Below, one piece after another: positions 1 to 64,000 of a stretch of 64,000 bases of DNA. The DNA comes from a virus, in IMG/VR virus record IMGVR_UViG_3300049215_000496, positions 1 through 64,000 of that record; one strand, written 5' to 3'. The number at the start of each line of letters is the position of its first letter. The first letter of the stretch is position 1. The translations under genes were made by a program, and so were the position numbers. Under the pieces are notes generated by a model. That model was not told the DNA's origin and made no database searches. It saw only the letters and a list, made by a program, of their open reading frames with translations.

Positions 1-241
1 CACGGTTGATCTCGTCGACGGGTTCGAGGCAGCGGCGCGACGCACCTCGACGCGCGAATCCGCGGCCAACGTTGTGATCGTAGCTGGTGGTGTTGATGGG
101 TTCTCGGCAACGCCTGCACGCACTGTGAAATCTGTGTCGCTTGCGAGCGTCGTCAGAGTCGCTATTGGTGTGGATTCGTTCGTTGCCACGCGTAGCCGAA
201 CGAACCGTGACGTTGGAATCTGATGCGAGATTCGCAAGCAT
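1..241 (-). CDS. LRV/HEAT-like repeat protein (3' end runs off window)
   Basis: Own translation from ATG 241: MLANLASDSNVTVRSATRGNESTP/IATLTTLASDTDFTVRAGVAENPSTP/PATITTLAADSRVEVRRAAASNPST, three LAxDxxxxVRxxxxxNxST repeats. Confidence 0.65.
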   Translation of the reverse strand, partial: MLANLASDSNVTVRSATRGNERIHTNSDSDDARKRHRFHSACRRCREPINTTSYDHNVGRGFARRGASRRCLEPVDEINR

Positions 242-259
242 GGTCGCGTTCTTGGTTGC

Positions 260-814
260 TCATGTCGCCACGTTTGAGTAGGCGTCACCGTAGCACCCGT
301 TGGCCCCGTCTAGGTGCGTGACCGTGCCCAGCCGTCCGATCCAGCGATCGAGATCTTCGGCCACGAGCATGTGTGGGTGCCCCTCGTGTGGCGGGATGTT
401 CACCCATTCGAAGATGCGCAAGACCGGAGCTGCGCGTCGCGCGTTGGCAATCACCTTGGCCGGGTCCCGGACGTGCTGGAGCACGTTGTAGATCCACACT
501 TCGTCAAAGCTGTTGTTGGCTTCGATTTCTTCGCCGCTTTTGGTTGAATGTGCGATCCCGTGGGTGTTGTAACGGGCACGCACCCACGCAGGATGCTGGT
601 CCATCAGGGGGTCAACTACCGCGCCGTAAACGAGATTGATCGTCTTGAGGAGCATCGACACGGGGCCTCCACCGATGTCGAGTATCGATTTTGCGCGAGC
701 ATCGAACGAGAAGTGCACGCGTGGAATTCTCATGAGGCGTGCGTACTCGTAGTGCTTTTGCTCTTCGTCGAAGGTGTTGGCGCAGTCGGCCCAGTAGGTT
801 AACAGGTCACGCAT
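260..814 (-). CDS. Class I SAM-dependent methyltransferase
   Basis: ILDIGGGP motif I, FDEVWIYNVLQHVRDP motif. Confidence 0.8.
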   Translation of the reverse strand: MRDLLTYWADCANTFDEEQKHYEYARLMRIPRVHFSFDARAKSILDIGGGPVSMLLKTINLVYGAVVDPLMDQHPAWVRARYNTHGIAHSTKSGEEIEANNSFDEVWIYNVLQHVRDPAKVIANARRAAPVLRIFEWVNIPPHEGHPHMLVAEDLDRWIGRLGTVTHLDGANGCYGDAYSNVAT

Positions 815-1773
815 CAGGGGCGCTCCCCAAGGGCAGGGGGCGAGAAAACACGCGGATCCAAACTATCACGGCCGATAATGATACCCGTTCCGGGTGTTCC
901 TGTTGATCCTGTGAAACTGCGCCAATCTTCAATCACATTTTCCCACGTTCTCGTCGCACGTACGGCAGCGCGAATGCTGGCGCACTTAGCTCTGAACGCG
1001 CCGACATCGCGGCAATAATGCAATAGTGTGTTTGCTACGAACGGCACGAAACGCTCTTCGTTCAGGGGGGCCAAAATTCCCATTCCTGCCAGGCACAATT
1101 GCGGGAAGTCTCCAACTGGGGTGCCGATTACTAGTCTTCCAGACGCAGCCGCTTCGTATGGGGGCATAGCGCCTCCCTCTTGGAGGGATGACATCACAAG
1201 AGCGTCAACGCTGGCATAGAATGCCGGCATCTGAGCACGTTCCAGGCCGAGAGCTATTTTGAAGTCTAGGCCGGCGCGTGCCGCGGCTGCGCGCGCGAGG
1301 GCACCACGTTTGATTTCTACCGTACCGTACTGATTCATTCGCTCCATGTTTGCAGCGTATCCCACCACACGCAGTTGTGCGGGCATAGGCATGGTGTAAG
1401 CGTGTACGTCTATTCCCTGGCGCAGCACGGTTGGTATGCGCGTAAGTCCTAATGTGAGCGCCGAACTCACGAGCGAATCAGACACGGCCCCGAGACCTGC
1501 ATATGCAGCATACTGTGGGTCTTCTTTGAAAACTTGGATCAGATCATGCTCGGCGTGGAGGCATACAAGAATTTTGCTTCGCGGAATTCCACAACCTGTC
1601 AGGTATCTGACACCATCCATTGGAAGCGTCAGAATGCGATCGTACTGCGAAAATATCCCCGGGGGGAACGTGCTTCTGGACCATTCGATCAGATCCGCAC
1701 CGATGTGATGTGCTACGGATCTGTACAATTGGCCAATTGACCAGTTTGTGTCACAGAAAATTGCAATTTTCAT
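814..1773 (-). CDS. GT-B (GT4-like) glycosyltransferase
   Basis: MKIAIF start; FYASVDALVMSSLQEGGAMPPYEAAASGRLVIGTPVG (ExxxxxxxE motif). Confidence 0.8.
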   Translation of the reverse strand: MKIAIFCDTNWSIGQLYRSVAHHIGADLIEWSRSTFPPGIFSQYDRILTLPMDGVRYLTGCGIPRSKILVCLHAEHDLIQVFKEDPQYAAYAGLGAVSDSLVSSALTLGLTRIPTVLRQGIDVHAYTMPMPAQLRVVGYAANMERMNQYGTVEIKRGALARAAAARAGLDFKIALGLERAQMPAFYASVDALVMSSLQEGGAMPPYEAAASGRLVIGTPVGDFPQLCLAGMGILAPLNEERFVPFVANTLLHYCRDVGAFRAKCASIRAAVRATRTWENVIEDWRSFTGSTGTPGTGIIIGRDSLDPRVFSPPALGERP

Positions 1774-2627
1774 CGCACGGGATGATACCGCAATCGGTGT
1801 GCTAGCTCCACCGCAGGGCGCGCGTCCGCAACAGTGAATCCTCGTCCAGCAAGCGTGTTTTCGTACACGTTCTTGTGCAGGTCTCGAAAGCCCCCGGAGA
1901 ATTCGATGCTGGTGTTGTTGTTTATGGTGATCCGTTGAGTCAACGGGCCGCGCGTGGACAAGTGCCAGCTCACGTCTGCGTTTTGCAGCACGAGTTCTCC
2001 GGAGGCTGCGTCATCCATGCGTTTCGTCACGCGGACAGCTTCCACCGGACCGTACAGCCATAGCAGCAGATCGAGTAGATGAATCCCGATGTTCGTGATC
2101 AGGCCGCCCGACTTCTCGATGTCGGCCTTCCAAGAGTGCTGGTACCACCGACCGCAGGGGGTGTCATAGATCAATTCCACTGCGTGCCGACGCGTGCTTG
2201 GGCGCGCTTTGAGCGCTTGCAGCTCCGGGTGCAATCGCAGTTGCAACACGGTGTACGCACGGTGTTCTGCCGTCTCGGCCTTCTCGATGGCGTCCAGGTT
2301 CCACGGAGACAGCGCCAGCGGTTTCTCGCAGATCACGTTCGCGCCGGCCCGCAGGCCCATGATCGTGTGTATGTCGTGCAGGTGGTTCGGCGAGCACACG
2401 GACAGCCAGTTGATACCGTTGCCTTCACGTTGCAGCTTCAGTAAGTGCCGTTCGAAGCGTTCAGGCTCGGTGAAGAAGTCTGTGTTGGGGTTGTACTGGT
2501 CGAGAATCCCAACAGCGTCATGCGGGTCGAGCGCCGCGACAAGCAATCCCCCAACGTGGTCAATCGCGTCGAGGTGCCGCGGGGCCACGAAACCTGCAAC
2601 GCCTGTGATTGCGAAATGGGGGACCAT
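1770..2627 (-). CDS. wbpB: Gfo/Idh/MocA oxidoreductase, WbpB/WlbA-like (UDP-GlcNAcA 3-dehydrogenase)
   Basis: FAITGVAGFVAPRHL, SVCSPNHLHD, CEKPL, VLQLRLHP, SWKADIEKSGGLITNIGIH; start refined to ATG 2627. Confidence 0.8.
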   Translation of the reverse strand: MVPHFAITGVAGFVAPRHLDAIDHVGGLLVAALDPHDAVGILDQYNPNTDFFTEPERFERHLLKLQREGNGINWLSVCSPNHLHDIHTIMGLRAGANVICEKPLALSPWNLDAIEKAETAEHRAYTVLQLRLHPELQALKARPSTRRHAVELIYDTPCGRWYQHSWKADIEKSGGLITNIGIHLLDLLLWLYGPVEAVRVTKRMDDAASGELVLQNADVSWHLSTRGPLTQRITINNNTSIEFSGGFRDLHKNVYENTLAGRGFTVADARPAVELAHRLRYHPVR

Positions 2628-2682
2628 GTGAGAAGGGCAATAGTAGTTGATCTGGTGCCAACAATCTAGCATCATCCGATTC

Positions 2683-4788
2683 GTGCGCATCGTCGTTCTT
2701 GACTCAACGGCCGTTCCGGGTGTCGTCACAGGGCCGGGCGCACCCGCTTACTTCTCACGGTTCGTTATCGAGCACCTTCGCCAGGAGGGCCACGACATAT
2801 CGATCGAAGCCGCGTTCGACGAGAAGACGTGTGCCGAGGCGGATGCGGTCTGGACGGAGTGGTGCAACGAGGAGGCGTATCAAGCGGCCGAATCAGGCGT
2901 GTGCAAGAAGCTCGTGATCAGGATGCGGGGGTACGATGCGTGGGGGCCGCTCGACAAGCTTGCGTGGGAAAACGTTGACCAGTTGGTGCACGAGAGCCCG
3001 TTTCTGAAAAACCTGACCAACCACGTGCCGATAAATCCCGCACGCGTGCACGTGATCCCGAGTGGTGTTGATCTCGACAACATCGTGTTCCGGAAAAGAC
3101 ACACGGGTCCAGTTGTGGCCTTGGTTGCGCGAGCAATCGCGGACAAGGGATATCAGCTGGCGTTCGAGTGGGCGCGGCAGCGCCCCGATATTCAGCTCCA
3201 CGTAGCACTGGCACTCGCAGAAGCGAATCCTCGGCTCACCATATACTTGCAGCACACGAAGCCAAAAAATGTGACGATTCACGCTACGGTTGACACTGTA
3301 AAGTGGTTGGATGAGCTGGATGCCAACTTTCTGTTGAGTGCGTCGAACTGGGAGACGCTTGGGTACACAATAGTCGAAGCCATGGCGTTAGGGATCAAGC
3401 CATTGATACACGACACGCCAGGAGCGGAACGTAACTGGACGAAGTTCCCGTTGTGGCGTGATTTTCAACAACTCAACAATCTGATGGTCACAAACTACGC
3501 TTCTCAAGCATACCGAGATTACGTAGAGGAATTTTTGAACGCGCGTACGCAGAACAATGTGTTTGCAGATCTCATTCTCGCTTCATCCACGCGGGTCACA
3601 CCTGCTGTAGAAGACATACGCAAACGACAGTACGCGTATCGAAACACTGTGTTGAATGCCGCACGGGCTGTTGAACTCTCCGGAGCAGTGGATCCCGTTG
3701 CGGATCTCGTGACGAACTTCCGCGCACAATCTGTGCCTCACAGCATAGCATCAGACGAGCGCTACGGGGCCGCCTTGATGCTATCCGTGGCGTACTTCAA
3801 TCGAGGGGACTACGCCAACGCGAATGTGTGGGCTTGCCGAGCGCTGTTGGACTTTGCCCGCCCGGATGCGTTTTGCCTGCTGGGCGAGATCGCCGAAGCG
3901 CGTGACGACATCGAGGAGGCTGTGCGTTGGTACAAGCTGGCGTGTACTGCCGAAGACGTGCCGCAGCGCTATCGGATCGGTCCGTTAATCGACGGGCGCC
4001 ACGAACGGTTGAGAGCCCTGCAGGATTGTGCCAAACCGAGGCTGCTGCCCGCACCGCCGCCAAGTACATACCATGTCATAGTGACGGTGCGAAATGGCGT
4101 TAAATGGATCGATCGTTGTCTGGCGTCTATCAGGCAGCAGCAGCTCACCAACTGGCGTTGTATTGTAGTCGATGACGCATCAACAGACGGAACAGACGTT
4201 TTTGTTGCATCCTACTGCTGCGCTGATACCCGGTTCCAACTTGTGCGCAACAGCGAGCGCAAGTGGCAGGCCCGTAACACAGTTGAAATTGCCAGAACAG
4301 TGCACGACGCCGAAGACGTTGTGATTCTTGTGGACGGTGACGATTGGTTCGCCGATGCCACAGCCTTCACGCGCATTGATGAAACTTACAGGTCCGGTGC
4401 GTGGATGACCTACGGCAACGTCGTCGAAGCTGTTGGACGTCCAAGTGTTTGGGCACCGTATCCGCAACGGATTGCACGGGTCGGGGCGTTCCACGAATGG
4501 GCTTGGTGCGCGACGGCACCGCGCACGTTCAAGCGTTTTCTGCTTGACGGACTGCCGGATGCGGCCTTCATGCTCGCCGGAGCATGGCCTAAACTGGCAG
4601 GAGATGTAGCCGTCGTGTTGCCGCTTCTCCAACGAGCATGCGAGCGTGCTGTACCGATCACTGACGTGATCTACGTCTACAACACAGGCACGTCGGACAA
4701 CGATCATAAGGTTGATCCGTACGAACAGGTGCGTGTTAGAGATCTGCTTTACGATCGGCCGCCGCAGGCCCGGTTGGAGCGGAGCTAG
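2683..4788 (+). CDS. Multidomain glycosyltransferase (GT-B + TPR-like + GT2)
   Basis: ETLGYTIVEAMALG (GT-B); helical WACRALLD..AFCLLGEIAE; C-terminal GT2 with VVDDASTDGT and LVDGDDW. Confidence 0.8.
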   Translation: MRIVVLDSTAVPGVVTGPGAPAYFSRFVIEHLRQEGHDISIEAAFDEKTCAEADAVWTEWCNEEAYQAAESGVCKKLVIRMRGYDAWGPLDKLAWENVDQLVHESPFLKNLTNHVPINPARVHVIPSGVDLDNIVFRKRHTGPVVALVARAIADKGYQLAFEWARQRPDIQLHVALALAEANPRLTIYLQHTKPKNVTIHATVDTVKWLDELDANFLLSASNWETLGYTIVEAMALGIKPLIHDTPGAERNWTKFPLWRDFQQLNNLMVTNYASQAYRDYVEEFLNARTQNNVFADLILASSTRVTPAVEDIRKRQYAYRNTVLNAARAVELSGAVDPVADLVTNFRAQSVPHSIASDERYGAALMLSVAYFNRGDYANANVWACRALLDFARPDAFCLLGEIAEARDDIEEAVRWYKLACTAEDVPQRYRIGPLIDGRHERLRALQDCAKPRLLPAPPPSTYHVIVTVRNGVKWIDRCLASIRQQQLTNWRCIVVDDASTDGTDVFVASYCCADTRFQLVRNSERKWQARNTVEIARTVHDAEDVVILVDGDDWFADATAFTRIDETYRSGAWMTYGNVVEAVGRPSVWAPYPQRIARVGAFHEWAWCATAPRTFKRFLLDGLPDAAFMLAGAWPKLAGDVAVVLPLLQRACERAVPITDVIYVYNTGTSDNDHKVDPYEQVRVRDLLYDRPPQARLERS

Positions 4789-4790
4789 CA

Positions 4791-5441
4791 ATGATCGTAC
4801 TGCGGAATCTTCTCACTCCGCAACAGGTGGCTAGCATTGCTACTGCCATAGCACACGGACCTTTCGTATCCGGTACGATGACGGAAGAATTGCGCGCAGC
4901 CGGAGTCAAATACAATTTGCAGTTGGCGCCTACCAGTCCCGCTGCAGCGCACGCCACAAACATGTTGATGCGATATTTGCAAGATTGCATATCGTTTCAA
5001 ACCGCTGTGTGGCCGGACGTCATAACACCCCCGATGTTCTGTCGGTACGAGACTGGAATGGAATACGGCGCGCACATCGACAGCCCTAGAATGCAAGATG
5101 TTCGCTGTGATGTTGCCGTCACCGTGTGTTTGAGTGATTCGTACAGTGGGGGCGAACTTGTTGTGGATGTGGATGGCGCATCTGTAACATGGAAAGGGTC
5201 CATTGGAGATTGTGTAGTCTATGCAGCTGACACCACACACATGGTCACGCCTGTCGGACACGGCGTGCGAGAAGTTGCTGTGTTTTGGGTACAGAGCTTA
5301 GTTCGAAATCCCGCGCACAGGCGTTTGTTGTTTGATTTGCGCACGGCTCTGGATGAAGCACAGCACGGAACCAACAACACACCAGCACACATTGCCAAGC
5401 TGGAGCGCATATATGCCAACCTTGTTCGTTATTGGATTTGA
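4791..5441 (+). CDS. PKHD-type Fe(II)/2-oxoglutarate hydroxylase (YbiX/PiuC-like)
   Basis: VKYNLQL, YGAHIDS (HxD), YSGGEL, HMVTPV..G.REVAVFWVQSLVR. Confidence 0.85.
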   Translation: MIVLRNLLTPQQVASIATAIAHGPFVSGTMTEELRAAGVKYNLQLAPTSPAAAHATNMLMRYLQDCISFQTAVWPDVITPPMFCRYETGMEYGAHIDSPRMQDVRCDVAVTVCLSDSYSGGELVVDVDGASVTWKGSIGDCVVYAADTTHMVTPVGHGVREVAVFWVQSLVRNPAHRRLLFDLRTALDEAQHGTNNTPAHIAKLERIYANLVRYWI

Positions 5442-5600
5442 GCACTGCTGAATTTACAGCAAGTAGAATGTTTTGACGTACGCGGGGATTTATGGTTCAA
5501 ATTGAAGGCTGAAACACTGGTCTCTTGCCATGCTCGGGTACATGGCCTTTACAAACTTCCGTACCCTCGGGTGTCCCGCCCCGAGAAGAGGGCGTACAAA

Positions 5601-6086
5601 ATGTCTCAAACCCCGCGAAAAAGGCTGTACTTCGATTTCCGGTTGGGGAGTCTTCAGGATGAGGGCGGATCTTTCACTCGCCGCATCTTCAACTGTACGC
5701 AATTCACCGCGGGCACGCCCGGAGACCGCTACGGTGGGCTGCTTCAGGCACTGGAGTCTCTAACGATTGGGTCGCTGCCCGCCATCAAGGCACAGCGTGC
5801 AGTGCGCGCATACGTTAACCTGACGTTTTCTGGCGCCTCCTCGGTAAAGGCGTTTCCGGTCACGGCCAATTTCATTGGGCCTACGCCAGCAAACGCTACG
5901 GGGCCGGTCCAGTTGTTGCCATACCCTGCGAATCCGATTCTCGCGGGCAGCGAGGCGATTTACGGCACTGCAGGGCAGTTGAGGCATTTCGCGGTGCTCG
6001 TGCGGCTCGCGCCGTCTGTCGCTTTCGCGAGCACGGAAATCGCCGGAACGCTGTTCGTGGATCGCATGCACACGGTCGAAGTCTGA
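5601..6086 (+). CDS. Hypothetical beta-rich protein, possibly structural
   Basis: ATG 5601 after GAGGG; alternating hydrophobic strands. Confidence 0.5.
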   Translation: MSQTPRKRLYFDFRLGSLQDEGGSFTRRIFNCTQFTAGTPGDRYGGLLQALESLTIGSLPAIKAQRAVRAYVNLTFSGASSVKAFPVTANFIGPTPANATGPVQLLPYPANPILAGSEAIYGTAGQLRHFAVLVRLAPSVAFASTEIAGTLFVDRMHTVEV

Positions 6087-6090
6087 CGCT

Positions 6091-7332
6091 TTGATCCGGG
6101 AGACTGTCAAGCTCGATTCCGTTGCGGATATACCGCCGCATCCTGTTCCACCCATACGGTTTGTGTTCGATGCCCTGGTAGTCCCTGTGAGCGAAGTTCG
6201 GCGTCGACTCGTCCCGTATGGGCGGTTGCGCTTTGCGTGCAATTCGTCGCAGGTGGTGGTTGCTGATCTTGCTCCGGGCGATCCGGAGCCGCTGCTTGTG
6301 GCACTCGATATGCTGGCGCGGAGTGATGCGGCGGGATTGGAGCGCGCAATCCTCAGCGCGCTGCCGTATGTCGACGAAATAGTAGTCGGTATCGATGCGC
6401 GCAGCGACGCGGCCACACGATCAATGGCTCAGCGCTATGCAGATGTCGTGTGGGAGTTCGGTGCGTCTGATTTGCATCTGACTGAGGAGCAGTGGCAGGC
6501 CAATAAAATTGATTTCGGGCGCGCGCGAAACCTGGGGCGAGAGCGGTTGCATGCACCGTGGGCGTTGATGATCGACACGGACGAGTATCTGCACGCTCCG
6601 GTGGACTTCCGTGCGCTTGCAAAAAATGCCGGGCAGTTGGGCGCGTACACTATTGTCGTTCGTGTCGGGCAGGGGGAACAACCAGATTGTCAGCGGTTTG
6701 CTCGATCAGAGTATCGCTGGTTCAAAGCGACACACAACCAATTGCTGTTCACAGCTCCCATCGGTACATCAGAAGCGATGATTGTGCAGGACACAAGTCT
6801 TCGATCCGAAAAGGAAATTGCCCGCAGAACTGCACAGCGCCAAGCCGGTGTAGAAGATCTGCGGCAGAACGCCGAGAACGGCGAAATCATCGAGCTGTTT
6901 CACTACGCCAAGCACATCGCGGGGGTAGGCGGAGATATAAACGAAGCTGTCAGATTGATCGAGGACTATCGACTTCGCTTGCCTGTGCACACGCTTGCCG
7001 TCGAACGGGCCTGGTTGGCTCTGCTGCTGGCATTTAGGTTTTATCAGGACGAGAAGGATCTTCGAAAAGCCGAGATGTGGGCCGTTCGTGCGCTGCTAGA
7101 CGGGCCGCACGTAGCTGCGTTTTGCCTGCTCGGAGACGTCGCCGAAGATGACGGTGATTTCGTGCGCGCCGAGCGGTGGTATCAGATCGCGTGTGCGACG
7201 GAGGACGATGCACGGGCCATGACTTGGCCTCAGTACACGGCGCAACGGTACAGCCGCTTGGCCGAGATCAAGCAGCGCCTGACGACGCCGCCAGCATCAG
7301 ATGCCCTCCGTGGCGATCCCGCACCTTGCTGA
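6091..7332 (+). CDS. GT2-like glycosyltransferase with TPR-like C-terminus
   Basis: DEIVVGID, DFGRARN, WALMIDTDEYL (DxD); C-terminal WAVRALLD..AFCLLGDVAE. Confidence 0.75.
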   Translation: MIRETVKLDSVADIPPHPVPPIRFVFDALVVPVSEVRRRLVPYGRLRFACNSSQVVVADLAPGDPEPLLVALDMLARSDAAGLERAILSALPYVDEIVVGIDARSDAATRSMAQRYADVVWEFGASDLHLTEEQWQANKIDFGRARNLGRERLHAPWALMIDTDEYLHAPVDFRALAKNAGQLGAYTIVVRVGQGEQPDCQRFARSEYRWFKATHNQLLFTAPIGTSEAMIVQDTSLRSEKEIARRTAQRQAGVEDLRQNAENGEIIELFHYAKHIAGVGGDINEAVRLIEDYRLRLPVHTLAVERAWLALLLAFRFYQDEKDLRKAEMWAVRALLDGPHVAAFCLLGDVAEDDGDFVRAERWYQIACATEDDARAMTWPQYTAQRYSRLAEIKQRLTTPPASDALRGDPAPC

Positions 7333-7666
7333 TCAGCATTCGAAGCTTTCCCGGATCACACGCGCGCGCGAACGCGTCGCCGTAAATCGCTTCAGCGTTC
7401 TCCAACAATGCCTGTGCGGCAGCCGCGTTCGACAGTCCTGTGGTCGCGTTGTCGCTCTGGTTTGCTCGTCGGATGTACCCTCGGATTTGGCGGATTTGCG
7501 CTTCAATGTGGGCAGACGTTCCTGGATCCGCGAATTGGGTCGGGTGTTGCTGCATGCGGACAGCGATATAGAAGATCCACGCGCCAAGCGCCACGCCCCC
7601 GAGCGCTCCGAGAACTGTCAACAGGACCTCCGTGGCCCCCCACGAGCGCGATTCGTTGTTTGCCAT
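7268..7666 (-). CDS. Small membrane protein (paralog of 7667..8044)
   Basis: N-terminal TM helix; QIRGYIRRAN..YGDAFARACD. Confidence 0.7.
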   Translation of the reverse strand: MANNESRSWGATEVLLTVLGALGGVALGAWIFYIAVRMQQHPTQFADPGTSAHIEAQIRQIRGYIRRANQSDNATTGLSNAAAAQALLENAEAIYGDAFARACDPGKLRMLISKVRDRHGGHLMLAASSGAA

Positions 7667-8044
7667 TTACGCAGCCCCCGGCAGTGCAAGCGCTCCGCTG
7701 TGGCGGTCTTGAACCTTCTGAATCAACGCGTAGAGCTTGTCCGTGTCACACACACGGGAAAAAGCCGCTCCGTACGCGGACCGTGCATCGTCGAGCAAAG
7801 CGCGAGCCGCACCGGCCTGCGCAAGCCCTTCGGCAGCGGATGAACTTCTGTTGGCGGCACGGATGTAACCTCTGATCTGAGCGATCTTGCTTGTCAGATC
7901 GGGGGGTGCGCCCGTATTGGCGTGTTCCTTTGAGGAGATCCGCCAGTAGATCCAAACGCCAAAGCCGACGCTGCCAAGCACGACGATCGCCGTCAGGATC
8001 GTCGTACCCCAATACGTGGTGCGCTGTTCCGCCTCCTCGGCCAT
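7667..8044 (-). CDS. Small membrane protein (paralog of 7268..7666)
   Basis: N-terminal TM helix; QIRGYIRAAN..YGAAFSRVCD. Confidence 0.7.
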   Translation of the reverse strand: MAEEAEQRTTYWGTTILTAIVVLGSVGFGVWIYWRISSKEHANTGAPPDLTSKIAQIRGYIRAANRSSSAAEGLAQAGAARALLDDARSAYGAAFSRVCDTDKLYALIQKVQDRHSGALALPGAA

Positions 8045-8101
8045 TCATGACAGAATACGCCGTGATAGGCTACGCCTGCAAGGTCTGGTACCCTCGTTGT
8101 A

Positions 8102-8482
8102 GTGCCGCAGATCGAACTTTTCAACAAGCCGCTGACGGGGGTCTTTCAGCCATCCAAGCCCTTCATGCTGGTCAACGGGCTAGCCGTTGTCGATTTCGCG
8201 TTAACCGTGACGGTTTTGGCGACGGTGGAGTGGTACTACGAACTGACTTCGGATCCTCCCAGCACTGCCGCATGGTTTCGGGAGGTGGCCGAGGAGAGCC
8301 CCGCGGCAGGCGTCGTCGTATTGACACCGCTGGTCAGAAAGTTTTTAAACTTGGTACCTGGCGCGTACTTGTTGGATGTACAGAGCGCGAAGGCGCACGA
8401 TTTCTGCAGATTGCAGCTCCGCGTGTCGGTTGGAGCCGCACAGGCCAAGGTCGTAACGCCCACAGGCTTGCCCGCGTCGTGA
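8102..8482 (+). CDS. Beta-rich putative virion protein (paralog of 47109..47504)
   Basis: Shares LFN..L...F...K, EWY.E and WFRE.AEE with the 47 kb copy. Confidence 0.65.
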   Translation: MPQIELFNKPLTGVFQPSKPFMLVNGLAVVDFALTVTVLATVEWYYELTSDPPSTAAWFREVAEESPAAGVVVLTPLVRKFLNLVPGAYLLDVQSAKAHDFCRLQLRVSVGAAQAKVVTPTGLPAS

Positions 8483-8486
8483 TCCC

Positions 8487-11400
8487 ATGGCTGCCGCGCT
8501 GATTAAGTTCTCGCAGGGCTTTGTCATAGGCCCTGACGGACAAGCGATTTATGGCACCACAGGTACGCCTGTGAACGTGGCCAACGTCAACAACGTGGGC
8601 GTGGCGTCGTGGGAGATCGAGCTGGTTGACGTTCCGATCAACTCTGCGCTGGTCCCCGGAATCCTGGCGTTCGCGAACTCTCCGTTGCCTGCGGCAGCGT
8701 TCACGCCAGACGTTGACGGAGGGTCTTACCGTGTCGTGCTGCGTGTGTGGAATGCGCCCGGACGTGTCGGGGCCCCGGACGATACAGATATCCGTAACGT
8801 TCTCGTCAAGGACTCTTCAGGGCTCGTGTGCCCGCCCGAGCAGATCTGGCCTCGTCCGCTCCCGCCTCTACCGAGCGGATCGTCGAACGCCAAGCCGAAC
8901 GAGTTGAACGTCGGAGGGCAGGAACGCGGTTGGGCAGGCAACACCACGGATGGTTTGATGGACATGCGTCTGCACTACCCGCGGGGTGCAGATGGATTGT
9001 GGCAGAGCGGGGGTGCACCACTTCTCGTGATGGGTGTGGTGAACGATGGAGATGTGTTTCAACGGAGCGGCACGAACATCACCGGATTCAGTACAGGCGG
9101 AATTCTATCTGCGATAAATATCTCAGCGGGTACGACCTCCAACAATCTCAGCGCCGTTGCATTCAGCAATAGTAATGGCGTGTCGTTTGGACTGAACGGA
9201 TCGACTATCACAGGGTCGATCGCCACGTCGTTGACCAACATCAACGTTTCAGCTGGTACGACGAGTAACAACTTGTCTGCTGTGACGTTCAGCAACAGCA
9301 ATGGCGTTAGCTTTGGACTGAACGGGTCGATCATTACAGCATCTGTCGTGCCTCCCACAGCCGCAACCGTGAACTTCAGCGCCGGTACGACATCAAACAA
9401 TCTTACTGGCATCGTATTTTCAAACAGCAATAACGTATCGTTTGGGTTGAACGGTTCAACCATAACAGCCAATGCATCGTTTTCCCAGTCCACCGCTCCT
9501 TCTGCCATTGTAGCCAGTGACGCGACCTTCACGAGCGGTACGGTGGTGGTCATTGGAACGAACGCGGTCACGGTGCGCACGAGCGCTGGACAGGCGGTTG
9601 TCATCGATGCCCCTGTGCAGACAGCACAGACCCAGAACGTGGTGGTCCCGTCGGCTGGCACACAGACCGCAACGAGTGGCACGGTCGTTTGGTCCGACAG
9701 CAATGGGATCAGCTTTGGGATGTCCGGGTCTTCTCGAATCACAGCGAGCTACACCGTGCCGTCGACGACGGGACTGATCTCAGCAGTGAATTTTTCCGCA
9801 GGAACGACCTCGAACAATCTCAATGCGGTCACGTTCTCGAATTTGAATGGAGTGAGCTTCGGCCTGGACGGTTCTACGTTGACAGGTTCGGTGGCCACCT
9901 CTCTGACGAACATCAACGTCAGCGCCGGAACGACTTCCAACAATCTGAGCGCGATCACGTTCTCGAACTCGAACGGGCTCAGCTTCGGGCTCAACGCGAG
10001 CACGATCACTGCAAGCTACACGGTTCCATCGACCGCCGGGTTGATCTCCGCTGTCAACCTAAGTGCAGGCACGACCTCGAACAATCTGACCGCCGTCACG
10101 TTCAGCAATTCTAATGGCGTGTCGTTCGGGTTGAACGCTTCAACGGTAACGGCGTCAGTCGCGACCAGCCTCACTAACATCAACGTCTCGGCCGGGACGA
10201 CGAGTAACAACCTGTCAGCGATCACGTTCTCGAACAGTAACAACGTCTCATTTGGGCTGAACGGATCGACTCTTACAGCTTCCGCTTCACAAAGTGTTCA
10301 GACACAGAACGTCGTGGTCCCGTCAGCGGGAACGCAAACAGCCACAAGCGGAACGGTCGTTTGGTCTAACAGCAACAACATCACGTTTGGGATGTCTGGC
10401 AGCTCACGTGTCACTGCCTCGTACAACTTCAATTTGAGCGCGGGGACCACATCCAACAATCTGAATGCTGTCACGTTCTCTAACGCTAACGGCGTATCGT
10501 TTGGATTGAACGGATCGACTGTCACCGGATCGATTGCCACGTCGCTCACCAACATAAATGTGAGCGCAGGCACTACGAGCAACAATCTGTCTGCTGTGAC
10601 GTTCTCCAACTCTAACAACGTAAGTTTCGGGCTGAACGGTTCCGTGGTGACAGCGTCCGCGTCAGTCGCGACAAGTCTCACCAATATCAACGTTTCGGCT
10701 GGAACGACTTCAAACAATCTCAGCGCGGTAACGTTCTCTAACTCGAACGGGATCTCCTTCGGGCTCAACGCCAGTACGATCACAGCCTCGGTCGCCACAT
10801 CGCTGACGAACATCAATCTGTCGGCCGGTACCACTAGCAACAATGGGTCGGCATTCATCTTCTCCAACTCTAACAACGTCTCGTTCGGGTTGAACGGATC
10901 GACGGTCACCGCAACGGCAACGTTTGCTCAGACCAATCAAACGTTGGGGCTGTTCGCGACAGGAAACACTACACAGAGCAGCTCCACGACGCTCGACGCG
11001 CGGAGCCTCACGCTGAATGGACTCGGCGATATCACCATAGGATTTTCGAACGGGTCGATTCAGGTCTCCGGCACGCAAACGGTTCAGACCCAGAACGTGG
11101 TGGTCCCGTCGGCTGGCACACAGACCGCAACGAGTGGCACGGTCGTTTGGTCGAACTCGAACAACATCACGTTTGGGATGTCCGGATCGAGCCGGGTCAC
11201 TGCCTCATACAACTTCAATTTGAGCGCGGGGACCACATCCAACAATCTGAATGCTGTCACGTTCAGCAATAGCAATGGAGTGTCGTTCGGGCTGAACGGT
11301 TCTACGGTCACAGGGTCGATAGCTACGAGCCTCACGAACATCAACGTCAGCGCTGGAACGACCTCCAACAATCTGTCCGCGGTCACGTTCTCGAACTCGA

Positions 11401-12302
11401 ACAACGTCTCGTTTGGGCTCAACGGGTCCACTGTGACAGCTTCAGTGACGGTCGCGACCAGTCTGACGAATATAAACGTAAGCGCTGGAACCACGAGCAA
11501 CAACCTGTCTGCGGTTACCTTCAGCAACAGCAATGGTGTGAGCTTCGGGCTAAATGCCAGCACGATCACAGTGTCTGTGGCGTCGTCCCTGACTGCGATC
11601 AACTTGTCCGCGGGCACGACCTCGAACAACGCGTCTGCGTTCACGTTCAGTAACTCAAACGGTGTCACGTTCGGCTTGAATGCCTCAACCATCACCGCGT
11701 CGGTTGCCCCCCGAAAGATTTCACAGCTCCTGTGGCCGGAGACTCCATGGCAAACGAACTTTTCCATTTCGAATGCCAGCTTCAGCCTTCAGCATTTTCA
11801 TCCGAAGGTTGACATCACGGCCACGCGTGCGGAAGTGCTCATGGCGCTCTCGGGCAATTCCGGGTCCACAGGGGCGCTCACGATCAGCATGGGTATCTAC
11901 ACGATGGCGGGGTCTACGATGTCGTTGGCCTCGTCCGACTCGCGCCAGGTGACGTGGACCTCGGGATCGGCCACGTCGAACTCAACTGTGTTCGGCGGCG
12001 TTTCAGGAACGCGCTACCGGACCGTGGCGCTTGCAAGCTGGCCGATCACTGCGGGTGATTACATGCTTGGGTTCTGGTATCGCACGACGAATGATGGCAC
12101 TTGGCGTGCCTTTGGGCAGCAAGGTCCTACGATTGTTGGGGCTGTGGACGCGAACGAGACAAACGCGTACCTGCACGGGTTTTCGACCAGCTCTTTCACG
12201 ACAGCTATGGTCGCGAGCGTGAACGTGACTGACACGAACTACGTGCGTACAGGTGCGAATGCTTTGCAACAGCCTGGCGTCGTGTTCTTGGGGAGCTTCT
12301 GA
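8487..12302 (+). CDS. Long repeat fibre/spike protein (1271 aa)
   Basis: Ig/PKD-like N-terminus (FTPDVDGGSYRV), 15 SAGTTSNN..FSNSNGVSFGLNGSTITAS repeats plus 3 variant repeats, unique C-terminal head. Confidence 0.75.
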   Translation: MAAALIKFSQGFVIGPDGQAIYGTTGTPVNVANVNNVGVASWEIELVDVPINSALVPGILAFANSPLPAAAFTPDVDGGSYRVVLRVWNAPGRVGAPDDTDIRNVLVKDSSGLVCPPEQIWPRPLPPLPSGSSNAKPNELNVGGQERGWAGNTTDGLMDMRLHYPRGADGLWQSGGAPLLVMGVVNDGDVFQRSGTNITGFSTGGILSAINISAGTTSNNLSAVAFSNSNGVSFGLNGSTITGSIATSLTNINVSAGTTSNNLSAVTFSNSNGVSFGLNGSIITASVVPPTAATVNFSAGTTSNNLTGIVFSNSNNVSFGLNGSTITANASFSQSTAPSAIVASDATFTSGTVVVIGTNAVTVRTSAGQAVVIDAPVQTAQTQNVVVPSAGTQTATSGTVVWSDSNGISFGMSGSSRITASYTVPSTTGLISAVNFSAGTTSNNLNAVTFSNLNGVSFGLDGSTLTGSVATSLTNINVSAGTTSNNLSAITFSNSNGLSFGLNASTITASYTVPSTAGLISAVNLSAGTTSNNLTAVTFSNSNGVSFGLNASTVTASVATSLTNINVSAGTTSNNLSAITFSNSNNVSFGLNGSTLTASASQSVQTQNVVVPSAGTQTATSGTVVWSNSNNITFGMSGSSRVTASYNFNLSAGTTSNNLNAVTFSNANGVSFGLNGSTVTGSIATSLTNINVSAGTTSNNLSAVTFSNSNNVSFGLNGSVVTASASVATSLTNINVSAGTTSNNLSAVTFSNSNGISFGLNASTITASVATSLTNINLSAGTTSNNGSAFIFSNSNNVSFGLNGSTVTATATFAQTNQTLGLFATGNTTQSSSTTLDARSLTLNGLGDITIGFSNGSIQVSGTQTVQTQNVVVPSAGTQTATSGTVVWSNSNNITFGMSGSSRVTASYNFNLSAGTTSNNLNAVTFSNSNGVSFGLNGSTVTGSIATSLTNINVSAGTTSNNLSAVTFSNSNNVSFGLNGSTVTASVTVATSLTNINVSAGTTSNNLSAVTFSNSNGVSFGLNASTITVSVASSLTAINLSAGTTSNNASAFTFSNSNGVTFGLNASTITASVAPRKISQLLWPETPWQTNFSISNASFSLQHFHPKVDITATRAEVLMALSGNSGSTGALTISMGIYTMAGSTMSLASSDSRQVTWTSGSATSNSTVFGGVSGTRYRTVALASWPITAGDYMLGFWYRTTNDGTWRAFGQQGPTIVGAVDANETNAYLHGFSTSSFTTAMVASVNVTDTNYVRTGANALQQPGVVFLGSF
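9110..11710 (+). repeat. ~42-aa (~126-bp) coding tandem repeats
   Basis: Consensus SLTNINVSAGTTSNNLSAVTFSNSNGVSFGLNGSTITASVAT; boundaries approximate. Confidence 0.9.
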
Positions 12303-14488
12303 TGGCTGAAAACTTTCAAGACAATGTTGCCTACGCTGGCTCGACGTTGGGGGTAAGCGGTGATGCTGTTGTCATTGGCAGCACAAATGCCGGCGCCAAG
12401 AGTGTTGTCTTCGCGACGAGCGATACGCAAGGGCACCTCGCTTGGCTTCCCACAGCGAACCGCACGATCTTCATGCCGGATGCTGGTGGAACGATACAGC
12501 TCACGTCACAGGGGATCCTGTCGCTCAGCGCAGGCACTACGCGCATCACGAGCGGCGAGGCGGTTTTCAGTAACAGCAACGGCGTGTCGTTCGGGGTCAA
12601 CGGGAACACGGTTACAGCTTCGATCGCGACGAGCCTGACAAATCTCAACGTGAGTGCCGGCACGACGTCGAACAACCTGAGCGCCGTCACGTTTTCAAAT
12701 TCAAATGGTGTGTCTTTCGGTTTGAACGCATCGACGATCACGGCTTCTGTAGCAACCTCTCTCACGAACATCAATGTGAGTGCGGGGACGACCTCGAACA
12801 ACCTGTCAGCGATCACGTTCTCGAACAGCAACAACGTCTCATTTGGGCTGAACGGATCGACGATCACAGCCACTGTCACTGTGGCGACGAGTCTTACCAA
12901 CATCAACGTGTCTGGCGGTACGACCTCCAATAACCTTAGCGCGATCACATTCAGCAACTCAAATGGCGTCTCTTTCGGCTTGAATTCGTCGACGATGACC
13001 GCTTCCGTTGCTACTAGCCTCACGAACATCAACGTCAGCGCGGGCACTACGAGCAATAACCTTTCTGCGATCACGTTCTCTAATTCAAATGGTGTGTCGT
13101 TCGGTTTGAATGGATCAACGATTACCGCTTCCGTTGCCGCAGGTGCCGCAAACATTAACTTCAGTGCTGGTACCACTTCCAGCAACATAGGTTCCGTGGT
13201 TTTTTCAAACTCGAATGGTATCTCATTCGGGTTGAATGCAAGTACCATTACTGCTTCTGTTGCTACATCGCTAACCAACATCAACGTGTCAGCGGGTACC
13301 ACCTCTAACAACCTTTCGGCGATTACGTTATCCAATAGCAACAACGTATCGTTTGGTTTGAACGGGTCTGTGATTACCGCGTCGGCGTCAGTGGCTACCA
13401 GTCTGACGAACATAAACGTGTCTGCCGGCACAACCAGCAACAATCTAAGTGCTGTAACATTCAGTAATTCTAATGGTGTATCCTTTGGGCTAAACGGCTC
13501 AACAGTCACCGGTTCAGTGGCCACGAGCTTGACCGCGATCAACCTGTCAGCCGGTACTACAAGCAACAACTCGTCAGCCTTCACGTTCAGCAACAGCAAT
13601 CGCGTGTCATTCGGGTTGAATGCAGGAACCATTACGGCGAGTCACGCGATTAACGTCTCGGCCGGGACCACCTCTAACGATCTTGCTGCGATCACGTTGT
13701 CCAACTCGAACAACATCACATTCGGATTAAATGCGTCGACAGTAACAGCAAGCTACAACTTCAATCTATCTGCTGGCACGACGTCAAACAATCTGAATGC
13801 TATTACGTTCTCAAACTCCAACGGAGTATCGTTTGGATTGAACGCCAGCACTGTCACTGCTAGTTTTTCGGCGTTTACACGATCTAAATTCAACCCATTC
13901 ATGGAAGCTGTTGCTGTTGCAGGACAGCTCAGTCAGGGGTCGCTGCACATTCACCCGATACCGGATCCTGACAATTTTCAATACGATCGATTCATTATGG
14001 ATGTTTTAGGTTCTGCTGGCGCCTATTCTACAAACGTAAGCAGCGGAGGATTCTCGTACACATTCCGTGTTGGAATATACACACGAAACGCATCGACACT
14101 TAGTTTGTTGGCCAGCCAATCAACAAGCACTGCGTTCACGGTGTCGAGCACAAACACGAGTCTGTTCGCCGGGCCGAGAAATCTCACAATGGGGTGGACC
14201 ACTACAATGTCTGCCAACGATTTGTGGTTGGGTGTGGTGTCATCGAGCAACGCCGCCGGAACGAACTCTTTCACACTCAGCAACTTTTTAGTGTCTGATG
14301 TAAATTCGAACTTTTCTGGGCTGTTCGGTGTAGCTACTGCCGCTACAGCGCAAGATGCGTTGGGATTGGGGTTCTACTCAGCAGCTACGAATGGTATCCC
14401 TAACGCGATAGCGTTCTCGGAAATCAATGGGAGCGCTTCGGCAGCACTTCGTCCTCCTGTGTACAGATTTCTGAGCCAGACCGCCTAG
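12302..14488 (+). CDS. Repeat fibre/spike protein (728 aa)
   Basis: 11 copies of the same repeat; C-terminal head related to upstream gene (GIYT....TLSL.AS). Confidence 0.75.
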   Translation: MAENFQDNVAYAGSTLGVSGDAVVIGSTNAGAKSVVFATSDTQGHLAWLPTANRTIFMPDAGGTIQLTSQGILSLSAGTTRITSGEAVFSNSNGVSFGVNGNTVTASIATSLTNLNVSAGTTSNNLSAVTFSNSNGVSFGLNASTITASVATSLTNINVSAGTTSNNLSAITFSNSNNVSFGLNGSTITATVTVATSLTNINVSGGTTSNNLSAITFSNSNGVSFGLNSSTMTASVATSLTNINVSAGTTSNNLSAITFSNSNGVSFGLNGSTITASVAAGAANINFSAGTTSSNIGSVVFSNSNGISFGLNASTITASVATSLTNINVSAGTTSNNLSAITLSNSNNVSFGLNGSVITASASVATSLTNINVSAGTTSNNLSAVTFSNSNGVSFGLNGSTVTGSVATSLTAINLSAGTTSNNSSAFTFSNSNRVSFGLNAGTITASHAINVSAGTTSNDLAAITLSNSNNITFGLNASTVTASYNFNLSAGTTSNNLNAITFSNSNGVSFGLNASTVTASFSAFTRSKFNPFMEAVAVAGQLSQGSLHIHPIPDPDNFQYDRFIMDVLGSAGAYSTNVSSGGFSYTFRVGIYTRNASTLSLLASQSTSTAFTVSSTNTSLFAGPRNLTMGWTTTMSANDLWLGVVSSSNAAGTNSFTLSNFLVSDVNSNFSGLFGVATAATAQDALGLGFYSAATNGIPNAIAFSEINGSASAALRPPVYRFLSQTA
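12520..13870 (+). repeat. ~42-aa coding tandem repeats, second array
   Basis: Same consensus as the 9.1-11.7 kb array; boundaries approximate. Confidence 0.9.
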
Positions 14489-14522
14489 CCCGCTGTACTA
14501 CCAGCATGGTATCTTCTGAACC

Positions 14523-15257
14523 ATGCCAGACCCGAAGCTAATAATTCAGGACATGGGTGGTGCGAACAACGCGGACCTCAACGGAGCCCGCGCCCGCCTG
14601 ATGAAGGGGGGCTCCTGGAAGCGGCAGCGGATTATCGTTATTTTGCCTTCGGCCGACGTGATCCCGGCGAAGGTTGCACTGTCGTATTGGAACCTCGCGT
14701 TTCCACCGAACAACGGTGTGGTGCGAATTCTAGCTACAGGACAAGAGGTTGGTGAGGCGTACTCGAATGCGATAGCTGCTGTGCTTGCTGATCCAAACCT
14801 ATCGCAGTGGGAGTACATATTGACCATTGAGCACGACAACGCCCCTCCACCAGATGGTGTGATCAAGTTGCTTGATCGAATGGAGGCTCATCCAGAATTA
14901 AGCGTCATTGGGGGCGGCTACTGGACAAAAGGCGCTGGCGGTGTTTTCCAAGCGTGGGGAGATGTGAAGGATCCGATCATAAATTTTAGACCACAATTGC
15001 CAGATCCTAATGGCGGATTGCTTGAGTGTCATGGAACCGGGATGGGCTTTACATTGTATCGACTAGCTATGTTCAAAGACACGCGATTGCGAAGGCCGTG
15101 GTTCAAAACACAGAAAGAAGGCGGAGTGAGCACGCAGGATTTGTACTTCGCATCAGATGCCCGCAAATTTGGATACAGGTTTGCTGTTGATTGTTCGGTT
15201 CGTGTGGGGCATTACGATTTGCGTGGTGATTTCGGTGTTCCTGACATGATGTATTGA
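14523..15257 (+). CDS. GT-A fold glycosyltransferase-like protein (phage type)
   Basis: EYILTIEHDN, GTGMGFTLYR, PWF, QDLYF..G.RFAVDCSVRVGH. Confidence 0.7.
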   Translation: MPDPKLIIQDMGGANNADLNGARARLMKGGSWKRQRIIVILPSADVIPAKVALSYWNLAFPPNNGVVRILATGQEVGEAYSNAIAAVLADPNLSQWEYILTIEHDNAPPPDGVIKLLDRMEAHPELSVIGGGYWTKGAGGVFQAWGDVKDPIINFRPQLPDPNGGLLECHGTGMGFTLYRLAMFKDTRLRRPWFKTQKEGGVSTQDLYFASDARKFGYRFAVDCSVRVGHYDLRGDFGVPDMMY

Positions 15258-15280
15258 GCAATTGCAAATGAGTGTTGCTG

Positions 15281-15596
15281 ATGATGAATCGTGGCCGTCG
15301 AATTCTCGCAGAGATGTTCGTTGAACTCTTTCGCGCTAAAAATCTCTATCCGACAGCAATGCACTTACCGAATGGAACTGGTGGCGGTGCCCGAGTCCCG
15401 TGGATGGAGCTGGCACGCAATTCCTGCGAACGTGCCGCGCGGGGAAGGGCGCCTGACGCACACGTACGTCTTCGACGAGAAAACGGTGGAGGTTCTCGCA
15501 GCAGAAACCGACGAGGACATACGCAAAGAGCTGGTGCAGGTAGGTGCTATGTGTTTGAAATGGGTGGCCGACATCGACGCCCGGCAGAAGGCGTAG
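15281..15596 (+). pseudogene. Frameshifted MazG-like/helical phage protein
   Basis: Frame 1 gives HLPNGTG..ARNSCERAAR; +1 frame continues EGRLTH..RKELVQVGAMCLKWVADID; join at GGGG 15441-15444. Confidence 0.5.
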
Positions 15597-15639
15597 TGCT
15601 GGCTTTACAGCACGCACGCGCGCCGGTAAGTTCAGCAGC

Positions 15640-16245
15640 ATGAAGAAGCCCCGCACGAAAAAGATGGGTGCCGTGGCCCTCGCCGTCCCCGCCACGCCAA
15701 CCCCGCTCCGTCTCGACATCGGGTGTGGCATGAACAAAAAAGAAGGCTTCACAGGGCTGGATCGACGCAAGTTCCCTGGCGTCGATATCGTGCACGACGT
15801 CAACAGTTACCCGTGGCCGTTCAAGGACAACAGTGTTGTCGAGGTTCATTGCTCGCATCTCTTAGAGCACCTCGATCACAACCGACACAACCCTGAACGC
15901 GTGCGGTTCATGAACGAATTGTATCGTGTGCTGATTCCAGGCGGCAAAGCAACAATCATCACACCACACTGGGCGTCCAATCGGGCATACGGCGATTTTA
16001 CTCATTCCGACAAGCCTGTGTCAGAGATGTTTTTCTTTTACCTGTCGGCTGCGTGGCGTACGCAAAACGCGCCAGACAACGACATCGAATGGAACCCCGA
16101 TGGGTACAAGTGCAACTTCGAAGCGACATGGGGGTACAGTCTTAGTCAGGCCGTATTGGCGCGCAATCAAGAGTATCAAATGTACGCGATGTCAAATTAC
16201 AAGGATGTCTGCCAGGACACGATCGCGACGCTGACGAAAGCGTGA
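15640..16245 (+). CDS. Class I SAM-dependent methyltransferase
   Basis: RLDIGCG, PWPFKDNSV, SHLLEHL, ELYRVLIPGG. Confidence 0.85.
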   Translation: MKKPRTKKMGAVALAVPATPTPLRLDIGCGMNKKEGFTGLDRRKFPGVDIVHDVNSYPWPFKDNSVVEVHCSHLLEHLDHNRHNPERVRFMNELYRVLIPGGKATIITPHWASNRAYGDFTHSDKPVSEMFFFYLSAAWRTQNAPDNDIEWNPDGYKCNFEATWGYSLSQAVLARNQEYQMYAMSNYKDVCQDTIATLTKA

Positions 16246-16248
16246 TGT

Positions 16249-16566
16249 GTGGCTGGCGGTTGGGGCACAAGTTGGGGCGAAGACTGGGGTGGGGGCTGGG
16301 ATGTCCCCGGGGGCGCCCCTCCTCGTCGCGCCACTGGAACGCTGCAGAATCTTCGCCCGCGTTTCCGTCGCAGCGATCTCAAATTGCGGTTTTGGGGGGT
16401 GCCCCCGCCAGTCGTTGCCGAGAAGTGCGATCCCGCCAAAGACGATCCATCGTGCAAGATCGACATGCAAGTTGTGGAAACAGCAGAACGTGCCGCTGTC
16501 GATCGCGAGTTGGACAAGGACGACGCGTTCGACGCGGAGCTGGACGAAGCAACTAAGCCGTCTTGA
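16249..16566 (+). CDS. Hypothetical protein
   Basis: GWGTSWGEDWGGGW N-terminus, acidic C-terminus; fills intergenic gap. Confidence 0.45.
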   Translation: MAGGWGTSWGEDWGGGWDVPGGAPPRRATGTLQNLRPRFRRSDLKLRFWGVPPPVVAEKCDPAKDDPSCKIDMQVVETAERAAVDRELDKDDAFDAELDEATKPS

Positions 16567-16592
16567 TTTTGTTGTCGCGACGTCGATATACT
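16563..16592 (+). promoter_or_regulatory. Sigma70-like promoter, leaderless
   Basis: TTGATT-18 bp-TATACT, ATG 8 nt downstream. Confidence 0.6.
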
Positions 16593-16600
16593 TTAGCGCT

Positions 16601-17032
16601 ATGTCATTGAGCGCTATTCCGGTTGGTACTGGGTATCCCTACGAACCTCTCAGCACGCCGTACGGTGTTGAGATCTGCTTCGCTGATGATGGCAGCGGAG
16701 GGACCGTGCACATCAACGGGCAGGGGCTCGTCGCGGCAGGGCAACTCGATTTGAAAACGTTCTTCGGGACAACGTTCAGATCGAGCTTTTTGCTCACCAA
16801 ATTCCTGGGTCAGGTGGGCGTGGGTGATTACACCGCGCTGGTCGGGCCGCGCTTTTTCAAGTACGTGGACGTCTCGTTCGTAACCGTTGGCGGCGCGACG
16901 ATCACGAAGACCCCTGCCACCGTTCCGCAGTTGCTGTCTGGCGGGATTGTTCCTGCGATCGACATCGTTGGTCCGGGAATTCTCACGACCTTCCGCGCGA
17001 AGATCCAGCTGCGGCACACGATCGATCTGTGA
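16601..17032 (+). CDS. Hypothetical beta-rich protein
   Basis: C-terminal part of ORF 16247..17032 from ATG 16601, directly after promoter. Confidence 0.6.
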   Translation: MSLSAIPVGTGYPYEPLSTPYGVEICFADDGSGGTVHINGQGLVAAGQLDLKTFFGTTFRSSFLLTKFLGQVGVGDYTALVGPRFFKYVDVSFVTVGGATITKTPATVPQLLSGGIVPAIDIVGPGILTTFRAKIQLRHTIDL

Positions 17033-17036
17033 AAGC

Positions 17037-17231
17037 TCAGCGCTTGCCGAATTCTTTGTGGAGCCCGAGCCACACGAACTTGACGCCGAGTAGGAAGCCC
17101 GCCAACCAGGCGGCTTCGAACCCTAAGACAGCCGCTAGATCATCGACAGGTGCATCTATGATTGCCTCTGCATCGCTAGCGTAGCTCTGAACGCGTTCCC
17201 ACGTTGTCGGAACTGGCTGCTGCGTGAGCAT
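17037..17231 (-). CDS. Small hydrophobic protein
   Basis: Directly follows 17233..18039; hydrophobic C-terminal half. Confidence 0.45.
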   Translation of the reverse strand: MLTQQPVPTTWERVQSYASDAEAIIDAPVDDLAAVLGFEAAWLAGFLLGVKFVWLGLHKEFGKR

Positions 17232-17232
17232 T

Positions 17233-18039
17233 TTACTTCCGCGTCAGCAGTGCCACCGTCAGTACCCCTGCAAGGACAATCCCGCCGATCAGCAGATGAG
17301 ATTGTTTGACGGGTGCACGAAGGCCCGGGACGCGTACCATGCCGGGGGGAGGCGGAAGGGCCTGCTCTACTTGATTGGCGGCTGTCGCGATCTCGTTGGC
17401 AACTTCTTGCGCTCCTGGAGGTGGCGCGCTGTCTTGGACTGACTCGGGATACTGTGCGGCAGCAACTTGTGCTTCGGCTTGTGCCTGCATTTCAGCGCGC
17501 TGATCTCCTGCCGGATCCGCGGGGGCTTCCCCGGACTTGGCCGACTTGTTCAAGAGGGCGTTCAGCACAGCGATCAGGATTGGGAGCGAAGCCGCGATCA
17601 CGCCGGCCGATACTGGTTCACCGAGTCCTGACGATCCGAGATGCACGTAGGACGGCCCCGCGAACAAAGCCAGAATGCGTCCATGGGGACCGGTGCCCTT
17701 GAGCTTGTTTTGCGTCCACGTCTTCGCTTCGGCTTGCTCAGCTGCATTGGGCGTTTTGTTCTTTCGCCGATCCCATGCAAGCTTCGCCGCGCGGCGATTT
17801 TTCAGCTTGTTGACGCGGCTGCGAATGGGCACGGTCAGTTTGGATGCGAGCCAGCGCGAGGGCGCTACTGCTAGCAAGTATGCCGGTGCCACCGCGATCT
17901 TGCCTGTGGTCTTAGCGACCTTCACTGTTTCGCGGCCGACCACACGTCCTGCCGACGCGGTGGATCGCGCAACGCTTTTGACGGCTTTGATCGGATTCAA
18001 GCTGAATCCCAAGCCTTCCGTTGTCGTGGTGAGCATCAC
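17233..18039 (-). CDS. Membrane protein with basic N-terminal half and C-terminal TM anchor
   Basis: HLLIGGIVLAGVLTVALLTRK end; GLG motifs. Confidence 0.65.
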   Translation of the reverse strand: MMLTTTTEGLGFSLNPIKAVKSVARSTASAGRVVGRETVKVAKTTGKIAVAPAYLLAVAPSRWLASKLTVPIRSRVNKLKNRRAAKLAWDRRKNKTPNAAEQAEAKTWTQNKLKGTGPHGRILALFAGPSYVHLGSSGLGEPVSAGVIAASLPILIAVLNALLNKSAKSGEAPADPAGDQRAEMQAQAEAQVAAAQYPESVQDSAPPPGAQEVANEIATAANQVEQALPPPPGMVRVPGLRAPVKQSHLLIGGIVLAGVLTVALLTRK

Positions 18040-18650
18040 GCACCCTTTGGAGACTTGTTCTTCTTGCGATTCTTCACGAAGTAGTAACCCCCGATGCCGG
18101 CTCCGACGAGCACAACGCCAACGATAATGTGCGTTTTGTTGAAGTGGTGCTTTGGCGCGGGTGGGGGAGAGTCGGCTTCGGACTCGGCTGCTGCCGCTGC
18201 GCCGCCGTCCGCCGCGTCTTGTGTTGGACGCAGATCGGCTTCGGGCGATGCGGGCGAAATCTGTGGCGGCGCGGGCGTCGGTGCGGGTGTGGGCGATGCA
18301 GGTGTTTGAACGATCATTTGCGGCGGAGGCGCGGCGGGTGGCGGTGCCAGCGTGGCGGAAGTTGTAGCGGTCACGCGGGTTCGGAGCATTCGACGGCGCT
18401 CCAGAGCGGCCATCTGACGCGCTTGGAACAGCGCCTGCTCGGCACGTCGCCGTTCCAGCTCTTGCTGCAGGCGCTGCCGCTGTGCAAGCTCTGCTTGGCG
18501 TCGCAACATCGCGTCGGCTTCTCGCCGCTGCATCAGCTGTTGTGCTTGCTGTACGGACGGCAGAGGGTGCGGAGCAAACGCACCACGTCGCGCAGGGGCG
18601 TATTGCATTATCGGCGGGCGAAAAGGGGTCTGGCCAAAATACATTGTCAT
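18036..18650 (-). CDS. Coiled-coil/Pro-rich protein with C-terminal TM anchor
   Basis: Q/R-rich helix, Pro linker, HIIVGVVLVGAGIGGYYFVKNRKK. Confidence 0.65.
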   Translation of the reverse strand: MTMYFGQTPFRPPIMQYAPARRGAFAPHPLPSVQQAQQLMQRREADAMLRRQAELAQRQRLQQELERRRAEQALFQARQMAALERRRMLRTRVTATTSATLAPPPAAPPPQMIVQTPASPTPAPTPAPPQISPASPEADLRPTQDAADGGAAAAAESEADSPPPAPKHHFNKTHIIVGVVLVGAGIGGYYFVKNRKKNKSPKGA

Positions 18651-19021
18651 TTCCTCATGGTGAGAACGAGCACGAGCCCGATACCGACAGCGGCTGCAAT
18701 CACAAGAATGTGACTTTGCTTGTTGATTGGACCGACGGGCGCACCGCCGCCGCCGCCGCCGCCGCCGCCGTCGTTGTCTTCACCGCCGTACCCTTGTGGG
18801 GGATACATTGGCGGAGCTGGAGGCACTCCCGGGCGGCGCGGCGGTCCGAGGGCTTTTTGGACTTGCGAAACAGTCGCCTGTGCTCGGGCGTACTGTTGCG
18901 GCGCATACGTTCGTGCGGCGACGTTCGCAACGTTCTGCACGCGTGGATCTCGAACAGCCGTGGCCACTCCCCGTGCGATGGACGAGAACGGGTTCGAGCC
19001 CAACGTGGTTCCGAGTAGCAC
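18647..19021 (-). CDS. Pro/Gly-rich protein with C-terminal TM anchor
   Basis: G8 tract; KQSHILVIAAAVGIGLVLVLTMRK. Confidence 0.65.
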   Translation of the reverse strand: MLLGTTLGSNPFSSIARGVATAVRDPRVQNVANVAARTYAPQQYARAQATVSQVQKALGPPRRPGVPPAPPMYPPQGYGGEDNDGGGGGGGGGAPVGPINKQSHILVIAAAVGIGLVLVLTMRK

Positions 19022-19103
19022 CGCATTATCCTACGAGGTTGAGCGGACCTGTGTCAATGCAAGCACTTGACCACAAGGCCACTCGTACCGCATCCTGTTG
19101 ATC

Positions 19104-20105
19104 GTGCTCTACGATTCGGCCGCGACGCTTCGCGCACACAGCGTGCGCACGCTCAAAGATCGCGTGGTGTATCTGCGCAAGTTGGTTTGGTGGGGGGACG
19201 GGGCGTTTCGACGGGGCGGTCCCCCAACGGGCGGCTTGCGCGATGCGATGATGCGGCAGATCGGTCTCGCTGTCACAGAGTCGTGCCGCGCACGCGACGA
19301 CATGTGTGAGTTGTCGTCGATCTTCGAATTCGTGAAGCGCAACGTACGGTACACAGGCGACATCAGTGACAAGGACACGTTTCAGTCTGCGTACAGAACG
19401 TTGCAGTACGGCGGCGGAGATTGTCTGCCACTGGACACAATTGTATGCAAAGCTGTTGCCGGTACAGTAACCCCAACGTTTGTTCCGTTGTACACGATCA
19501 TGGAAGGTGATCGGATCATGGCTAATGGCGCGGGAAATTGGACCCGCGTGTTGAAGTGTTGGTTTACAGGGCTGAAACAGATTTTAGTGTTCGAACTGAG
19601 CAATGGAACGGCACTTCGCTGCTCGCCAGAGCACAGACTTCTGTTTTTAAACGGTGGTGAGATTCGTGCCGCTCGCATTGAGGTTGGCGATCAGCTTCTT
19701 ACGCCGCGAAATGAGATACCATTAGAACACGGTACAATTCCTGTTTCGCTTGAAGGTGTTCGTGTTGTAGCTATAAAGGCTGATAAACATGCCAAGTTGT
19801 GCATGGATATAACAACAGATGCAGGTATGTTTTGGCTTCCAGAATCGGATGTGTTAGTTCACAACTGTGACGATCATTCTGTTCTCAACGCCGTGCTTGC
19901 AATGGAGAACGGATTCAGCACGCGCTTTCGCATAACAAGCAACACAGGCGCAACGTGGGACCACATATTCTGTATGGCCGGCGTTCCAAAAGGATCGCCG
20001 CGTAAGTGGGTGGCGCTCGACACGACGTTGCCGGGATCGAACAAGTTCGGTGTGCAACCACCGATGGTGAAGTATCAAGACTTCGATGTGACGGAGGCAA
20101 AGTGA
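19104..20105 (+). CDS. Transglutaminase-like cysteine protease, intein-containing
   Basis: IFEFVKRNVRYTGD, TLQYGGGD|CDDHS (after splicing), WDHIF, WVALDTT: Cys-His-Asp triad pattern. Confidence 0.8.
   Translation: MLYDSAATLRAHSVRTLKDRVVYLRKLVWWGDGAFRRGGPPTGGLRDAMMRQIGLAVTESCRARDDMCELSSIFEFVKRNVRYTGDISDKDTFQSAYRTLQYGGGDCLPLDTIVCKAVAGTVTPTFVPLYTIMEGDRIMANGAGNWTRVLKCWFTGLKQILVFELSNGTALRCSPEHRLLFLNGGEIRAARIEVGDQLLTPRNEIPLEHGTIPVSLEGVRVVAIKADKHAKLCMDITTDAGMFWLPESDVLVHNCDDHSVLNAVLAMENGFSTRFRITSNTGATWDHIFCMAGVPKGSPRKWVALDTTLPGSNKFGVQPPMVKYQDFDVTEAK
19422..19865 (+). mobile_element. Mini-intein (148 aa, no homing endonuclease)
   Basis: Starts CLPLDT, block B LRCSPEHRL, block F CMDITT, ends VLVHN followed by +1 Cys. 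Confidence 0.9.
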
Positions 20106-20398
20106 AATCGCTCACGCGTGGTGAAGTGCGTAAGGTGTTGAAGAAGCTGCGCACGCTGGGAGTCAAGCCTCCGCGTGTTGGGTGGTGCGTAATGGTGATC
20201 GGGGGCAGTGATTCGGTTGAGCTGTGTCGGCATCCGCGCAGCCGTTTCATTCCGAATGACACAGGCTACCAGATCGTGACTCAGCGTCGTGACCACGGAC
20301 TGTTTGGCGCACACAGGAGCCGCCGCAAACCACTGACGGCCGCGCAGCTCCGCGACAAGCTTGCGTGCAAGATCTTCGGCGGCAAAGCGTGTCGGTGA
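20102..20398 (+). CDS. Small basic protein
   Basis: GTG overlaps upstream stop; contains GLFGAHRSRRK. Confidence 0.55.
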   Translation: MKSLTRGEVRKVLKKLRTLGVKPPRVGWCVMVIGGSDSVELCRHPRSRFIPNDTGYQIVTQRRDHGLFGAHRSRRKPLTAAQLRDKLACKIFGGKACR

Positions 20399-20613
20399 TG
20401 AACCATCCCAACGGCAACATGCGCACGCTCGTTCTCCCGTCCGGGGGCACGATCGACATCCCGTTGCCGGGATCGAAATCCAGCATCGTGATGCGCCCGT
20501 CGTCCATGCTCCACGACGCTGATGGTGGATCCAACATTCCGTTGCTGATCGCGGGCGTTGTAATCGGTGTCGCTGTCGGTGTCGCTGCAACGGCCTGGTA
20601 CCTCCGGCGATGA
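20398..20613 (+). CDS. Small C-terminally anchored membrane protein
   Basis: LLIAGVVIGVAVGVAATAWYLRR end. Confidence 0.6.
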   Translation: MNHPNGNMRTLVLPSGGTIDIPLPGSKSSIVMRPSSMLHDADGGSNIPLLIAGVVIGVAVGVAATAWYLRR

Positions 20614-20801
20614 ACAGCGCGCCACCAGCCAACGCGCCGACTCCAGGATTTCCTGTCTTCTGGACGATGTTCGGGCGGATAGTTGCGCAGATGCTCGGTG
20701 AGAGGGCATTCGCCGAGATCGTGGTAACGCTCAAGGACGGCAATATCCAATTCGTGCGCGTCAATCGAACGTATTTGCCTGGCAACCTGCCCAAGGTGTA
20801 G
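20610..20801 (+). CDS. Small protein resembling DUF2292/YezD family
   Basis: FAEIVVTLKDGNIQFVRVNRTY resembles the (F/Y)GxxxIxxxDGxIxxI hairpin pattern, from memory. Confidence 0.5.
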   Translation: MNSAPPANAPTPGFPVFWTMFGRIVAQMLGERAFAEIVVTLKDGNIQFVRVNRTYLPGNLPKV

Positions 20802-20813
20802 GCTTTTCGTGCG

Positions 20814-21470
20814 ATGATGTACCAAGCTGCACGATCGCTGGGCGCCGCGGTTCCCACAAACATCCTGCGTTTGCAGAATGCGCTCGTCGCGCTTGGGCGC
20901 CGGAAGAATGATCCCGCGTTGATGATCTCTGTCGACGGGCTTGTTGGTCCGCAAACAGTAAATGCCACGCGACGGGCGCTCATCACATATGTGGTTGCGG
21001 GTGCTGGATCGGCTCCTGCCAACTGGGGACGCACACTCACCACATCCACGCTCAGAGCAAATGCAACCGAGATTGCAGGGTACATCGAGCGTGCCGCGGG
21101 GATTTCACCCCCGGCGGCTCAAGGTGACGATGGCCTCATGACACCCGCGTCGTTGTTTCCCGTCCCGTCTACGCCGTCGGCTCCGACGGTTCAACATCCC
21201 GGAGGATCCATGCCTGCGTATCAACCACAACCGCAATACTACCCACCCACGCAGTACGCGCCTCCGGTGCGGGCGTATCCCCCGCAAGGATACGGCCCGG
21301 CACGCGGCCCTGGCGATCTGCCCACCGATCGCGCGACATTGGATGTCAAAGCGTTCATTCCAGCGCAGTATGAACACGTTTCGATTTCACCCTTCGTTGG
21401 AATCGCACTGATCATCGGCGTTGTGTCGTTCGTGTACGTGATCAAGCAGCACAAAATCGTCGCTAAGTGA
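20814..21470 (+). CDS. Peptidoglycan-binding-like domain protein with C-terminal TM
   Basis: LQNALVALG..VDGLVGPQT; Pro/Tyr/Gln linker; TM plus basic end. Confidence 0.65.
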   Translation: MMYQAARSLGAAVPTNILRLQNALVALGRRKNDPALMISVDGLVGPQTVNATRRALITYVVAGAGSAPANWGRTLTTSTLRANATEIAGYIERAAGISPPAAQGDDGLMTPASLFPVPSTPSAPTVQHPGGSMPAYQPQPQYYPPTQYAPPVRAYPPQGYGPARGPGDLPTDRATLDVKAFIPAQYEHVSISPFVGIALIIGVVSFVYVIKQHKIVAK

Positions 21471-21838
21471 TTGGCGCTATGGCTTTCCTGAAAAACCTGT
21501 CACTGTTTCTGCTCGGGTTGGCCTGCCAAGTGCTGGCATCCATTTTTCCTAAGTTGCAAGGAGCCTTGATAGGTCCCGGGTCCTTGCTGTTGTCGTTGGC
21601 AGATCTGAAACTTGTTACGAATGGCAGTTTCGTCAAACACATGACGCTGTTCGTGCTAGGAATAGCGTGCAATGTGATTGCGGCGCTGTTGTCTGCCAGG
21701 TTTGGATCTGCTTCAACAGCCCTTTTGCTGGCCGGAACAACGTTGATGTCGAACTCGGATCTGCGACGAATCCTGAAAGGGCCGGAAGTGCCCGCAGCGC
21801 CGATGGTTACACCGGACGTCGAAGCGAAAGCCAAGTAA
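21467..21838 (+). CDS. Internally duplicated multi-TM protein
   Basis: FLKNLSLFLLGLACQV..ADLKLV repeated as FVKHMTLFVLGIACNV..SDLRRI. Confidence 0.6.
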   Translation: MIGAMAFLKNLSLFLLGLACQVLASIFPKLQGALIGPGSLLLSLADLKLVTNGSFVKHMTLFVLGIACNVIAALLSARFGSASTALLLAGTTLMSNSDLRRILKGPEVPAAPMVTPDVEAKAK

Positions 21839-21841
21839 GGT

Positions 21842-22048
21842 TTACAGCAAAAACCCGTTCGGTTTTCGACTCAGTAACACCCACGCCGTCCCGCCAACGA
21901 GCCAGAACACCACGCTGTGCGCAACGACAGCGGCAGCGGCCTGTGTGATGTCGTGTTCGCGGTGCACGACTTTGCGCACGAGCATCGAGGCACCGGCGCC
22001 AGCGATTGATCCGAGCGCGACTGGAACAATGAACTTCCAGATAGCCAT
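21842..22048 (-). CDS. Small two-TM protein
   Basis: MAIWKFIVPVALG..; two hydrophobic helices. Confidence 0.5.
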   Translation of the reverse strand: MAIWKFIVPVALGSIAGAGASMLVRKVVHREHDITQAAAAVVAHSVVFWLVGGTAWVLLSRKPNGFLL

Positions 22049-22096
22049 TGGGGGCTCGGCAGCTGCAAGGCGTTTCACGCTTTCATATTCGCCGAT

Positions 22097-22126
22097 TTGA
22101 CTTTTCCCCGCAACTGCGGGCACACT
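22097..22126 (+). promoter_or_regulatory. Sigma70-like promoter for leader RNA copy 1
   Basis: TTGACT-18 bp-CACACT, 6 nt before ACATAA. Confidence 0.5.
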
Positions 22127-22132
22127 GGATGC

Positions 22133-22219
22133 ACATAACGGGAGGGTTCACCTCTCGAAACAGGCGATCAGAGTAACTGGCGCTCCGTGTAGGCACTCCC
22201 TACACCGAGCGCCTTTTTT
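22133..22219 (+). ncRNA. Structured leader RNA/attenuator, copy 1
   Basis: ACATAA, hairpin CGGGAGG/CCTCTCG, CGATCAGAGTAACTGGCG, terminator GGCGCTC-C-GTGTAGG..CCTACAC-C-GAGCGCC-T6. Confidence 0.65.
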
Positions 22220-22236
22220 CGTTTCCGGAGACCCAA

Positions 22237-22866
22237 ATGCTTCAGCACGGCGAATACGGTACCTACGGATCAATCCCTGCGCTCGTGATGCGCTCCGGGC
22301 AAATCCGCCCCGTTTCCCCGGACGACGCTCGACAGGATCTCAACACAGCGCATGTGCTGCGCATGACCGATTGGCGGATGAAAATTCCCGCCGAGCCGAT
22401 CGTCGTGCCGATCCCCGCGCCGCCGAGTCCGATCACGTCCGCTGTTGCACAAACCGTAACGGCAATCCCTCCGGCGCCGATCCAGACCGCGCCTGCCACA
22501 CCACTCCCCGCCGACGCGAGCGACAAGCACCACTGGCACACCGTGCACCGTGGTGGGGGCAGTCACGCGATGATTCGTGAGATCCAGCGGCTCCATCCGA
22601 AAGCAGGACTGCGCGGATCTAATGACGTCGAGCTGGGCGAGTGGAACGGACGTCCGATCGCCAAGTTCGAAATCGCGTCGAGCCCGCCGGCTGGTGGTGC
22701 CGAGATCGCCGCGGGTGCGATGCGCCAGGCTGCGCACGCATTGCGCACAAGCGGGCTCGCGTCGCTGCCGCCCGAGCTGATCGGCGGACCGCTTGCGGCG
22801 CTCATGCGCGGTGGTGCAGTCGAGCTTCATTTTCAGAACGGGGCCGTCGTGAGGACGGTTCTTTAG
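22237..22866 (+). CDS. Hypothetical protein, first gene of putative capsid operon
   Basis: GGAG RBS; Pro-rich linker. Confidence 0.6.
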   Translation: MLQHGEYGTYGSIPALVMRSGQIRPVSPDDARQDLNTAHVLRMTDWRMKIPAEPIVVPIPAPPSPITSAVAQTVTAIPPAPIQTAPATPLPADASDKHHWHTVHRGGGSHAMIREIQRLHPKAGLRGSNDVELGEWNGRPIAKFEIASSPPAGGAEIAAGAMRQAAHALRTSGLASLPPELIGGPLAALMRGGAVELHFQNGAVVRTVL

Positions 22867-22889
22867 AAACCACAACAAGGGAGAGAACG

Positions 22890-23015
22890 ATGGCCAAGAG
22901 ACATTGCCGGTTCGGTGTGAACAAGAAAACGAAAACGCACACGTGCTTGAAGCGCAAGCGCAAAGCACGAAGCCTGTCGGGGGCGCATCGCCATCGTCGA
23001 CGGCACTGCAGGTAG
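22890..23015 (+). CDS. Very basic 41-aa protein, putative DNA-condensing core protein
   Basis: MAKRHCRFGVNKKTKTHTCLKRKRKARSLSGAHRHRRRHCR with AAGGGAG RBS. Confidence 0.6.
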   Translation: MAKRHCRFGVNKKTKTHTCLKRKRKARSLSGAHRHRRRHCR

Positions 23016-23064
23016 ATTCACCCCGCCACGCAGCAACCCAACTTCAAAACAAGGACAAAAGAAA

Positions 23065-23598
23065 ATGAATCTCGGACGACATCGACGCCGCGGCTTCGGC
23101 GAGGGTTTTGGCGGCCCTCACATCGCAGGACCACTCATCGGTGGTGGTGCGACGCAGATCGGAATCATGCTGGCGCATCTCCACGCCAAGAAAAATCCTG
23201 CAGCGCTTCGGCATGCAGGGTTGCACGGGGCTGTGCTCGGGGGTCTCGTTTCGGGACTGCTCGCGCTCAGCTCGAAGCATCGCGCGACAGGCATCTCGGC
23301 TCTCGTGACCGTGGGCATCATGACGGCGCCTCGAATTCTGGAAGGCTTCATGGGTCTCGGGCACCGTCAAGAGCAGCTGAAAGAAGCCGAACTAGGCATC
23401 ATCACGCCGGAGCAGTACCAAGCGCTTTCGGGCGCCGGTGAAGAGCCCGCCGTGCAGCTGCTCGATTCGGGCTCGGGATCGACGGGCGTGTTGGGGACGA
23501 CCGTGGCGGAAGAGTATCACGGCTTGAGCGGTGCTGGTGACAGCCCCGTCGAGCTGCTGGGCAACGGCTTCGGCACGAACTTCCTGGCCGCGCAATAA
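23065..23598 (+). CDS. Putative major virion membrane protein
   Basis: AAGGA RBS; three hydrophobic segments; two LSGAG repeats; directly upstream of capsid candidate. Confidence 0.6.
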   Translation: MNLGRHRRRGFGEGFGGPHIAGPLIGGGATQIGIMLAHLHAKKNPAALRHAGLHGAVLGGLVSGLLALSSKHRATGISALVTVGIMTAPRILEGFMGLGHRQEQLKEAELGIITPEQYQALSGAGEEPAVQLLDSGSGSTGVLGTTVAEEYHGLSGAGDSPVELLGNGFGTNFLAAQ

Positions 23599-23722
23599 GG
23601 CATTCCGGACACGTGCTGCTGGTGATGCGGCAATAGTGCGTGTCCGTTTCAATCAATCCATCCGCATCAGGTCGTTGGGACCATACCGGCACAAGCCGAC
23701 CCCAACAGAGAGAAAATGACAC

Positions 23723-24511
23723 ATGGCGAATACTGGCACACTGACTGTGCGTGTTCGTGGGGTACCGTTCCCCATCGAATTCGCAGACTGGACGCACGAT
23801 CGTCTGTACCACACGGTGGAGTTCGAGGGCTCGGATGCCCAAGAGATCCAAGTGTTCATCGGAGCGGCGGGTTCGCCGATCCCCGGTGGAAGCCGCGTGC
23901 TGACGATCGTCGACACCAACATCCCGCGCTCGGGTGACACCGGGTTGCAGGAAGGCTGGGAGATGCTCATCTACTCGATCCAGATCGAGGTGGTGCGCGA
24001 GATGGGTCGAAACGCTGCGCAGCAGTCGTTCTCACTCCAAGACATTACGACGGCGGGTGGCGCGACGCAGTTCTCGCGCAACACGCACGTCGGCGGGTAC
24101 GATCCGATCAACGCCTCGGGCGGCGTGCTCTTCGACTTCCTGCGCAAGGTCTACCATCGGTTTCAGGTGAACCAGAAGGTGCAGAGCGAAGGTCCCGTCG
24201 AGAAGTATCCGCAAGGGTCGGGGATCAGCGTTTTCGGCGTCACCACGGGGTTGGAGGTCGCGAACAATGGCGTTCCTTCTCCTCGTGATCAGTCGGCGTT
24301 CGTTTTGCCGATCTGGCTGCGCCCGAACATTGCCTACGTGGGGAAGCTTGCTCCTCAAGCGGCGCTCGGGATTGGCGGTCCGGCTGCGGCGATGGGGCCT
24401 CCGTTCGCGACGGTTGGAGGTTACTTCGACTGGACGGGAATTCCTGCGACGAACCTCGGGTTTGACGTTCGGGAAACGCTCGAAGGTCTGTTGAAGCGAC
24501 CTGTTGTGTAA
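23723..24511 (+). CDS. Candidate major capsid protein (single jelly-roll-like, large)
   Basis: 262 aa beta-rich, strongly C/G-ending codons, followed by strong terminator; LYHTV..F..,TNI..G.L, EGL.KRPV end; fold is inference. Confidence 0.5.
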   Translation: MANTGTLTVRVRGVPFPIEFADWTHDRLYHTVEFEGSDAQEIQVFIGAAGSPIPGGSRVLTIVDTNIPRSGDTGLQEGWEMLIYSIQIEVVREMGRNAAQQSFSLQDITTAGGATQFSRNTHVGGYDPINASGGVLFDFLRKVYHRFQVNQKVQSEGPVEKYPQGSGISVFGVTTGLEVANNGVPSPRDQSAFVLPIWLRPNIAYVGKLAPQAALGIGGPAAAMGPPFATVGGYFDWTGIPATNLGFDVRETLEGLLKRPVV

Positions 24512-24557
24512 ATTCAACTATTTCACGCATTTAGCGTGAAGTTGTAGAATCCACTTC

Positions 24558-24600
24558 AAAACGCCCCGATGGCAATTGCCCATCGGGGCGTTTTCTTTTT
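24558..24600 (+). terminator. Intrinsic terminator
   Basis: AAAACGCCCCGATGG-caattgc-CCATCGGGGCGTTTTCTTTTT. Confidence 0.85.
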
Positions 24601-24627
24601 GCGGCACTTCGGACTATCCTTTCATCC

Positions 24628-25128
24628 ATGACCATGAGTGCAGACGCATCTCCCGCTCTTTCTTCTATGCTGGTCCAGCTCGGACCGCTGATTCACGGTG
24701 TGATGCAGCGGATCCAACCGATGCTGGATCAGCCTGTCGTGCGTTTTCCGTACGCGATCCCACTCGCGCGCAGTCAGGTGATCTCTGCAGGGCAGACGGG
24801 AGCCATCCTTGCACCGGCGGATTTTCAGTACAGCTTCGAGTATCCGTTCGAAGTTCACGAGCTGAAATTCTCGCAAGATCCCGCGCACACGTACCGCGAC
24901 TGGCGAATCGCGTTCATGGATCAGACGTTCAACCAGCCGCTGCAGAAGGCTTCCACGTCGATGGTCGCCGATCTCGTCGACGACAACACTGGCAAGTGGG
25001 TCTGGAAATTTCCGTGGACGATTCGGCCGAAAGGGGGCGGGTTCAACATCGTCGTCGACAACCTAGACACGGTCAATCCGATCACGGTCGACATCGCGCT
25101 CCTCGGGTACATGCTCCTGCCGCGTTGA
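24628..25128 (+). CDS. Candidate small capsid/jelly-roll protein
   Basis: ~166 aa beta-rich, ends ITVDIALLGYMLLPR; adjacent to capsid candidate. Confidence 0.45.
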   Translation: MTMSADASPALSSMLVQLGPLIHGVMQRIQPMLDQPVVRFPYAIPLARSQVISAGQTGAILAPADFQYSFEYPFEVHELKFSQDPAHTYRDWRIAFMDQTFNQPLQKASTSMVADLVDDNTGKWVWKFPWTIRPKGGGFNIVVDNLDTVNPITVDIALLGYMLLPR

Positions 25129-25130
25129 AA

Positions 25131-25550
25131 ATGGCCTTCGACAATCCAGCAATCGTTGGAGTTCGCGCTACGCCGGGATTTGTACCCGCGCCGAACTCCA
25201 AGCCGCTCGGTTCAAAGACCGGCGCCCCCCCGCGCACGCAGTTTTACAGCCGCCCGGTAATCCCCGCGACGATGCTCGGGCAGGGCGGAGGCTCACCGAC
25301 GCAAATCGTGGCGGGCACCGCGGAGAACCGCGTGGCAATCCTGACAGCACCGTTGATCGGCTTTACCGTGTACATCGGGGGCTCGGGCGTGACGCCACAG
25401 AATGGCCTTGCACTGACGCCAGGGCTCAACTACGAAGCGATCCTGCCAGGATTGCAGGAGCTGTTCGCGGTGACTGACGCACCGGTGTTCGTTCCGCTAC
25501 AAGTCCAGGTCGCGCCGGTACTGATGGCGGAGCGCGAACGGGAGACTTGA
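25131..25550 (+). CDS. Small beta-sandwich virion protein candidate
   Basis: NRVAIL..VYIGGSGVTPQNGLALTPG..LFAVT pattern common in phage structural proteins. Confidence 0.5.
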   Translation: MAFDNPAIVGVRATPGFVPAPNSKPLGSKTGAPPRTQFYSRPVIPATMLGQGGGSPTQIVAGTAENRVAILTAPLIGFTVYIGGSGVTPQNGLALTPGLNYEAILPGLQELFAVTDAPVFVPLQVQVAPVLMAERERET

Positions 25551-25554
25551 TCTC

Positions 25555-26133
25555 GTGCTCCCCCTGGCGCTGCTCGCCATCGCCGGAATGGTCACGGCGG
25601 CCATCAAGCTCACCGGTGGTCCGAATCTTACGCGCGTCGCCGCTGGACTGAGTCTGCCGCTTCAGTACGTGCAGCTCGCGTCGACGTGGGCGCGTAAGCG
25701 CAGCCTCCCCATCGAATGGGTGCTCGCGACCATTTTGGTTGAATCCGGGGGCAACGCACGTGCTGCTGGCGATGCTGACGGGCGGTCCGCCGGGCTCATG
25801 CAAGTAAACACCGTGGCGCACGCACAAGAAATGGCAGCAGCGGGCGTGACGCGTGCTCAGATGTTCGATCCCGCGACCAACATCGAATGGGGCACGAAGT
25901 ACATGGCTGCGTTCCGAGCGCAGATTCAAGCGGCTTTGGGTGGCCGCCGCTCGCCCGCGCCGCTCGACGAGATTCTGCGCTTGTCCTACAAAGGCCCCGC
26001 GGCGGTGCTGTCCGCGCTGAAGCGTGGCGAAGATCCAACCAGCACGATTTCATGGGCGCCTGCGGCGCTGTCAAACTGGCGACAGGCGATGGCGCGCGTT
26101 ACAGCTTTGACGCGCAGCAGATCAACGGCTTAG
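25555..26133 (+). CDS. Lytic transglycosylase (SLT domain) with N-terminal anchor
   Basis: VESGGNARA (catalytic E), SAGLMQV, FDPATNIEWGTKYM. Confidence 0.85.
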   Translation: MLPLALLAIAGMVTAAIKLTGGPNLTRVAAGLSLPLQYVQLASTWARKRSLPIEWVLATILVESGGNARAAGDADGRSAGLMQVNTVAHAQEMAAAGVTRAQMFDPATNIEWGTKYMAAFRAQIQAALGGRRSPAPLDEILRLSYKGPAAVLSALKRGEDPTSTISWAPAALSNWRQAMARVTALTRSRSTA

Positions 26134-26384
26134 TCAGACTGCGCAGACCGGCGTGCACACGCTTTGGCTTCCCAGAACTTCCTGAAAGCGCGATTGCCTG
26201 CTTCACAGCGCTGCTTGGATGGCTGCTGTGATTCCATCACGCGTTGTTCTTTGGTTCCTGCTTTCAGCAATTCAGAACAACTGGTGAGACGATCGGCACC
26301 GTACTCCGTCGCGCGATGCCGCGCGGTGTACATTTCTTCTGCGATACTGCGCAAGCACGCTTCCTGGTCAGGAAGGGCTTTCAC
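26130..26384 (-). CDS. Small Cys-containing helical protein
   Basis: ACLRSIAEEMYTA..RCEAGNRAFRKFWEA; paralog at 28143..28419. Confidence 0.65.
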   Translation of the reverse strand: MKALPDQEACLRSIAEEMYTARHRATEYGADRLTSCSELLKAGTKEQRVMESQQPSKQRCEAGNRAFRKFWEAKACARRSAQSD

Positions 26385-26495
26385 CTATGCAGGTAGCACC
26401 GGCCGACTATGATCGTGTAAAACTAGCACAGCGGCCGGGGGTTGCGTCATGCCCCGTCACAGGCGTAGAGTAATAGCCATGCGGGGGAGCCTCCA

Positions 26496-26975
26496 ATGAT
26501 CTGCCGGACCTACGTCGTCAAGATGCCCACCAGTTCCTCGTCTACGCCGTTGGACATCTTGGTGCAGGATTCTCCCGGAACGCAGGACGCGCCCATTGTC
26601 GTTGGCGATGCTGCGTACTACGAGTGGCGCGGGCGCCCGGTGCGCATCCCGGTCGAATCGGGAGGTGCACCCCCATCCGCCGCCGCCATCACAGCAGGGT
26701 TCGTGCCGCGCTTTCGCCTGGGGTGCCTGGTGAGCCTCACACCGATTCGCACGGGCATCGCATCTGATCTACCTGGCATGCAGCTTTCGTCGTCGCTGGC
26801 GTCGTTGGCCAGCACGGACGGCGGTCCGGTGATCAACATCCCGGCGTTTGCCGATCCTGCGGGTGGCCCTGCGATCCGCTTGACCGGTGGTGTCGGCACG
26901 GCGGGCGGGTACTACCTCGTGGCGTTGAGGATTCCCGAGGCGAAGGACGAGGACCGCGAAGGCACGGGCGTGTGA
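26496..26975 (+). CDS. Hypothetical protein
   Basis: RBS GGGGAG; promoter TTGCGT-18-TAGAGT at 26442-26471. Confidence 0.55.
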   Translation: MICRTYVVKMPTSSSSTPLDILVQDSPGTQDAPIVVGDAAYYEWRGRPVRIPVESGGAPPSAAAITAGFVPRFRLGCLVSLTPIRTGIASDLPGMQLSSSLASLASTDGGPVINIPAFADPAGGPAIRLTGGVGTAGGYYLVALRIPEAKDEDREGTGV

Positions 26976-27400
26976 TGATCATCTCCCTCGGTGCAGGCTA
27001 CCCGCTCGTCCCCGTGCCCTATCCGGATGACAATCCGGATCACGGGGGCGGCCCGATCCGCAAGAGCCCCAACAACGCGCTGCCCGCGCACGCCGGCAAC
27101 ATGGTGTATCGCACGCTGTTGCTCGTCACGCGTGAAGCCGAGGCAGGCTCGCGCTGGCCTGGTGATCTGTCCAAGATGATGTTTCTGCCCGACGGCCGCC
27201 TCGTGCCGGCCAAGCCGTACGCGTTCGATATGTTCAACGGTGCTGGTGAATCTTCGAGCGGCTTTCTTCACACGCTCGTGCCCGCGCTGTCGATGTTCGC
27301 GGGCGCAGGTGCCGGGTACAAGCTGTCGAGCAAGCATCGTGCGTTGAGCACGTTTGGTGGTGCTGTGGTCGGGGGAATTCTTGGTCTGATTTTTCGGTGA
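26972..27400 (+). CDS. Membrane protein with two C-terminal TM helices
   Basis: LSSKHRALSTFGGAVVGGILGLIFR end. Confidence 0.6.
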   Translation: MMIISLGAGYPLVPVPYPDDNPDHGGGPIRKSPNNALPAHAGNMVYRTLLLVTREAEAGSRWPGDLSKMMFLPDGRLVPAKPYAFDMFNGAGESSSGFLHTLVPALSMFAGAGAGYKLSSKHRALSTFGGAVVGGILGLIFR

Positions 27401-27404
27401 TCCT

Positions 27405-28115
27405 GTGATCGATCAGATTGGTCGACAACTGATTATGCAGCGCAACGGCGTGTCGTTGGGCGCTGCTAAGGTGCTCCCGCCCGCCGATCCAAAGATCGTG
27501 CAGGTATCGAACATGATACAGACCAATCGCCAAGCACGCCAGTTGTTGGGTATCGCCGCGACACACATCCAACAGGCGTATCAGGTCGTTGAAACAATTC
27601 CGTCAAATATGTGGTACGGTCTGCTGCGCTGGATGCGCTATTTCGATGGTACGAGTGACTTAGCTAAGCAGGCACGTTTGCTGTTGGATCGAACCAACGC
27701 ATACGCACAGAGAGTGTACGCCACGCTGCCTGACAATGACGCGCCAGTGTCTTCGATAGGCAAGAAACAAGTCAACACAGCGCTAGCGCAAGCTTCATCC
27801 AACCTGCAACTTGTGTCGTCATCGGCCAATGAGATTCACAAGAGCTTGATCGATGACTTGATCGATGCGGTGAACGCATGGATCGCTGGAAACGTGCCAA
27901 GCGGATTCCCTAAGCTGCCGAAAGCGACAGGCAAGATCATTGTCTACGTTGCAATTGGAGCTGCAGGACTTGTTGGACTGTTCGTGTTGGGCAAGCTGCT
28001 GCACACAATCGCGCTAGGGTCTGCGGAGCTGATTGAGGCAGAGAATGCTGCGATGGCTATCGCCGATGCGCAGCGCCGAAAGCGCAGCTCGCGCTCCGTG
28101 CTGTCGATTGCATAG
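27405..28115 (+). CDS. Helical membrane-anchored protein
   Basis: TM IIVYVAIGAAGLVGLFVLG; basic tail. Confidence 0.6.
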   Translation: MIDQIGRQLIMQRNGVSLGAAKVLPPADPKIVQVSNMIQTNRQARQLLGIAATHIQQAYQVVETIPSNMWYGLLRWMRYFDGTSDLAKQARLLLDRTNAYAQRVYATLPDNDAPVSSIGKKQVNTALAQASSNLQLVSSSANEIHKSLIDDLIDAVNAWIAGNVPSGFPKLPKATGKIIVYVAIGAAGLVGLFVLGKLLHTIALGSAELIEAENAAMAIADAQRRKRSSRSVLSIA

Positions 28116-28142
28116 CGGTCTTTTTTGGCCTATAGTATTTCT

Positions 28143-28419
28143 GTGGCCGGAAAACACAAAAAGATTGCAGTCGCTATCCCCTCGTGGGTAAACGCGCTCA
28201 CACCGAATGACGCGTGCCTGCGCAGCGTGGCTGAAGACGTGTACACCGCGAAAGCGTTTGCTGAAAGTTACGGGGCAACTGAAAAGTCCAAAGTGTGTGG
28301 GCTTGCTCAGCGCCGCGAACAAATCGCTGCGTATGTTGGAGAACTCGAAAGCGGGGGACAAGCTGCGCTGCCGAGAAGGTGATCGGGCAGCGCGCAAGTT
28401 CTGGGAGGCAACACAATGA
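28143..28419 (+). pseudogene. Frameshifted paralog of 26130..26384
   Basis: ACLRSVAEDVYTA..YGA in one frame and CVGLL..RCREGDRAARKFWEA in +1 frame; extra A in AAAA 28282-28285. Confidence 0.7.
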
Positions 28420-28580
28420 ACCCTCAAAAATCCAACGCAGGAACAGTGGCACTCGTGCTCGGTGGCCTCGCGGCTGTCGGAACGGCAGCAGCCGTAGCGT
28501 TCAGCGGAAGCAAGAAACCTGCCCCGCGTCTAGGATCTGTGCGCCGCCCCGTGCGCAAGCCCTGTGGTTGCGGCCGATAA
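28416..28580 (+). CDS. 54-aa membrane peptide ending KPCGCGR
   Basis: Own translation MNPQKSNAGTVALVLGGLAAVGTAAAVAFSGSKKPAPRLGSVRRPVRKPCGCGR; GGAGG RBS. Confidence 0.6.
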   Translation: MNPQKSNAGTVALVLGGLAAVGTAAAVAFSGSKKPAPRLGSVRRPVRKPCGCGR

Positions 28581-28621
28581 GCTTGCGCTCGCGGCCCGCG
28601 GCGTGATTCAATCGTCTGTGA

Positions 28622-28716
28622 ACATAAGCAGGTTTCTCCTGCATCACCGACGATCAGAATAACTGGCGTCCAGTGGAGTGGATGGTTTCAAACCACCCTT
28701 CCGCCTGGCGCCTTTT
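28622..28716 (+). ncRNA. Structured leader RNA/attenuator, copy 2
   Basis: ACATAA, hairpin GCAGG/CCTGC, CGATCAGAATAACTGGCG, long imperfect hairpin closing CTGGCGCC-TTTT. Confidence 0.6.
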
Positions 28717-28758
28717 GGCGTATCGCCGAAATGCACCACAAACACGGGGCAAAATTGC

Positions 28759-31700
28759 ATGTTAGACGGCAGTTACGTCACAGGTTACAACGCTGAATCA
28801 AACAATCTGATCCAGGGCGAGCTTGTACGAGTCTACGCCGTCGGGGGCCAAAAACGCGTTGTTCGCGCGCAAGCGGATGCCCCAATCCACCTCCAGGGGC
28901 TGATCGGTGTCGTCTTTTCTGGTGTGGTTCGTCCGGGGGGGCCTGTCGCGGTGGCCGCTGTTGCCAGCGCCGCTGTACGCATTCTTCTCGATGGAGGACT
29001 CGCGCCGCAGCCGAGCAACACACTGTATGTATCGGTGGTGAATCCCGGGCGTGCGACCACGATCCCGTCGGTTGGCACTCCCGCGATCGCTGTTGTATTC
29101 GATGCAACACAGTATTCCCGCGACAACTCGGTCGTCGGTATCCTGACTCAAACCGCGACGGGTTTGGTTGGAGGTCCCGGAGCGACCGGAGCTACCGGCG
29201 CGACAGGCGCGACCGGAGCTACCGGTGCGACAGGTGCAGGTGCAACAGGTGCAACAGGCATAGGCGCGACGGGCGCGACAGGTGTGACAGGCGCTACCGG
29301 ATCTCCAGGTGGCGCGACGGGCGCGACAGGAACGCAAGGCGCGACAGGTATTCCGGGCAGCCCCGGCGGAGCTACTGGCGTGCAAGGCGCGACCGGAGCT
29401 ACCGGAGCTACCGGAGCTACCGGAGCTACCGGCGCGACGGGCGCAGGCGCAACAGGTGCCACCGGTGTGCAGGGTGCAACAGGCACTACAGGGTCCGCTG
29501 GCGGGGCCACTGGTGCCACTGGTGCAACCGGCGCCACCGGCGTGGGTGCCACTGGTGCAACTGGCGTGGGGGCCACGGGCGCCACCGGGTTGACAGGCGC
29601 AACAGGATCAAACGGAACAGTAGGGCCGCCCGGTGCGGATGGATCTGACGGCACTGACGGGCTCGATGGCATCGACGGCGCTACCGGCGCGACGGGAGCC
29701 ACGGGTGTAGGCGCGACGGGTGCCACTGGTGTCCCCGGTAGCCCTGGTGGCGCGACGGGCGCGACAGGAACGCAAGGCGCGACAGGTATTCCGGGCAGCC
29801 CCGGCGGAGCTACTGGCGTGCAAGGCGCGACCGGAGCTACCGGAGCTACCGGAGCTACCGGAGCTACCGGAGCTACCGGAGCTACCGGAGCTACGGGACC
29901 GATGGGGCCTCCGGGCGCGGATGGATCTGACGGCACTGACGGGCTCGATGGCCCTCCAGGTGCCACGGGCGCTGGCGCAACGGGTGCGACAGGCGCAACC
30001 GGGGCACTGGGTGCTACCGGCGCGACAGGTGTCGGACCTGGGTTTGGATTTGCGCAACAGAATTGGGTGTCTCTTGTTGATGGTGTATCGCCGCTCGTTC
30101 CGCACGCGGATCATCAACACACAGCATTTCCATCCCCCGACATGTTTGTCGTTTATGCTGTCGATCAAGACGGAGTAGTTCTGCCGGGAAACGACACGAC
30201 AGGACAGCCTGGCACGTCCATTTATCAGGCCACGCCAGCATTGGATATGAGCAACGCATTGGCGTTTGCCGTTGCCACACCATACAAGACATTGGAGCAG
30301 GTTGGACGCCAACTTCCGCGTGAGGGCAACAACGCAACGCTGGTCGTACTGATTCGTCCGCGTATTGGCGGCGCTACGTATAAAAAGATCGATGGTGTGT
30401 CCGATCAAGACATGGGGTGGATGAGTCAGCTAACGGGTTGGAAGCGCGTACTGATTCGCGCAACCAACACCTTTCTGAACGACACTGCTGACAAGGTAGC
30501 GTGCGGATTCCAAACGGTAGCTTCTACATTCGCGGGCGGCTACAACGCACTGGCTGGCAGCACTCCAAGCACACTGAATTGTCAGAAACAGGGGGGAGCG
30601 GCTGCGGGTTTTCCTGCTGAAGCGGGCGGATCGAGCGCGATATCCGGCAAGCGAATTCGATTCACATCAGGCGCACTGATCAATCAAACAGCTATGATTT
30701 GGAAGAATACAACCACACAGTTGGTTCTTTCGAATGCTTTGACTGGAGTTCCGAATCCAGCAGACAACTTTTTAATTGAAGAGCCCGGACTGCACGTTGG
30801 AAACTTTACACACAGTGTGAATCATAACGGAAGTGCCGTCGCACTTGCAGGTTTCGGATCTACGATCGGGTCGGCTACAGTATATGGCCCTGGCGGCATC
30901 AACTACGCCGGCAGCGAATCCTCTGGTGACATATCTTTCACAGGGCTGTCAACAGCCACACTGACACGATCGTATACAGACGAACTTGGAAATGATGTTG
31001 TTGTAGGCGTATCGCTGCGCGCAGCAAGCAACGTGAGCGCGTCTCACATCGGTGATTTGACACACGCCTCAGGGTACACGCACGTTCGAACCGCAATATC
31101 AAACAGCGTGTCACTGAACGTTGGTGCTGGGTGTGTGTACAGGAAAGGTGGATCAATCCAGGCAGGTGCCGGGTCCAGCAAATACGGTGGAGCGGGCAAT
31201 GCCGCGTACATCGCCGGAAGTCAAAATGTCGCCGGAACACAAAAGCTGCGTGTGACACAGGCGCTTATTGCCGATGGATTCACCGGGGCTTTCGAGCTTC
31301 AGGGCATTTCTGGTTCACTTGTGTACGGCATTGATTTCGCGAATTGCACCGTTCCATTGATCGACTTTAAGTCATCCGGCGCTGTGTTTGACGTTGACGG
31401 CATAACGTCATTAGACGGGGGCAACACTAACACTGTATTGAATCTGACGTCAGGATCTAATCAGACCATAGCTGTTGGCCTCATAGCGGCGGAAATGACG
31501 GCGGCGGCAGCGCTTGGCGATATACGTATGGCTGGGTTGGAGATCGCCCCATTCACGCTATTGATCGATGCTAACTATGTTGACACAGTTGGCAACAACG
31601 TGTACGGCCAAGGTGGCATAGTTATATGTAACGATGTTGTTCAATCCAATGTTAGTGCAGGAACTATAGCAGCATACAGTGTATTGCGTGTAACCGGCAA

Positions 31701-34560
31701 CAATCAAGTGGCTCTTGCGCAAGCTCCTGCAAATATAGATGCCTTTGGGGTCGCCCAAATGGCTTCCTCTTCTGGAAATACGGTTCTGACTGCCGTGGCT
31801 GGTCCTGTGCCGATGTTGTTCAACGCGCCAAACCCCACGCCGGGTAACATCGCGTATCTGTCTACAACTGCTGGGCAAGCACAAGACACATTTGTCAATA
31901 ATTCTGTGCGCCTCGGACGCATTATCGGGCAGCTCAATGGCAGCGTAGGCTTGGTGGCGCTCGACATCGATCTGCAAACAGTATTTACCCCCGCTCCGGC
32001 CTCCGCCATGGTTGCGCTGGTTGACTACGATGCGGTGATCGCCAATGGAACAGGTGGATTCGGTGTCGCCAGTGACGTAACCGGGCGCTTCGGATATGCA
32101 CCTTCCACAGGCGTGCTTACCACAGACATTCAAACAGCGTTGAATTCCGCCATGCTCACGCCATTCAAAACGCTTGAGCAGGTTGGAAAATCGTTTCCGC
32201 GTGGAGCCGGAAACGGATCGAATTTGAGGATTTTCATCCGACCACGGATAGGATCCGCTCCATACCGAAATATAGCTAACACCGCAGACCAAAACGGTGT
32301 TGACTGGTTGTCCGGCATCAGCGGATGGAATTCCGTGGTTATTCGCGGTTCGCTGAATCTGACCAACACACAAGAAGATGTTACAACAGCCGGGTACTAC
32401 CCTACAGCAGGAACGAATCCTGGTGGGTACAATGTAACGGCAAGCACCGTTGGCGGTACAAGTTACACAACATGCCAATTGAATGGAGGTGGTGCTCCCG
32501 GCTTCACAGCTGAATCTGGTGGATGGTCCGTGCTACTAGGTAAACGTATTCGTTGGTCTGCCACTACTACCACGCCTGCGTTGAGAAACACCACGTCCGT
32601 GATCAATGAAGTTCTAACTAATGTAGGACTCGTTCCATCCAACCAAATATTTGTTACGCCGGTTGCATCGGATGTATTCTTTATTGAATCTCCCGGAGTG
32701 GTAGTTGGCAACTTAACACATTTTGCTGGTGTTAACGGTTCAATGTCTTTGACAGGTTTCGGCACAACCACGGCACTGCAAACACTGTCAAATGAAGGAC
32801 CGGCCACATACAACGGAATAACTGTGAGCGGCGTCGGGTTTATGGCCATCACCGGAGCAAATTCAGGATCTATATCCTTGAATGCTTTGGACTACAACGG
32901 AACGGCTGGAAACGATATAACAATCGGACAAGCTACAAACGTCATTATTCAAAACAGCGCATACAGAAATGTTCGTATGCGCATAACGAGTCCGGCTACT
33001 AGGGTGACGTTTGGATCTGGTTGTGTGATCAGCGGGCCGTTCGAGAATCTTGCCACAATTGACAACCGGATGTTCACGGTCGGTGGCCAATTTATTCCAA
33101 CAGCCGCGCCGCTGCGGTACACACAGTTCGTGTACGTGACAGGACAGGCTGCAATGAATTTGTGCGGTGGTGGTGGAAACATCGGGGGCGTACGAATTGA
33201 CAACTGTACGGCAGGCGTATCTTGGGGATTGATAAATTTCCAAGGAATTCCGTTTGCAAATGCGCCTACGGGCGAGCCCTCAGGTGTGTGGGCCATCGAT
33301 GGCCTAACAGGCAGCGGAAATACAGGATTTATTTTAAATAGCGGGCACACCGGAACGGCGCGCAATGCGGGATCTGATTTTACGGTAGCGTGGGCCGGTC
33401 TACAGCCCAACACGATTACAGCGAACCCACCGGTAGGAACGTTGCCTGCTAACAGCGTGTCGTGGGGAAATTGTCAAACATCGCTTGCACCCTTGCAACA
33501 CACTAATGTGTATTTAAGTGGATGCAATTTGACAACCAGTGGCATAGGCACTGTGTTCAAAGATGTAATCAGAACAACAATACATTCCACCGCCGTTGAC
33601 ACCGACATCGCACTGTTCCGCGTTGTAAGAAACGCTCCCGTAAATTCACTGACGTATTACAACGCCAATGCTGTTCCTGCTTCCGCGGATTTGTTGGTGA
33701 ATTGCACAGGAATAACTGGTGTTTCAATAAGTGATGGCGGGTATGTTGGACAGGACGTAATAGTAGCCACGGATGGTGTTGTTCCGATAGAATTCACAGC
33801 AATCCCTGCTTACACGGACGTTGGGCAACCAGTATGGTTATCTGCTTTGACTGGAGCTAATGCCGGAAAGGTACAAACAACACCCGGAACAGTACCGGTG
33901 ATGATCGGGACGTTATACGAGTGCTACGGAACAACGATAGGGCGCGTAAAGTTGAATGCGCTGCAGCCTCAATCGACATTGATAGGCGCAACTGGTGTAG
34001 CTGGCGCCGCTGGCGCCCCGGGTGCCGCAGGTGCCACGGGTGCAACGGGCGCGGGTGGTGTCGGATCACAAGGCGCCACCGGCGCAACGGGCACTGCAGG
34101 CGCCGCGGGAACGCAGGGCGCAACGGGCGCGACCGGTGTCATGGGTGCAACCGGGGCCAATGGCCCAATCACGCTCGCCACGTTCGCGATCGGGTATGAG
34201 AGCACTGTTGGTGTGCAGATACTCACAGGAATCACATACGGCCTTCCACCGTACACGATCACCACACCGTTCGGCTTTGCCATCCAATGGCGTGTTCCGC
34301 AAAACCTGAGCAACATCGAAGTTTGGGTTGAAACAGACAGCATCATCGATTTGGGTGCTGCTGGTTCGTTCACGATTGAGCTGCTCAAGAACGGTGTCCC
34401 TTCCGGAGCCGGGAATGTGATCAACAGCATCGGAGCAACCACGCTGGTTGGTGGACCGATCGCTTACGTCGCAGGCGATCGGTATGGATTCAATGTCACA
34501 GGTGGTGGCACCGTCGGCGTAAGCGTCAGCTTCACACTGTTCGCACGAGGTATTCCGTAA
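28759..34560 (+). CDS. Giant collagen-like fibre/receptor-binding protein (~1933 aa)
   Basis: Start set by paralogy with 36210 ([16 protein letters not shown]); long (GAT)n collagen tract; two duplicated TP(Y/F)KTLEQVG modules; second collagen tract; C-terminal head. Confidence 0.75.
29170..30030 (+). repeat. Collagen-like Gly-Ala-Thr repeats with 9-bp tandem arrays
   Basis: GGAGCTACC x4 (29395-29430) and x6 (29833-29886); block starting 29308 duplicated at 29746. Confidence 0.9.
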
Positions 34561-35505
34561 GTGCGCATAGTCCAGGTGTTGCCCCCTGCTGGCGCAGGAG
34601 GCTTCGAGGAACTTGGGGCGAGCTTCAGCTCGATGCTTGCAGCATGCACCAGCAACCTTTCCGTGCACGTCAGCAGCATCGCCGCTGTGCTGCAAACAAA
34701 ACCCGCGTGCGATGTCGTGGCACATTCGTTCTGTGTGGCCAACCCTGAGATACTGAAAGCGTATCCACACGCGCGGCATGTAGAGATAATTGTCGGCAGC
34801 GATCTGGCCCCCACGCCCGGTGTTGATCGCGTCTATCCGTCCTGGGCGTGGCTGAATTTTTTGTGGGGTAAGTACGAGGCAAGGCACCTCGGGCGCGTAG
34901 GCGATGTCATGATCCCGCATTGGGTCAATCCAAGCGACTGGCCTCTAGGAGCGAAAACCGAGGACTTTTTGCTGTTCGTCGGGCGCCTCGTACCGCAAAA
35001 ATTCGGGCTGCTCCGTGCAATCGCAAGAGCGCTTCCGCGGCAAAAAATCGTAGTCGCAAGTGCGGGTGACCCGCGCGAGGTTGCAGGTATTCCCAACATC
35101 GATGTGATTGGATTCGCCGCGCCGAACAAGCTCGCGGGGCTCATGGGCAAAGCCAAAGCGGTGCTTTGTCCATCTCTTTACTGCGAGCCGTTTGGGCTTG
35201 CCGCAGTCGAGGCAGGGCTCACCGGTGCCCACGTGATCGCATCGAGGGTAGGCGGTTTCGTAGAAACACTGCCACCCAATTCAACACTGTGTAATCCAAA
35301 CAAACTAGAAGACTGGCTGGCAGCAATAGCTTCCACAGCGTGTAGCAATGATGAACGCGTTAAGCGTCGCGTTTGGCATATGTCGCACCACTCCCCGGAA
35401 GTGATTGCGCCTCAATACATCAAGTTTCTTTGTGCTGAAAAACGATCACCAGTACCGGTGTACGGACCACGTGGTACCGTTGCTGCAACATTAGAAAGGG
35501 TATGA
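34561..35505 (+). CDS. GT4-like glycosyltransferase
   Basis: LLFVGRLVPQK, PSLYCEPFGLAAVEAGLTGAHVIASRVGGFVE. Confidence 0.85.
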   Translation: MRIVQVLPPAGAGGFEELGASFSSMLAACTSNLSVHVSSIAAVLQTKPACDVVAHSFCVANPEILKAYPHARHVEIIVGSDLAPTPGVDRVYPSWAWLNFLWGKYEARHLGRVGDVMIPHWVNPSDWPLGAKTEDFLLFVGRLVPQKFGLLRAIARALPRQKIVVASAGDPREVAGIPNIDVIGFAAPNKLAGLMGKAKAVLCPSLYCEPFGLAAVEAGLTGAHVIASRVGGFVETLPPNSTLCNPNKLEDWLAAIASTACSNDERVKRRVWHMSHHSPEVIAPQYIKFLCAEKRSPVPVYGPRGTVAATLERV

Positions 35506-35508
35506 AAA

Positions 35509-36162
35509 ATGTCAACGACGAATGCCAAGAACCCAAAAATATTTTTTTCAGGTCCATTCACCGCTGCTGGTGCTACGTTGTACACGGTTCCGGCAGGAAC
35601 CAACGCAAACATCAAGCAAATACGAATTGCCAGCAACGTCAACAATGACACAACTGTCAACATAATAATGCAGTCTTATGCCGCTGCTCAAAACGTGGTG
35701 GTTCCAGCCAGGGGTGTGTTGAATTTGCTGTTTTCTGACGCGAATTTTACCCCTGGGCAGCAAATTCTCGCGTCATCTTCCGGAATATCCGGTGACTTAA
35801 CAGTGCTTATAGACGGAGAAGAATACTATCTGCTCAACACACGTTTTTCCGCTGTTGGGGTCGATGCTGCTCAACACACGCTGTTCACGGTTCCGGCCAA
35901 CGAACAGTATCTGATCAAGCACATACGCATAGCCAACAGCGACGGCTCGCCACACGGGATGCAACTGTCTATTGGACCATTGGCGGCCCCTCTGGCGTAT
36001 CTCAGATCGAATGGCAACGGTGATACTGTGCCTGCAGGCGGCGGTGTGGACATGTGGATGCAAACTCCTGTGAACACAGGGGAAATATTCCAATATCAAG
36101 CAGGTGCTGTTGGCGTCATGAACATCACCGTCGATATTGAGCGAAAGATTCTGACAGCCTAG
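35509..36162 (+). CDS. Two-domain beta-rich virion protein candidate
   Basis: Tandem TLYTVPA..IKQIRIAS and TLFTVPA..IKHIRIAN domains. Confidence 0.6.
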   Translation: MSTTNAKNPKIFFSGPFTAAGATLYTVPAGTNANIKQIRIASNVNNDTTVNIIMQSYAAAQNVVVPARGVLNLLFSDANFTPGQQILASSSGISGDLTVLIDGEEYYLLNTRFSAVGVDAAQHTLFTVPANEQYLIKHIRIANSDGSPHGMQLSIGPLAAPLAYLRSNGNGDTVPAGGGVDMWMQTPVNTGEIFQYQAGAVGVMNITVDIERKILTA

Positions 36163-36209
36163 AAATCGAATTCGTAAAAACCTGCACGCCGTTTTGGAGG
36201 GCACCCGAA

Positions 36210-37190
36210 ATGTTAGATGGCAGCTACGTCACAGGGTACAACGCTGAGAGCAACAACCTCATCCAAGGAGAGGTTGTGCGCGTGTTTTCGTCCGGTGGGC
36301 AGAAGCGCGTCGTGCGCGCGCAGGCTCCGAGCGCGCTGCAAGGGCTCCTAGGCGTGGTCCACTCGGGCGTGGTTGGCCCGGGTGGACCTGTGGTCGTTGC
36401 AGCTATCGCATCCGCGGCCGTCAAGATCCTGCTCGATACAGGGCTCACGCCGATTGACGGAGGAACGTTATACGTGTCGGCTGTGACCGCCGGACGGGCG
36501 ACGACCACCATGTCCGGCGCAGCGCTCGCCATCGCATACGACATCTCGAAGTACGCAACGACCACATCCGTGATCGGCATACTGGCGCAAAATACCGGAC
36601 TGGGCGCAACGGGTGTTGGTGGAGCCACTGGTGCGACCGGAGCAGCAGGCGCAACGGGCACAGCCGGAACGGCTGGAACAGCAGGCGCAACGGGAGCTAC
36701 CGGTGTGGGCGCGACCGGCGCTACCGGTGCCGCGGGCACTCCTGGAGGAGCAACAGGGGCTACCGGTGTGGGCGCGACCGGCGCTACCGGCGCGGTGTTC
36801 TTTTCGCCGTTTCTGTTTGGGCGCCAAGCCAGTCAGATCCCCAGTGATTCGAATTGGTCCTTGTCGCCGAGTGGCTTCGACATCGTCAGCGACGGTCCGG
36901 GTTGGATGACATTCCAGCAGACCAATTTCGTTGATCTGGAAATGTTAATAACGTTCTTGACGTGGGTCGGCGGCGGTAACGCGAGCTTTCAGGTGCAGCA
37001 CAGAGCTACCCCGGGCGTCGGCGCTTGGACCACCGACTGCACCATATCGATTCCAAGCGGCACAACAGGTCGACAGCACACCACGGTGCCTGCCACGATC
37101 CCAGCAGCGGCCGAAGTGCGGCTGCTCGCGTCCGTGCCTGCGTCCACGGACCTGACCGTGATCGATTGGTCGATCTTCCTGTTCAACTAG
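36210..37190 (+). CDS. Short collagen-like fibre, N-terminal paralog of 28759..34560
   Basis: Near-identical N-terminal ~130 aa, GAT tract, distinct C-terminal head; GGAGG RBS. Confidence 0.75.
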   Translation: MLDGSYVTGYNAESNNLIQGEVVRVFSSGGQKRVVRAQAPSALQGLLGVVHSGVVGPGGPVVVAAIASAAVKILLDTGLTPIDGGTLYVSAVTAGRATTTMSGAALAIAYDISKYATTTSVIGILAQNTGLGATGVGGATGATGAAGATGTAGTAGTAGATGATGVGATGATGAAGTPGGATGATGVGATGATGAVFFSPFLFGRQASQIPSDSNWSLSPSGFDIVSDGPGWMTFQQTNFVDLEMLITFLTWVGGGNASFQVQHRATPGVGAWTTDCTISIPSGTTGRQHTTVPATIPAAAEVRLLASVPASTDLTVIDWSIFLFN

Positions 37191-37203
37191 ACATTCGTGC
37201 TGT

Positions 37204-38376
37204 GTGTCTGGCATTCTCTTCCGGATGCCACCCACCATACATCTGATCGCCCCCTTTCACACGATCACGAACACCGCGCATTCGCACTGTGCCTTTACAC
37301 AAAAGGCTCTGCGCTTTTCAAAGATGATGCACTTGGCGGCTGCCCCGTACCATGTGATCGAGTATTCGAACGAGGGCTCTGAATCTGAAGCCGATGAGCA
37401 CGTGGTGATGCTCACCGCAGACGAATACCGCACGTTCTACAAGCCCGAAACCAGCTCACCGGGTGCCCAAGCCAACATCAATACTCCCGGCTGCACCTTG
37501 TTCAAATCGCGGCTCGTATCTGCCATCGAGCAGCGCGCCCGCATGGGAGATCTCGTTGCCCACGTTTTCGGGCCGTCGCTGCACACAGCTGTCGTCCAAC
37601 GTTTTCCGGGGCTCATCCACGTTGAGACAGGCATCGGGTATCCATGGAGTCCAATGGGGGCTTATCCGATCTTCGAGTCCGAAGCCTGGCGGCACTACCA
37701 GTGGGGACGCCACGGCAATCCGGGCGGCGTGCTGCCGACAGGAAACATTGCGTTGACACCGTCACGCACGTGGGTGATTCCGAACTACTTCGACGAGGAG
37801 GACTGGCCGTTGAACGTCGATCCTGAAAACAGCGTGGTGTTCATGTCGAGATTCGTTGTCGACAAGGGCATCGACATGCTTGCGCGCGTGATCCAGGCAT
37901 GGGATCGCAAACACCCGGGGGACGGCCTGAAATTCGTGTTGGCGGGTATGGGGGATTTTCTTGGCTGGGCAAGCAGCAGCGGGTTCTCATCAACAGAGCT
38001 GGATCGCATCGCGTACCGCGGTGTTGTGACAGGAAAAGATCGTGCCTCCTTGCTGGGCAGTGGGAAAGCATTCATCTTGCCGACGATATTCGTCGAGCCA
38101 TTTGGGGGTGCAGCTGTGGAATCGATGCTGTGCGGGACACCTGTGCTCGTGCCCAGTTTTGGAGCTTTCACCGAAACCGTGCGACACCGCGAAACCGGAT
38201 TTCACTGCCGAACCGTCGAGGATTACGTTCTGGGAATCGAAACGGCGTGCAATTTCTCGCGCGACGATCGCACGGCTATCGCCACAGAAACCAGGCGACG
38301 CTACACCCTCGAAGCGTGCGCCGCGCTGTACGATACGGTGTTCACGCAACTTTCGCAGCGCCCTGGTATCGAATAA
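37204..38376 (+). CDS. GT4-like glycosyltransferase
   Basis: FMSRFVVDKG, PTIFVEPFGGAAVESMLCGTPV..GAFTETV..TGF. Confidence 0.85.
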   Translation: MSGILFRMPPTIHLIAPFHTITNTAHSHCAFTQKALRFSKMMHLAAAPYHVIEYSNEGSESEADEHVVMLTADEYRTFYKPETSSPGAQANINTPGCTLFKSRLVSAIEQRARMGDLVAHVFGPSLHTAVVQRFPGLIHVETGIGYPWSPMGAYPIFESEAWRHYQWGRHGNPGGVLPTGNIALTPSRTWVIPNYFDEEDWPLNVDPENSVVFMSRFVVDKGIDMLARVIQAWDRKHPGDGLKFVLAGMGDFLGWASSSGFSSTELDRIAYRGVVTGKDRASLLGSGKAFILPTIFVEPFGGAAVESMLCGTPVLVPSFGAFTETVRHRETGFHCRTVEDYVLGIETACNFSRDDRTAIATETRRRYTLEACAALYDTVFTQLSQRPGIE

Positions 38377-38386
38377 ACTTGGAGGC

Positions 38387-39043
38387 ATGGGGACTCGCGC
38401 AACCGGCATCGATGTGTCGTCGTACCAAGCTCACGTCAATTGGCCGACTGTGTACGCTTCCGGTGTCCGCTTCGTGGGCATCAAAGCTTCCGAAGGTCGC
38501 ACCCACATAGATACACAATTCGAAACACACCGAGCAGGCTTCCGCGGGTGCCCCTTCACGCTAGGTGTGTTTTACCACTTCGCGCGCCCGGGCGATCCTA
38601 AAGAGCAGGCTGCGTTGTTTCTCAAAACGGTTGGGCCGCTCCTCGACAACGAGCGCCTGGCGTTGGACTTCGAACTAGCACTCACGCTCGTGCCTGCAGA
38701 TAGCTTGGCATGGATCGACACGTTTTTCGGCGAGCTGCGCAAGGCATACAGTGATCGGCGCCATCTCATTTACACTTCCAAGCGGATCTGGAAGAGCATT
38801 GGGGATCCTGACTGGTCCGGGGCGCGGAACGTAGATCTGTGGGCACCGCGGTACAACAGCATCGGGCACGAGCCCGAGGTGCCCAGACCATGGTCCGAGT
38901 GGCACATCTGGCAATGGACCGATGGGGGCCTGCAAGAGACTCCCGGTGTCGGCCGTTGTGATGCAAACGTATTTTGCGGGGACAATGAAGCGCTGACGGC
39001 GTACGCGAAGCTGGACGAGGATCTCACGCCTGTTGTGGCGTGA
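38387..39043 (+). CDS. GH25 lysozyme (endolysin)
   Basis: GIDVSSYQ, IKASEG, YHFARP, LALDFE, IWQWT; GGAGG RBS before ATG 38387. Confidence 0.9.
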   Translation: MGTRATGIDVSSYQAHVNWPTVYASGVRFVGIKASEGRTHIDTQFETHRAGFRGCPFTLGVFYHFARPGDPKEQAALFLKTVGPLLDNERLALDFELALTLVPADSLAWIDTFFGELRKAYSDRRHLIYTSKRIWKSIGDPDWSGARNVDLWAPRYNSIGHEPEVPRPWSEWHIWQWTDGGLQETPGVGRCDANVFCGDNEALTAYAKLDEDLTPVVA

Positions 39044-39205
39044 TCATCTCAACCGCAAGACACCGCTGCCAGACGCGACGAGCCCCGCTGCAAGCCCTGC
39101 CGTGAAGCACGCCAGGCCGATCGCCTGCACCTTCCCGTTGTTGGACACCAAATACGCGAGCAGCCCGAGGACCGCCACCAGAACGGCAAACAGTTGGATT
39201 GTCAT
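39044..39205 (-). CDS. Small two-TM protein (holin-like?)
   Basis: MTIQLFAVLVAVLGLLAYLVSNNGKVQAIGLACFTAGLAAGL. Confidence 0.5.
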   Translation of the reverse strand: MTIQLFAVLVAVLGLLAYLVSNNGKVQAIGLACFTAGLAAGLVASGSGVLRLR

Positions 39206-39228
39206 GCGGGGCAGGATAGCACGGGGGG

Positions 39229-40554
39229 TTACACCCGCACGATTTTGTCCGAGACGATGCCCTTCGTTGCGTTTCGGCAATCCACGACACGTTGCGATTC
39301 AGCCACAAGTTTCGTGTAGTCGACGTTTACATGATCTGTGACGATCACGGCACAATCGTAGTATCCATACTGCGGCACGAAGCTGAGCCCGCTGACCATT
39401 AGATCGCCAACCTTCAAATTCAAAGCGGGCACATGCTTGTCGTAGAACTCGACCGCAGCGCCGCGTGCCAGCAGGCCCTCAATGACGTCGAACGCAGGGG
39501 ACTCTCGCACGTCGTCCACGTCGCGCTTGTACGTCACACCGACAATGAGAATCTTAGAGCCTCTCACAGCTTTGAATCGATCGTTCAGGGCGTCCGCTAC
39601 ACGCTGCACCACGAACGCAGGCATCGCACTGTTCACCGCGTCAGCCAGATCGATGAACCTCGGAGCGTACTTCAACGTGCGCAACCGCCAGGCAAGATAC
39701 CGCGGGTCCACCGGGATGCAGTGGCCGCCTAGCCCTGGGCCTGGGTAGAATGGCATAAACCCGAAGGGCTTGGTCGCTGCCGCGTCGATCAGCTCCCATA
39801 CGTCGAGCTTGAGGTGCTGACACATGATAGCGATTTCGTTAACGAGCCCGATGTTGACAGCTCGAAACGTGTTCTCTAGCAGCTTGGTCATCTCGGCCGC
39901 GTCGGTAGAAGACACCGGAACCACCGTGTCCACAAACGTGCTGTAGAACGCCATGGCGAGTTCGCGGCTGATCGTGGACGCTCCTCCGACGATCTTTGGT
40001 GTGTTTTGGATCCCGTAGGTCTTGTTGCCGGGATCAACCCGTTCGGGGGAGAATGCCAGGAAAAAGTGCTGATTGAGGTGCTTCGGTATCGAGCCGATCG
40101 TACACGACTCCAGCAGCGGACGCGCGACTTCCCGAGTGAAACCTGGAAACGTCGTGCTCTCGATGATCACCAACTGCGGGCGAACAGCCCCAATGGCACG
40201 CACATCGTTCAGCGCCGTCACCACGAACGAGTTGTCTGGATCTTTGGTCTTGTTCAACGGTGTCGGTACGCACACGACGATGATGTCCGCGTGTTTGAGC
40301 CCTTGCGGCGATTCTGCCGCACGAAAGGCGCTGTTCATCTCGTTAAGCTGCGCGACCTTCTTCGGATCCGTGTCAAAGATGCTTGTGTGAAATCCCACTT
40401 TTGAAATTTCAATCGCCAGGGGCAGCCCGACGTACCCGCCGCCGATGACAACGACTTTGGCTGTGCGTGATTCGATCAGATCCAGTAGCTCCGCATCAGG
40501 CGTAGGCGTTGGCGATCCGTTATTCCATTCGTCGTATTCTTCTTCAGTTGTCAT
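39229..40554 (-). CDS. wbpA: UDP-GlcNAc/UDP-glucose 6-dehydrogenase, WbpA-like
   Basis: IGGGYVGLPLA, CVPTPL, ESTTFPG, FSPERVDPGN, KLLENTFRAVNIGL, GGHCIPVDP, DVRESPA. Confidence 0.85.
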   Translation of the reverse strand: MTTEEEYDEWNNGSPTPTPDAELLDLIESRTAKVVVIGGGYVGLPLAIEISKVGFHTSIFDTDPKKVAQLNEMNSAFRAAESPQGLKHADIIVVCVPTPLNKTKDPDNSFVVTALNDVRAIGAVRPQLVIIESTTFPGFTREVARPLLESCTIGSIPKHLNQHFFLAFSPERVDPGNKTYGIQNTPKIVGGASTISRELAMAFYSTFVDTVVPVSSTDAAEMTKLLENTFRAVNIGLVNEIAIMCQHLKLDVWELIDAAATKPFGFMPFYPGPGLGGHCIPVDPRYLAWRLRTLKYAPRFIDLADAVNSAMPAFVVQRVADALNDRFKAVRGSKILIVGVTYKRDVDDVRESPAFDVIEGLLARGAAVEFYDKHVPALNLKVGDLMVSGLSFVPQYGYYDCAVIVTDHVNVDYTKLVAESQRVVDCRNATKGIVSDKIVRV

Positions 40555-40637
40555 CGACTACCCTTTCATGCGCAAGCTCCCACCGATCGTTTTTGAATTT
40601 CCACGAAAGTTCACTGAACAGCAACCACGCTTCATAT

Positions 40638-40802
40638 TCATCGTGTGTCATTGAACACCCGAAACCTGAAGCACGTAAGGCATTTCGGTTCTCCGATCAA
40701 CCTTCGAATCGTGTTATCAATAGTTTTGAGTGTGCTCCTAGCGAGTTCACGTTGACGTTTTTTAACGCGTCGGCGTTTGATACGTCGTTTACGTTTTGTC
40801 AT
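40638..40802 (-). CDS. 54-aa very basic protein
   Basis: Own translation MTKRKRRIKRRRVKKRQRELARS..CLTC; ATGA overlap with recombinase stop. Confidence 0.4.
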   Translation of the reverse strand: MTKRKRRIKRRRVKKRQRELARSTLKTIDNTIRRLIGEPKCLTCFRFRVFNDTR

Positions 40803-41515
40803 CTGGGCACCACATCCGGTTTCACTCCGCGCAACCCCAACAAAGCCCCGTCCAGTCGGGCCGCGGCTGCCTTGGTTCCTCGTGCGTATCCCAACGTGAC
40901 GGCGAGATTCCGGTGCCCGACGTGTTCCTGGACAACCACCGGCACCACCCCCGCCTCCAGCAAGTGCGTGACGATCGAGTGCCTGAATACGTGCGGATGC
41001 CGGCGCTCGACCTCAACACCGATCTCCTTGAGCACACTGTCCGCCAGCGCCGCGACCTCGTGCCGAGACACTCCCCAACGCTTGCCTGTCGTCCCGCAGT
41101 GATAGCAGTCGATCTTCTGGACCTGCTTGCTTTTGCTCGTCGTGAGCTGCCCCGAGCCCTGACACGGGTAGCAGTCCCCTGGTTGCGCGCTCGGGAACAG
41201 AAACGGCTTTTGTTCAACTGCGACGATGCTGTCAGGCTGCACCTTGAGCCACGGAGGGAGCGCGGCCCGGCACTCGTGCAGGAGAGCATCCCATTCGCGC
41301 TCGGCGCCGTGCTTCAGGTGCACCACACGGGCGCGGCTGTTGTGTGTGTCGACGTCCTTCAAGAGCTGCAAGCCGGGCTCGGACGCGCGGGCGCCCCACT
41401 CGTAGAGCCAGGCAAGAAGCGCGTACTCGAATGGGCCTCGGGCTTTGGCGACGGCGAGGGCACGATTGACCTCGTCGACTTCGAGCACGGCTTTCTCGTT
41501 ACGGGTTGTGGGCAT
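40799..41515 (-). CDS. Short tyrosine recombinase with Zn-finger insert
   Basis: GARASE (R), HLKHG (K), HVFRHS (HxxR), GHRN (H), GYAR (Y); CYPCQGSG..CYHCGTTG insert. Confidence 0.85.
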   Translation of the reverse strand: MPTTRNEKAVLEVDEVNRALAVAKARGPFEYALLAWLYEWGARASEPGLQLLKDVDTHNSRARVVHLKHGAEREWDALLHECRAALPPWLKVQPDSIVAVEQKPFLFPSAQPGDCYPCQGSGQLTTSKSKQVQKIDCYHCGTTGKRWGVSRHEVAALADSVLKEIGVEVERRHPHVFRHSIVTHLLEAGVVPVVVQEHVGHRNLAVTLGYARGTKAAAARLDGALLGLRGVKPDVVPR

Positions 41516-41698
41516 CGTCTTTGACAGTCTTAGGTGTTGAGCTTTTTCCACCAGCGAGCGCTGCACCGCCAGAAACTCACCTTGGAATTCTCCTTCTTGA
41601 CCACTGTCTGTTTCCGCTGCATCATCACCGCACACTACCTGCAAGAGTGGAGTCTTGCAAGAATTAAGTTACGCTACGTAACACTACGCACTGCGTTA

Positions 41699-41728
41699 TT
41701 GACGGTTGCGGTGCGGTGGAGCTATGAT
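41699..41728 (+). promoter_or_regulatory. Sigma70-like promoter, leaderless
   Basis: TTGACG-18 bp-TATGAT, ATG 7 nt downstream. Confidence 0.65.
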
Positions 41729-41735
41729 TCAAAGC

Positions 41736-42029
41736 ATGGCTCGCCAAGTCCAAAAAGAAATCGCGCAGCTCATCGCACGCGGCCCGCAATCGCGCGGGCG
41801 AGGCAGCGCTCCGAGCGTCTGCGAAGTGCGATCGATGACACACGGCGAAGCTTGTCGAATACGCGCGTGCATCGACTGCGGCGCTCCGGGCGGCCAGTTG
41901 CTCAAAACGACCAAGGGGGAAAATCCCGGGCGGCTCTTGCGCCTCTGCGCAGCGTGTTTGCGTGGCGGCGTTTGGTGGTGCTTCGGGCTTGTCGATCGGG
42001 ATCCGTTGCCTCTCGAAGAAGTTGCCTGA
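41736..42029 (+). CDS. Zn-finger-like small protein
   Basis: CIDC..CAAC. Confidence 0.5.
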   Translation: MARQVQKEIAQLIARGPQSRGRGSAPSVCEVRSMTHGEACRIRACIDCGAPGGQLLKTTKGENPGRLLRLCAACLRGGVWWCFGLVDRDPLPLEEVA

Positions 42030-42283
42030 TGCCCAGACCTCGCGGAAAACACGGGCGAGATGCCAGCACGGCCATCGCCATACGTGTACCGGATGACCTC
42101 CTAGAACTACTGCGCCAGGCGGCCGGTGCCGACGGTGGATCAGCGTTCGCCGAATGGTTTCGCAACGTGCTTCGACGGCAGGTCAACATACCGATTGACT
42201 ACGAAGCTGGCTACGAAGAGGGCAAAGCCGCAGGGTGGGCTGACGCACAAGAGCGTTTCCGTGCGGCTATGAAGGGGGTGTAA
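42029..42283 (+). CDS. Ribbon-helix-helix (CopG-like) regulator
   Basis: TAIAIRVPDDLLELLRQAA..FAEWFRNVL. Confidence 0.6.
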   Translation: MPRPRGKHGRDASTAIAIRVPDDLLELLRQAAGADGGSAFAEWFRNVLRRQVNIPIDYEAGYEEGKAAGWADAQERFRAAMKGV

Positions 42284-42379
42284 TTTGGTGACGCCATTAA
42301 GTGTTCCAAGACCTGCAATGGTAACTGCACAAATGCGACTTCGAGCTGCTGCTCGTAGCCACCGGTTGGCTAGCTGAGT

Positions 42380-42724
42380 ATGAAGTGCGCGGTTTTCAAT
42401 GGATCGCCGACGTACTGTGCCACCAATGGCGATGCACTAGTGGCACTTGAAGATCAGCTAGTCGACAACGGCACTCTTGTCAGTCGCACGGAAAACTACC
42501 GTCAATCGGGCGTTCCGCTATCTCGCCACATACACGGTGCTTCGTGCTGTGAACTGTGCCATTGCCCAATCAGCACCATAGGATCATATTGGTGTTGGAA
42601 CTGCTGGCTTCGCTTCACTGAGCCAAAAGGGACGTGTCTGGTGCGTCCATACATACATTTGACCTCTTGGAATCGCGCGCGTGAGTGCAAAGAAGAGCAA
42701 GAAGAATCAGCCCGACGGGCGTGA
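42380..42724 (+). CDS. Cys-rich hypothetical protein
   Basis: CELC..CWNC. Confidence 0.4.
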   Translation: MKCAVFNGSPTYCATNGDALVALEDQLVDNGTLVSRTENYRQSGVPLSRHIHGASCCELCHCPISTIGSYWCWNCWLRFTEPKGTCLVRPYIHLTSWNRARECKEEQEESARRA

Positions 42725-42742
42725 CCGTCGCGCTAAACTCAA

Positions 42743-42994
42743 TTGGTGGTAGATGGCGACACCCCCACCCCGACCATCGTAGACCCCTGCGTGTGGTGTG
42801 GCGGTAAGCTGGTCCGCGTCACCGACCGCTTACCTGCTCCGAGCGACCTGTCCGAAGCGTGGCGCGACTGGCGTCAGAACTGCGTAGCAGCACAATCCAA
42901 TATGTGGGCCTACTGCCCGCGGGCCAACAAAGGACAGGTCATGCACGAGTCCATGAAGATGTTGTCGCTGGAGCGCCGCGCGGGCTTGCGATAG
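42743..42994 (+). CDS. Hypothetical protein
   Basis: CVWC motif; abuts next ORF. Confidence 0.35.
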   Translation: MVVDGDTPTPTIVDPCVWCGGKLVRVTDRLPAPSDLSEAWRDWRQNCVAAQSNMWAYCPRANKGQVMHESMKMLSLERRAGLR

Positions 42995-42995
42995 G

Positions 42996-43241
42996 ATGTT
43001 TGGAATGAAACGCACCCTGCGCTGCGCTCCGGGTGAACAACGATTTACGGTCCTGCGTGTGAACGGCGATCCGAAAGACACACACGCAGCGCGCAGCTAC
43101 GCCAAAGCCCGCGAGCTGGCAATGCCCGATCGGGGCTCACGTGTCGAAGTCTTCGCCGTGTGCGCCCGTGAGCCTGGACAGGCGCGCTTGCTCAATACTG
43201 TACGGGGACAGCTCCTGCGCACGATGCGCGTGAAGCGGTGA
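42996..43241 (+). CDS. Small basic protein
   Basis: Arg-rich 81 aa ORF. Confidence 0.5.
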   Translation: MFGMKRTLRCAPGEQRFTVLRVNGDPKDTHAARSYAKARELAMPDRGSRVEVFAVCAREPGQARLLNTVRGQLLRTMRVKR

Positions 43242-43263
43242 TCCCTACCGACCAACCGTGAAA

Positions 43264-43293
43264 TTGACCCTCTCACCGCCCTGAGAGTAGAAT
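43264..43293 (+). promoter_or_regulatory. Sigma70-like promoter, leaderless
   Basis: TTGACC-18 bp-TAGAAT, ATG 7 nt downstream. Confidence 0.7.
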
Positions 43294-43300
43294 CTCTAGA

Positions 43301-43588
43301 ATGAACGAGATTTTCACCCTCAGCGGAGCTGACGCGCCGTTCTACCTTGCAGCTCCGCCGGCAATCGACGTGGAGTGCGCCCAGAAGGTCAAGACGGTGC
43401 TGGTGGTCGGCAGCTTGACCACGATCAGCGCGGTCCCCGTCGGGCTCTTCGGCACGTACAAGCTCATCAAGGGGAAGGGAGCCGCCGGGATCACGGCGCT
43501 TCTGGCGATGGGCGCGCTGTTCTTTGTCGGTCGCACGTTGGTCGCTTCGAGCGCGAAGGCGTTCGACACGTGCCGAAAGGGCGCGTGA
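43301..43588 (+). CDS. Small two-TM protein
   Basis: Two hydrophobic helices bracketed by Cys; TLSGAD near N-terminus. Confidence 0.6.
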   Translation: MNEIFTLSGADAPFYLAAPPAIDVECAQKVKTVLVVGSLTTISAVPVGLFGTYKLIKGKGAAGITALLAMGALFFVGRTLVASSAKAFDTCRKGA

Positions 43589-43863
43589 TGGCGCGTCGCC
43601 GGAAGGGATTGGGATCGAGCCCCGAGGTTCACGAAAGTAAAATGCAACCGCTTCTCGATGTGGCACGCGCGGAAGCTGAAAACGCTGTTGATCATCTCAG
43701 CAAAGGAAACTGTGCCGCAGCAATTCGTGCGGTAGCGCGAGGATACTTCGCCGCCGGACGAGCTGATGCCCACGGGCAGAGCGCCGGGCGCGTACAAACA
43801 GCTTACTCCCCCCGCTTGGATACGGTGATCAGCCAAGTCGCTCTACGCTGTTCTCGCAAGTGA
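43588..43863 (+). CDS. Small helical protein
   Basis: MARRRKGLGSSPE..GNCAAAIRAVARG. Confidence 0.6.
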   Translation: MARRRKGLGSSPEVHESKMQPLLDVARAEAENAVDHLSKGNCAAAIRAVARGYFAAGRADAHGQSAGRVQTAYSPRLDTVISQVALRCSRK

Positions 43864-43867
43864 TCTC

Positions 43868-44149
43868 GTGCCCTCCCCCGCGGTATTCGTCTTCGGCATG
43901 CAAGGCTGTCCGGCCTGCGAAGAGTACATGCCGCGGTTCAAGAACGCTTGCTCACGCAACCCCCCGAGCTGCCCGGTAGGCGTCTACGACCTGGCGAGTG
44001 ATCCCCGCGCCAACGAATTTGCCACGCGCCTCGGGATCCGTGCGACACCCACCACGGTGGTCATGGACCGGCGAGGAAAGCTCCACAAGTTCGTCGGGGC
44101 GCTCGCCGATTCGAAGATCCTGCAAATACTGAAACAAGTCGTCACGTAA
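43868..44149 (+). CDS. Thioredoxin/glutaredoxin-like protein
   Basis: GCPAC, LGIRATPT (cis-Pro motif), GK. Confidence 0.8.
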   Translation: MPSPAVFVFGMQGCPACEEYMPRFKNACSRNPPSCPVGVYDLASDPRANEFATRLGIRATPTTVVMDRRGKLHKFVGALADSKILQILKQVVT

Positions 44150-44164
44150 GGTAGAATACCGAGC

Positions 44165-44509
44165 GTGGAAACGCCGGCTAAGATGCCCACTGTGGACATC
44201 ACGAAAACCCACATGCCCGTCACGTACGTGGTGGTGATTGTGGGTGCAATCGTCGGGGGTGCGCTCGGAGTCGCGCGAAGCTACAACGCGCAAGCCTGGG
44301 AAGTGCGTACACTCCGTGAAAAGATCGAATCGCTCGCGACAAAGGAAGATCTGCACAAAGCCGAAATTGCTTCACAAGCCGACATGCGCGAGTTCGCGCG
44401 CGAACGTGTGAAGTTCTATCTCGAACACGCAGCGTTGCGCGTGGCAAAGCCCACAAACGGGAAAACGTACATGACAGGCAAAGTCGAGTTCCCGATCGTC
44501 GACGAGTAG
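44165..44509 (+). CDS. TM plus coiled-coil protein
   Basis: YVVVIVGAIVGGALGV then LATKEDL coiled coil. Confidence 0.55.
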   Translation: METPAKMPTVDITKTHMPVTYVVVIVGAIVGGALGVARSYNAQAWEVRTLREKIESLATKEDLHKAEIASQADMREFARERVKFYLEHAALRVAKPTNGKTYMTGKVEFPIVDE

Positions 44510-44512
44510 CGC

Positions 44513-44971
44513 TTACGCCGCGTTTATCGACGACTTCACCAGTTCATCGAACACGTCTCGAACACCAGGATCCTTCACGCGTTCATCGATCCAAGCTGCC
44601 ACGGCGGCTGCTCGCGCGCCTTGGAGAGGCTCCCACAGCATGCAGTTCGACAGGCGGCACGCCCGCCCCTTCGTGCTGTTGTACTCGGCTACTTTGCGCC
44701 CTGTGTCCATCTGTAGCTGCTTCACTTCGGGCAACTGTTTGGTGCTACAGAGCACACCGAATGGTGTGCGCAGCAATCCGAGCTGCCGAAGGCGCCGCAT
44801 ATAGTCCGTCGTGATCACGTTCGCGGCCCGCCGATCCTTCGAGATCTCGCGCTGCATGATCACCGTCAGGGTACCTGCATGCTCCGAGGAGGTCTTCTGG
44901 ACGGTGTTGGTCTCGCCGCCCTCGACACGGACAGTTCCTGTGATGACAATCAGCGGACGCAACTCGACCAT
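44513..44971 (-). CDS. Hypothetical protein
   Basis: Start refined to MVELRPLIVITG. Confidence 0.5.
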   Translation of the reverse strand: MVELRPLIVITGTVRVEGGETNTVQKTSSEHAGTLTVIMQREISKDRRAANVITTDYMRRLRQLGLLRTPFGVLCSTKQLPEVKQLQMDTGRKVAEYNSTKGRACRLSNCMLWEPLQGARAAAVAAWIDERVKDPGVRDVFDELVKSSINAA

Positions 44972-45199
44972 GCCCGGAGGATACGATATTGCTGGACGGC
45001 TAGCAAACCTGTGCTGTATTGTTGGCACGTCGAAAGGGTTACATGATGCACACACGCCGCGCGTTTCTATTCGCCCCGGCAACCCTGCAAGGCACGGCGG
45101 TTGGGTTTGCACGTGCGGGGAAGTTTTGAGCTTGTACACAGAACAACGGTGTGTCTGTGGTACCAGATGGAAGCGTACACATGCTGGCGTGGAACCTGT

Positions 45200-45730
45200 A
45201 TGATCCTGTACAGCACACAAAAGCATAAGCGCGCGTTTACGGCCCACCTCGCGGCGTCGGCGCTCGCTCCAGGATATGGACCGGGACCGGCGTGCACGCT
45301 ACCGGAACAGTTAACGAGGCTGATCGACAAACTTGAATGCACGCTCGAATTCTTTGAAGCGGTTCCAATCGGCGCGGATCTGACAGACGTTCTTCCCCGG
45401 TGGTTTTTGTGGTTGCTGACGGAAGAACTCGGACAGTATCCCACAAGCAAGCCAGTTGCGGAGCTTTACCACCGTCAACTCGCGGGGGATCCACCAACGA
45501 AAAAAGAGTGGGGGGCCGCCTACGCCGCCTACGCCGCCGCCGCCACCGCCGCCGCCGCCTACGCCGCCTACGCCGCCGCCTACGCCGCCTACGCCGCCAC
45601 CGACGCCACCGCCTACGCCGCCTACGCCGCCATCGCCGCCACCGACGCCGCCGCCACCGACACCGCCGCTTGTTACAAACGGATGCGCGAAGCCCTGCTA
45701 CGGATCACACATGAATGTTCTCCAACCTGA
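45200..45730 (+). CDS. Phage protein with Ala/Tyr low-complexity tract
   Basis: FFEAVPIGADLTDV..WLL followed by (AAY)n-like tract. Confidence 0.55.
   Translation: MILYSTQKHKRAFTAHLAASALAPGYGPGPACTLPEQLTRLIDKLECTLEFFEAVPIGADLTDVLPRWFLWLLTEELGQYPTSKPVAELYHRQLAGDPPTKKEWGAAYAAYAAAATAAAAYAAYAAAYAAYAATDATAYAAYAAIAATDAAATDTAACYKRMREALLRITHECSPT
45516..45669 (+). repeat. GCC/TAC-rich degenerate microsatellite
   Basis: gccgcctacgccgcctacgccgcc.. Confidence 0.85.
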
Positions 45731-46547
45731 TCGCGCGACCCCATTCCTAAAGTGGGCGGGCGGTAAGAATAAACTTGTGCCTGAGCTGCTCAAGTTGATT
45801 CCGGAGCGCTTCAACACGTACCACGAACCGTTCCTCGGGGGAGGAGCACTGTTCTTCGCACTTCAACCGAAGCACGCGGTACTGTCTGACGCCAACGAAC
45901 TGCTCGTTAAGACATACACAGGCGTGCGAGATTACGTCGAAGACGTGATTGGCTACCTGAAGGAGCACTACATCCCGCTGCACGCAGCTCACGGCATAGA
46001 TTTCTACAATCACACACGTGCCACCAGGCTGCAGCACCTAAGCGAGGGCGGAATAGCCGCCTGGATGATCTACTTGAATCACACATGCTTCAACGGATTG
46101 TGGCGCGTTAACAAGTCCGGGACATTCAATGTGTCTGCGGGTAAGTACAGCAACCCGAACATTTGCGCCGATGACAACCTGCGGGCATGCTCCAAAGCAC
46201 TGCAGCATACAGAGATCCTGTGTCGGGACTTCGAAAAATTGCCGCACGCAAAAGACCGCACTGGCGAGCTGTACTACTTCGATCCTCCATACGTCCCGGT
46301 GTCCGACACAGCCAACTTCACTGGGTACACCACCACAGGCTTCGACTTGCACGATCAAATCAGACTGCGGGATCTGGCGGTGCGGCTGAAGGGCGCACGC
46401 GCCCACGTGATCCTGTCGAATGCCGGATCGGATCACGTCCGATCGTTGTACAATACCGGCTTCGAAATCCGTGAGGTTGCAATGCGTCGAAACATCAACT
46501 CGGCTGTGCACAAACGAGGGACTGTTACGGAGTTCATCATTCGGTGA
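45711..46547 (+). CDS. dam: Dam-family (D12) DNA adenine methyltransferase
   Basis: PFLKWAGGK, YHEPFLGGGA, CFNGLWRVN..G.FNV, FDPPY. Confidence 0.9.
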   Translation: MNVLQPDRATPFLKWAGGKNKLVPELLKLIPERFNTYHEPFLGGGALFFALQPKHAVLSDANELLVKTYTGVRDYVEDVIGYLKEHYIPLHAAHGIDFYNHTRATRLQHLSEGGIAAWMIYLNHTCFNGLWRVNKSGTFNVSAGKYSNPNICADDNLRACSKALQHTEILCRDFEKLPHAKDRTGELYYFDPPYVPVSDTANFTGYTTTGFDLHDQIRLRDLAVRLKGARAHVILSNAGSDHVRSLYNTGFEIREVAMRRNINSAVHKRGTVTEFIIR

Positions 46548-46810
46548 TCGCGACCAAGCACGAACCTGTGGTGTACAACGGTGACGACGAACACGCCGTG
46601 ATATGTCGCGTGTGTTACAGATTGGGAAAGACTGCAACGATTAGACTACCGACTTTTACAGCAACCGTCACACTGTGGTTTGCAGGAGATGCCTCAACGC
46701 TAGTCGACATTTATGCCGCCAGTAAAGAGTGTGATGGCAACGACGCCTGGATGAATGCTCCAGCACTCGAACCGTCAAAGGCGCGCGAGCAGAAATCTGT
46801 CGTTGGCTAG
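46544..46810 (+). CDS. Hypothetical protein
   Basis: GTGA overlap with dam stop; CRVC. Confidence 0.4.
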   Translation: MIATKHEPVVYNGDDEHAVICRVCYRLGKTATIRLPTFTATVTLWFAGDASTLVDIYAASKECDGNDAWMNAPALEPSKAREQKSVVG

Positions 46811-47077
46811 GGCTTCGAGAGACTGCCGAGTTTCGTGAGCGATATCCCCAAGCGCCCCCATCTTGTCTGCGAGGGCCCGGACTGCAAAGACGCGTTCATC
46901 AACTTGAAGTCGCGGGATAATTCGCGCACTTTCAGCAAGATCGCGGACAATTTCGTTGAGCGAAAATCCAACGTCGCGGAGAGCCTCGCTGAGGACTGAT
47001 CCGCTGTCCGGAGAGGTTGGGCGCTCTCCATCGAAATCGTCGTCGCTAGGCTCATGTGAATCCCCCATGTCGTGCAA
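46775..47077 (-). CDS. Hypothetical protein
   Basis: Acidic N-terminus then amphipathic helices; alternative frame 46807..47055 possible. Confidence 0.4.
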   Translation of the reverse strand: MHDMGDSHEPSDDDFDGERPTSPDSGSVLSEALRDVGFSLNEIVRDLAESARIIPRLQVDERVFAVRALADKMGALGDIAHETRQSLEALANDRFLLARL

Positions 47078-47108
47078 TCCCCGTAATCAGCATACCATCT
47101 GCCCCCCT

Positions 47109-47504
47109 CTACACCGCAATCGTTCCGAAAGGCGCGGTCACCGACACCGTTGCCGGACCCCCTGATGCCAAGCGCATCTGAATACGAACCATCGGCCTAC
47201 GCCGCTTGAACTCTGCATCGAGAAAATGCGCTCCAACGGCAAGTGTTGATCCGCCGTTGTCCGTGAACGTTCGCAGGATCTCGGGCATCTTGATGGCACC
47301 CAATCCCGTATCCTCCTCGGCGATCTCGCGGAACCACGGGCCGCTAGGAGCTTCCCCCGTTTCGAGATACCATTCGATCACCGCAGGAGCTGTGACTACT
47401 GTGATCTCGAAGCCAAAGGTGGCGTCAACGCCCGCGATCAACAGGGCCTTCGTCGCTTTGAAGGATGCCGAAAGTGCGCCATTGAACAAGCTGACAACGC
47501 TCAT
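47109..47504 (-). CDS. Beta-rich putative virion protein (paralog of 8102..8482)
   Basis: MSVVSLFNGALSASFKATK..EWYLE..WFREIAEE. Confidence 0.65.
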   Translation of the reverse strand: MSVVSLFNGALSASFKATKALLIAGVDATFGFEITVVTAPAVIEWYLETGEAPSGPWFREIAEEDTGLGAIKMPEILRTFTDNGGSTLAVGAHFLDAEFKRRRPMVRIQMRLASGGPATVSVTAPFGTIAV

Positions 47505-48007
47505 TTTCGTTTCTTCTTGAGTGCCGCAGCAACCAGCGACAACGCGATCAAAACCGACACACCACCGACCACGTACCACACCCACTGCTGATTCGATGCC
47601 ATTCCGGTATTCTGCTGCGTGATCGGTATCGGAACGAGCGCGCCACTCGACGAGGATCTGCGAACGGCACGCTGAACAACTGGATCCGGAACGCTCCCGC
47701 CACTCTTTTGCACGCGTTGCGCGACGAGCGCCGCGAGTGCCCCTGCGTACTGCCGCACGCGCGTGACGTCCAGGTCAGCGCGAGGGAACGCCGAGGTGCC
47801 ACCGACGTACGTCGCCAGCGCGTAGTTGACAGCTTTCACCGTCGCTGGCCCGATCACGCCATCGACCGCGACCTTTGACAGATTCGGATCGCCTGTCGTA
47901 TTCCCGAGAGCCTTCAGCGCGTTCTGAAGCTGCGCCGCAGGGGATACAGGTGCGGGAGACGCGGCGGGCGCTGCGTGAGCACCTGAAATGGTGTAGATTT
48001 CCGCCAT
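47501..48007 (-). CDS. Peptidoglycan-binding-like protein with C-terminal TM (paralog of 20814..21470)
   Basis: LQNALKALG..DP..VDGVIGPAT; WVWYVVGG..LKKKRK. Confidence 0.65.
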   Translation of the reverse strand: MAEIYTISGAHAAPAASPAPVSPAAQLQNALKALGNTTGDPNLSKVAVDGVIGPATVKAVNYALATYVGGTSAFPRADLDVTRVRQYAGALAALVAQRVQKSGGSVPDPVVQRAVRRSSSSGALVPIPITQQNTGMASNQQWVWYVVGGVSVLIALSLVAAALKKKRK

Positions 48008-48076
48008 AGGCGATCCGGGTCCAAAGACTGTACCACGGGTTGCAAGTGCAGCGAAAGTGGCTGTAGTATTGAAGCC

Positions 48077-48589
48077 GTGGAAATGAAACGCCCATTCCTC
48101 ACCGGTGCCGCTGTGGGCGCACTGGGATTGTTCATGTGGCTCAGACGCGGCTGGTTCCTCGGACTCTTCCAGCACGCCAAATCGGTGTTCCACGGATTCG
48201 GTGAAGCGGGTGTCCCGGGCGCGCTGACCGCGGCACTGACCGCCATGGGACCGCCCGACGCCGGCCCGATAGCAATTCGCCAGATCCGCCGATACGCGTT
48301 CGCGGCGTCGCAGGACCAGTCCCCGGTGGTCGGGCTCACGCACGCGTCCTACGCCCTGGTGCTGCTCGACACGGTGGAAGAGATGCTCGGGCGCGAAGCG
48401 TTGAAAGGTGTCACCGGTGTGGACCCCACACGGATGCGCACGTTCATCACGGCGCAGCAGGACCGGCACGCGAAGGTGCTGGAGCGCTGCGATCCATACT
48501 TGCTGTCGGTTTTGAAGATGGAACGGGACAGCGGGAAGTTGCCGGGGTTCATCTTGCAGGGCGCGGGCAGCGCACCTCGGGGGGCTTGA
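48077..48589 (+). CDS. N-terminally anchored hypothetical protein
   Basis: Promoter TTGCAA-18-TAGTAT (48040-48069); TM then helical domain. Confidence 0.6.
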   Translation: MEMKRPFLTGAAVGALGLFMWLRRGWFLGLFQHAKSVFHGFGEAGVPGALTAALTAMGPPDAGPIAIRQIRRYAFAASQDQSPVVGLTHASYALVLLDTVEEMLGREALKGVTGVDPTRMRTFITAQQDRHAKVLERCDPYLLSVLKMERDSGKLPGFILQGAGSAPRGA

Positions 48590-48873
48590 TGCGAATCGGT
48601 CCAAAGCATTGCAACACGCTACCGGACATGGATCCGGGCATGATTGAGAAAACCGGTTACGCTGCTACGAAGCTGCGCTCGCTCGTCACGGGCAAGAAGC
48701 CGAATCGCGTGCTCGGCTACGAAGGCGAATGGACGGCAAAGGTCGTTGGCAATGACGTAGAAACAGGCAACCAAGTGACGGTGGCCTACTACGATCACGC
48801 CTATACACACGCAGCGGATGCACGATGCCGGGCCTCACAGTTGCTGCGCCATCTGAAAACGCGGGGGGCTTGA
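48586..48873 (+). CDS. Small basic protein
   Basis: Coupled stop/start junctions. Confidence 0.5.
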   Translation: MMRIGPKHCNTLPDMDPGMIEKTGYAATKLRSLVTGKKPNRVLGYEGEWTAKVVGNDVETGNQVTVAYYDHAYTHAADARCRASQLLRHLKTRGA

Positions 48874-49112
48874 TGCCAAAAACTCTAAAGACGGTGTGCG
48901 CCCTGACAGGCGGTGGGTTCGTCCTGTATACGTCAGCGAACGGCAGACTTCGCCCAATTGCTGCGCCTGCCGGATACACGCCTAACGTGATGTCGTACGC
49001 GACGGAAGGGGAAGCGCATCGGGCCGGACGCCGACTCTTGCTACGCTACCCGAGCAAAAAATTCGTCGTTCACGATTGTCGCAAGAAAGCAACCGATCCG
49101 GTGTATCCGTGA
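48873..49112 (+). CDS. Small basic protein
   Basis: TGATG coupling; MPKTLKTVC.. Confidence 0.5.
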   Translation: MPKTLKTVCALTGGGFVLYTSANGRLRPIAAPAGYTPNVMSYATEGEAHRAGRRLLLRYPSKKFVVHDCRKKATDPVYP

Positions 49113-49648
49113 CGGCAGGCAAGAAAAAGAAAGGCATCCCACCGACCGTCTGCAATTTCATGGCGGTACTGTCCTCGAAGCTCACGCAACACGACGTGAA
49201 GGAGAGCGCCCGCGAGATGAAACGTGGCAACGCCAACATCTATCGCCTCGGGCACTTGTTGGAAGCAAAGCAGAAGGTCGAAGCCGACGTGGCACGCGTG
49301 GTGCCCAACTGCGACGTGACCGTGACCCCCGAGATCGCCGCTACGATCAAGCGTAGCCTCAACACGCGTTTCAATCCCGGCTTTCCTCCCATTCGGAACG
49401 TCGAGAAGCAGCTCGATGCGTTTCTCGCGAGTGGCAAGCAGCCGTCGCTTCTCGGGGCGCGCCGCTTAGGATCGAGCAAGACCAAGCTAGATTTGATCTT
49501 GGACAAAGTGCAGCGCGGTGTGCGAGAAGTTACGTTCGATGCAGAAGGCTACACTAAACAACAATTGCAACGTCTCGTGTCGACAGCAAAGAATCGTGGG
49601 TTGCACGTCTCAGGTACCAAGCGCTGGATTCTAGTCCGATCTTTGTGA
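49109..49648 (+). CDS. Basic two-domain protein
   Basis: Lys-rich; domains joined by SLLGARRLGSSK. Confidence 0.55.
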   Translation: MTAGKKKKGIPPTVCNFMAVLSSKLTQHDVKESAREMKRGNANIYRLGHLLEAKQKVEADVARVVPNCDVTVTPEIAATIKRSLNTRFNPGFPPIRNVEKQLDAFLASGKQPSLLGARRLGSSKTKLDLILDKVQRGVREVTFDAEGYTKQQLQRLVSTAKNRGLHVSGTKRWILVRSL

Positions 49649-49815
49649 TGCTGCGTGCAGCACAAATCGGTTCGTTCTCCACCGACGCACGCACGGCAAT
49701 CACCGTCGCGCCCGACTACTTCGTGCGCTGGTACACCATCAAGAGCATCGGGCTCGGTGTGGTCGCCGCAGCGCTGGCGTTCATGATCGGGCGTGCGACA
49801 GCGCAACACCGCTGA
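49648..49815 (+). CDS. 55-aa membrane peptide
   Basis: Own translation MLRAAQIGSFS..IGLGVVAAALAFMIGRATAQHR; TGATG coupling. Confidence 0.5.
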   Translation: MLRAAQIGSFSTDARTAITVAPDYFVRWYTIKSIGLGVVAAALAFMIGRATAQHR

Positions 49816-49852
49816 CTTGCACCTACCCCCCACAGCAAGCTACTCTTGCAGC

Positions 49853-50284
49853 ATGAAACGCATTGCACTGCTTCTCGTCCTGCTCTCCGCTTCGCTGACC
49901 CCCAGTTGTGCGACAGTCCAGAAAAACCTGCCGACGGTTCTGGCGTATGTGCAAGACGGAATGTTGGTCCTCGACGAGATCGCACGCTTTGCGCCAATCG
50001 TCTTCGCAGCGCACCCTGATCCAGCACTCGAAGCCAAAGTGGATGCCGGTTTGAGCAAAGCTCGGGCAGCTCTCGATACGGCTTTGCGAATCGCTCAAGG
50101 CACCACGGACATCAACCAAGCACAGCTCGACGCCGCATTCGCGGAATTCAAGCAAGCCTACTTGGACGTGACAGGGCTCCTCGGCCCATACGGAGTGAGT
50201 CGTCAAGGTACGGCGATGGTCGCGCGGGGTGGACCGAAGCCAACGCTGGTGGTCCCCGAACCGCTGGCGGTAATCGGACGGTGA
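49853..50284 (+). CDS. Putative lipoprotein
   Basis: MKRIALLLVLLSASLTPS-C signal peptide with Cys. Confidence 0.6.
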   Translation: MKRIALLLVLLSASLTPSCATVQKNLPTVLAYVQDGMLVLDEIARFAPIVFAAHPDPALEAKVDAGLSKARAALDTALRIAQGTTDINQAQLDAAFAEFKQAYLDVTGLLGPYGVSRQGTAMVARGGPKPTLVVPEPLAVIGR

Positions 50285-51144
50285 GCACAACTTTCCAGAA
50301 GCGTGGGCGCGGTTGGCTGAAAGACAAGCCGGACGCCCGAGACCATTCCTACAGCGCGAAGCGCACAGCAGGTGCAGTAGCGTCCCCGGATGCGCACCTC
50401 CGCAAGTACATCCTGGACATCCTAGATCAAGGATCCGAGGGTTCGTGCGTCGCCAATTCGCTAGCCCAAAACGTTCGGATGTCCCACGTTCGCCAGGGAG
50501 CAGTCAATCCCCCCCTGCTGTCGCGTAATGGCCTTTACTACCTCGCGCGAGCCGTGACGGGTGACCAACACCAGGACACCGGTACGTACACTCGCAACGC
50601 TTGCGCGGCTCTGGTCAAATTCGGCTTCGCTCCTGAGTCCGTGTGGCCCTACGACGACAACACCAAGCCTGGCCCAAACGGAGAGCTTCCGAAGTTCGCC
50701 CAGATGCCACCCGCGGAGTTCTTTCGACAAGGCTTCGATCAAAAGGCGAAGCAAACAGCGGCGGGGGTGCTGCCGGCCTACTTACGAATCACAGAAACCG
50801 GAACGGATCGCATCGCCGTCATTCGACACGCTCTTGCGTCGGGCTTCGGCGTGTCGTTCGGAACGTTGGTGTCGGAAGCCTTTTGCGCAGGAGAAACCGA
50901 TTCGACCAAAGCATTAGGCCCCCCGATCAACGAACAGATTGCTGGCGGTCACGAGCTGCTGATCACAGACAGTTGGACGATGCCCGACGGATCGTTCGAG
51001 TTCAGCATTTGCAATTCGTGGAGCAAAGATTGGGGCGACGGCGGGTTCTTTCGCATGCGCACGGACTATGTAAAGTGGTCTGAAACGGATGATCTGTGGA
51101 TCGTCGAAGCGCCGCCTCTCTACTCCACGGAGCTGTCGTCATGA
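50281..51144 (+). CDS. Papain-like (C1) cysteine peptidase
   Basis: GWLKDKPDARD, DQGSEGSCVAN, GGHELLI, NSWSKDWGDGGFF. Confidence 0.9.
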   Translation: MSTTFQKRGRGWLKDKPDARDHSYSAKRTAGAVASPDAHLRKYILDILDQGSEGSCVANSLAQNVRMSHVRQGAVNPPLLSRNGLYYLARAVTGDQHQDTGTYTRNACAALVKFGFAPESVWPYDDNTKPGPNGELPKFAQMPPAEFFRQGFDQKAKQTAAGVLPAYLRITETGTDRIAVIRHALASGFGVSFGTLVSEAFCAGETDSTKALGPPINEQIAGGHELLITDSWTMPDGSFEFSICNSWSKDWGDGGFFRMRTDYVKWSETDDLWIVEAPPLYSTELSS

Positions 51145-51419
51145 TGCGCGCGTTGCTGATCGCTGGAATGTTCTTTCTTGGTGAAGGCTGCCCGCACCCG
51201 GCGCCTCCACCTGTTCCGCCAACACCCGTGATCGCCTCATGCGCCACGGTTTGCGCACACGAAACGGATCTCGGCTGCCCCGCGGCCCGCTCGACGCCGA
51301 ACGGCGCGACCTGCGAAGATGTGTGCCGAAACGTTCAGACGTCTGGAATCATCACGTGGGATCTCGCGTGCCGCAGCACCGCGCCCACCTGTTCGGCTAT
51401 CGACGCGTGCGAGCGCTGA
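51141..51419 (+). CDS. Cys-rich lipoprotein
   Basis: MRALLIAGMFFLGEG-C; CATVC..GC..CEDVC..C..C..C. Confidence 0.65.
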   Translation: MMRALLIAGMFFLGEGCPHPAPPPVPPTPVIASCATVCAHETDLGCPAARSTPNGATCEDVCRNVQTSGIITWDLACRSTAPTCSAIDACER

Positions 51420-51551
51420 AGCTAGATCTCCTCGCACTGGCACGCCTCTCACTCCACGCGTGCTGGCTGCTACCGACGGCGTTGATCGCTCGATGGACGC
51501 TGGACGAGAAGTTGATGTGCTACGTGCACAAGCGCACGGCCGAGGAGTGGT

Positions 51552-52307
51552 TCAGGTTCGACCGGACGCTGCGGGGGTGAGCGCCGGATCTTCACGAAGC
51601 ATCGCACACGCTTGCGCCAGAATTTGACACGCACGTGATTCCGTTCGCTCGATAACGATGCCGATCTCGCCAAGGGACAAATCTTGGCAGAAGTACAGCG
51701 TCAGCACGCGCTGCATCTGAAGTGGAAGCCTTTCGATCGCCGCTTGCAAGCAATCAAGCATCTGTCCGTGTGCGGCTGCTTGTAGCGCGTCGACGGCTTT
51801 AGGATCCGCGGTGAGTTCGAAGAAGTCGCGGCCGGGCGGCACGGCTTCGTCGTACCCAACCACACGGTCCCCCGCGAGGCGGCTGCGCATCTTTGCCAGT
51901 TCAGCATCGGTAAGGCCCATGTGCGCGGCGATCTCACTTTGGTCCGGCGTGCGCATGAGTGCCCTTTCAAGCTCGTTCACAACGTCTCGGAGGTGCATGG
52001 ACACACGGCGCATGTCTCGCGACAGCGTATCGTTGGCTCGAATCGAATCCAGCATGGCGCCCCGAATCCGTGTCTCAGCAAATCCCTCGAACGACACGCC
52101 GTGCTTAGCATCGTACCGCGTCGCCGCGTCGATGAGCCCGAGGTTACCGGCTGCGATCAAGTCATCGAGATCGATGTGGTCTGGCAGCTTGCGAGCCAAA
52201 CGGCGTGCGACGTTGGCTACAAACGGGAGGGGGTCAGCGATCAGTGCGTCGCGTTTGTGGCGTGCTGCTTGCGAGATAGCCTGCGGAGGTTTTCGTCGTC
52301 GGTCCAC
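51552..52307 (-). CDS. FliA/WhiG-family sigma factor
   Basis: DDLIAAGNLGLIDAATRYD, FAETRIRGAMLDSIR..D, LYFCQDLSLGEIG..TESRACQI. Confidence 0.9.
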   Translation of the reverse strand: MDRRRKPPQAISQAARHKRDALIADPLPFVANVARRLARKLPDHIDLDDLIAAGNLGLIDAATRYDAKHGVSFEGFAETRIRGAMLDSIRANDTLSRDMRRVSMHLRDVVNELERALMRTPDQSEIAAHMGLTDAELAKMRSRLAGDRVVGYDEAVPPGRDFFELTADPKAVDALQAAAHGQMLDCLQAAIERLPLQMQRVLTLYFCQDLSLGEIGIVIERTESRACQILAQACAMLREDPALTPAASGRT

Positions 52308-52316
52308 ATTTTCGCG

Positions 52317-52496
52317 TCAGCACTTTTTGAGCAGTGCATCGCGCTTGCGCATGAGACGCTTCACGACGGGATCGTCAAACAGTCCGCCGCGACCGCTCAC
52401 GAATCCCGTATAGCCGTGCTTGTCAGCTTTGGCCATTGCACGCAAGAGATTCTCCTCGATGATCCGACGCTTGATTTTGCACGCGTGTGAAGTCAT
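52317..52496 (-). CDS. Small basic protein
   Basis: MTSHACKIKRR..RKRDALLKKC. Confidence 0.45.
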   Translation of the reverse strand: MTSHACKIKRRIIEENLLRAMAKADKHGYTGFVSGRGGLFDDPVVKRLMRKRDALLKKC

Positions 52497-52828
52497 CGAT
52501 GCTTCCTCGCCCCGGCCAGTGTTTCTACGATTCGGCACTCAGCGGCGTCGAGCAGATCGGCGAATCTATCGGGACGAAACACTGTGAAAGGCTCGGAGCG
52601 TTCGCCAATAGATGCGATGGGCGGGTTACCACCAATCGCGTTCTGGCGCATCCAGCGAAACCCGCTCGCGGTTTTGCACTCGATGTGCACACGCATCGGC
52701 TTCTTCAGCTTCATCGACTTCTCGTCCGCCAGGTTCGTTGAGAAGCCTTCGGATATTATTTCAGCAATCGTAGCCCGATCCTCACCACGTCCTTGCACTT
52801 TGATCAAGTCCACACGCCGCCCTGCCAT
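52493..52828 (-). CDS. Small protein ending LAGARKHR
   Basis: Start refined to MAGRRVDL. Confidence 0.5.
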   Translation of the reverse strand: MAGRRVDLIKVQGRGEDRATIAEIISEGFSTNLADEKSMKLKKPMRVHIECKTASGFRWMRQNAIGGNPPIASIGERSEPFTVFRPDRFADLLDAAECRIVETLAGARKHR

Positions 52829-53055
52829 ATTGGCCAATAACTGTGCGCCCCGTTTGGCAACAGCAGCGTTGGCACGCACACAAGTGCCGCGAACTCGCCG
52901 GAACTCGACCAACAATAACCGCGATCTGGTATTCCACGATGTGAACTGTGCTTGGCCCAAAATGTCTCGTACTTCTGGTGGGAGGAGCGCGAACCCCCGA
53001 ACTTGACGAACGGAAACTTGCTCGTGAGCCGAAGTGTTTTGCGCCGTCGAGCCAT
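52804..53055 (-). CDS. Small basic protein
   Basis: MARRRKTLRL..; RBS GAG. Confidence 0.45.
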   Translation of the reverse strand: MARRRKTLRLTSKFPFVKFGGSRSSHQKYETFWAKHSSHRGIPDRGYCWSSSGEFAALVCVPTLLLPNGAHSYWPIWQGGVWT

Positions 53056-53056
53056 C

Positions 53057-53260
53057 TTACTCGTGCCCTCGTTTCCTGCGGGAGAGTTCCGCGCAGCCCT
53101 TCATGAGCTTCGCTTTCACTGCGCGGGCCTGCGACACACTCACCGGACGCGGCAGCACGATGTAGTTCAGCAAGCGCCCGTCACGCGCGTAGAGAACCGC
53201 GACAGCGGTGCGCTTGGCGCCGCGTTGAGATTGGAAGCGAACGGTGCACTGGGCGGCCAT
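53057..53260 (-). CDS. Small basic protein
   Basis: TGATG coupling; Arg/Lys-rich. Confidence 0.5.
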   Translation of the reverse strand: MAAQCTVRFQSQRGAKRTAVAVLYARDGRLLNYIVLPRPVSVSQARAVKAKLMKGCAELSRRKRGHE

Positions 53261-53676
53261 CAGCGTCTCCCTGCGTATCTCTTGAATGCTTCACTCTCAG
53301 GGTACTTCTCACGCAACCGCTGTTTCCAACCGACTTCACGCTTGGCAGGCTTCAATTTCTTTTGCTTTGGCGCTTTCCATACAGCGCCTGGGCCGCGCAG
53401 CGACTCAGACGACGTCTCGCCGGTCAGCTTGCACGCGATCTCAGCGCCGCTTTTCTTGCACGTCGCGTGTGCTGGAGAGAGCACGAAATCGACGCGGGCC
53501 TTACCCGTGACGTACGCGCCGCGAAACCGGAGCGTGCTTGCTTTGACGTTCACGGAGTGGTTTACGTTTTCACCGTAAGGCGAACCGGACGTTGGGATGC
53601 AACTAACACGCACTTCAGCCTTGCCTGCACCGTCCAGTGCGACGTAGCGAACGTGACAGCCTTTGGGGGTGAGCAT
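53260..53676 (-). CDS. Basic Cys-containing protein
   Basis: Beta-rich domain, SLRGPG, Lys/Arg tail. Confidence 0.55.
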   Translation of the reverse strand: MLTPKGCHVRYVALDGAGKAEVRVSCIPTSGSPYGENVNHSVNVKASTLRFRGAYVTGKARVDFVLSPAHATCKKSGAEIACKLTGETSSESLRGPGAVWKAPKQKKLKPAKREVGWKQRLREKYPESEAFKRYAGRR

Positions 53677-53979
53677 CTACCGACGCTTCCGTTTCTTCGC
53701 CCCGTGCAGCTCACGAATCGAAGCCATCGCTTCGGACGAGTAGTCCTTCTCGTACGTGATCAACGGCCAGGTAAGTCGACATGCTTTGCGCACATCGCCA
53801 ACAATCAGGGGCTTTGATCCATCCCCGCCGCCGGGCGTGAGCACCTGGAGCTGCGCCCCGTGACCGGCTCCACCAACCGGGCACAAGCGAAACTCTCGCG
53901 CTTTCGTGCCCTTGCGCTGTACGATCATGCGCACGCACTCAGTGAGCTTGATCTTTTGTGCTTTGTTCCACTGAATCAT
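53677..53979 (-). CDS. Small basic protein ending LHGAKKRKRR
   Basis: GGAGG RBS before ATG 53979; may instead start at 54060. Confidence 0.55.
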   Translation of the reverse strand: MIQWNKAQKIKLTECVRMIVQRKGTKAREFRLCPVGGAGHGAQLQVLTPGGGDGSKPLIVGDVRKACRLTWPLITYEKDYSSEAMASIRELHGAKKRKRR

Positions 53980-54059
53980 CGGCGCCTCCCCGAATGACGG
54001 CGCGACACGCGACCGTGGTCGCCCACACCCACCAGCTCTTCGTCTTGGTTCTCTGTGCA

Positions 54060-54470
54060 TTACGAATCCTTGTAAATTGCCCAGAACCCGTAGAACAACC
54101 CGAACGCGGCACCGGCGATCCCCAGCGTCGCAAGTGTCGTGGTGATGTTGCCGACGATCCCCGCGCCATGAAACGACGGGGGCAGCAAGCCCTCAGGGGT
54201 GTACGGATTCGCCACGTACGACGGAGGCATCAATCCCTCGGGGGTCTGTTGCTGCGACGTGTACGTTGGCGCCATGAGCCCGCACTTGCGTCCGATCACA
54301 GTGTGGGCCTTCATCACAGTTCTCTGCGTGGACGCACTCTGACGGACCGGTGCGTTCTGTAGCAGCCCGATGGCCCGCGCGACAGCATCCCGGGCGAACA
54401 CACAATTGCCCTCACGCAGAGCTTCGTTGGCCTGACGCACGTACGACAGGATCAGCGCTTTGTGAGTCAC
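54060..54470 (-). CDS. Membrane-anchored protein with TPEGL(M/L)PPS duplication
   Basis: GTGA coupling; C-terminal TM. Confidence 0.55.
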   Translation of the reverse strand: MTHKALILSYVRQANEALREGNCVFARDAVARAIGLLQNAPVRQSASTQRTVMKAHTVIGRKCGLMAPTYTSQQQTPEGLMPPSYVANPYTPEGLLPPSFHGAGIVGNITTTLATLGIAGAAFGLFYGFWAIYKDS

Positions 54471-54931
54471 TCTGCCAGCTCCTGATATCGATGGTACAGC
54501 ATGACGCCGCCCACGACGAGTCCCGTTGCCAGCGCCAGCGCGCCAACGATCTTCCACGGAGTCCAGAACGGCTTGTCACTTCCCGCGCCCTGCACCTGAA
54601 CGACGTATGTACCGTCCGGAAGGTCAACTGCCACGCCGACAGGAACAAGCTCTTGGCCGGTCGTCCGGGGCGCACCGGCGCCGCACGGGAGCATCGTCAG
54701 CGCGTGTGTGTGGCCGTCCGACGGATCCGGTTGGACCTTGAAGTCCCGCACGCGGTGGTAGTGCCCCGAATCAACGTCAGTGTTTCCGGTGCCCTCAGCG
54801 TTCAGCCACGCCCCGTGCTTGTGCATCGGAACGTTCTTGCCTGTGTTCGTGGTCGTCTGCTGGCACGGAAAACCGGGAGGCAGCGGCCTCGCGTAGACCA
54901 CATCCGCCGGATTTGGATACTCGTTGCGCAC
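54467..54931 (-). CDS. His-motif protein with C-terminal TM
   Basis: MHKH, GHYH, DGHTH motifs; TM IVGALALATGLVVGGVML. Confidence 0.55.
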   Translation of the reverse strand: MRNEYPNPADVVYARPLPPGFPCQQTTTNTGKNVPMHKHGAWLNAEGTGNTDVDSGHYHRVRDFKVQPDPSDGHTHALTMLPCGAGAPRTTGQELVPVGVAVDLPDGTYVVQVQGAGSDKPFWTPWKIVGALALATGLVVGGVMLYHRYQELAE

Positions 54932-54953
54932 GGTGGGAGCGGGGGGCCACCCC

Positions 54954-55697
54954 TTACGCGTAGTCGTGTGGCGTGACCTGACGGACGTTGCCGGCAGCGT
55001 CGCGATACTCGGTCACGCGCCCGTTGCACACAGTGACGGTGAGCCCGTCGGACGGACGCGGCCCGTAGGTCTCACACGCGCGAACTTCCGCGACGGTCGG
55101 GGGTGAGAACATGCGAGAGAACCATCCGCGGCCCCTACGATGCCGGGGAGCCCCGAAGCCTTTCATGGTCGGTGCGGGCGCGACTGGAGCGGGCGGGGGT
55201 GGCGGAGGGGGCGGGGAGAGCATGATCGAGCGATTGTTGCCCGACTGAAACGGCAACGATCGCTGCACACGATCATCGACGTGCGTGACACCGTATCGGA
55301 TGTTGGATCCGCTCGGCATCACACCGGGAACCACACCCTGGCGCATGATCATGTACGGATCGATGTGCGCGTGCCCGCCGCGCGTGCCACCGGTGCTGCC
55401 AAAACCGATCCCGGAGAATCCTGCCATGCCTCCCGCTTTCGGTTGAACAGCAGGAGCGCTCGGGGCTGGCGCGGTGACAGCCGGGGCCGGCGCGGGAACA
55501 TTTGGCATGACCCCCGGACCTGCATTCGGATTCAGCTGCGGCATGTAGAATCCATTTGCGGCAGGCATCCGTCGCATCACTTGATTGAATGGTTGGAAGT
55601 GCGAATAGAACCCGACACCCGGAATGCCGGGGCGAAAACTCGGGCTCGCGGCTTCGGGACGAGTGAAATCTGCGTGACGGGTTTGGCCAAGAATCAT
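54954..55697 (-). CDS. Pro/Gly-rich protein
   Basis: GAGGA RBS; segments separated by GFSGIGFG and KGFGA. Confidence 0.55.
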   Translation of the reverse strand: MILGQTRHADFTRPEAASPSFRPGIPGVGFYSHFQPFNQVMRRMPAANGFYMPQLNPNAGPGVMPNVPAPAPAVTAPAPSAPAVQPKAGGMAGFSGIGFGSTGGTRGGHAHIDPYMIMRQGVVPGVMPSGSNIRYGVTHVDDRVQRSLPFQSGNNRSIMLSPPPPPPPPAPVAPAPTMKGFGAPRHRRGRGWFSRMFSPPTVAEVRACETYGPRPSDGLTVTVCNGRVTEYRDAAGNVRQVTPHDYA

Positions 55698-55869
55698 CGG
55701 TATGTCCTCGCTTTACGGAAATACTACGCCTACAACTCGGGTGTGGTCAACTGGGGGGTGCAGGCAAACGCAAACCACATCGAACAAACCCGAGCACGTA
55801 GCCGACAACGAAGGCTGTCAAAGCCACCGCAGTGGGATGGTCATGCAACAGGTGCATGCCACGATTGTA

Positions 55870-56091
55870 TCACGTTCTTGGGGGTCCCTTAAGTGCTGCA
55901 AGCAGCTGCGTGACAGTCTGTTTGATTGCCATCGCACCCATAGCTCCGCGCTGCGTACCGTAGGAGTACGCGAAACGCACCACACATATCAAAGAGCAAA
56001 CCGACACAGTCCCGTCGACGGCCCCGGTCGTATTGATGTGGTTGAGCTGGTAGTGCGAACTCATAGCGTTGCTACATTGTTGGCAGGTCAT
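55870..56091 (-). CDS. Small Zn-binding-like protein
   Basis: CQQC..CSLIC; ATGA overlap with thyX stop. Confidence 0.5.
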   Translation of the reverse strand: MTCQQCSNAMSSHYQLNHINTTGAVDGTVSVCSLICVVRFAYSYGTQRGAMGAMAIKQTVTQLLAALKGPPRT

Positions 56092-56900
56092 CCCAGCACG
56101 CTTTCGTTCGGCAACGTCATTCGATAGGACTTCCACCCAACAAGATTTCCGTGTCGTGACGGAACATCGAGCGCCACCGCCACGTGCTCGAACGGCGCTG
56201 CGTGGGGAGGATTTTGATCCCGCAAACGATCGTGGAGTTTCACATCCTCTGCAATATCCCGGCGACCGTCGTGCGTGAGGTACGAAACGCGCGCGCAGCG
56301 CCCGACTGCCACTTTGATCAGTGTCGCGATGTCCTCTTGATGCAGCTCTTGCGGCGTAATGAACGGGAAATGCCATTCTCCTGCTTCCAGCTGCTTAGGT
56401 GTGTGAGCTTCCTTCAACATTCTCATCCTTCGTGCAAGCTCTTGAAAATGGGGCTCCGCGGCTGGATGATCTCGCAACGCAAAGAAGTTGTTCCATTCTG
56501 TACCAGTGATGACAACAGTGATCCACATCCACGGTTCTAGTATTCGATTCACCACCTGTTTGTGGATCCCGAGGGTGACCAGCTCCATCGCGTGTCTGAC
56601 AGCTTCGTCGCGAGCGTGCATCCATACACGAATGGCCTTTTTGCGCGTGTCCTCGTCGACCATCTCTGTAGCCTGCATGCCCTTTTGATTCTTACCGATG
56701 TGCTCCGGAATCCACGGGTCTTCCATTACACGATCGATGAGCTTCTGAACGGGAATCGCACGGGAGCTGGCGGAACTCTTTGTCAACATTCTGTGCGTCA
56801 TTATTTCTGAATGGATAGCACGAGGATACGTACATTCGTATGTGATCAAGCGCTTACCGCACGGCGCAAGAGAATCTGCCAGAATTTTTGCTGAAATCAC
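56088..56900 (-). CDS. thyX: Flavin-dependent thymidylate synthase-like (phage ThyX/Thy1)
   Basis: ISAKILADS, YPRAIHSEIMTHR..SASSRAIP, HKQVVNRILEPW, NFFALR, RCARVSY, HAAPFEH. Confidence 0.8.
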   Translation of the reverse strand: MISAKILADSLAPCGKRLITYECTYPRAIHSEIMTHRMLTKSSASSRAIPVQKLIDRVMEDPWIPEHIGKNQKGMQATEMVDEDTRKKAIRVWMHARDEAVRHAMELVTLGIHKQVVNRILEPWMWITVVITGTEWNNFFALRDHPAAEPHFQELARRMRMLKEAHTPKQLEAGEWHFPFITPQELHQEDIATLIKVAVGRCARVSYLTHDGRRDIAEDVKLHDRLRDQNPPHAAPFEHVAVALDVPSRHGNLVGWKSYRMTLPNESVLG

Positions 56901-57244
56901 GCGGCCACCGCCAACCGCACCGCAACCTCTTCCTGGCTCAAACCAGTGAGATTCAAGACAGGCTTTCCAAGTGCTGCAGCGCAATCGCCCTCAAGTTGCA
57001 TTCCCGGCGAGAGGACAGGCCCCACCTGCCAAACTTCATCAGCACGGGAGACCATCTCCATATCAGTAGCCAGACCCAGTTCGCGCATCGACTCATCCCA
57101 GACGCCCGTCAGCACGATCCAATCGGCGCTGATGGCAACGCCGTAAGTTTTCGCGATCCAGCCACACCATTCGGCGGCAGCCAACCGGTTAGCTTCGCGA
57201 TCGGCACCGCACCCTAAACGATGCGCTACGTATACAACTTTCAT
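56897..57244 (-). CDS. Nucleoside deoxyribosyltransferase-like (DUF4406-like) protein
   Basis: VVYVAH, ADEVW..SPGMQLE..A.ALGKPV. Confidence 0.55.
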   Translation of the reverse strand: MKVVYVAHRLGCGADREANRLAAAEWCGWIAKTYGVAISADWIVLTGVWDESMRELGLATDMEMVSRADEVWQVGPVLSPGMQLEGDCAAALGKPVLNLTGLSQEEVAVRLAVAA

Positions 57245-57843
57245 TATTCACCCGCCTCCAGCCAATCACCAACATGTTGCCATATTTGATCAGCGACACT
57301 GTCCCGTGAACATTCACCGTTCACGATTCGCCATTCCGTTAGCGTGCTCTCCGCCATGTGAACGTACTTCAGCCGTACGGCAGCCTGCTTGGCACGGTCC
57401 TTCTCGTAACGATCGCGGGCATCGGGACGTCGTCGGAGAGCCTCTTCCGGTGAGACGTCGAGAAAAATGTTTAACGTTGCTTTAGGCAAACCGCGATGCA
57501 GATTCTCTAGTAACGCAGCATCGACACCATCCGCGGCTCCGTAGCATATGCCAGATGCAATCCAGCGATCACAAACAACATGGTGGTCACGCGCCAGAAC
57601 GCGCCGTATTTCAGGGGCCGCGTCATACTTGTCACCCAGCATAAGGCATTGCAACGTAAGTGCATCTTCAGTGTTCCATATTCCTACAGAACGCAAACGT
57701 CTTTTGATCACCTCCCCTATCGGTGTGGAGTAACGCGGAAACGAAAACAGTTTTGTGTGTTTAATTTGACTCAATCGATTGGTAAGCATTCCTGCCTGTG
57801 TAGCTTTCCCAGCCGCATCCAATCCTTCGATTGCGACAAGCAT
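57244..57843 (-). CDS. tmk: Thymidylate (dTMP) kinase
   Basis: IEGLDAAGKATQ P-loop, SFPRY, VVCDRWIASGICYG. Confidence 0.9.
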   Translation of the reverse strand: MLVAIEGLDAAGKATQAGMLTNRLSQIKHTKLFSFPRYSTPIGEVIKRRLRSVGIWNTEDALTLQCLMLGDKYDAAPEIRRVLARDHHVVCDRWIASGICYGAADGVDAALLENLHRGLPKATLNIFLDVSPEEALRRRPDARDRYEKDRAKQAAVRLKYVHMAESTLTEWRIVNGECSRDSVADQIWQHVGDWLEAGE

Positions 57844-57844
57844 T

Positions 57845-58651
57845 TTAATCCCTCGACAGCTTTCTCGTGAATGTGGCAACGCGCACGTTCACACATGTGC
57901 GGGATTTGCCTCCAGCATCAAAAGCCGCGATGCTTTCTTCGACCGTGTTTCCTGAGGCTATCGCGTCTTCGCCGTCGTCAACGAACAGCACCGGCGCAAG
58001 TGGCCCGTCAACTATTGCTTGCGCTATGCAATACCGGCACTTCCAGTCGGTGTTGGTGTGTTCCTGGCATTTCCATACTGCCGTGTGCTTTGGCGCCGCA
58101 ATCGGCTCCGCAATCGGTGCCGCATCTTCCAATACGCTTTCATCGCGTCCGGCCAGTATGTCTGACGCTGCGATCGGATCCTTACGGCCTTTCTTGCGTG
58201 CCAGTTCAATCACGGCGATCTTGCCTTTCTCCTCGGGGGTCAGTTCCCGAGAAATGGCATTCACTTGATCTGCATGGCGTTGCGCTTGCCCTGGCTCCAA
58301 CCCACCAATTGTGTTGTGTGCAAGGCAGAAGCGATCGATCGGAACGAAACACGGCAGTCCGACACCGCCGCCTGCGAGCCCGAGACGCAAGCGCTTGATC
58401 GCGCCTAGCGTTGTCAATACCGGATCACCTGTCAGCGCCCCTTCGGGCATGTCGTGCTGTAGTACCGCGTACGCGCCCGTGCATCCCAACAGCTCGATGT
58501 CCTCGGCAACGTGAACGTCACACGTAGCGAGCGTCGCGCGAACCCACTGCGCTTCAGCTTCACGATCCGGTGCACCAGCGCCGAACGGCATGTCGTTGAT
58601 CGATCGTGTGTCACGGAATAGGTTATCGAGGGGATTTACATAAACGGACAT
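57845..58651 (-). CDS. Hypothetical protein with Cys motifs
   Basis: AGGAGA RBS; CQEH..CRYC. Confidence 0.55.
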   Translation of the reverse strand: MSVYVNPLDNLFRDTRSINDMPFGAGAPDREAEAQWVRATLATCDVHVAEDIELLGCTGAYAVLQHDMPEGALTGDPVLTTLGAIKRLRLGLAGGGVGLPCFVPIDRFCLAHNTIGGLEPGQAQRHADQVNAISRELTPEEKGKIAVIELARKKGRKDPIAASDILAGRDESVLEDAAPIAEPIAAPKHTAVWKCQEHTNTDWKCRYCIAQAIVDGPLAPVLFVDDGEDAIASGNTVEESIAAFDAGGKSRTCVNVRVATFTRKLSRD

Positions 58652-58660
58652 GGATTCTCC

Positions 58661-59680
58661 TTATCGATAGAAGTTGTTGGCAGCACGCGCGCGAAATGAA
58701 TCACCCCCGCCACCGGTGAAGCGCGATTGAGGCAAGTACCGGGACGCCACGGGGCGGTTGGAAATCTGCACGGCTGTGGCTCGCCGCGCCGATTCGATTG
58801 TCTGATTCAAGTATCGAGCGCCCGCCTCGCGATATTTAAGTAGCCCTACAGGGCAACGTTCAAACACCCAGTGAATCACTTCGTCCGACGCTCCCGCGCT
58901 GATCAGCGCGCACACCACAACCCAATCGGCTTCGGACCGGGTGATCTGCTTTTCGCTGTACGCGTTCTTCTCTCCGGTGTCGATGATATCGAGCACACCG
59001 GCGTGCAGGATTCGGCGCAGCTCCATCCAATCTGTGGGAGGATCGATCGCGACAGGGATACCTTCCTTTGGTGGTCGCGCGGGCGCGGCCCCAAGACGAT
59101 CGAGAGCGGCTTCGACGTGCGCCAGTGTGTACCGTCGATCGGGGTACACCCCCGTCAAGTGGCACCAGCGGGGCGTGCTCTTCCAGTTCACCGTGCCGGC
59201 AAGACGAAAGATCCTGTTGACGTTGAACACGGCATCGCTGCCGGTGTACTTGCACAGACGCTCCCACACGATCTTCGCCTTGTGTGCCTCCGCAGGCTCG
59301 GACAGCCCGATATAAAAGTGCGCGCCGTGCCCGGAGTTCGCTGTCACGGTTGGCGAAATTCCCCCGAAGGTCAAGCGCTTGTCCACTTCCTCGATCCCGG
59401 TCCGCTCGGGTTGCAGGTCTAGCCCTAACGCTGTCACGAAAGGCACATCGCGCTCGAACCCTGACATCGCGGAGCGTGGGTTGATCGCAACGAACACGGA
59501 ATATTGCATGGCATTCGTCTCGATCCCGAAGACCGTCGCTAACGCAGCATCCGTGAAGTAGCGCTTGATTGGAGCGCGTTTTGGCGCCAGGCCCGTGATC
59601 TCGATCAGCGCTTGCGCATCCGGGCGCGGGTGAAGCGTCGAGATCAGCGTATGCGCGTGAAGCAGTTGCGTATCGATCAC
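58661..59680 (-). CDS. RepB-type (AEP superfamily) primase
   Basis: LDLQ, NSGHGAHFY, RIFRLAGTVNWK, C-terminal TRSEADW..YL..TI. Confidence 0.75.
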   Translation of the reverse strand: MIDTQLLHAHTLISTLHPRPDAQALIEITGLAPKRAPIKRYFTDAALATVFGIETNAMQYSVFVAINPRSAMSGFERDVPFVTALGLDLQPERTGIEEVDKRLTFGGISPTVTANSGHGAHFYIGLSEPAEAHKAKIVWERLCKYTGSDAVFNVNRIFRLAGTVNWKSTPRWCHLTGVYPDRRYTLAHVEAALDRLGAAPARPPKEGIPVAIDPPTDWMELRRILHAGVLDIIDTGEKNAYSEKQITRSEADWVVVCALISAGASDEVIHWVFERCPVGLLKYREAGARYLNQTIESARRATAVQISNRPVASRYLPQSRFTGGGGDSFRARAANNFYR

Positions 59681-59816
59681 GATATTCGATCTCCGAGCCC
59701 AAGAGCAATCGCTTGTGTTCGCCAGCGCTCGAACTCCAACGCGTAGTACCGCGGACAAAACAGCATGCGCGGTTGAACCGTGCGGCTACAAGCGTGCGCG
59801 TGACACGTGTGTTCCA

Positions 59817-61424
59817 TTAAATCTTTCCGATGTACACAGCCGCCATTGTCTGAGCGCGTGTCAAACTAGTGTACATCCAACGCCGGCCATCTTCTTCGTT
59901 CAATCGTACTGACGGTTCAACTATTACAAGCACGAAAGGCCATTGACTTCCTTGCGATTTATGGCTTGTCCACGCATATCCAAAGTTGACATGAACGTGT
60001 GGCGCAACGCTGTCACCCAAATACACGCCTTGCATTCGCGCCCAATTGCTTGCAGCAATTTCTATCGCTTTGGGACCGGCCGTCAATCGTCCGTGCAACT
60101 CTTCCAAAGCGATAGTGACTGTAGCCTTTCCGATCTTGGTCGCACCGAAGCGCGCGTCTTCCTCCACAGGCTTATACTTGTCAAACACGCGCTCGTAGCT
60201 CTCTGGAGCGCTCGACCAGCCTTCGAACGCGAAAGATTCCCCGTTCATCACGCCAGCTTCGTAGGCGTTTTTGAGAACCATCAACGGCTCGCCTTTTTGC
60301 GGCATCTCGTCGTAGATCCCGAGCATCGCGCGAGCACCTGCGTTGAGCTGGAACCGTGTCACGTTGCGATGGCAGATTGTCACACCCCCATTGCGGTATG
60401 TCTCCACCAGGCAACCCCACAACTGCGACGTATCGAGGCGGGGAAGCTCAGCAAGAGCACGAATGCCCAAGCCGTTGCGGAGTCCCATCGACGCACGAAT
60501 CACAGGCGATCCTTGCGCCTGTCGCAAGACCTCCGTCATTTCTATCCGCTCGGCTTTCCACGCTGCCGCGAATTCCGGAAGCAGTACCGAGAACGGAGGA
60601 GAATTCGGAGGCAACACAGGAGGCAACTGAAATCCGTCTCCGATGAGCACGAGGCACAGCCCTAACTGCGTGCAGATCGTGTTCACGTCTTTCCACAGCT
60701 CGGGGCTGACCATCGAGGCTTCGTCAAGAATGACGAGACGTGAACGCGGCACAGCTATGTCATCGGGCAGACGCCGCACGAACCGCACAGTGCCTGTTTT
60801 TTCGTCTTCTTTTGGTTTGTAGATCCACCGGTGGATCGTTTCAGCGTGCAGGCTCGTTGCCTCTCGAACACGCAACGCAGCTTTCCCTGTTGGTGTGATA
60901 ACAATTGGTGTTCCGTGCTCAGCCGCAAGTGCACGTATCAGCGTCGTTTTCCCGACGCCGGCAAATCCGGCGATCACGCACAGTCCGTAACCGGATTTGC
61001 TCTTGATTCGTCGCACGGCCGCTGCGGCATTCTCCTGTCCTTCGGTGAGCGCGAACGGTAGCGGTTCGATCTTTTGCTCTTCAACGATTGGCGGCGCTGC
61101 GCGCGGGGCGTCCTCGTATGCTGTCGCGATCCAGCGCCCAACACGACGCTCTATCCGTTTTGCCAGATCGATGAACCCTAGCTCGTGCACACGGAAGATG
61201 GCTGCGCGTAGGTGGTCCGGTGCTAGCGTGTTGCTGGCAATGGCGTGCATGATATAATTGACGAGAATTCGATCAGCTTCGGCAAGCGCTCGCGTGTCGT
61301 AGCTGTTTTGCACGACGCAGTCAGGACCAAGAGCAATCTCAGCAGAGATTGCATCAGTCAGTGGGCGGCCACAAGCCGCACAGTTAGACGAAACGTACGG
61401 CTGAATAGCTACTGCGACTGTCAC
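59817..61424 (-). CDS. Dda/RecD-like SF1B helicase with N-terminal Zn finger
   Basis: CAACGRPLTD..GPDC; GFAGVGKTT, TPTGKAA, LDEASM, GDGFQLPPV, LRQ, HKSQGSQW, YTSLTRA. Confidence 0.9.
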   Translation of the reverse strand: MTVAVAIQPYVSSNCAACGRPLTDAISAEIALGPDCVVQNSYDTRALAEADRILVNYIMHAIASNTLAPDHLRAAIFRVHELGFIDLAKRIERRVGRWIATAYEDAPRAAPPIVEEQKIEPLPFALTEGQENAAAAVRRIKSKSGYGLCVIAGFAGVGKTTLIRALAAEHGTPIVITPTGKAALRVREATSLHAETIHRWIYKPKEDEKTGTVRFVRRLPDDIAVPRSRLVILDEASMVSPELWKDVNTICTQLGLCLVLIGDGFQLPPVLPPNSPPFSVLLPEFAAAWKAERIEMTEVLRQAQGSPVIRASMGLRNGLGIRALAELPRLDTSQLWGCLVETYRNGGVTICHRNVTRFQLNAGARAMLGIYDEMPQKGEPLMVLKNAYEAGVMNGESFAFEGWSSAPESYERVFDKYKPVEEDARFGATKIGKATVTIALEELHGRLTAGPKAIEIAASNWARMQGVYLGDSVAPHVHVNFGYAWTSHKSQGSQWPFVLVIVEPSVRLNEEDGRRWMYTSLTRAQTMAAVYIGKI

Positions 61425-61575
61425 CTATACGCCTCCAACAAGATCACCCGGGCTTCCAACTCGAACACGCGCCTCTTCAGATGCACAACACCGACCGTCA
61501 AGGCCGAAACGACATTCACCAACACGAACAGCCCCGACACGAGTAGCAGTTTCCTCGCATCGGGGCTTCGAAAAC

Positions 61576-62139
61576 TCACGCCGTCAGATCTCGACTCGAC
61601 AACATGTTGCGCGGGACGAACCCGACAAATGTGTGGGCATTGCCCGCTCCACCAATACGCACCGGCGGAGTCTTCGTGGATGGGTCGCACGAATCGGAAA
61701 CGAAAAATTCCTCAGTTCCTTTGAGCTTCAACTGCTTCCCGATCACCTCCAATCCCTCCGGCTTGAGGAACACACGCATCCCTGGCTGAATCGTGAATCC
61801 ACGCCCCTTGGTCCGCACGGGCTTGTAGCCTGTCGCGGCAAGGTCCGCCAGGGCTGCGGACATTTCGGTCAGATCACGAACCAGATCCGGACCGAACTCT
61901 TCAGGTATCGGCAGCTCCTTCGTGCCGAACGGGAACGTCTTCATCTTGTTGTGCAGCTTCTGCACGAAGCGCGCATAGTTCGCGAACTTGACCGCGGCGT
62001 TGCCCGCCGGGTTGTCTCGCCAAGCCGGAGGCTTCGGCTGTGCCGCGCGAGCTGCGCGAGCTTTCACCAAGCCAGCTGTGCTCCTCTTCTTACTGCTAGA
62101 TGAAACGCCATTCCTGCTAGCACCATTCGTCTTCGACAT
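61576..62139 (-). CDS. Basic hypothetical protein
   Basis: GGAGG RBS; Lys/Ala-rich N-terminus. Confidence 0.6.
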   Translation of the reverse strand: MSKTNGASRNGVSSSSKKRSTAGLVKARAARAAQPKPPAWRDNPAGNAAVKFANYARFVQKLHNKMKTFPFGTKELPIPEEFGPDLVRDLTEMSAALADLAATGYKPVRTKGRGFTIQPGMRVFLKPEGLEVIGKQLKLKGTEEFFVSDSCDPSTKTPPVRIGGAGNAHTFVGFVPRNMLSSRDLTA

Positions 62140-62172
62140 AACGATTTCCTCCTGGTTTACTGTTGAACATTG

Positions 62173-64000
62173 TCAGCTCGCGGCCTTCCAGTCATCTGCC
62201 GCTTTAGCTACGGCAGGGAAGTACATCGGGCCAATGCGTTTTTGCATAACACGTTCTACGATTTTTTTCACATGTTCTGTTTCGTGAGCACCACATTCTA
62301 CGACGAGCTGATCGTGTCCTTGAATAACTAAGCCCCGGTGCTGTACAAAATCGAACGGGTATGACGCCACAAGAGCCATCACGGCATCGTTTTGCATATC
62401 AGCTGACGCTCCTTGGATGGGGTGATTTCCCATCTCTTCGCGCTTTTCTCCTCCGATGAAAAACCGCTTTCGCTGGTGATAGGCTGTGGCGATGAACCCG
62501 TGACTACGCCAACCCAAGATCAGCTTTCGCTTCCACTCGACTATTGCCGGGTGAACCTTCCACCACAGGTTGTACACCCGCTCGACCTCGGCTAACGTGA
62601 TATGAGGGAACAGCGGTTCAAGATTGTCGTTTCGAAGCAGCGACAGTGTTCGATAGATTGTTGGCGTACCAGCATCGTACGACAGTGCATACACGAAGCG
62701 CTTGACGAAGTTCCGCACTTCATCGTTCACGTCCTCAGGCTTGCACCTGAACAAACTGCACGCATTGAATATGTGCACGTCCGGGCCACGCTTTTCATCG
62801 AACGCCTTGAACGCTTCGATCAGCGGCTCGTCGCCGGCAAGCAGCGCGATCTGGCGAAGCTCGACGGCGCTCATGTCAGCCGCGACGAACTTGTTTCCGG
62901 GCGCGGGCTTGAACATCGCACGCAATTTCTTCGGGATGTTCTGACAATTCGGGTCGCTTGAGCCCCATCGTCCAGATCGCTTGCCGGGGCGCCACGATGA
63001 GCGAACGCGACCGTCCGCGTGCACAATCGGGCCGCCTTCGATATGCCCGTCTACGATGTGCCCTGTGTTCACACCAAGCAGCTTCTCGGCTTCCCGATAC
63101 CCGAGCAGCCCATGGATGACCTTGCGCGCACGATCGTCGAGTCCTACCGCCAGCAAATCCAGCAGCGTCGGTTCGTCCGTCGACGGATCTCCGGAATCCG
63201 TCATGTGCTCATCGAGCATGGGCAGCCCTAGATCGTGATAGAGCAGCTTGCGCACCTGAACAGGAGATCCTGGATTGATATCTCGGCCCGCGATCTCAAC
63301 AAACTCTCGTTTCAAGCGATCAGATTTCTCTTGATACTCAGCCGCGAACTTCCAGCGCATTGCCGGATCAATCCAGATCCCGAGCGCCGCCATCGATCGC
63401 GCGATTCGGAACAGCTCGGCGTCCAGGTTGTAGATGTGCTCTTGCTTCGCCCACGACACATTTTGTATCACGTACGGCTCGGACAGATACGTGACGGCGA
63501 TGTCGTACGACAGATACTTGTCTAGCGTTGCGTCGTCTTTGATCTCAGAATGCTTGGCATCGTCCTTCCAAAATCTGGCGTCTGTGTACATCGATCCAAG
63601 AAAATCCAATCTGTGAGGCAATTCGGACGTAGGCCCTATCTGATGTGCGATCATGGTGTCGAACGATGTGTCGTCACGCAGAGGCACCCCATGCCGATGC
63701 AACACGATCGAATCGAAGCCGATTCCGTTGTGGAGCACCACGTGCTGGTCTGTCTGGAAGTACCCCGCGATCACACGCTGGCACGTTTCGATTTCGTGCT
63801 CCGGCATCAACAGGTGGCCCCGCACGCTCAACGGTGCGTAGATCATGACTTCGCGATCGGTTCCTATGCCGATCCGACGCAACCGGCACGACCAAGCGTC
63901 TTTCCCGTCGGTCTCGACGTCAACGGCAACGCGTGGGCGCGGCACCGCCAAGAAGTTGTAGATCTCCGTGGCGGTCTTTGGAACGAAATACAGCGGGTCC
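62173..64000 (-). CDS. polA: Family A DNA polymerase with 3'-5' exonuclease (5' end beyond window)
   Basis: VDVETDG (ExoI), GRWGSSDPNCQNIP, ADMSAVELR (motif A), KRFVYALSY (B), HDQLV (C); frame open to window end. Confidence 0.9.
   Translation of the reverse strand, partial: DPLYFVPKTATEIYNFLAVPRPRVAVDVETDGKDAWSCRLRRIGIGTDREVMIYAPLSVRGHLLMPEHEIETCQRVIAGYFQTDQHVVLHNGIGFDSIVLHRHGVPLRDDTSFDTMIAHQIGPTSELPHRLDFLGSMYTDARFWKDDAKHSEIKDDATLDKYLSYDIAVTYLSEPYVIQNVSWAKQEHIYNLDAELFRIARSMAALGIWIDPAMRWKFAAEYQEKSDRLKREFVEIAGRDINPGSPVQVRKLLYHDLGLPMLDEHMTDSGDPSTDEPTLLDLLAVGLDDRARKVIHGLLGYREAEKLLGVNTGHIVDGHIEGGPIVHADGRVRSSWRPGKRSGRWGSSDPNCQNIPKKLRAMFKPAPGNKFVAADMSAVELRQIALLAGDEPLIEAFKAFDEKRGPDVHIFNACSLFRCKPEDVNDEVRNFVKRFVYALSYDAGTPTIYRTLSLLRNDNLEPLFPHITLAEVERVYNLWWKVHPAIVEWKRKLILGWRSHGFIATAYHQRKRFFIGGEKREEMGNHPIQGASADMQNDAVMALVASYPFDFVQHRGLVIQGHDQLVVECGAHETEHVKKIVERVMQKRIGPMYFPAVAKAADDWKAAS

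Follow-up and report, generated by a model that had tools for sequence, protein, structure and literature searches.

Unrelated small proteins in a clade of viruses share one C-terminal ending, in which Gly, preceded by a hydrophobic residue (usually Leu) and one residue of any kind, is followed by a small residue (Ala, Ser or Thr), by four to nine Arg, Lys or His residues and then by the stop codon. This arginine-rich ending may be a tag that is clipped off. The window (the whole stretch of 64 000 nucleotides that was analysed) comes from an uncultured virus with an 89 kb genome and a presumably bacterial host; the clade comprises viruses of roughly 90–120 kb, and related contigs from metagenomes run to 150 kb. 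In the clade, scans of the library identified no gene for a terminase, a portal or an HK97-type capsid, and for the capsid fold the AF2 model had a pLDDT of only 43. In the preferred explanation, which as a whole is given about an even chance, the ending is a portable polycationic module and an N-terminal peptide is a separate conserved element. The loose motif hydrophobic-x-Gly-Ala, as described in an earlier note on this DNA, would be a composite of these two cores and of remaining sites where a strand or helix stops ahead of a Gly/Ala hinge, many of which are peculiar to this genome. The features are collected in Table 1, and genes and families are named by the first position given there.

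Table 1. Positions in the window of the genes, peptides and candidate enzymes discussed
Position	Strand	Residues	Description	Motif (position)
19098..20105	+		Transglutaminase-fold cysteine enzyme split by a mini-intein; candidate protease	
20102..20398	+	98	Basic protein directly 3' of the transglutaminase-like gene	L-F-G-A-H-R-S-R-R-K (20300-20329)
22890..23015	+	41	Very basic peptide with two Cys	L-S-G-A and His/Arg tail (22974-23003)
23065..23598	+	177	Membrane protein with two C-terminal repeats	L-S-G-A-G (23425-23439, 23524-23538)
26972..27400	+	142	Protein with two copies of a hydrophobic segment	D-M-F-N-G-A-G before a variable linker (27233)
28416..28580	+	54	Membrane-anchored basic peptide	R-L-G-S-V-R-R
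43301..43588	+	95	Two-helix membrane protein	N-terminal M-N-E-I-F-T-L-S-G-A (43301-43330)
47501..48007	-	168	Protein with a C-terminal membrane anchor	N-terminal M-A-E-I-Y-T-I-S-G-A (47978-48007)
49076..49648	+		ORF	L-L-G-A-R-R-L-G-S (49448-49474)
50281..51144	+		Papain-family (C1) peptidase; second candidate protease	
52493..52960	-		Weak gene call	L-A-G-A, RKHR and stop at ORF end (52496-52519)
53677..54060	-		Small protein	L-H-G-A, KKRKRR and stop at C-terminus (53680-53709)
54954..55697	-	247	Protein with an internal motif	F-G-A-P and R-H-R-R-G-R (55128-55160)

The basic C-terminal ending

Occurrences were counted on six-frame ORFs of all genomes and loci. The complete ending (hydrophobic-x-G-[AST], basic tail, stop) was found 43 times clade-wide, against 1, 0, 0, 16, 0 and 4 matches for six permuted controls, the control with 16 matches being hydrophobic-G-x-[AST]. 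The remark in the earlier note that its motif often stands just before a basic tail proved to be its strongest part. The non-redundant set comprises 38 ORFs, most with a high GC3 as in real genes, which fall into 21 families unrelated by upstream sequence; one terminal peptide is carried on unrelated bodies and is kept in the 22890, 53677 and 20102 families.

This genome holds three clear copies (22890, 52493 and 53677) and internal variants at 20102 and 54954. The 22890 family is the largest (14 members), and L-[SA]-G-[ASH] with poly-Arg is kept in all seven of its distinct orthologues. In the 53677 family, the database form of which has a later start and 100 residues, L, H and G are invariant in nine of nine database sequences (followed by A in eight and by S in one) while the length of the tail varies; its homologue P0055 contains an extra 46-residue piece which likewise ends in M-Q-G-A and eight Arg residues. 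The 52493 ORF has a low coding score (4.1), an AGGAAG Shine–Dalgarno (SD) box and an ATG overlapping its stop; it has no orthologue at 1e-4, its sole likeness being a 23-residue C-terminal stretch in G001 (E = 0.038). The orthologue of 20102 in L086 (E = 1.4e-18) ends shortly past the same H-G-L-F-G-A and Arg tail. At 54954 the Ala is not kept, since the orthologues carry F-G-V-P, L-G-I-P or F-G-R-P ahead of the basic run. The check on homologues that the earlier note had called for gave a divided answer: the subset ahead of basic tails is kept clade-wide, but the broad motif lies near background. Several tail-bearing genes adjoin a sigma-factor gene, outside the virion module.

A recognised junction would link each carrier to the C-terminal module, a polycationic label that would direct the protein to, or bind it to, DNA or some other acidic surface. 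In T4 a capsid-targeting sequence on proteins is removed by the prohead protease, and in encapsulins a short terminal cargo-loading peptide directs unrelated proteins into a protein shell. The viral tag differs from these targeting peptides in being polycationic with a Gly-small junction.

The N-terminal peptide and further motif carriers

A second conserved core, E-[IV]-[FY]-T-[IL]-S-G-x, begins the proteins of two membrane-protein families (43301 and 47501), the latter with a weak likeness to a peptidoglycan-binding domain (PG_binding_1, E = 0.0018, below the cut-off). The peptide is present in 45 of 50 homologues, its codons vary synonymously and its Ser is kept in 45 of 45; Gly is followed by A or S in 32 and by P or T in 13. 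As Pro takes this place in 12 of the 45, the peptide suits cleavage poorly. In a monomer model of 43301 the helical hairpin (residues 21–94) is confident and residues 1–20 have a low pLDDT. The peptide also persists in G004, which has no transglutaminase-fold enzyme. It would be a separate element, more probably a disordered peptide for docking than a site of cleavage.

Some likeness exists to the double-glycine leaders of PCAT/AMS (C39) systems, whose last two residues are described as Gly-Gly, Gly-Ala or Gly-Ser and which have Glu at -8 and a hydrophobic residue at both -7 and -4 (PMC6363468). The viral peptide has Glu at -8 in 37 of 45, Ile or Val at -7 in 45 of 45, Ile or Leu at -4 in 45 of 45 and Gly at -2 in 44 of 45. 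It nevertheless begins at Met, just 9–10 residues ahead of the site, and has no Leu at -12, whereas the leaders are about 15–30 residues long; Pro or Thr occupies -1 in the 13 sequences noted above, and it is membrane proteins rather than exported peptides that carry the element. Pfam scans of 38 proteins revealed neither a C39 domain nor a transporter.

The other carriers keep the motif unevenly. Among 30 distinct orthologues of 23065 the flanks I-T-P-E and V-Q-L-L-D are kept, the residue after Gly varies and Gly is replaced by Asp in six. F-x-G-[AG] is present in ten of 12 distinct sequences of the 26972 family (the window's own counted), the 28416 motif is only partly kept (seven distinct sequences), and L-L-G-A-R-R-L-G-S of 49076 lies within an N-terminal extension that is absent from the homologues, upstream of their start.

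Such turn-forming substitutions (Gly to Asp; Pro, Ser or Thr after Gly) would be expected if hydrophobic-x-Gly-small were an uncleaved structural element, a strand or helix end with a turn or hinge, the tails and N-terminal peptides acting while attached by binding DNA, membrane or capsid. The position of the motifs beside variable linkers and the disorder of the N-terminal peptide in the monomer model point the same way. This alternative is nonetheless rather improbable, because a hinge alone leaves unexplained the near-constant Leu, Phe or Met ahead of Gly in 21 unrelated families and the invariance of L-H-G in the 53677 family despite its varying tail length.

Motif statistics, codons and translational coupling

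All 13 peptides quoted in the earlier note are present in some frame at or near the ORFs to which they were assigned. The reality of the genes carrying them is mixed, some having good orthologues and some being weak calls; the frame that encodes G-L-G-S-S, for instance, overlaps 43301, which is the better gene, and itself has only a single weak match. Statistics were computed on 49 curated small proteins (≤270 residues, 6873 residues in total) with nine large proteins as the comparison. The claimed enrichment of [LFI].GA was confirmed in the small proteins (30 observed, 12.6±3.4 in shuffles; reached by none of 400 whole-protein shuffles and none of 400 shuffles in 15-residue windows), whereas the large proteins showed no excess (11 versus 10.4). 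The pattern ranks first of 1176 comparable patterns (Poisson p = 1.6e-5), and its excess is located outside predicted membrane segments (24 versus 10.0, reached by none of 1000 shuffles). [LIFMV].GAG is likewise in excess in the small proteins (13 versus 1.9). The permuted controls [LFI].AG (13 versus 12.8) and AG.[LFI] (11 versus 12.5) were flat and [LFI]G.A was mildly raised (19 versus 12.7, reached by 18 of 400 shuffles). At least one [LFIMV].GA occurs in 23 of the 49 small proteins, with 36 sites in total. The second variant of the earlier note,.[LF]G[SAE], was not enriched (23 versus 16.2, reached by 30 of 400 shuffles).

In four of five relatives, with automatic gene calls, the small proteins showed no enrichment of the broad motif, which was flat or depleted in G001, G003, G005 and G004; the orthologues in G004, the most distant relative, contained three matches where 5.6 were expected. 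It was kept in 45 of 95 orthologue cells, and conservation at the motif positions was 0.76 for the P2 Gly (background 0.61) and 0.57 for P1 (background 0.51). Loose four-residue motifs thus need clade-wide tests.

In the nucleotide sequence, 14 of the 38 tails contain an SD-like box (GGAGG or GGAAG) with constant spacing, about 14 nt ahead of the last base of the stop, and the next start overlaps the stop as TGATG, ATGA or TAGATG; in about 14 tails the last codons double as the SD box for the overlapping downstream gene. The tails might accordingly be in-frame readings of purine- and CG-rich ribosome-binding regions that belong to overlapping downstream genes, with L-x-G-A arising by chance in Gly/Ala/Leu-rich proteins, and the frequency of GGG as the junction Gly codon and the confinement of the broad motif mostly to this genome agree with such a by-product. 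It is very unlikely, however, given that the 14 tails of the 22890 family use CGN codons with neither an SD box nor an overlapping downstream start, that tails run several Arg codons past the SD box, that most permuted controls reached only 0–4 and that the window shows no enrichment of the nucleotide tag AAGCGGAGG (10 versus 14.4 expected). The junction lies a variable one to five codons from the SD box and is written in alternative synonymous codons (TCG or AGC for Ser, all four codons for Gly); the junction is therefore selected as protein, and reading frames and synonymous codons show that the motif recurs non-randomly as protein, in support of the earlier note.

Candidate proteases and known processing systems

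The enzyme at 19098 gave weak Pfam matches to Intein_splicing and Transglut_core; the intein-less form in G002 reached 22.1 bits for Transglut_core, below the cut-off of 23, and PF01841 had no match above its cut-off in the genomes searched. The enzyme was found as 15 six-frame ORFs in 15 records (11 without duplicate or near-identical records), and the same search found none in the G004 group. The Cys-His-Asp triad of the transglutaminase-fold core (C107, H139 and D158) is invariant in all seven intein-less orthologues. A conserved papain/transglutaminase-fold enzyme adjoins the motif genes, in support of the earlier note; in the viral enzymes the intein often sits at the catalytic Cys. The G004 subclade, without the enzyme, has 0–1 tails and the others have 2–6, which is a single independent contrast.

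The only PDB sequence match of the enzyme is to LapG (4u65_E, E = 0.11, 15 bits), with the G-x-G-D-C motif aligned; 4U65 is described as a complex of a LapD orthologue with LapG (PMC4359373). LapG is described as a transglutaminase-like cysteine protease which cuts at Ala-Ala (PMC10990149). The likeness consists in the Cys-His-Asp transglutaminase-like fold, while proteolysis at a small-residue site is a property of LapG and the PDB match is weak; moreover, LapG works in the periplasm, depends on calcium and has one adhesin as its sole substrate, whereas the gene of the viral enzyme lies among those for small viral proteins. The transglutaminase-fold enzyme, weakly LapG-like, is a possible protease. 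The tail junction would be recognised by this enzyme of the virus itself, which would probably cut after Gly-small; the cutting is proposed tentatively, with somewhat less than even confidence.

In its type (hydrophobic P4, Gly at P2, small P1) the motif is what adenain and C39 peptidases are described as cutting (PMC4246237, PMC6363468), which for adenain agrees with the earlier note. The consensus given for the adenovirus protease (AVP, adenain) is (M/I/L)XGG-X and (M/I/L)XGX-G, its substrates are described as basic and DNA-associated, and the C-terminal peptide of pVI is released between Leu and the last Gly of I-V-G-L-G (PMC4246237). In adenovirus maturation (pVI, pVII, pre-Mu and others) hydrophobic P4 and Gly P2 are as here, but most viral sites have Ala, Ser or Thr, not Gly, at P1 or P1', and the most conserved ones have one of these residues followed by a basic residue. 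The strict AVP pattern was counted 27 times in the small proteins (18.0±3.9 expected, reached by six of 400 shuffles) and 17 times in the large ones (18.6 expected). The viral candidate has a transglutaminase/papain fold, and the Pfam scans of 38 proteins gave no clan CE protease (C5, C57 or Ulp1 family); the host here is presumably bacterial and the sites are putative. A fuller counterpart of adenovirus core maturation in a bacterial virus, in which a LapG-like and often intein-guarded protease would clip poly-arginine DNA-binding tags off more than 20 unrelated miniproteins at hydrophobic-x-Gly-small, is unlikely. Least probable of all is the virion-wide code of the earlier note, by which a transglutaminase-like protease would mature about 20 virion proteins at hydrophobic-x-G-A and x-L/F-G-S/A/E in the manner of adenoviruses: the enrichment in this genome, the sites that often separate a conserved segment from a variable linker, the Cys-His-Asp enzyme within the module and the fit to the AVP consensus speak for it, but it fails on the relatives, on the distant orthologues and on position conservation. 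Against it stand also the replacement of Gly by Asp and Pro after Gly, the unenriched second variant and the small excess of the strict AVP pattern, the missing clan CE protease in the scanned set and the tail genes that adjoin the sigma-factor gene rather than the virion module.

If the junction of the polycationic module is a real recognition or cleavage site, this clade would be the first known case among bacterial viruses in which many small proteins of unrelated sequence share a polycationic tag that is clipped off. The protease fold would then be unlike that of adenoviruses and giant viruses, which would imply convergent solutions for loading and releasing DNA-associated proteins. The module gives access to dozens of miniproteins that could not otherwise be annotated and offers a possible substrate motif for a transglutaminase-like viral enzyme that is widespread but little understood; should the tails never be cut, it is still a family-independent module worth annotating.

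The second candidate protease, at 50281, matched Peptidase_C1 with 28.1 bits (cut-off 20.7), and its homologues were confined to five matches, in L008, in G004 and in three other metagenome loci.

Genome and relatives

The window forms the first 64 kb of a single contig of 89,081 bp (GC ∼58%), the ends of which overlap by 128 bp, which makes the assembly either circular or terminally repeated; the record is classed in IMG/VR under direct terminal repeats. Relatives were collected via the conserved 262-aa protein listed in the table, which yielded five IMG/VR genomes (94-122 kb) and 36 metagenome loci. The whole sequences of the five genomes (G001-G005) were used for comparison, and gene calls were built from coding potential and tblastn conservation in the relatives. 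Glycosyltransferases, a family A DNA polymerase, helicases, a primase, a methyltransferase, a sigma-70-type factor, a tyrosine integrase and collagen-like fibres were recognised by library scans; no terminase, portal, HK97-type capsid or packaging ATPase was recognised with the PHROGs and Pfam libraries. No close phage record was found, and blastn with the fibre gene against the phage collection returned matches to collagen-like repeats only. The predicted structure of the 262-aa protein showed a poor fold (mean pLDDT 43.2); its nearest named clusters in the ESM Atlas were of the PRD1 P3/P2 type at sub-threshold values of 0.75-0.77, a likeness taken as a lead and no more.

Principal features discussed in the text, with their coordinates in the window
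Feature	Coordinates	Assignment	Remarks
Transglutaminase-fold protein	19098-20105		Split by a mini-intein
Putative capsid protein, 262 aa	23723-24511		Better conserved than any other protein of the clade (70-90% identity)
Tyrosine integrase	40799-41644	Phage_integrase, E 4e-18	In a virus without recognisable tail or head genes
Three-gene cassette	49793-51419	Lipoprotein-like (163 aa), C1 papain-family peptidase (287 aa), Cys-rich (107 aa)	
Sigma-70-family factor	51552-52307	Regions 2, 3 and 4	Adjoins the cluster of small tail-bearing genes

The four-residue motif

An earlier note had proposed that a hydrophobic-x-G-A motif in about 20 small proteins serves as a virion-wide cleavage code. Every peptide quoted for it is present in the sequence, and the carriers are for the most part real genes, among them the 41-aa peptide (22890-23015) and the 98-aa ORF (20102-20398); doubtful instances are GLGSS (in an overlapping frame), LLGARRLGS (upstream of the start of the homologues) and ORF 52493-52960 (a weak gene call). 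Enrichment was assessed in 49 curated small proteins (6873 aa). The pattern [LFI].GA occurred 30 times against 12.6±3.4 in shuffles, a count reached by 0/400 whole-protein and 0/400 15-aa-window shuffles, and was the most extreme among 1176 comparable patterns (p 1.6e-5); the second proposed form, x-[LF]-G-[SAE], was not enriched. Two of three permuted controls were flat and the third, [LFI]G.A, was mildly raised (19 versus 12.7, reached by 18/400 shuffles). Nine large proteins lacked the [LFI].GA excess.

Paralogy was set aside as the source of the motif: by simple arithmetic, merging the four E-x-Y-x-hydrophobic-S-G copies would take the count from 30 to 27. Membrane glycine-zipper segments were likewise dismissed, as the excess sits outside predicted membrane segments (24 versus 10.0, 0/1000 shuffles). 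Nor is a DNA-level repeat responsible: the codons under the motifs vary and the matches concentrate in coding frames.

For comparison between genomes, small proteins were called with one automatic gene caller throughout. Observed and expected motif counts were 29 and 18.5 in this genome, 19 and 19.4 in G001, 23 and 15.1 in G002, 25 and 24.4 in G003, 15 and 25.1 in G005 and 19 and 19.8 in G004. Among orthologues of the curated proteins the excess faded with distance (observed/expected: G002 19/8.6, G003 14/7.1, G001 11/7.2, G005 11/7.8, G004 3/5.6), and the motif was retained in only 45 of 95 orthologue cells. Its positions were hardly better conserved than residues of the same type elsewhere: 0.76 versus 0.71 for the hydrophobic position (P4), 0.76 versus 0.61 for Gly and 0.57 versus 0.51 for Ala/Ser. 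In the protein at 23065 the flanks of both repeats are conserved among 30 distinct orthologues; six of these have L-S-D-S, L-S-D-A or L-A-D-S in place of L-S-G-A, and the residue that follows is highly variable. With counts flat or lower in most relatives, a G004 orthologue count below expectation and near-background conservation, the motif in its broad form does not hold up as a code used throughout the virion.

C-terminal tails and candidate enzymes

At the real core of the motif there is instead a polycationic tail, hinged by Gly and portable between unrelated miniproteins. The search for it covered the six-frame ORFs of every genome and locus and required a hydrophobic-x-G-[AST] junction, directly behind it a mostly basic tail of at most 11 residues, and then a stop. 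There were 43 matches; the six permuted controls gave 1, 0, 0, 16, 0 and 4, the control with 16 being hydrophobic-G-x-[AST]. Removal of duplicate records left 38 tail ORFs in 21 families by upstream sequence. The family of the 22890 peptide accounts for 14 of the 38; the others are mutually unrelated, most with the high GC3 typical of true genes. This genome holds three convincing copies; the counts are two in G001, about six in G002, four in G003 (three of them in consecutive genes), three in G005 and four in the 10.9-kb metagenome locus L057. The junction is kept in 7/7 members of the 22890 family, and L-H-G in 9/9 of the 53677 family, followed by Ala in eight and Ser in one. The tail was probably favoured by selection as a tag for binding or addressing, with a junction that a common factor would recognise.

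Part of the tail can be explained by the nucleotide sequence: in 14/38 tails an SD-like GGAGG or GGAAG is placed ∼14 nt upstream of the last base of the stop, and the ATG of the next gene overlaps or abuts the stop. Shine-Dalgarno coupling is not the whole explanation, because the 22890-family tails use CGN codons and have no coupled gene, tails carry additional Arg codons upstream of the SD, the distance from junction to SD is variable and the junction is written in synonymous codons.

Three consecutive minus-strand genes of G003 (86185-87337, the region of loci L043 and L015) end in L-H-G-A, F-N-G-A and L-A-G-A plus a basic run, each coupled to the next by an overlapping stop/start. A database homologue of the protein at 53677-54060 (P0055) carries an extra 46 aa between L-H-G-A and its poly-Arg tail, ending in M-Q-G-A and eight Arg; it is either a fusion of two tagged genes or a two-module precursor. 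A homologue search with the 41-aa peptide returned no candidates. In a collection-wide scan the strict pattern of six CGN codons and a stop matched one stretch; the relaxed tail pattern and its permuted control each gave at least 119 matches, counts that allow no comparison between the two.

The most specific mechanism that can be proposed for the junction is cleavage by the transglutaminase-fold, LapG-like enzyme, a possibility rated somewhat less likely than not. The transglutaminase-fold protein, which the earlier note had favoured as the protease, occurs in intein-less natural forms of 175-188 aa in seven relatives, with Cys107, His139 and Asp158 invariant. Copies of its gene differ in whether an intein interrupts the catalytic Cys, forms of 334-349 aa containing a mini-intein and those of 495-547 aa larger inserts. 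The Pfam score, at 22.1, fell just short of the cut-off of 23 bits, and the only PDB sequence match of the enzyme profile was a weak one to chain 4u65_E (E 0.11), in an alignment that includes the G-x-G-D-C motif. 4U65 is a complex of a LapD orthologue with LapG (PMC4359373); LapG itself belongs to the transglutaminase-like cysteine proteases and cleaves LapA at Ala-Ala (PMC10990149). Cleavage at the tail junction would match the site logic of adenain (PMC4246237) and of C39 peptidases (PMC6363468).

A PF01841 search of the genomes missed even known copies of the enzyme. A local iterative jackhmmer search, used in its place, recovered the enzyme from all of the larger relatives but those of the G004 group. 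That group has 0-1 tails and, in place of the enzyme, the C1 peptidase cassette of 50281-51144; this amounts to a single contrast. The cassette was found in metagenome locus L008, in G004 and in three more metagenome loci (five hits for each gene) and was absent from G001, G002, G003 and G005. Apart from this genome, where both are present, the cassette and the transglutaminase-like gene have complementary distributions.

The N-terminal peptide

The 43301 and 48007 families begin M-x-E-[IV]-[FY]-[TS]-[IL]-S-G-x in 6/6 genomes, G004 included, with synonymously varying codons. For the 43301 family, 50 homologues from the database were compared and 45 have the peptide, with Ser in 45/45 and Gly in 44/45. 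The next residue is Ala in 22, Pro in 12, Ser in 10 and Thr in one; the Ala of the proposed motif is therefore not a conserved feature here, and cleavage at this point is a poor fit because Pro so often follows Gly. The AF2 model of the 43301 protein shows a confident helical hairpin (residues 21-94) preceded by 20 low-confidence residues, which fits a disordered docking element, the better reading of this peptide. With Glu at -8, hydrophobic residues at -7 and -4 and Gly at -2, its layout resembles the C-terminal half of double-glycine leaders (PMC6363468); the viral peptide is much shorter than these, and the 38 proteins scanned contained no recognisable C39 domain. The predicted complex of the transglutaminase-like enzyme with the N-terminal 40 residues of the 43301 family, run without controls, scored 0.01 against a mark of 0.32 and is neutral on binding.

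No Shine-Dalgarno sequence lies upstream of the 43301-family ATGs (43270-43300, 48008-48040 and homologous places in G001-G005). A TAnnAT-like box (TAGAAT, TACTAT, TACCAT and similar) stands 6-9 nt before the ATG of these genes, the transcripts of which may be leaderless. The paralogous pair 20814-21470 and 47501-48007 has in common a peptidoglycan-binding-like segment (…L-Q-N-A-L…V-D-G…G-P-x-T) and a C-terminal membrane anchor; the N-terminal E-I-Y-T-I-S-G peptide is found in only one of the two.

Follow-up and report, generated by a model that had tools for sequence, protein, structure and literature searches.

RAT elements, the targets of BglG, SacY and LicT, are hairpins about 29 nt long that contain internal loops and bind CAT-domain proteins. 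ANTAR target RNAs carry two tandem hexaloop hairpins with A1 and G4, the second of which overlaps a terminator. In the lambda N/nut system, the site comprises boxA and a boxB hairpin with a GNRA-like pentaloop, and N is a small arginine-rich protein. Late control in lambdoid phages involves the promoter PR', the 6S RNA ending at tR', and Q, which works via DNA and a sigma-dependent pause. BrrG of the Bartonella GTA is reported as a Q21-like antiterminator whose leader is attenuating and which requires a -10-like element. The putL and putR RNAs of HK022, about 70 nt long, are described as two long irregular stem-loops with conserved bulges and a triplex; put RNA is factor-free and binds the beta' zinc-binding domain, and putL lies just after PL (PMC9378689).

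In a small group of viruses from soil and moss, all uncultured, the virion gene blocks open with a common leader. The module runs from a sigma70-like promoter through 5'-ACAUAR, a variable hairpin (hairpin 1), a pyrimidine-rich linker ending in YGA and a mini hairpin to an intrinsic terminator, which has a GC-rich stem followed directly by a U-tract on the transcribed (+) strand only. The original prediction described two such leaders, one ahead of a capsid-candidate operon and one ahead of a giant fibre operon, in the window (the whole 64-kb stretch of viral DNA analysed). Direct reading bears out its layout and coordinates for both copies, and each indeed has a promoter-like element on its upstream side and the first gene of a virion-module unit on its downstream side.

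Copy 1 (22133-22219) and all features given below are on the + strand. Its predicted sigma70-like promoter (22097-22126), read directly, consists of TTGACT (22097-22102), an 18-nt spacer and CACACT (22121-22126). The conserved 5' tag ACATAA (22133-22138), where the transcript is predicted to start, is followed by hairpin 1 (22139-22157; CGGGAGG/CCTCTCG, 7 bp, loop GTTCA), recognized by folding and by comparing the copies, and by a single-stranded linker ending in GCGA (22158-22167), placed by comparison of linkers across copies. Covariation defines the mini hairpin UCAG-AGUAA-CUGG (DNA TCAG-AGTAA-CTGG; 22168-22180). Its last two bases are the first two G of the predicted intrinsic terminator (22179-22219; folding and covariation), in which a 7+7 bp stem, GGCGCTC...GAGCGCC (22179-22213), leads into a U6 tract (T6 at 22214-22219). 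The tract ends 17 nt before the ATG at 22237 of the gene for a 209-aa protein (22237-22866), and the intergenic region that holds copy 1 is divergent, so unit 1 is transcribable only through the leader terminator.

Copy 2 (28622-28716) is preceded by a weak promoter-like element (28583-28612, direct read) with TTGCGC (28583-28588), an 18-nt spacer and TTCAAT (28607-28612); this -10 has no A at position 2 and fails the nAnnnT test. TTCAAT or TTTAAT recurs ahead of other leader copies. Reading and folding place ACATAA (28622-28627), hairpin 1 (GCAGG/CCTGC, 28628-28642) and the linker within 28622-28653, and the mini hairpin UCAG-AAUAA-CUGG (DNA TCAG-AATAA-CTGG; 28654-28666) was located by reading and by a core search. 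The predicted terminator (28665-28716) has a long bulged stem (28665-28712) and a U4 tract (28713-28716) that ends 42 nt upstream of the fibre ATG at 28759. No room is left for another promoter between leader and gene.

The likeness between these two copies starts at ACATAA, with none upstream. Their 18-nt core, allowed up to three mismatches, matches only the two leaders in the window, where 0.11 matches are expected by chance and at least two matches occurred in 0/100 shuffles; in the complete 89,081-bp virus record it is likewise found twice only. Both leader stretches fold into far more stable structures than their shuffles (z = -5.5 and -3.6). The CAG/CTG mini-stem that had been proposed within the core does exist as a hairpin, but its stem is really 4 bp, UCAG/CUGG including a U-G pair, and ends in the two G with which the terminator stem begins.

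The module was found in each of seven related virus records, with one to three copies apiece; further copies lie on one MAG contig and on contigs from soil metagenomes. The 40 matches (37 distinct) were mostly found with a pattern or models demanding parts of the motif. The virus studied here (G000) has two copies, as predicted, whereas four relatives (G001-G004) have three each and one metagenome contig has at least four, so the two-copy count applies to G000 and not to the group; three more distant genomes (G005-G007) still have one each. The module is kept where proteins share just 30-56% identity, and a reversed-pattern control gave no match in five genomes.

Copies are seen only ahead of virion-module genes, namely those of the 209-aa class, fibres, a class of about 160 aa and the 262-aa capsid candidate. 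For the 209-aa ORF, family search gave no match, but protein search found four homologues in relatives, and the leader stands upstream of every one of them. The capsid-candidate gene (262 aa; 23723-24511), last of unit 1, encodes the clade's most conserved protein, at 82-89% identity and with 185 metagenome homologues, and on one contig (L040) the gene has a leader copy of its own. Family searches with this protein gave no match, and there are weak Atlas leads to PRD1-type capsid families. Behind copy 2, the giant fibre gene (1933 aa; 28759-34560) is recognized by PHROG tail-fibre families and a Pfam collagen repeat, and in G002, G003 and G004 leader copies precede genes with its N-terminal domain. 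A third unit of G000 (5602-6086), homologous to a leader-bearing unit, has a promoter and no leader, so the gate is not obligatory.

Within the module, conservation is unevenly distributed. A promoter-type arrangement, TTGACn-N17/18-nAnnnT, lies 5-10 nt ahead of the leader in 24 of 35 distinct copies, 22 of them with TTGAC (random-position rates, 1.3% and 0.1%); these conserved upstream elements presumably act as promoters. ACATAR is invariant in the 25 pattern-found copies, for which the pattern itself demanded it, and is present too in four copies found via a neighbouring protein. Two copies in G003 and two in metagenomes lack ACAUAR and hairpin 1 in the predicted transcript, and this part of the module is therefore dispensable. 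Where hairpin 1 occurs, its loop varies from 4 to 9 nt and none of the loop bases is conserved. Linkers usually measure 10-12 nt and end in G (25/29) and A (27/27). The mini hairpin comprises 13 nt with a 4-bp stem, a 4-5-nt loop and the YGA flank, and the loop reads A-R-N-A-W in 32 of 35 copies.

A small-molecule riboswitch is another candidate, given that the leader is conserved and its terminator could serve as expression platform. We regard this explanation as extremely unlikely, since only about 25 nucleotides are conserved, conserved internal loops or junctions are absent, hairpin 1 is both free in sequence and dispensable, and no Rfam match appears up to E 10. At that threshold the two leaders gave chance-level hits of 12-19 bits against cut-offs of 45-98, and the 64-kb window has no match at gathering score in Rfam 15, in agreement with the original prediction, which recognized no known riboswitch in the element.

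All three helices covary. Among the 37 distinct copies, hairpin 1 has changes on both sides at all seven modelled pairs, with 93% of cells paired, and the mini hairpin is never broken (100% of cells paired); two large alignments were fitted to the models. Pair 3 of the mini hairpin occurs as all four Watson-Crick types (AU 22, CG 7, UA 6, GC 2) and pair 4 as GC in 36 copies and UA in one, while covariation in the terminator extends to 3/5 base pairs and 7/7 upper pairs. None of 500 shuffles reached the observed covariation scores, and when pairing partners were slid the paired fraction fell from 97% to 34-50%. The presence of U-G pairs, which the opposite strand would give as A-C, indicates selection on RNA of the (+) strand. 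The original prediction of a structured, conserved leader with kept pairing is thus supported by relatives and covariation; its own test, that conserved copies or covariation might be absent from related genomes, found both.

This RNA-level signal bears on whether the gate acts through DNA, with a viral DNA-binding protein of the Q/AlpA/BrrG type loading on a promoter-near paused polymerase and the RNA hairpins being secondary. In running from a constitutive-looking promoter through a short leader to a terminator ahead of late genes, the layout matches lambdoid PR'-tR' and Bartonella BrrG; moreover, ACATAR occupies +1 to +6. However, compensatory changes and U-G pairs point to selection on RNA, no register of ACATAR satisfies the -10-like rule (A at position 2, T at position 6), and upstream of ACATAR the copies of one genome share only generic -35/-10 hexamers. 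The Q and AlpA families (PF06530, PF03589, PF05930) gave no match above cut-off in five genomes, although Pfam negatives weigh little for families as diverse as Q. On this evidence a DNA-based gate seems very unlikely.

The mini hairpin abuts or overlaps the terminator in every one of the 37 distinct copies. In most copies 2 nt are shared, and in G002:72764, G005 and G006 the overlap takes in the whole 4-nt 3' arm. At a mean of -2.3 kcal/mol the hairpin is weak; its probability, 0.38 as long as the terminator has yet to be transcribed, drops to 0.02 in the full leader. A weak yet never-broken hairpin would fit, in these folding models, an element that needs a partner to compete. Within a given genome the copies agree in loop and flank type: CCAG-AGCAA in all three copies of G001, CUCG with AAAAU, AAGAU or AAAAA in G002, and CUA-CCUG with ACA-type loops in G003. 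Judged from these sequences, such uniformity is what a genome-specific reader would produce, and it could equally be explained by gene conversion.

We favor a gate that works by factor-dependent antitermination, with the mini hairpin serving as recognition element and as competitor of the terminator, a reading to which we give about an even chance. Each copy would be a cis-acting transcription gate heading a virion-module transcription unit, most likely an on/off gate for virion genes. Host RNA polymerase would initiate at the sigma70-type promoter and make an 85-95-nt leader of 5'-ACAUAR, hairpin 1, linker and mini hairpin, and by default would stop at the intrinsic terminator, leaving the fibre and capsid-candidate genes off. 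A putative trans-acting factor, most likely an RNA-binding protein of the virus itself, would bind the YGA flank and the A-R-N-A-W loop and keep the 4-bp mini hairpin closed. Because the terminator stem takes its first 2-4 bases from the 3' arm of the mini hairpin, keeping that hairpin closed would leave the C residues beside the U-tract unpaired, and polymerase could read through. With a 4-bp hairpin and a two-G overlap in most copies, the leverage would be small unless the bound factor also acts sterically or on the polymerase. These viruses encode an integrase and a Cro/CI-type HTH protein, so a prophage-safe gate would make sense. Pfam searches for Q (PF06530, PF03589), NusG, ANTAR, CAT_RBD and AlpA gave nothing above cut-off in G000-G004, conserved small proteins scanned against families yielded no relevant match, and no conserved protein was found that co-varies with the loop classes. 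For an arginine-rich N-type protein, there was no family match among the conserved small ORFs scanned, which came from crude gene calling.

Does the leader switch at all? The terminator might be leaky and fix a low level of expression, or the 85-95-nt transcript might be a small RNA with read-through yielding mRNA. Copy 2, with four U only, may be leaky, one unit of G000 runs without a leader, and a 5' hairpin, a single-stranded and conserved linker as seed, and a terminator make the typical shape of a base-pairing small RNA; the short PR' transcript of Stx phages is reported to work as a small RNA (PMC7547250). Nonetheless, such an explanation would leave unaccounted for a 4-bp hairpin that loses thermodynamically to the terminator yet is kept with covariation, the conserved loop and YGA flank, and the strict placement ahead of virion genes, and a lone small-RNA gene need not lie 17-80 nt ahead of a start codon each time. 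We consider it improbable.

The site could instead be of the nut or put kind: the leader RNA, by itself or together with a small viral protein and host Nus factors, would ride the polymerase past this and later terminators, and the terminator overlap would be incidental. The small hairpin with a conserved 5-nt loop resembles boxB, and a promoter-proximal, multi-copy RNA with two hairpins resembles HK022 putL/putR. Unit 1 is closed by an unusually long 15-bp terminator (24558-24594), a perfect hairpin with a U-tract, and a long perfect hairpin with U-tract stands at the corresponding place in 6 of 8 genomes. On pLS20, long stems are reported to make terminators resist processive antitermination (PMC10325885). 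Leader terminators here have interrupted stems of 12-14 bp, and the two kinds therefore cannot be told apart by stem length. Against processive antitermination, the mini hairpin stands apart from the terminator in none of the 37 distinct copies, an adjacency that nut or put does not need, and no boxA-like element was seen. The put stems are long and irregular with conserved bulges, whereas hairpin 1 is sequence-free and sometimes missing, and a factor-independent put-like element right before a terminator would have no regulatory purpose. Processive antitermination is thus unlikely, and we retain the hairpin-gated terminator as the preferred reading.

Compared with described systems, the leader shares individual features with each. 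Like HK022 put, it occurs as related promoter-proximal copies with stem-loops, two per genome in HK022, where they act on host polymerase; the first hairpin here is sequence-free, the second has 4 bp and the terminator follows immediately, a geometry that differs from put. As in lambda and P22 N/nut, a small hairpin has a conserved purine-rich 5-nt loop whose type varies among related viruses. The loop here begins with A rather than G, the hairpin is fused to a terminator, and the gates precede virion genes, not early genes; an A-R-N-A-W loop closed by G-C, a linker that is merely pyrimidine-rich and the lack of a boxA-like block do not fit a lambda nut element. With lambdoid late control, including BrrG and the StxS small RNA, it shares a constitutive-looking promoter and a short terminated leader directly before structural genes, but the conserved, covarying part here is RNA and there are 2-4 gates per genome; nothing common lies upstream of ACATAR that would correspond to the shared promoter DNA element of Q, AlpA and BrrG systems, and ACATAR itself does not have the signature of their -10-like pause element in the early transcribed region. 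ANTAR targets likewise have tandem hairpins, the second with bases in common with a terminator. The unconserved 4-9-nt loops of hairpin 1 and the 4-5-nt loop of the mini hairpin do not fit an ANTAR target, and the best ANTAR domain score was 13.6 bits, in one of five genomes, with none above cut-off. The 13-nt hairpin with its YGA flank does not fit the RAT consensus (about 29 nt, internal loops), and none of five virus genomes had a CAT_RBD (PF03123) match at E<=1. RAT has a deeper overlap, against 4 bp, a 5-nt loop and a 2-4-nt overlap here, and the setting differs, being viral virion genes with several copies per genome. In both, the leader contains a small hairpin that shares bases with the terminator's 5' arm, is weaker than the terminator and would need a bound protein to win, and predicted folding makes the two structures mutually exclusive in the viral leaders, as in RAT.

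Both stretches of the window that the original prediction had described as a two-copy structured leader, placed behind promoter-like elements and ahead of two structural operons, bear out the claimed layout when the sequence is read directly. Copy 1 lies on the plus strand inside a 188-bp gap between a minus-strand ORF starting at 22048 and a plus-strand ORF starting at 22237. On this strand, a promoter-like element (TTGACT at 22097, an 18-nt spacer, CACACT at 22121) is followed six bases later by ACATAA (22133), and then by a 7-bp hairpin (hairpin 1, 22139-22157), a 10-nt linker, a mini hairpin (UCAG-AGUAA-CUGG, 22168-22180), and a predicted intrinsic terminator of 7+7 bp with six U (22179-22213). 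The order of parts is identical in copy 2 (28622-28716), where the promoter-like element (TTGCGC, 18 nt, TTCAAT) is weaker than that of copy 1 and the terminator has four U only. Both leaders fold far better than shuffled sequences. The 18-nt core that is near-identical in the two copies and spans the mini hairpin was found, with up to three mismatches, at these two sites only in the window (0.11 expected by chance) and nowhere else in the whole genome, a source record of 89,081 bp with direct terminal repeats of which the window is the first 64 kb.

Copies were also observed in related genomes. A protein search with the 209-aa ORF, the first gene behind copy 1, reached four IMG/VR contigs (G001-G004; 94-122 kb, 53-56% identity), and the module is located directly upstream of the 209-aa homologue in all four. 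A gapped pattern derived from these copies matched one to three times in each of the five genomes (the window's own and G001-G004), against zero matches for the reversed pattern used as a control. No further IMG/VR contigs with the gapped pattern were found; it did retrieve 21 stretches in soil-type metagenome contigs and one 108-kb contig from a Vicinamibacterales MAG. Two of the 21 stretches (L042 and L044) were dropped as chance, having no promoter or hairpins and being missed by both covariance models of the leader (R1 and R2). In the MAG contig (L046, DASZFS010000280.1; Acidobacteriota), the leader copy precedes a gene of the 209-aa class, and the binning is either a hint of the host or the result of a mis-binned virus. 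Model R1 recovered two copies in the window's own genome and three in each of G001-G004. Three more distant genomes (G005-G007, 62-73% identity) were reached with the 262-aa capsid candidate; R1 detected a single copy in G006 and another in G007, and a diverged copy upstream of the homologous gene was spotted by eye in G005. Across 0.94 Mb, model R2, which includes hairpin 1, matched 40 times, and 37 of these matches are distinct. A scan of viral contigs for the exact core yielded two hits, both rejected as chance; they belong to AT-rich, unrelated phages and fall within coding regions. Named phages had no megablast match to a 12-kb part of the window, and a protein-pattern scan using a 324-aa ORF gave no relative. 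The sequencing runs listed as containing this DNA are DNA runs from moss and soil metagenomes, with no RNA run among them.

The distinct copies define a consensus. A 5' tag (5'-ACAUA) is followed by hairpin 1, which begins at base 6 or 7 in 31 of 35 copies and has 5-9 bp and loops of mostly 4-5 nt without conserved sequence. The linker is usually 10-12 nt long, with A-Y-C-Y at its 5' end and G-Y-G-A at its 3' end. The mini hairpin has 4 bp, and its loop is AGUAA (13 copies), AGCAA (9), AAUAA (5), or one of several rarer sequences. The terminator opens with the two G that end the mini hairpin, and a U-tract closes the module; in G005, G006, and one copy of G002 (at 72764), the entire 3' arm of the mini hairpin is inside the terminator stem.

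If these structures are under constraint, then their pairing is expected to survive substitution, as the original prediction held. Run on a plain MAFFT alignment, RNAalifold already recovered the terminator, 9 of whose 14 pairs show compensatory changes. In the large alignments, which were fitted to the models, 97% of cells are paired, compared with 75-77% in shuffles and 34-50% when partners were slid, and the covariation score was reached by none of 500 shuffles. Hairpin 1 has two-sided changes at all seven pairs. Pairing of the mini hairpin is intact in each of the distinct sequences (n = 37): pair 3 is AU in 22, CG in 7, UA in 6, and GC in 2, pair 4 is GC in 36 and UA in one, and the outer two pairs are C-G or U-G only. 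Selection acts on the RNA of this strand, since a U-G pair would read A-C if the opposite strand were the template's product. Part of the motif was fixed in the pattern or model that retrieved most of the copies, although both bases of pair 3 were free in the pattern; the protein-found copies, which are free of pattern bias, have the same compensations (CCAG/CUGG, CUCG/CGGG, CCUG/CAGG, CCGU/ACGG). The expectation of related copies with compensatory changes therefore holds: copies are present in G001-G007 and in metagenome contigs, and the changes occur across them at a score that no shuffle attained. An "anti-antiterminator" in which the linker would pair with the mini hairpin's 5' arm was rejected as a general feature, being present in 12 of 29 tested copies and in neither window copy.

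The predicted transcript start coincides with the start of conservation. Of 35 distinct copies, 24 have an element of the form TTGnnn-N16-19-nAnnnT whose end lies 5-10 nt upstream of ACAUAR, and 22 of these contain TTGAC; the random-position rates in these genomes are 1.3% for the promoter element and 0.1% for the TTGAC form. In several of the others, the -10 is TTCAAT or TTTAAT, or the flank is truncated. Upstream of ACAUAR, copies within one genome are alike in the promoter hexamers only, which suggests that conservation starts where the transcript is predicted to start. Two fibre copies on the minus strand of G003 (contig L071; 4339-4430 and 16058-16145) have a TTGAC-N18-CATCAT promoter about 20 nt further downstream, with a degenerate ACATAR within the promoter spacer. 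Their predicted RNAs begin just before the mini hairpin and are devoid of ACAUAR and hairpin 1 while keeping the mini hairpin and terminator, thus the core of the device would be the mini hairpin fused to the terminator.

Where a gene could be assigned behind the leader, it belongs to the virion module in every case. Among the 35 distinct copies over which classes were counted, with crude ORF choice being unreliable for the remainder, 14 precede the 209-aa class, eight precede fibre genes with a common N-terminal domain, two precede a 163-aa ORF, one (on contig L040) directly precedes the 262-aa capsid candidate, and one precedes the ~160-aa class, to which a separate comparison adds two. In G001, G002, and G004 a leader copy precedes the ~160-aa gene; the homologue of this gene in the window (5440-6086) has a good promoter (TTGACG, 17 nt, TTCAAA) and no mini hairpin or terminator, the gate at this unit having been either lost or never gained in this genome. 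The virion module is common to all eight genomes and the leader travels along with it. BLAST matches to the replication module of the window's genome and G001-G004 (DNA polymerase A, helicases, SNF2) are absent from G006 and G007 and reach only 27-29% identity in G005. Many glycosyltransferase genes (2647-7332, 14523-15257, 34561-38376) and a UDP-glucose/GDP-mannose dehydrogenase gene (39229-40554, minus strand) are found near the fibre genes, and a Pfam intein-splicing match lies within a transglutaminase-like ORF (19098-20105).

The first window unit consists of the 209-aa, 177-aa, and 262-aa genes. The 262-aa protein (23723-24511) is the best conserved of the clade (82-89% identity, against 30-60% for other proteins) and has 185 homologues; the metagenome contigs that carry them reach about 130 kb. 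Profile searches gave no family match and no PDB match; its candidacy as a capsid protein draws on weak Atlas matches to PRD1-type P2/P3 families, which may serve as weak leads. The unit is closed by a terminator with a 15-bp stem (24558-24594), and a long perfect hairpin (14-18 predicted pairs) with a U-tract follows the 262-aa gene in six of eight genomes (the window and L094, L097, L098, L099, and L100), with a different sequence in each. A promoter-like TTCACG-17-TAGAAT ends 8 nt ahead of the window terminator. A long closing terminator might be expected of a processive device resembling nut or put, but long stems are found in the terminators of the leaders as well, and the feature therefore does not discriminate; we consider such a device unlikely.

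The downstream genes start 17 nt (copy 1) and 42 nt (copy 2) past the U-tract, the latter with the ATG of a 1933-aa protein matching PHROG tail-fibre families and collagen repeats. Given these short gaps and the divergent position of copy 1, the units could be transcribed only through the predicted terminators. The mini hairpin has a mean energy of -2.3 kcal/mol, and its equilibrium probability falls from 0.38 before the terminator is transcribed to 0.02 afterward because the same G residues take part in both structures. The mini hairpin loses this competition when alone, yet it is unbroken in 37 distinct copies and has a conserved loop and flank, which is most simply explained by a partner that holds it. 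We regard a factor-dependent gate based on hairpin competition as having about an even chance of being correct, and an unregulated leaky terminator or a gene for a small RNA as improbable. In intrinsic termination, the stem pairs next to the U-tract matter most, and a held mini hairpin would strip the terminator of the pairs adjoining the U-tract. The types of stem, loop, and flank are uniform among copies of one genome and different between genomes, which fits a genome-specific reader; gene conversion could equally produce it. With a tyrosine recombinase and a Cro/CI-type HTH protein among the proteins of these viruses, it is plausible that a gate prevents harm from strong promoters in a silent state.

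The trans factor was sought among the viral proteins. No match to the Pfam Q families, NusG, ANTAR, CAT_RBD, or AlpA was above cut-off in five genomes, and a DNA-directed loader resembling Q, AlpA, or BrrG, which would act on the DNA and not on the RNA under selection, is very unlikely. The window encodes a protein of the sigma-70 family (51552-52307, minus strand) in which regions 2, 3, and 4 are all present; G003 has two sigma-like genes, and G001, G002, and G004 have no homologue of the window protein. As the family is present in these two genomes only, it was ruled out as the common partner. Pfam and PHROG scans of conserved ORFs without annotation returned nothing relevant, as did PDB sequence searches with two candidate factors. 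G003 and G007 are the two genomes with a CUA flank and ACA-type loops, and no conserved protein grouping them was found. A 268-aa acidic zinc-knuckle-like protein (57845-58651, minus strand) with C-x2-H...C-x2-C near its C-terminus is conserved across the eight genomes; family and PDB searches gave no match to it, and an Atlas search none that was usable.

Most of what is understood about late-gene timing in phages comes from a handful of model systems, namely Q, N, put, and late sigma factors. Here, a repeated putative gate is placed before fibre and capsid-candidate genes in an environmental lineage without a cultured member and with almost no annotated proteins. The 13-nt hairpin that shares bases with the terminator offers a directly testable mechanism and a bait for the factor, and if the gate is real, it would be a small portable terminator switch. 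A broader joint reading, which we offer with considerable doubt, is that the mini hairpin docks a new family of viral RNA-binding antiterminators or a protein-free polymerase device, which would turn on every virion gene in an uncharacterised lineage of soil viruses that measure 90-120 kb and are possibly tailless, and that the two to four leader RNAs per genome, when terminated in the silent state, also serve as small RNAs.

The leader is a compact RNA motif with well supported covariation. It is absent from Rfam, in agreement with the original prediction, which did not recognise it as a known riboswitch, and a riboswitch is extremely improbable. Full-text literature searches yielded no account of the motif, and it may be listed in a 2023 catalogue (PMC10690425) that drew 8,495 candidate structured RNAs from IMG/VR. 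The leader fails the defining features of each known family tested. Its resemblance to boxB and put is one of form, and in logic it comes closest to the antiterminator hairpins of the RAT/BglG type and to the lambdoid PR'-tR' gates.
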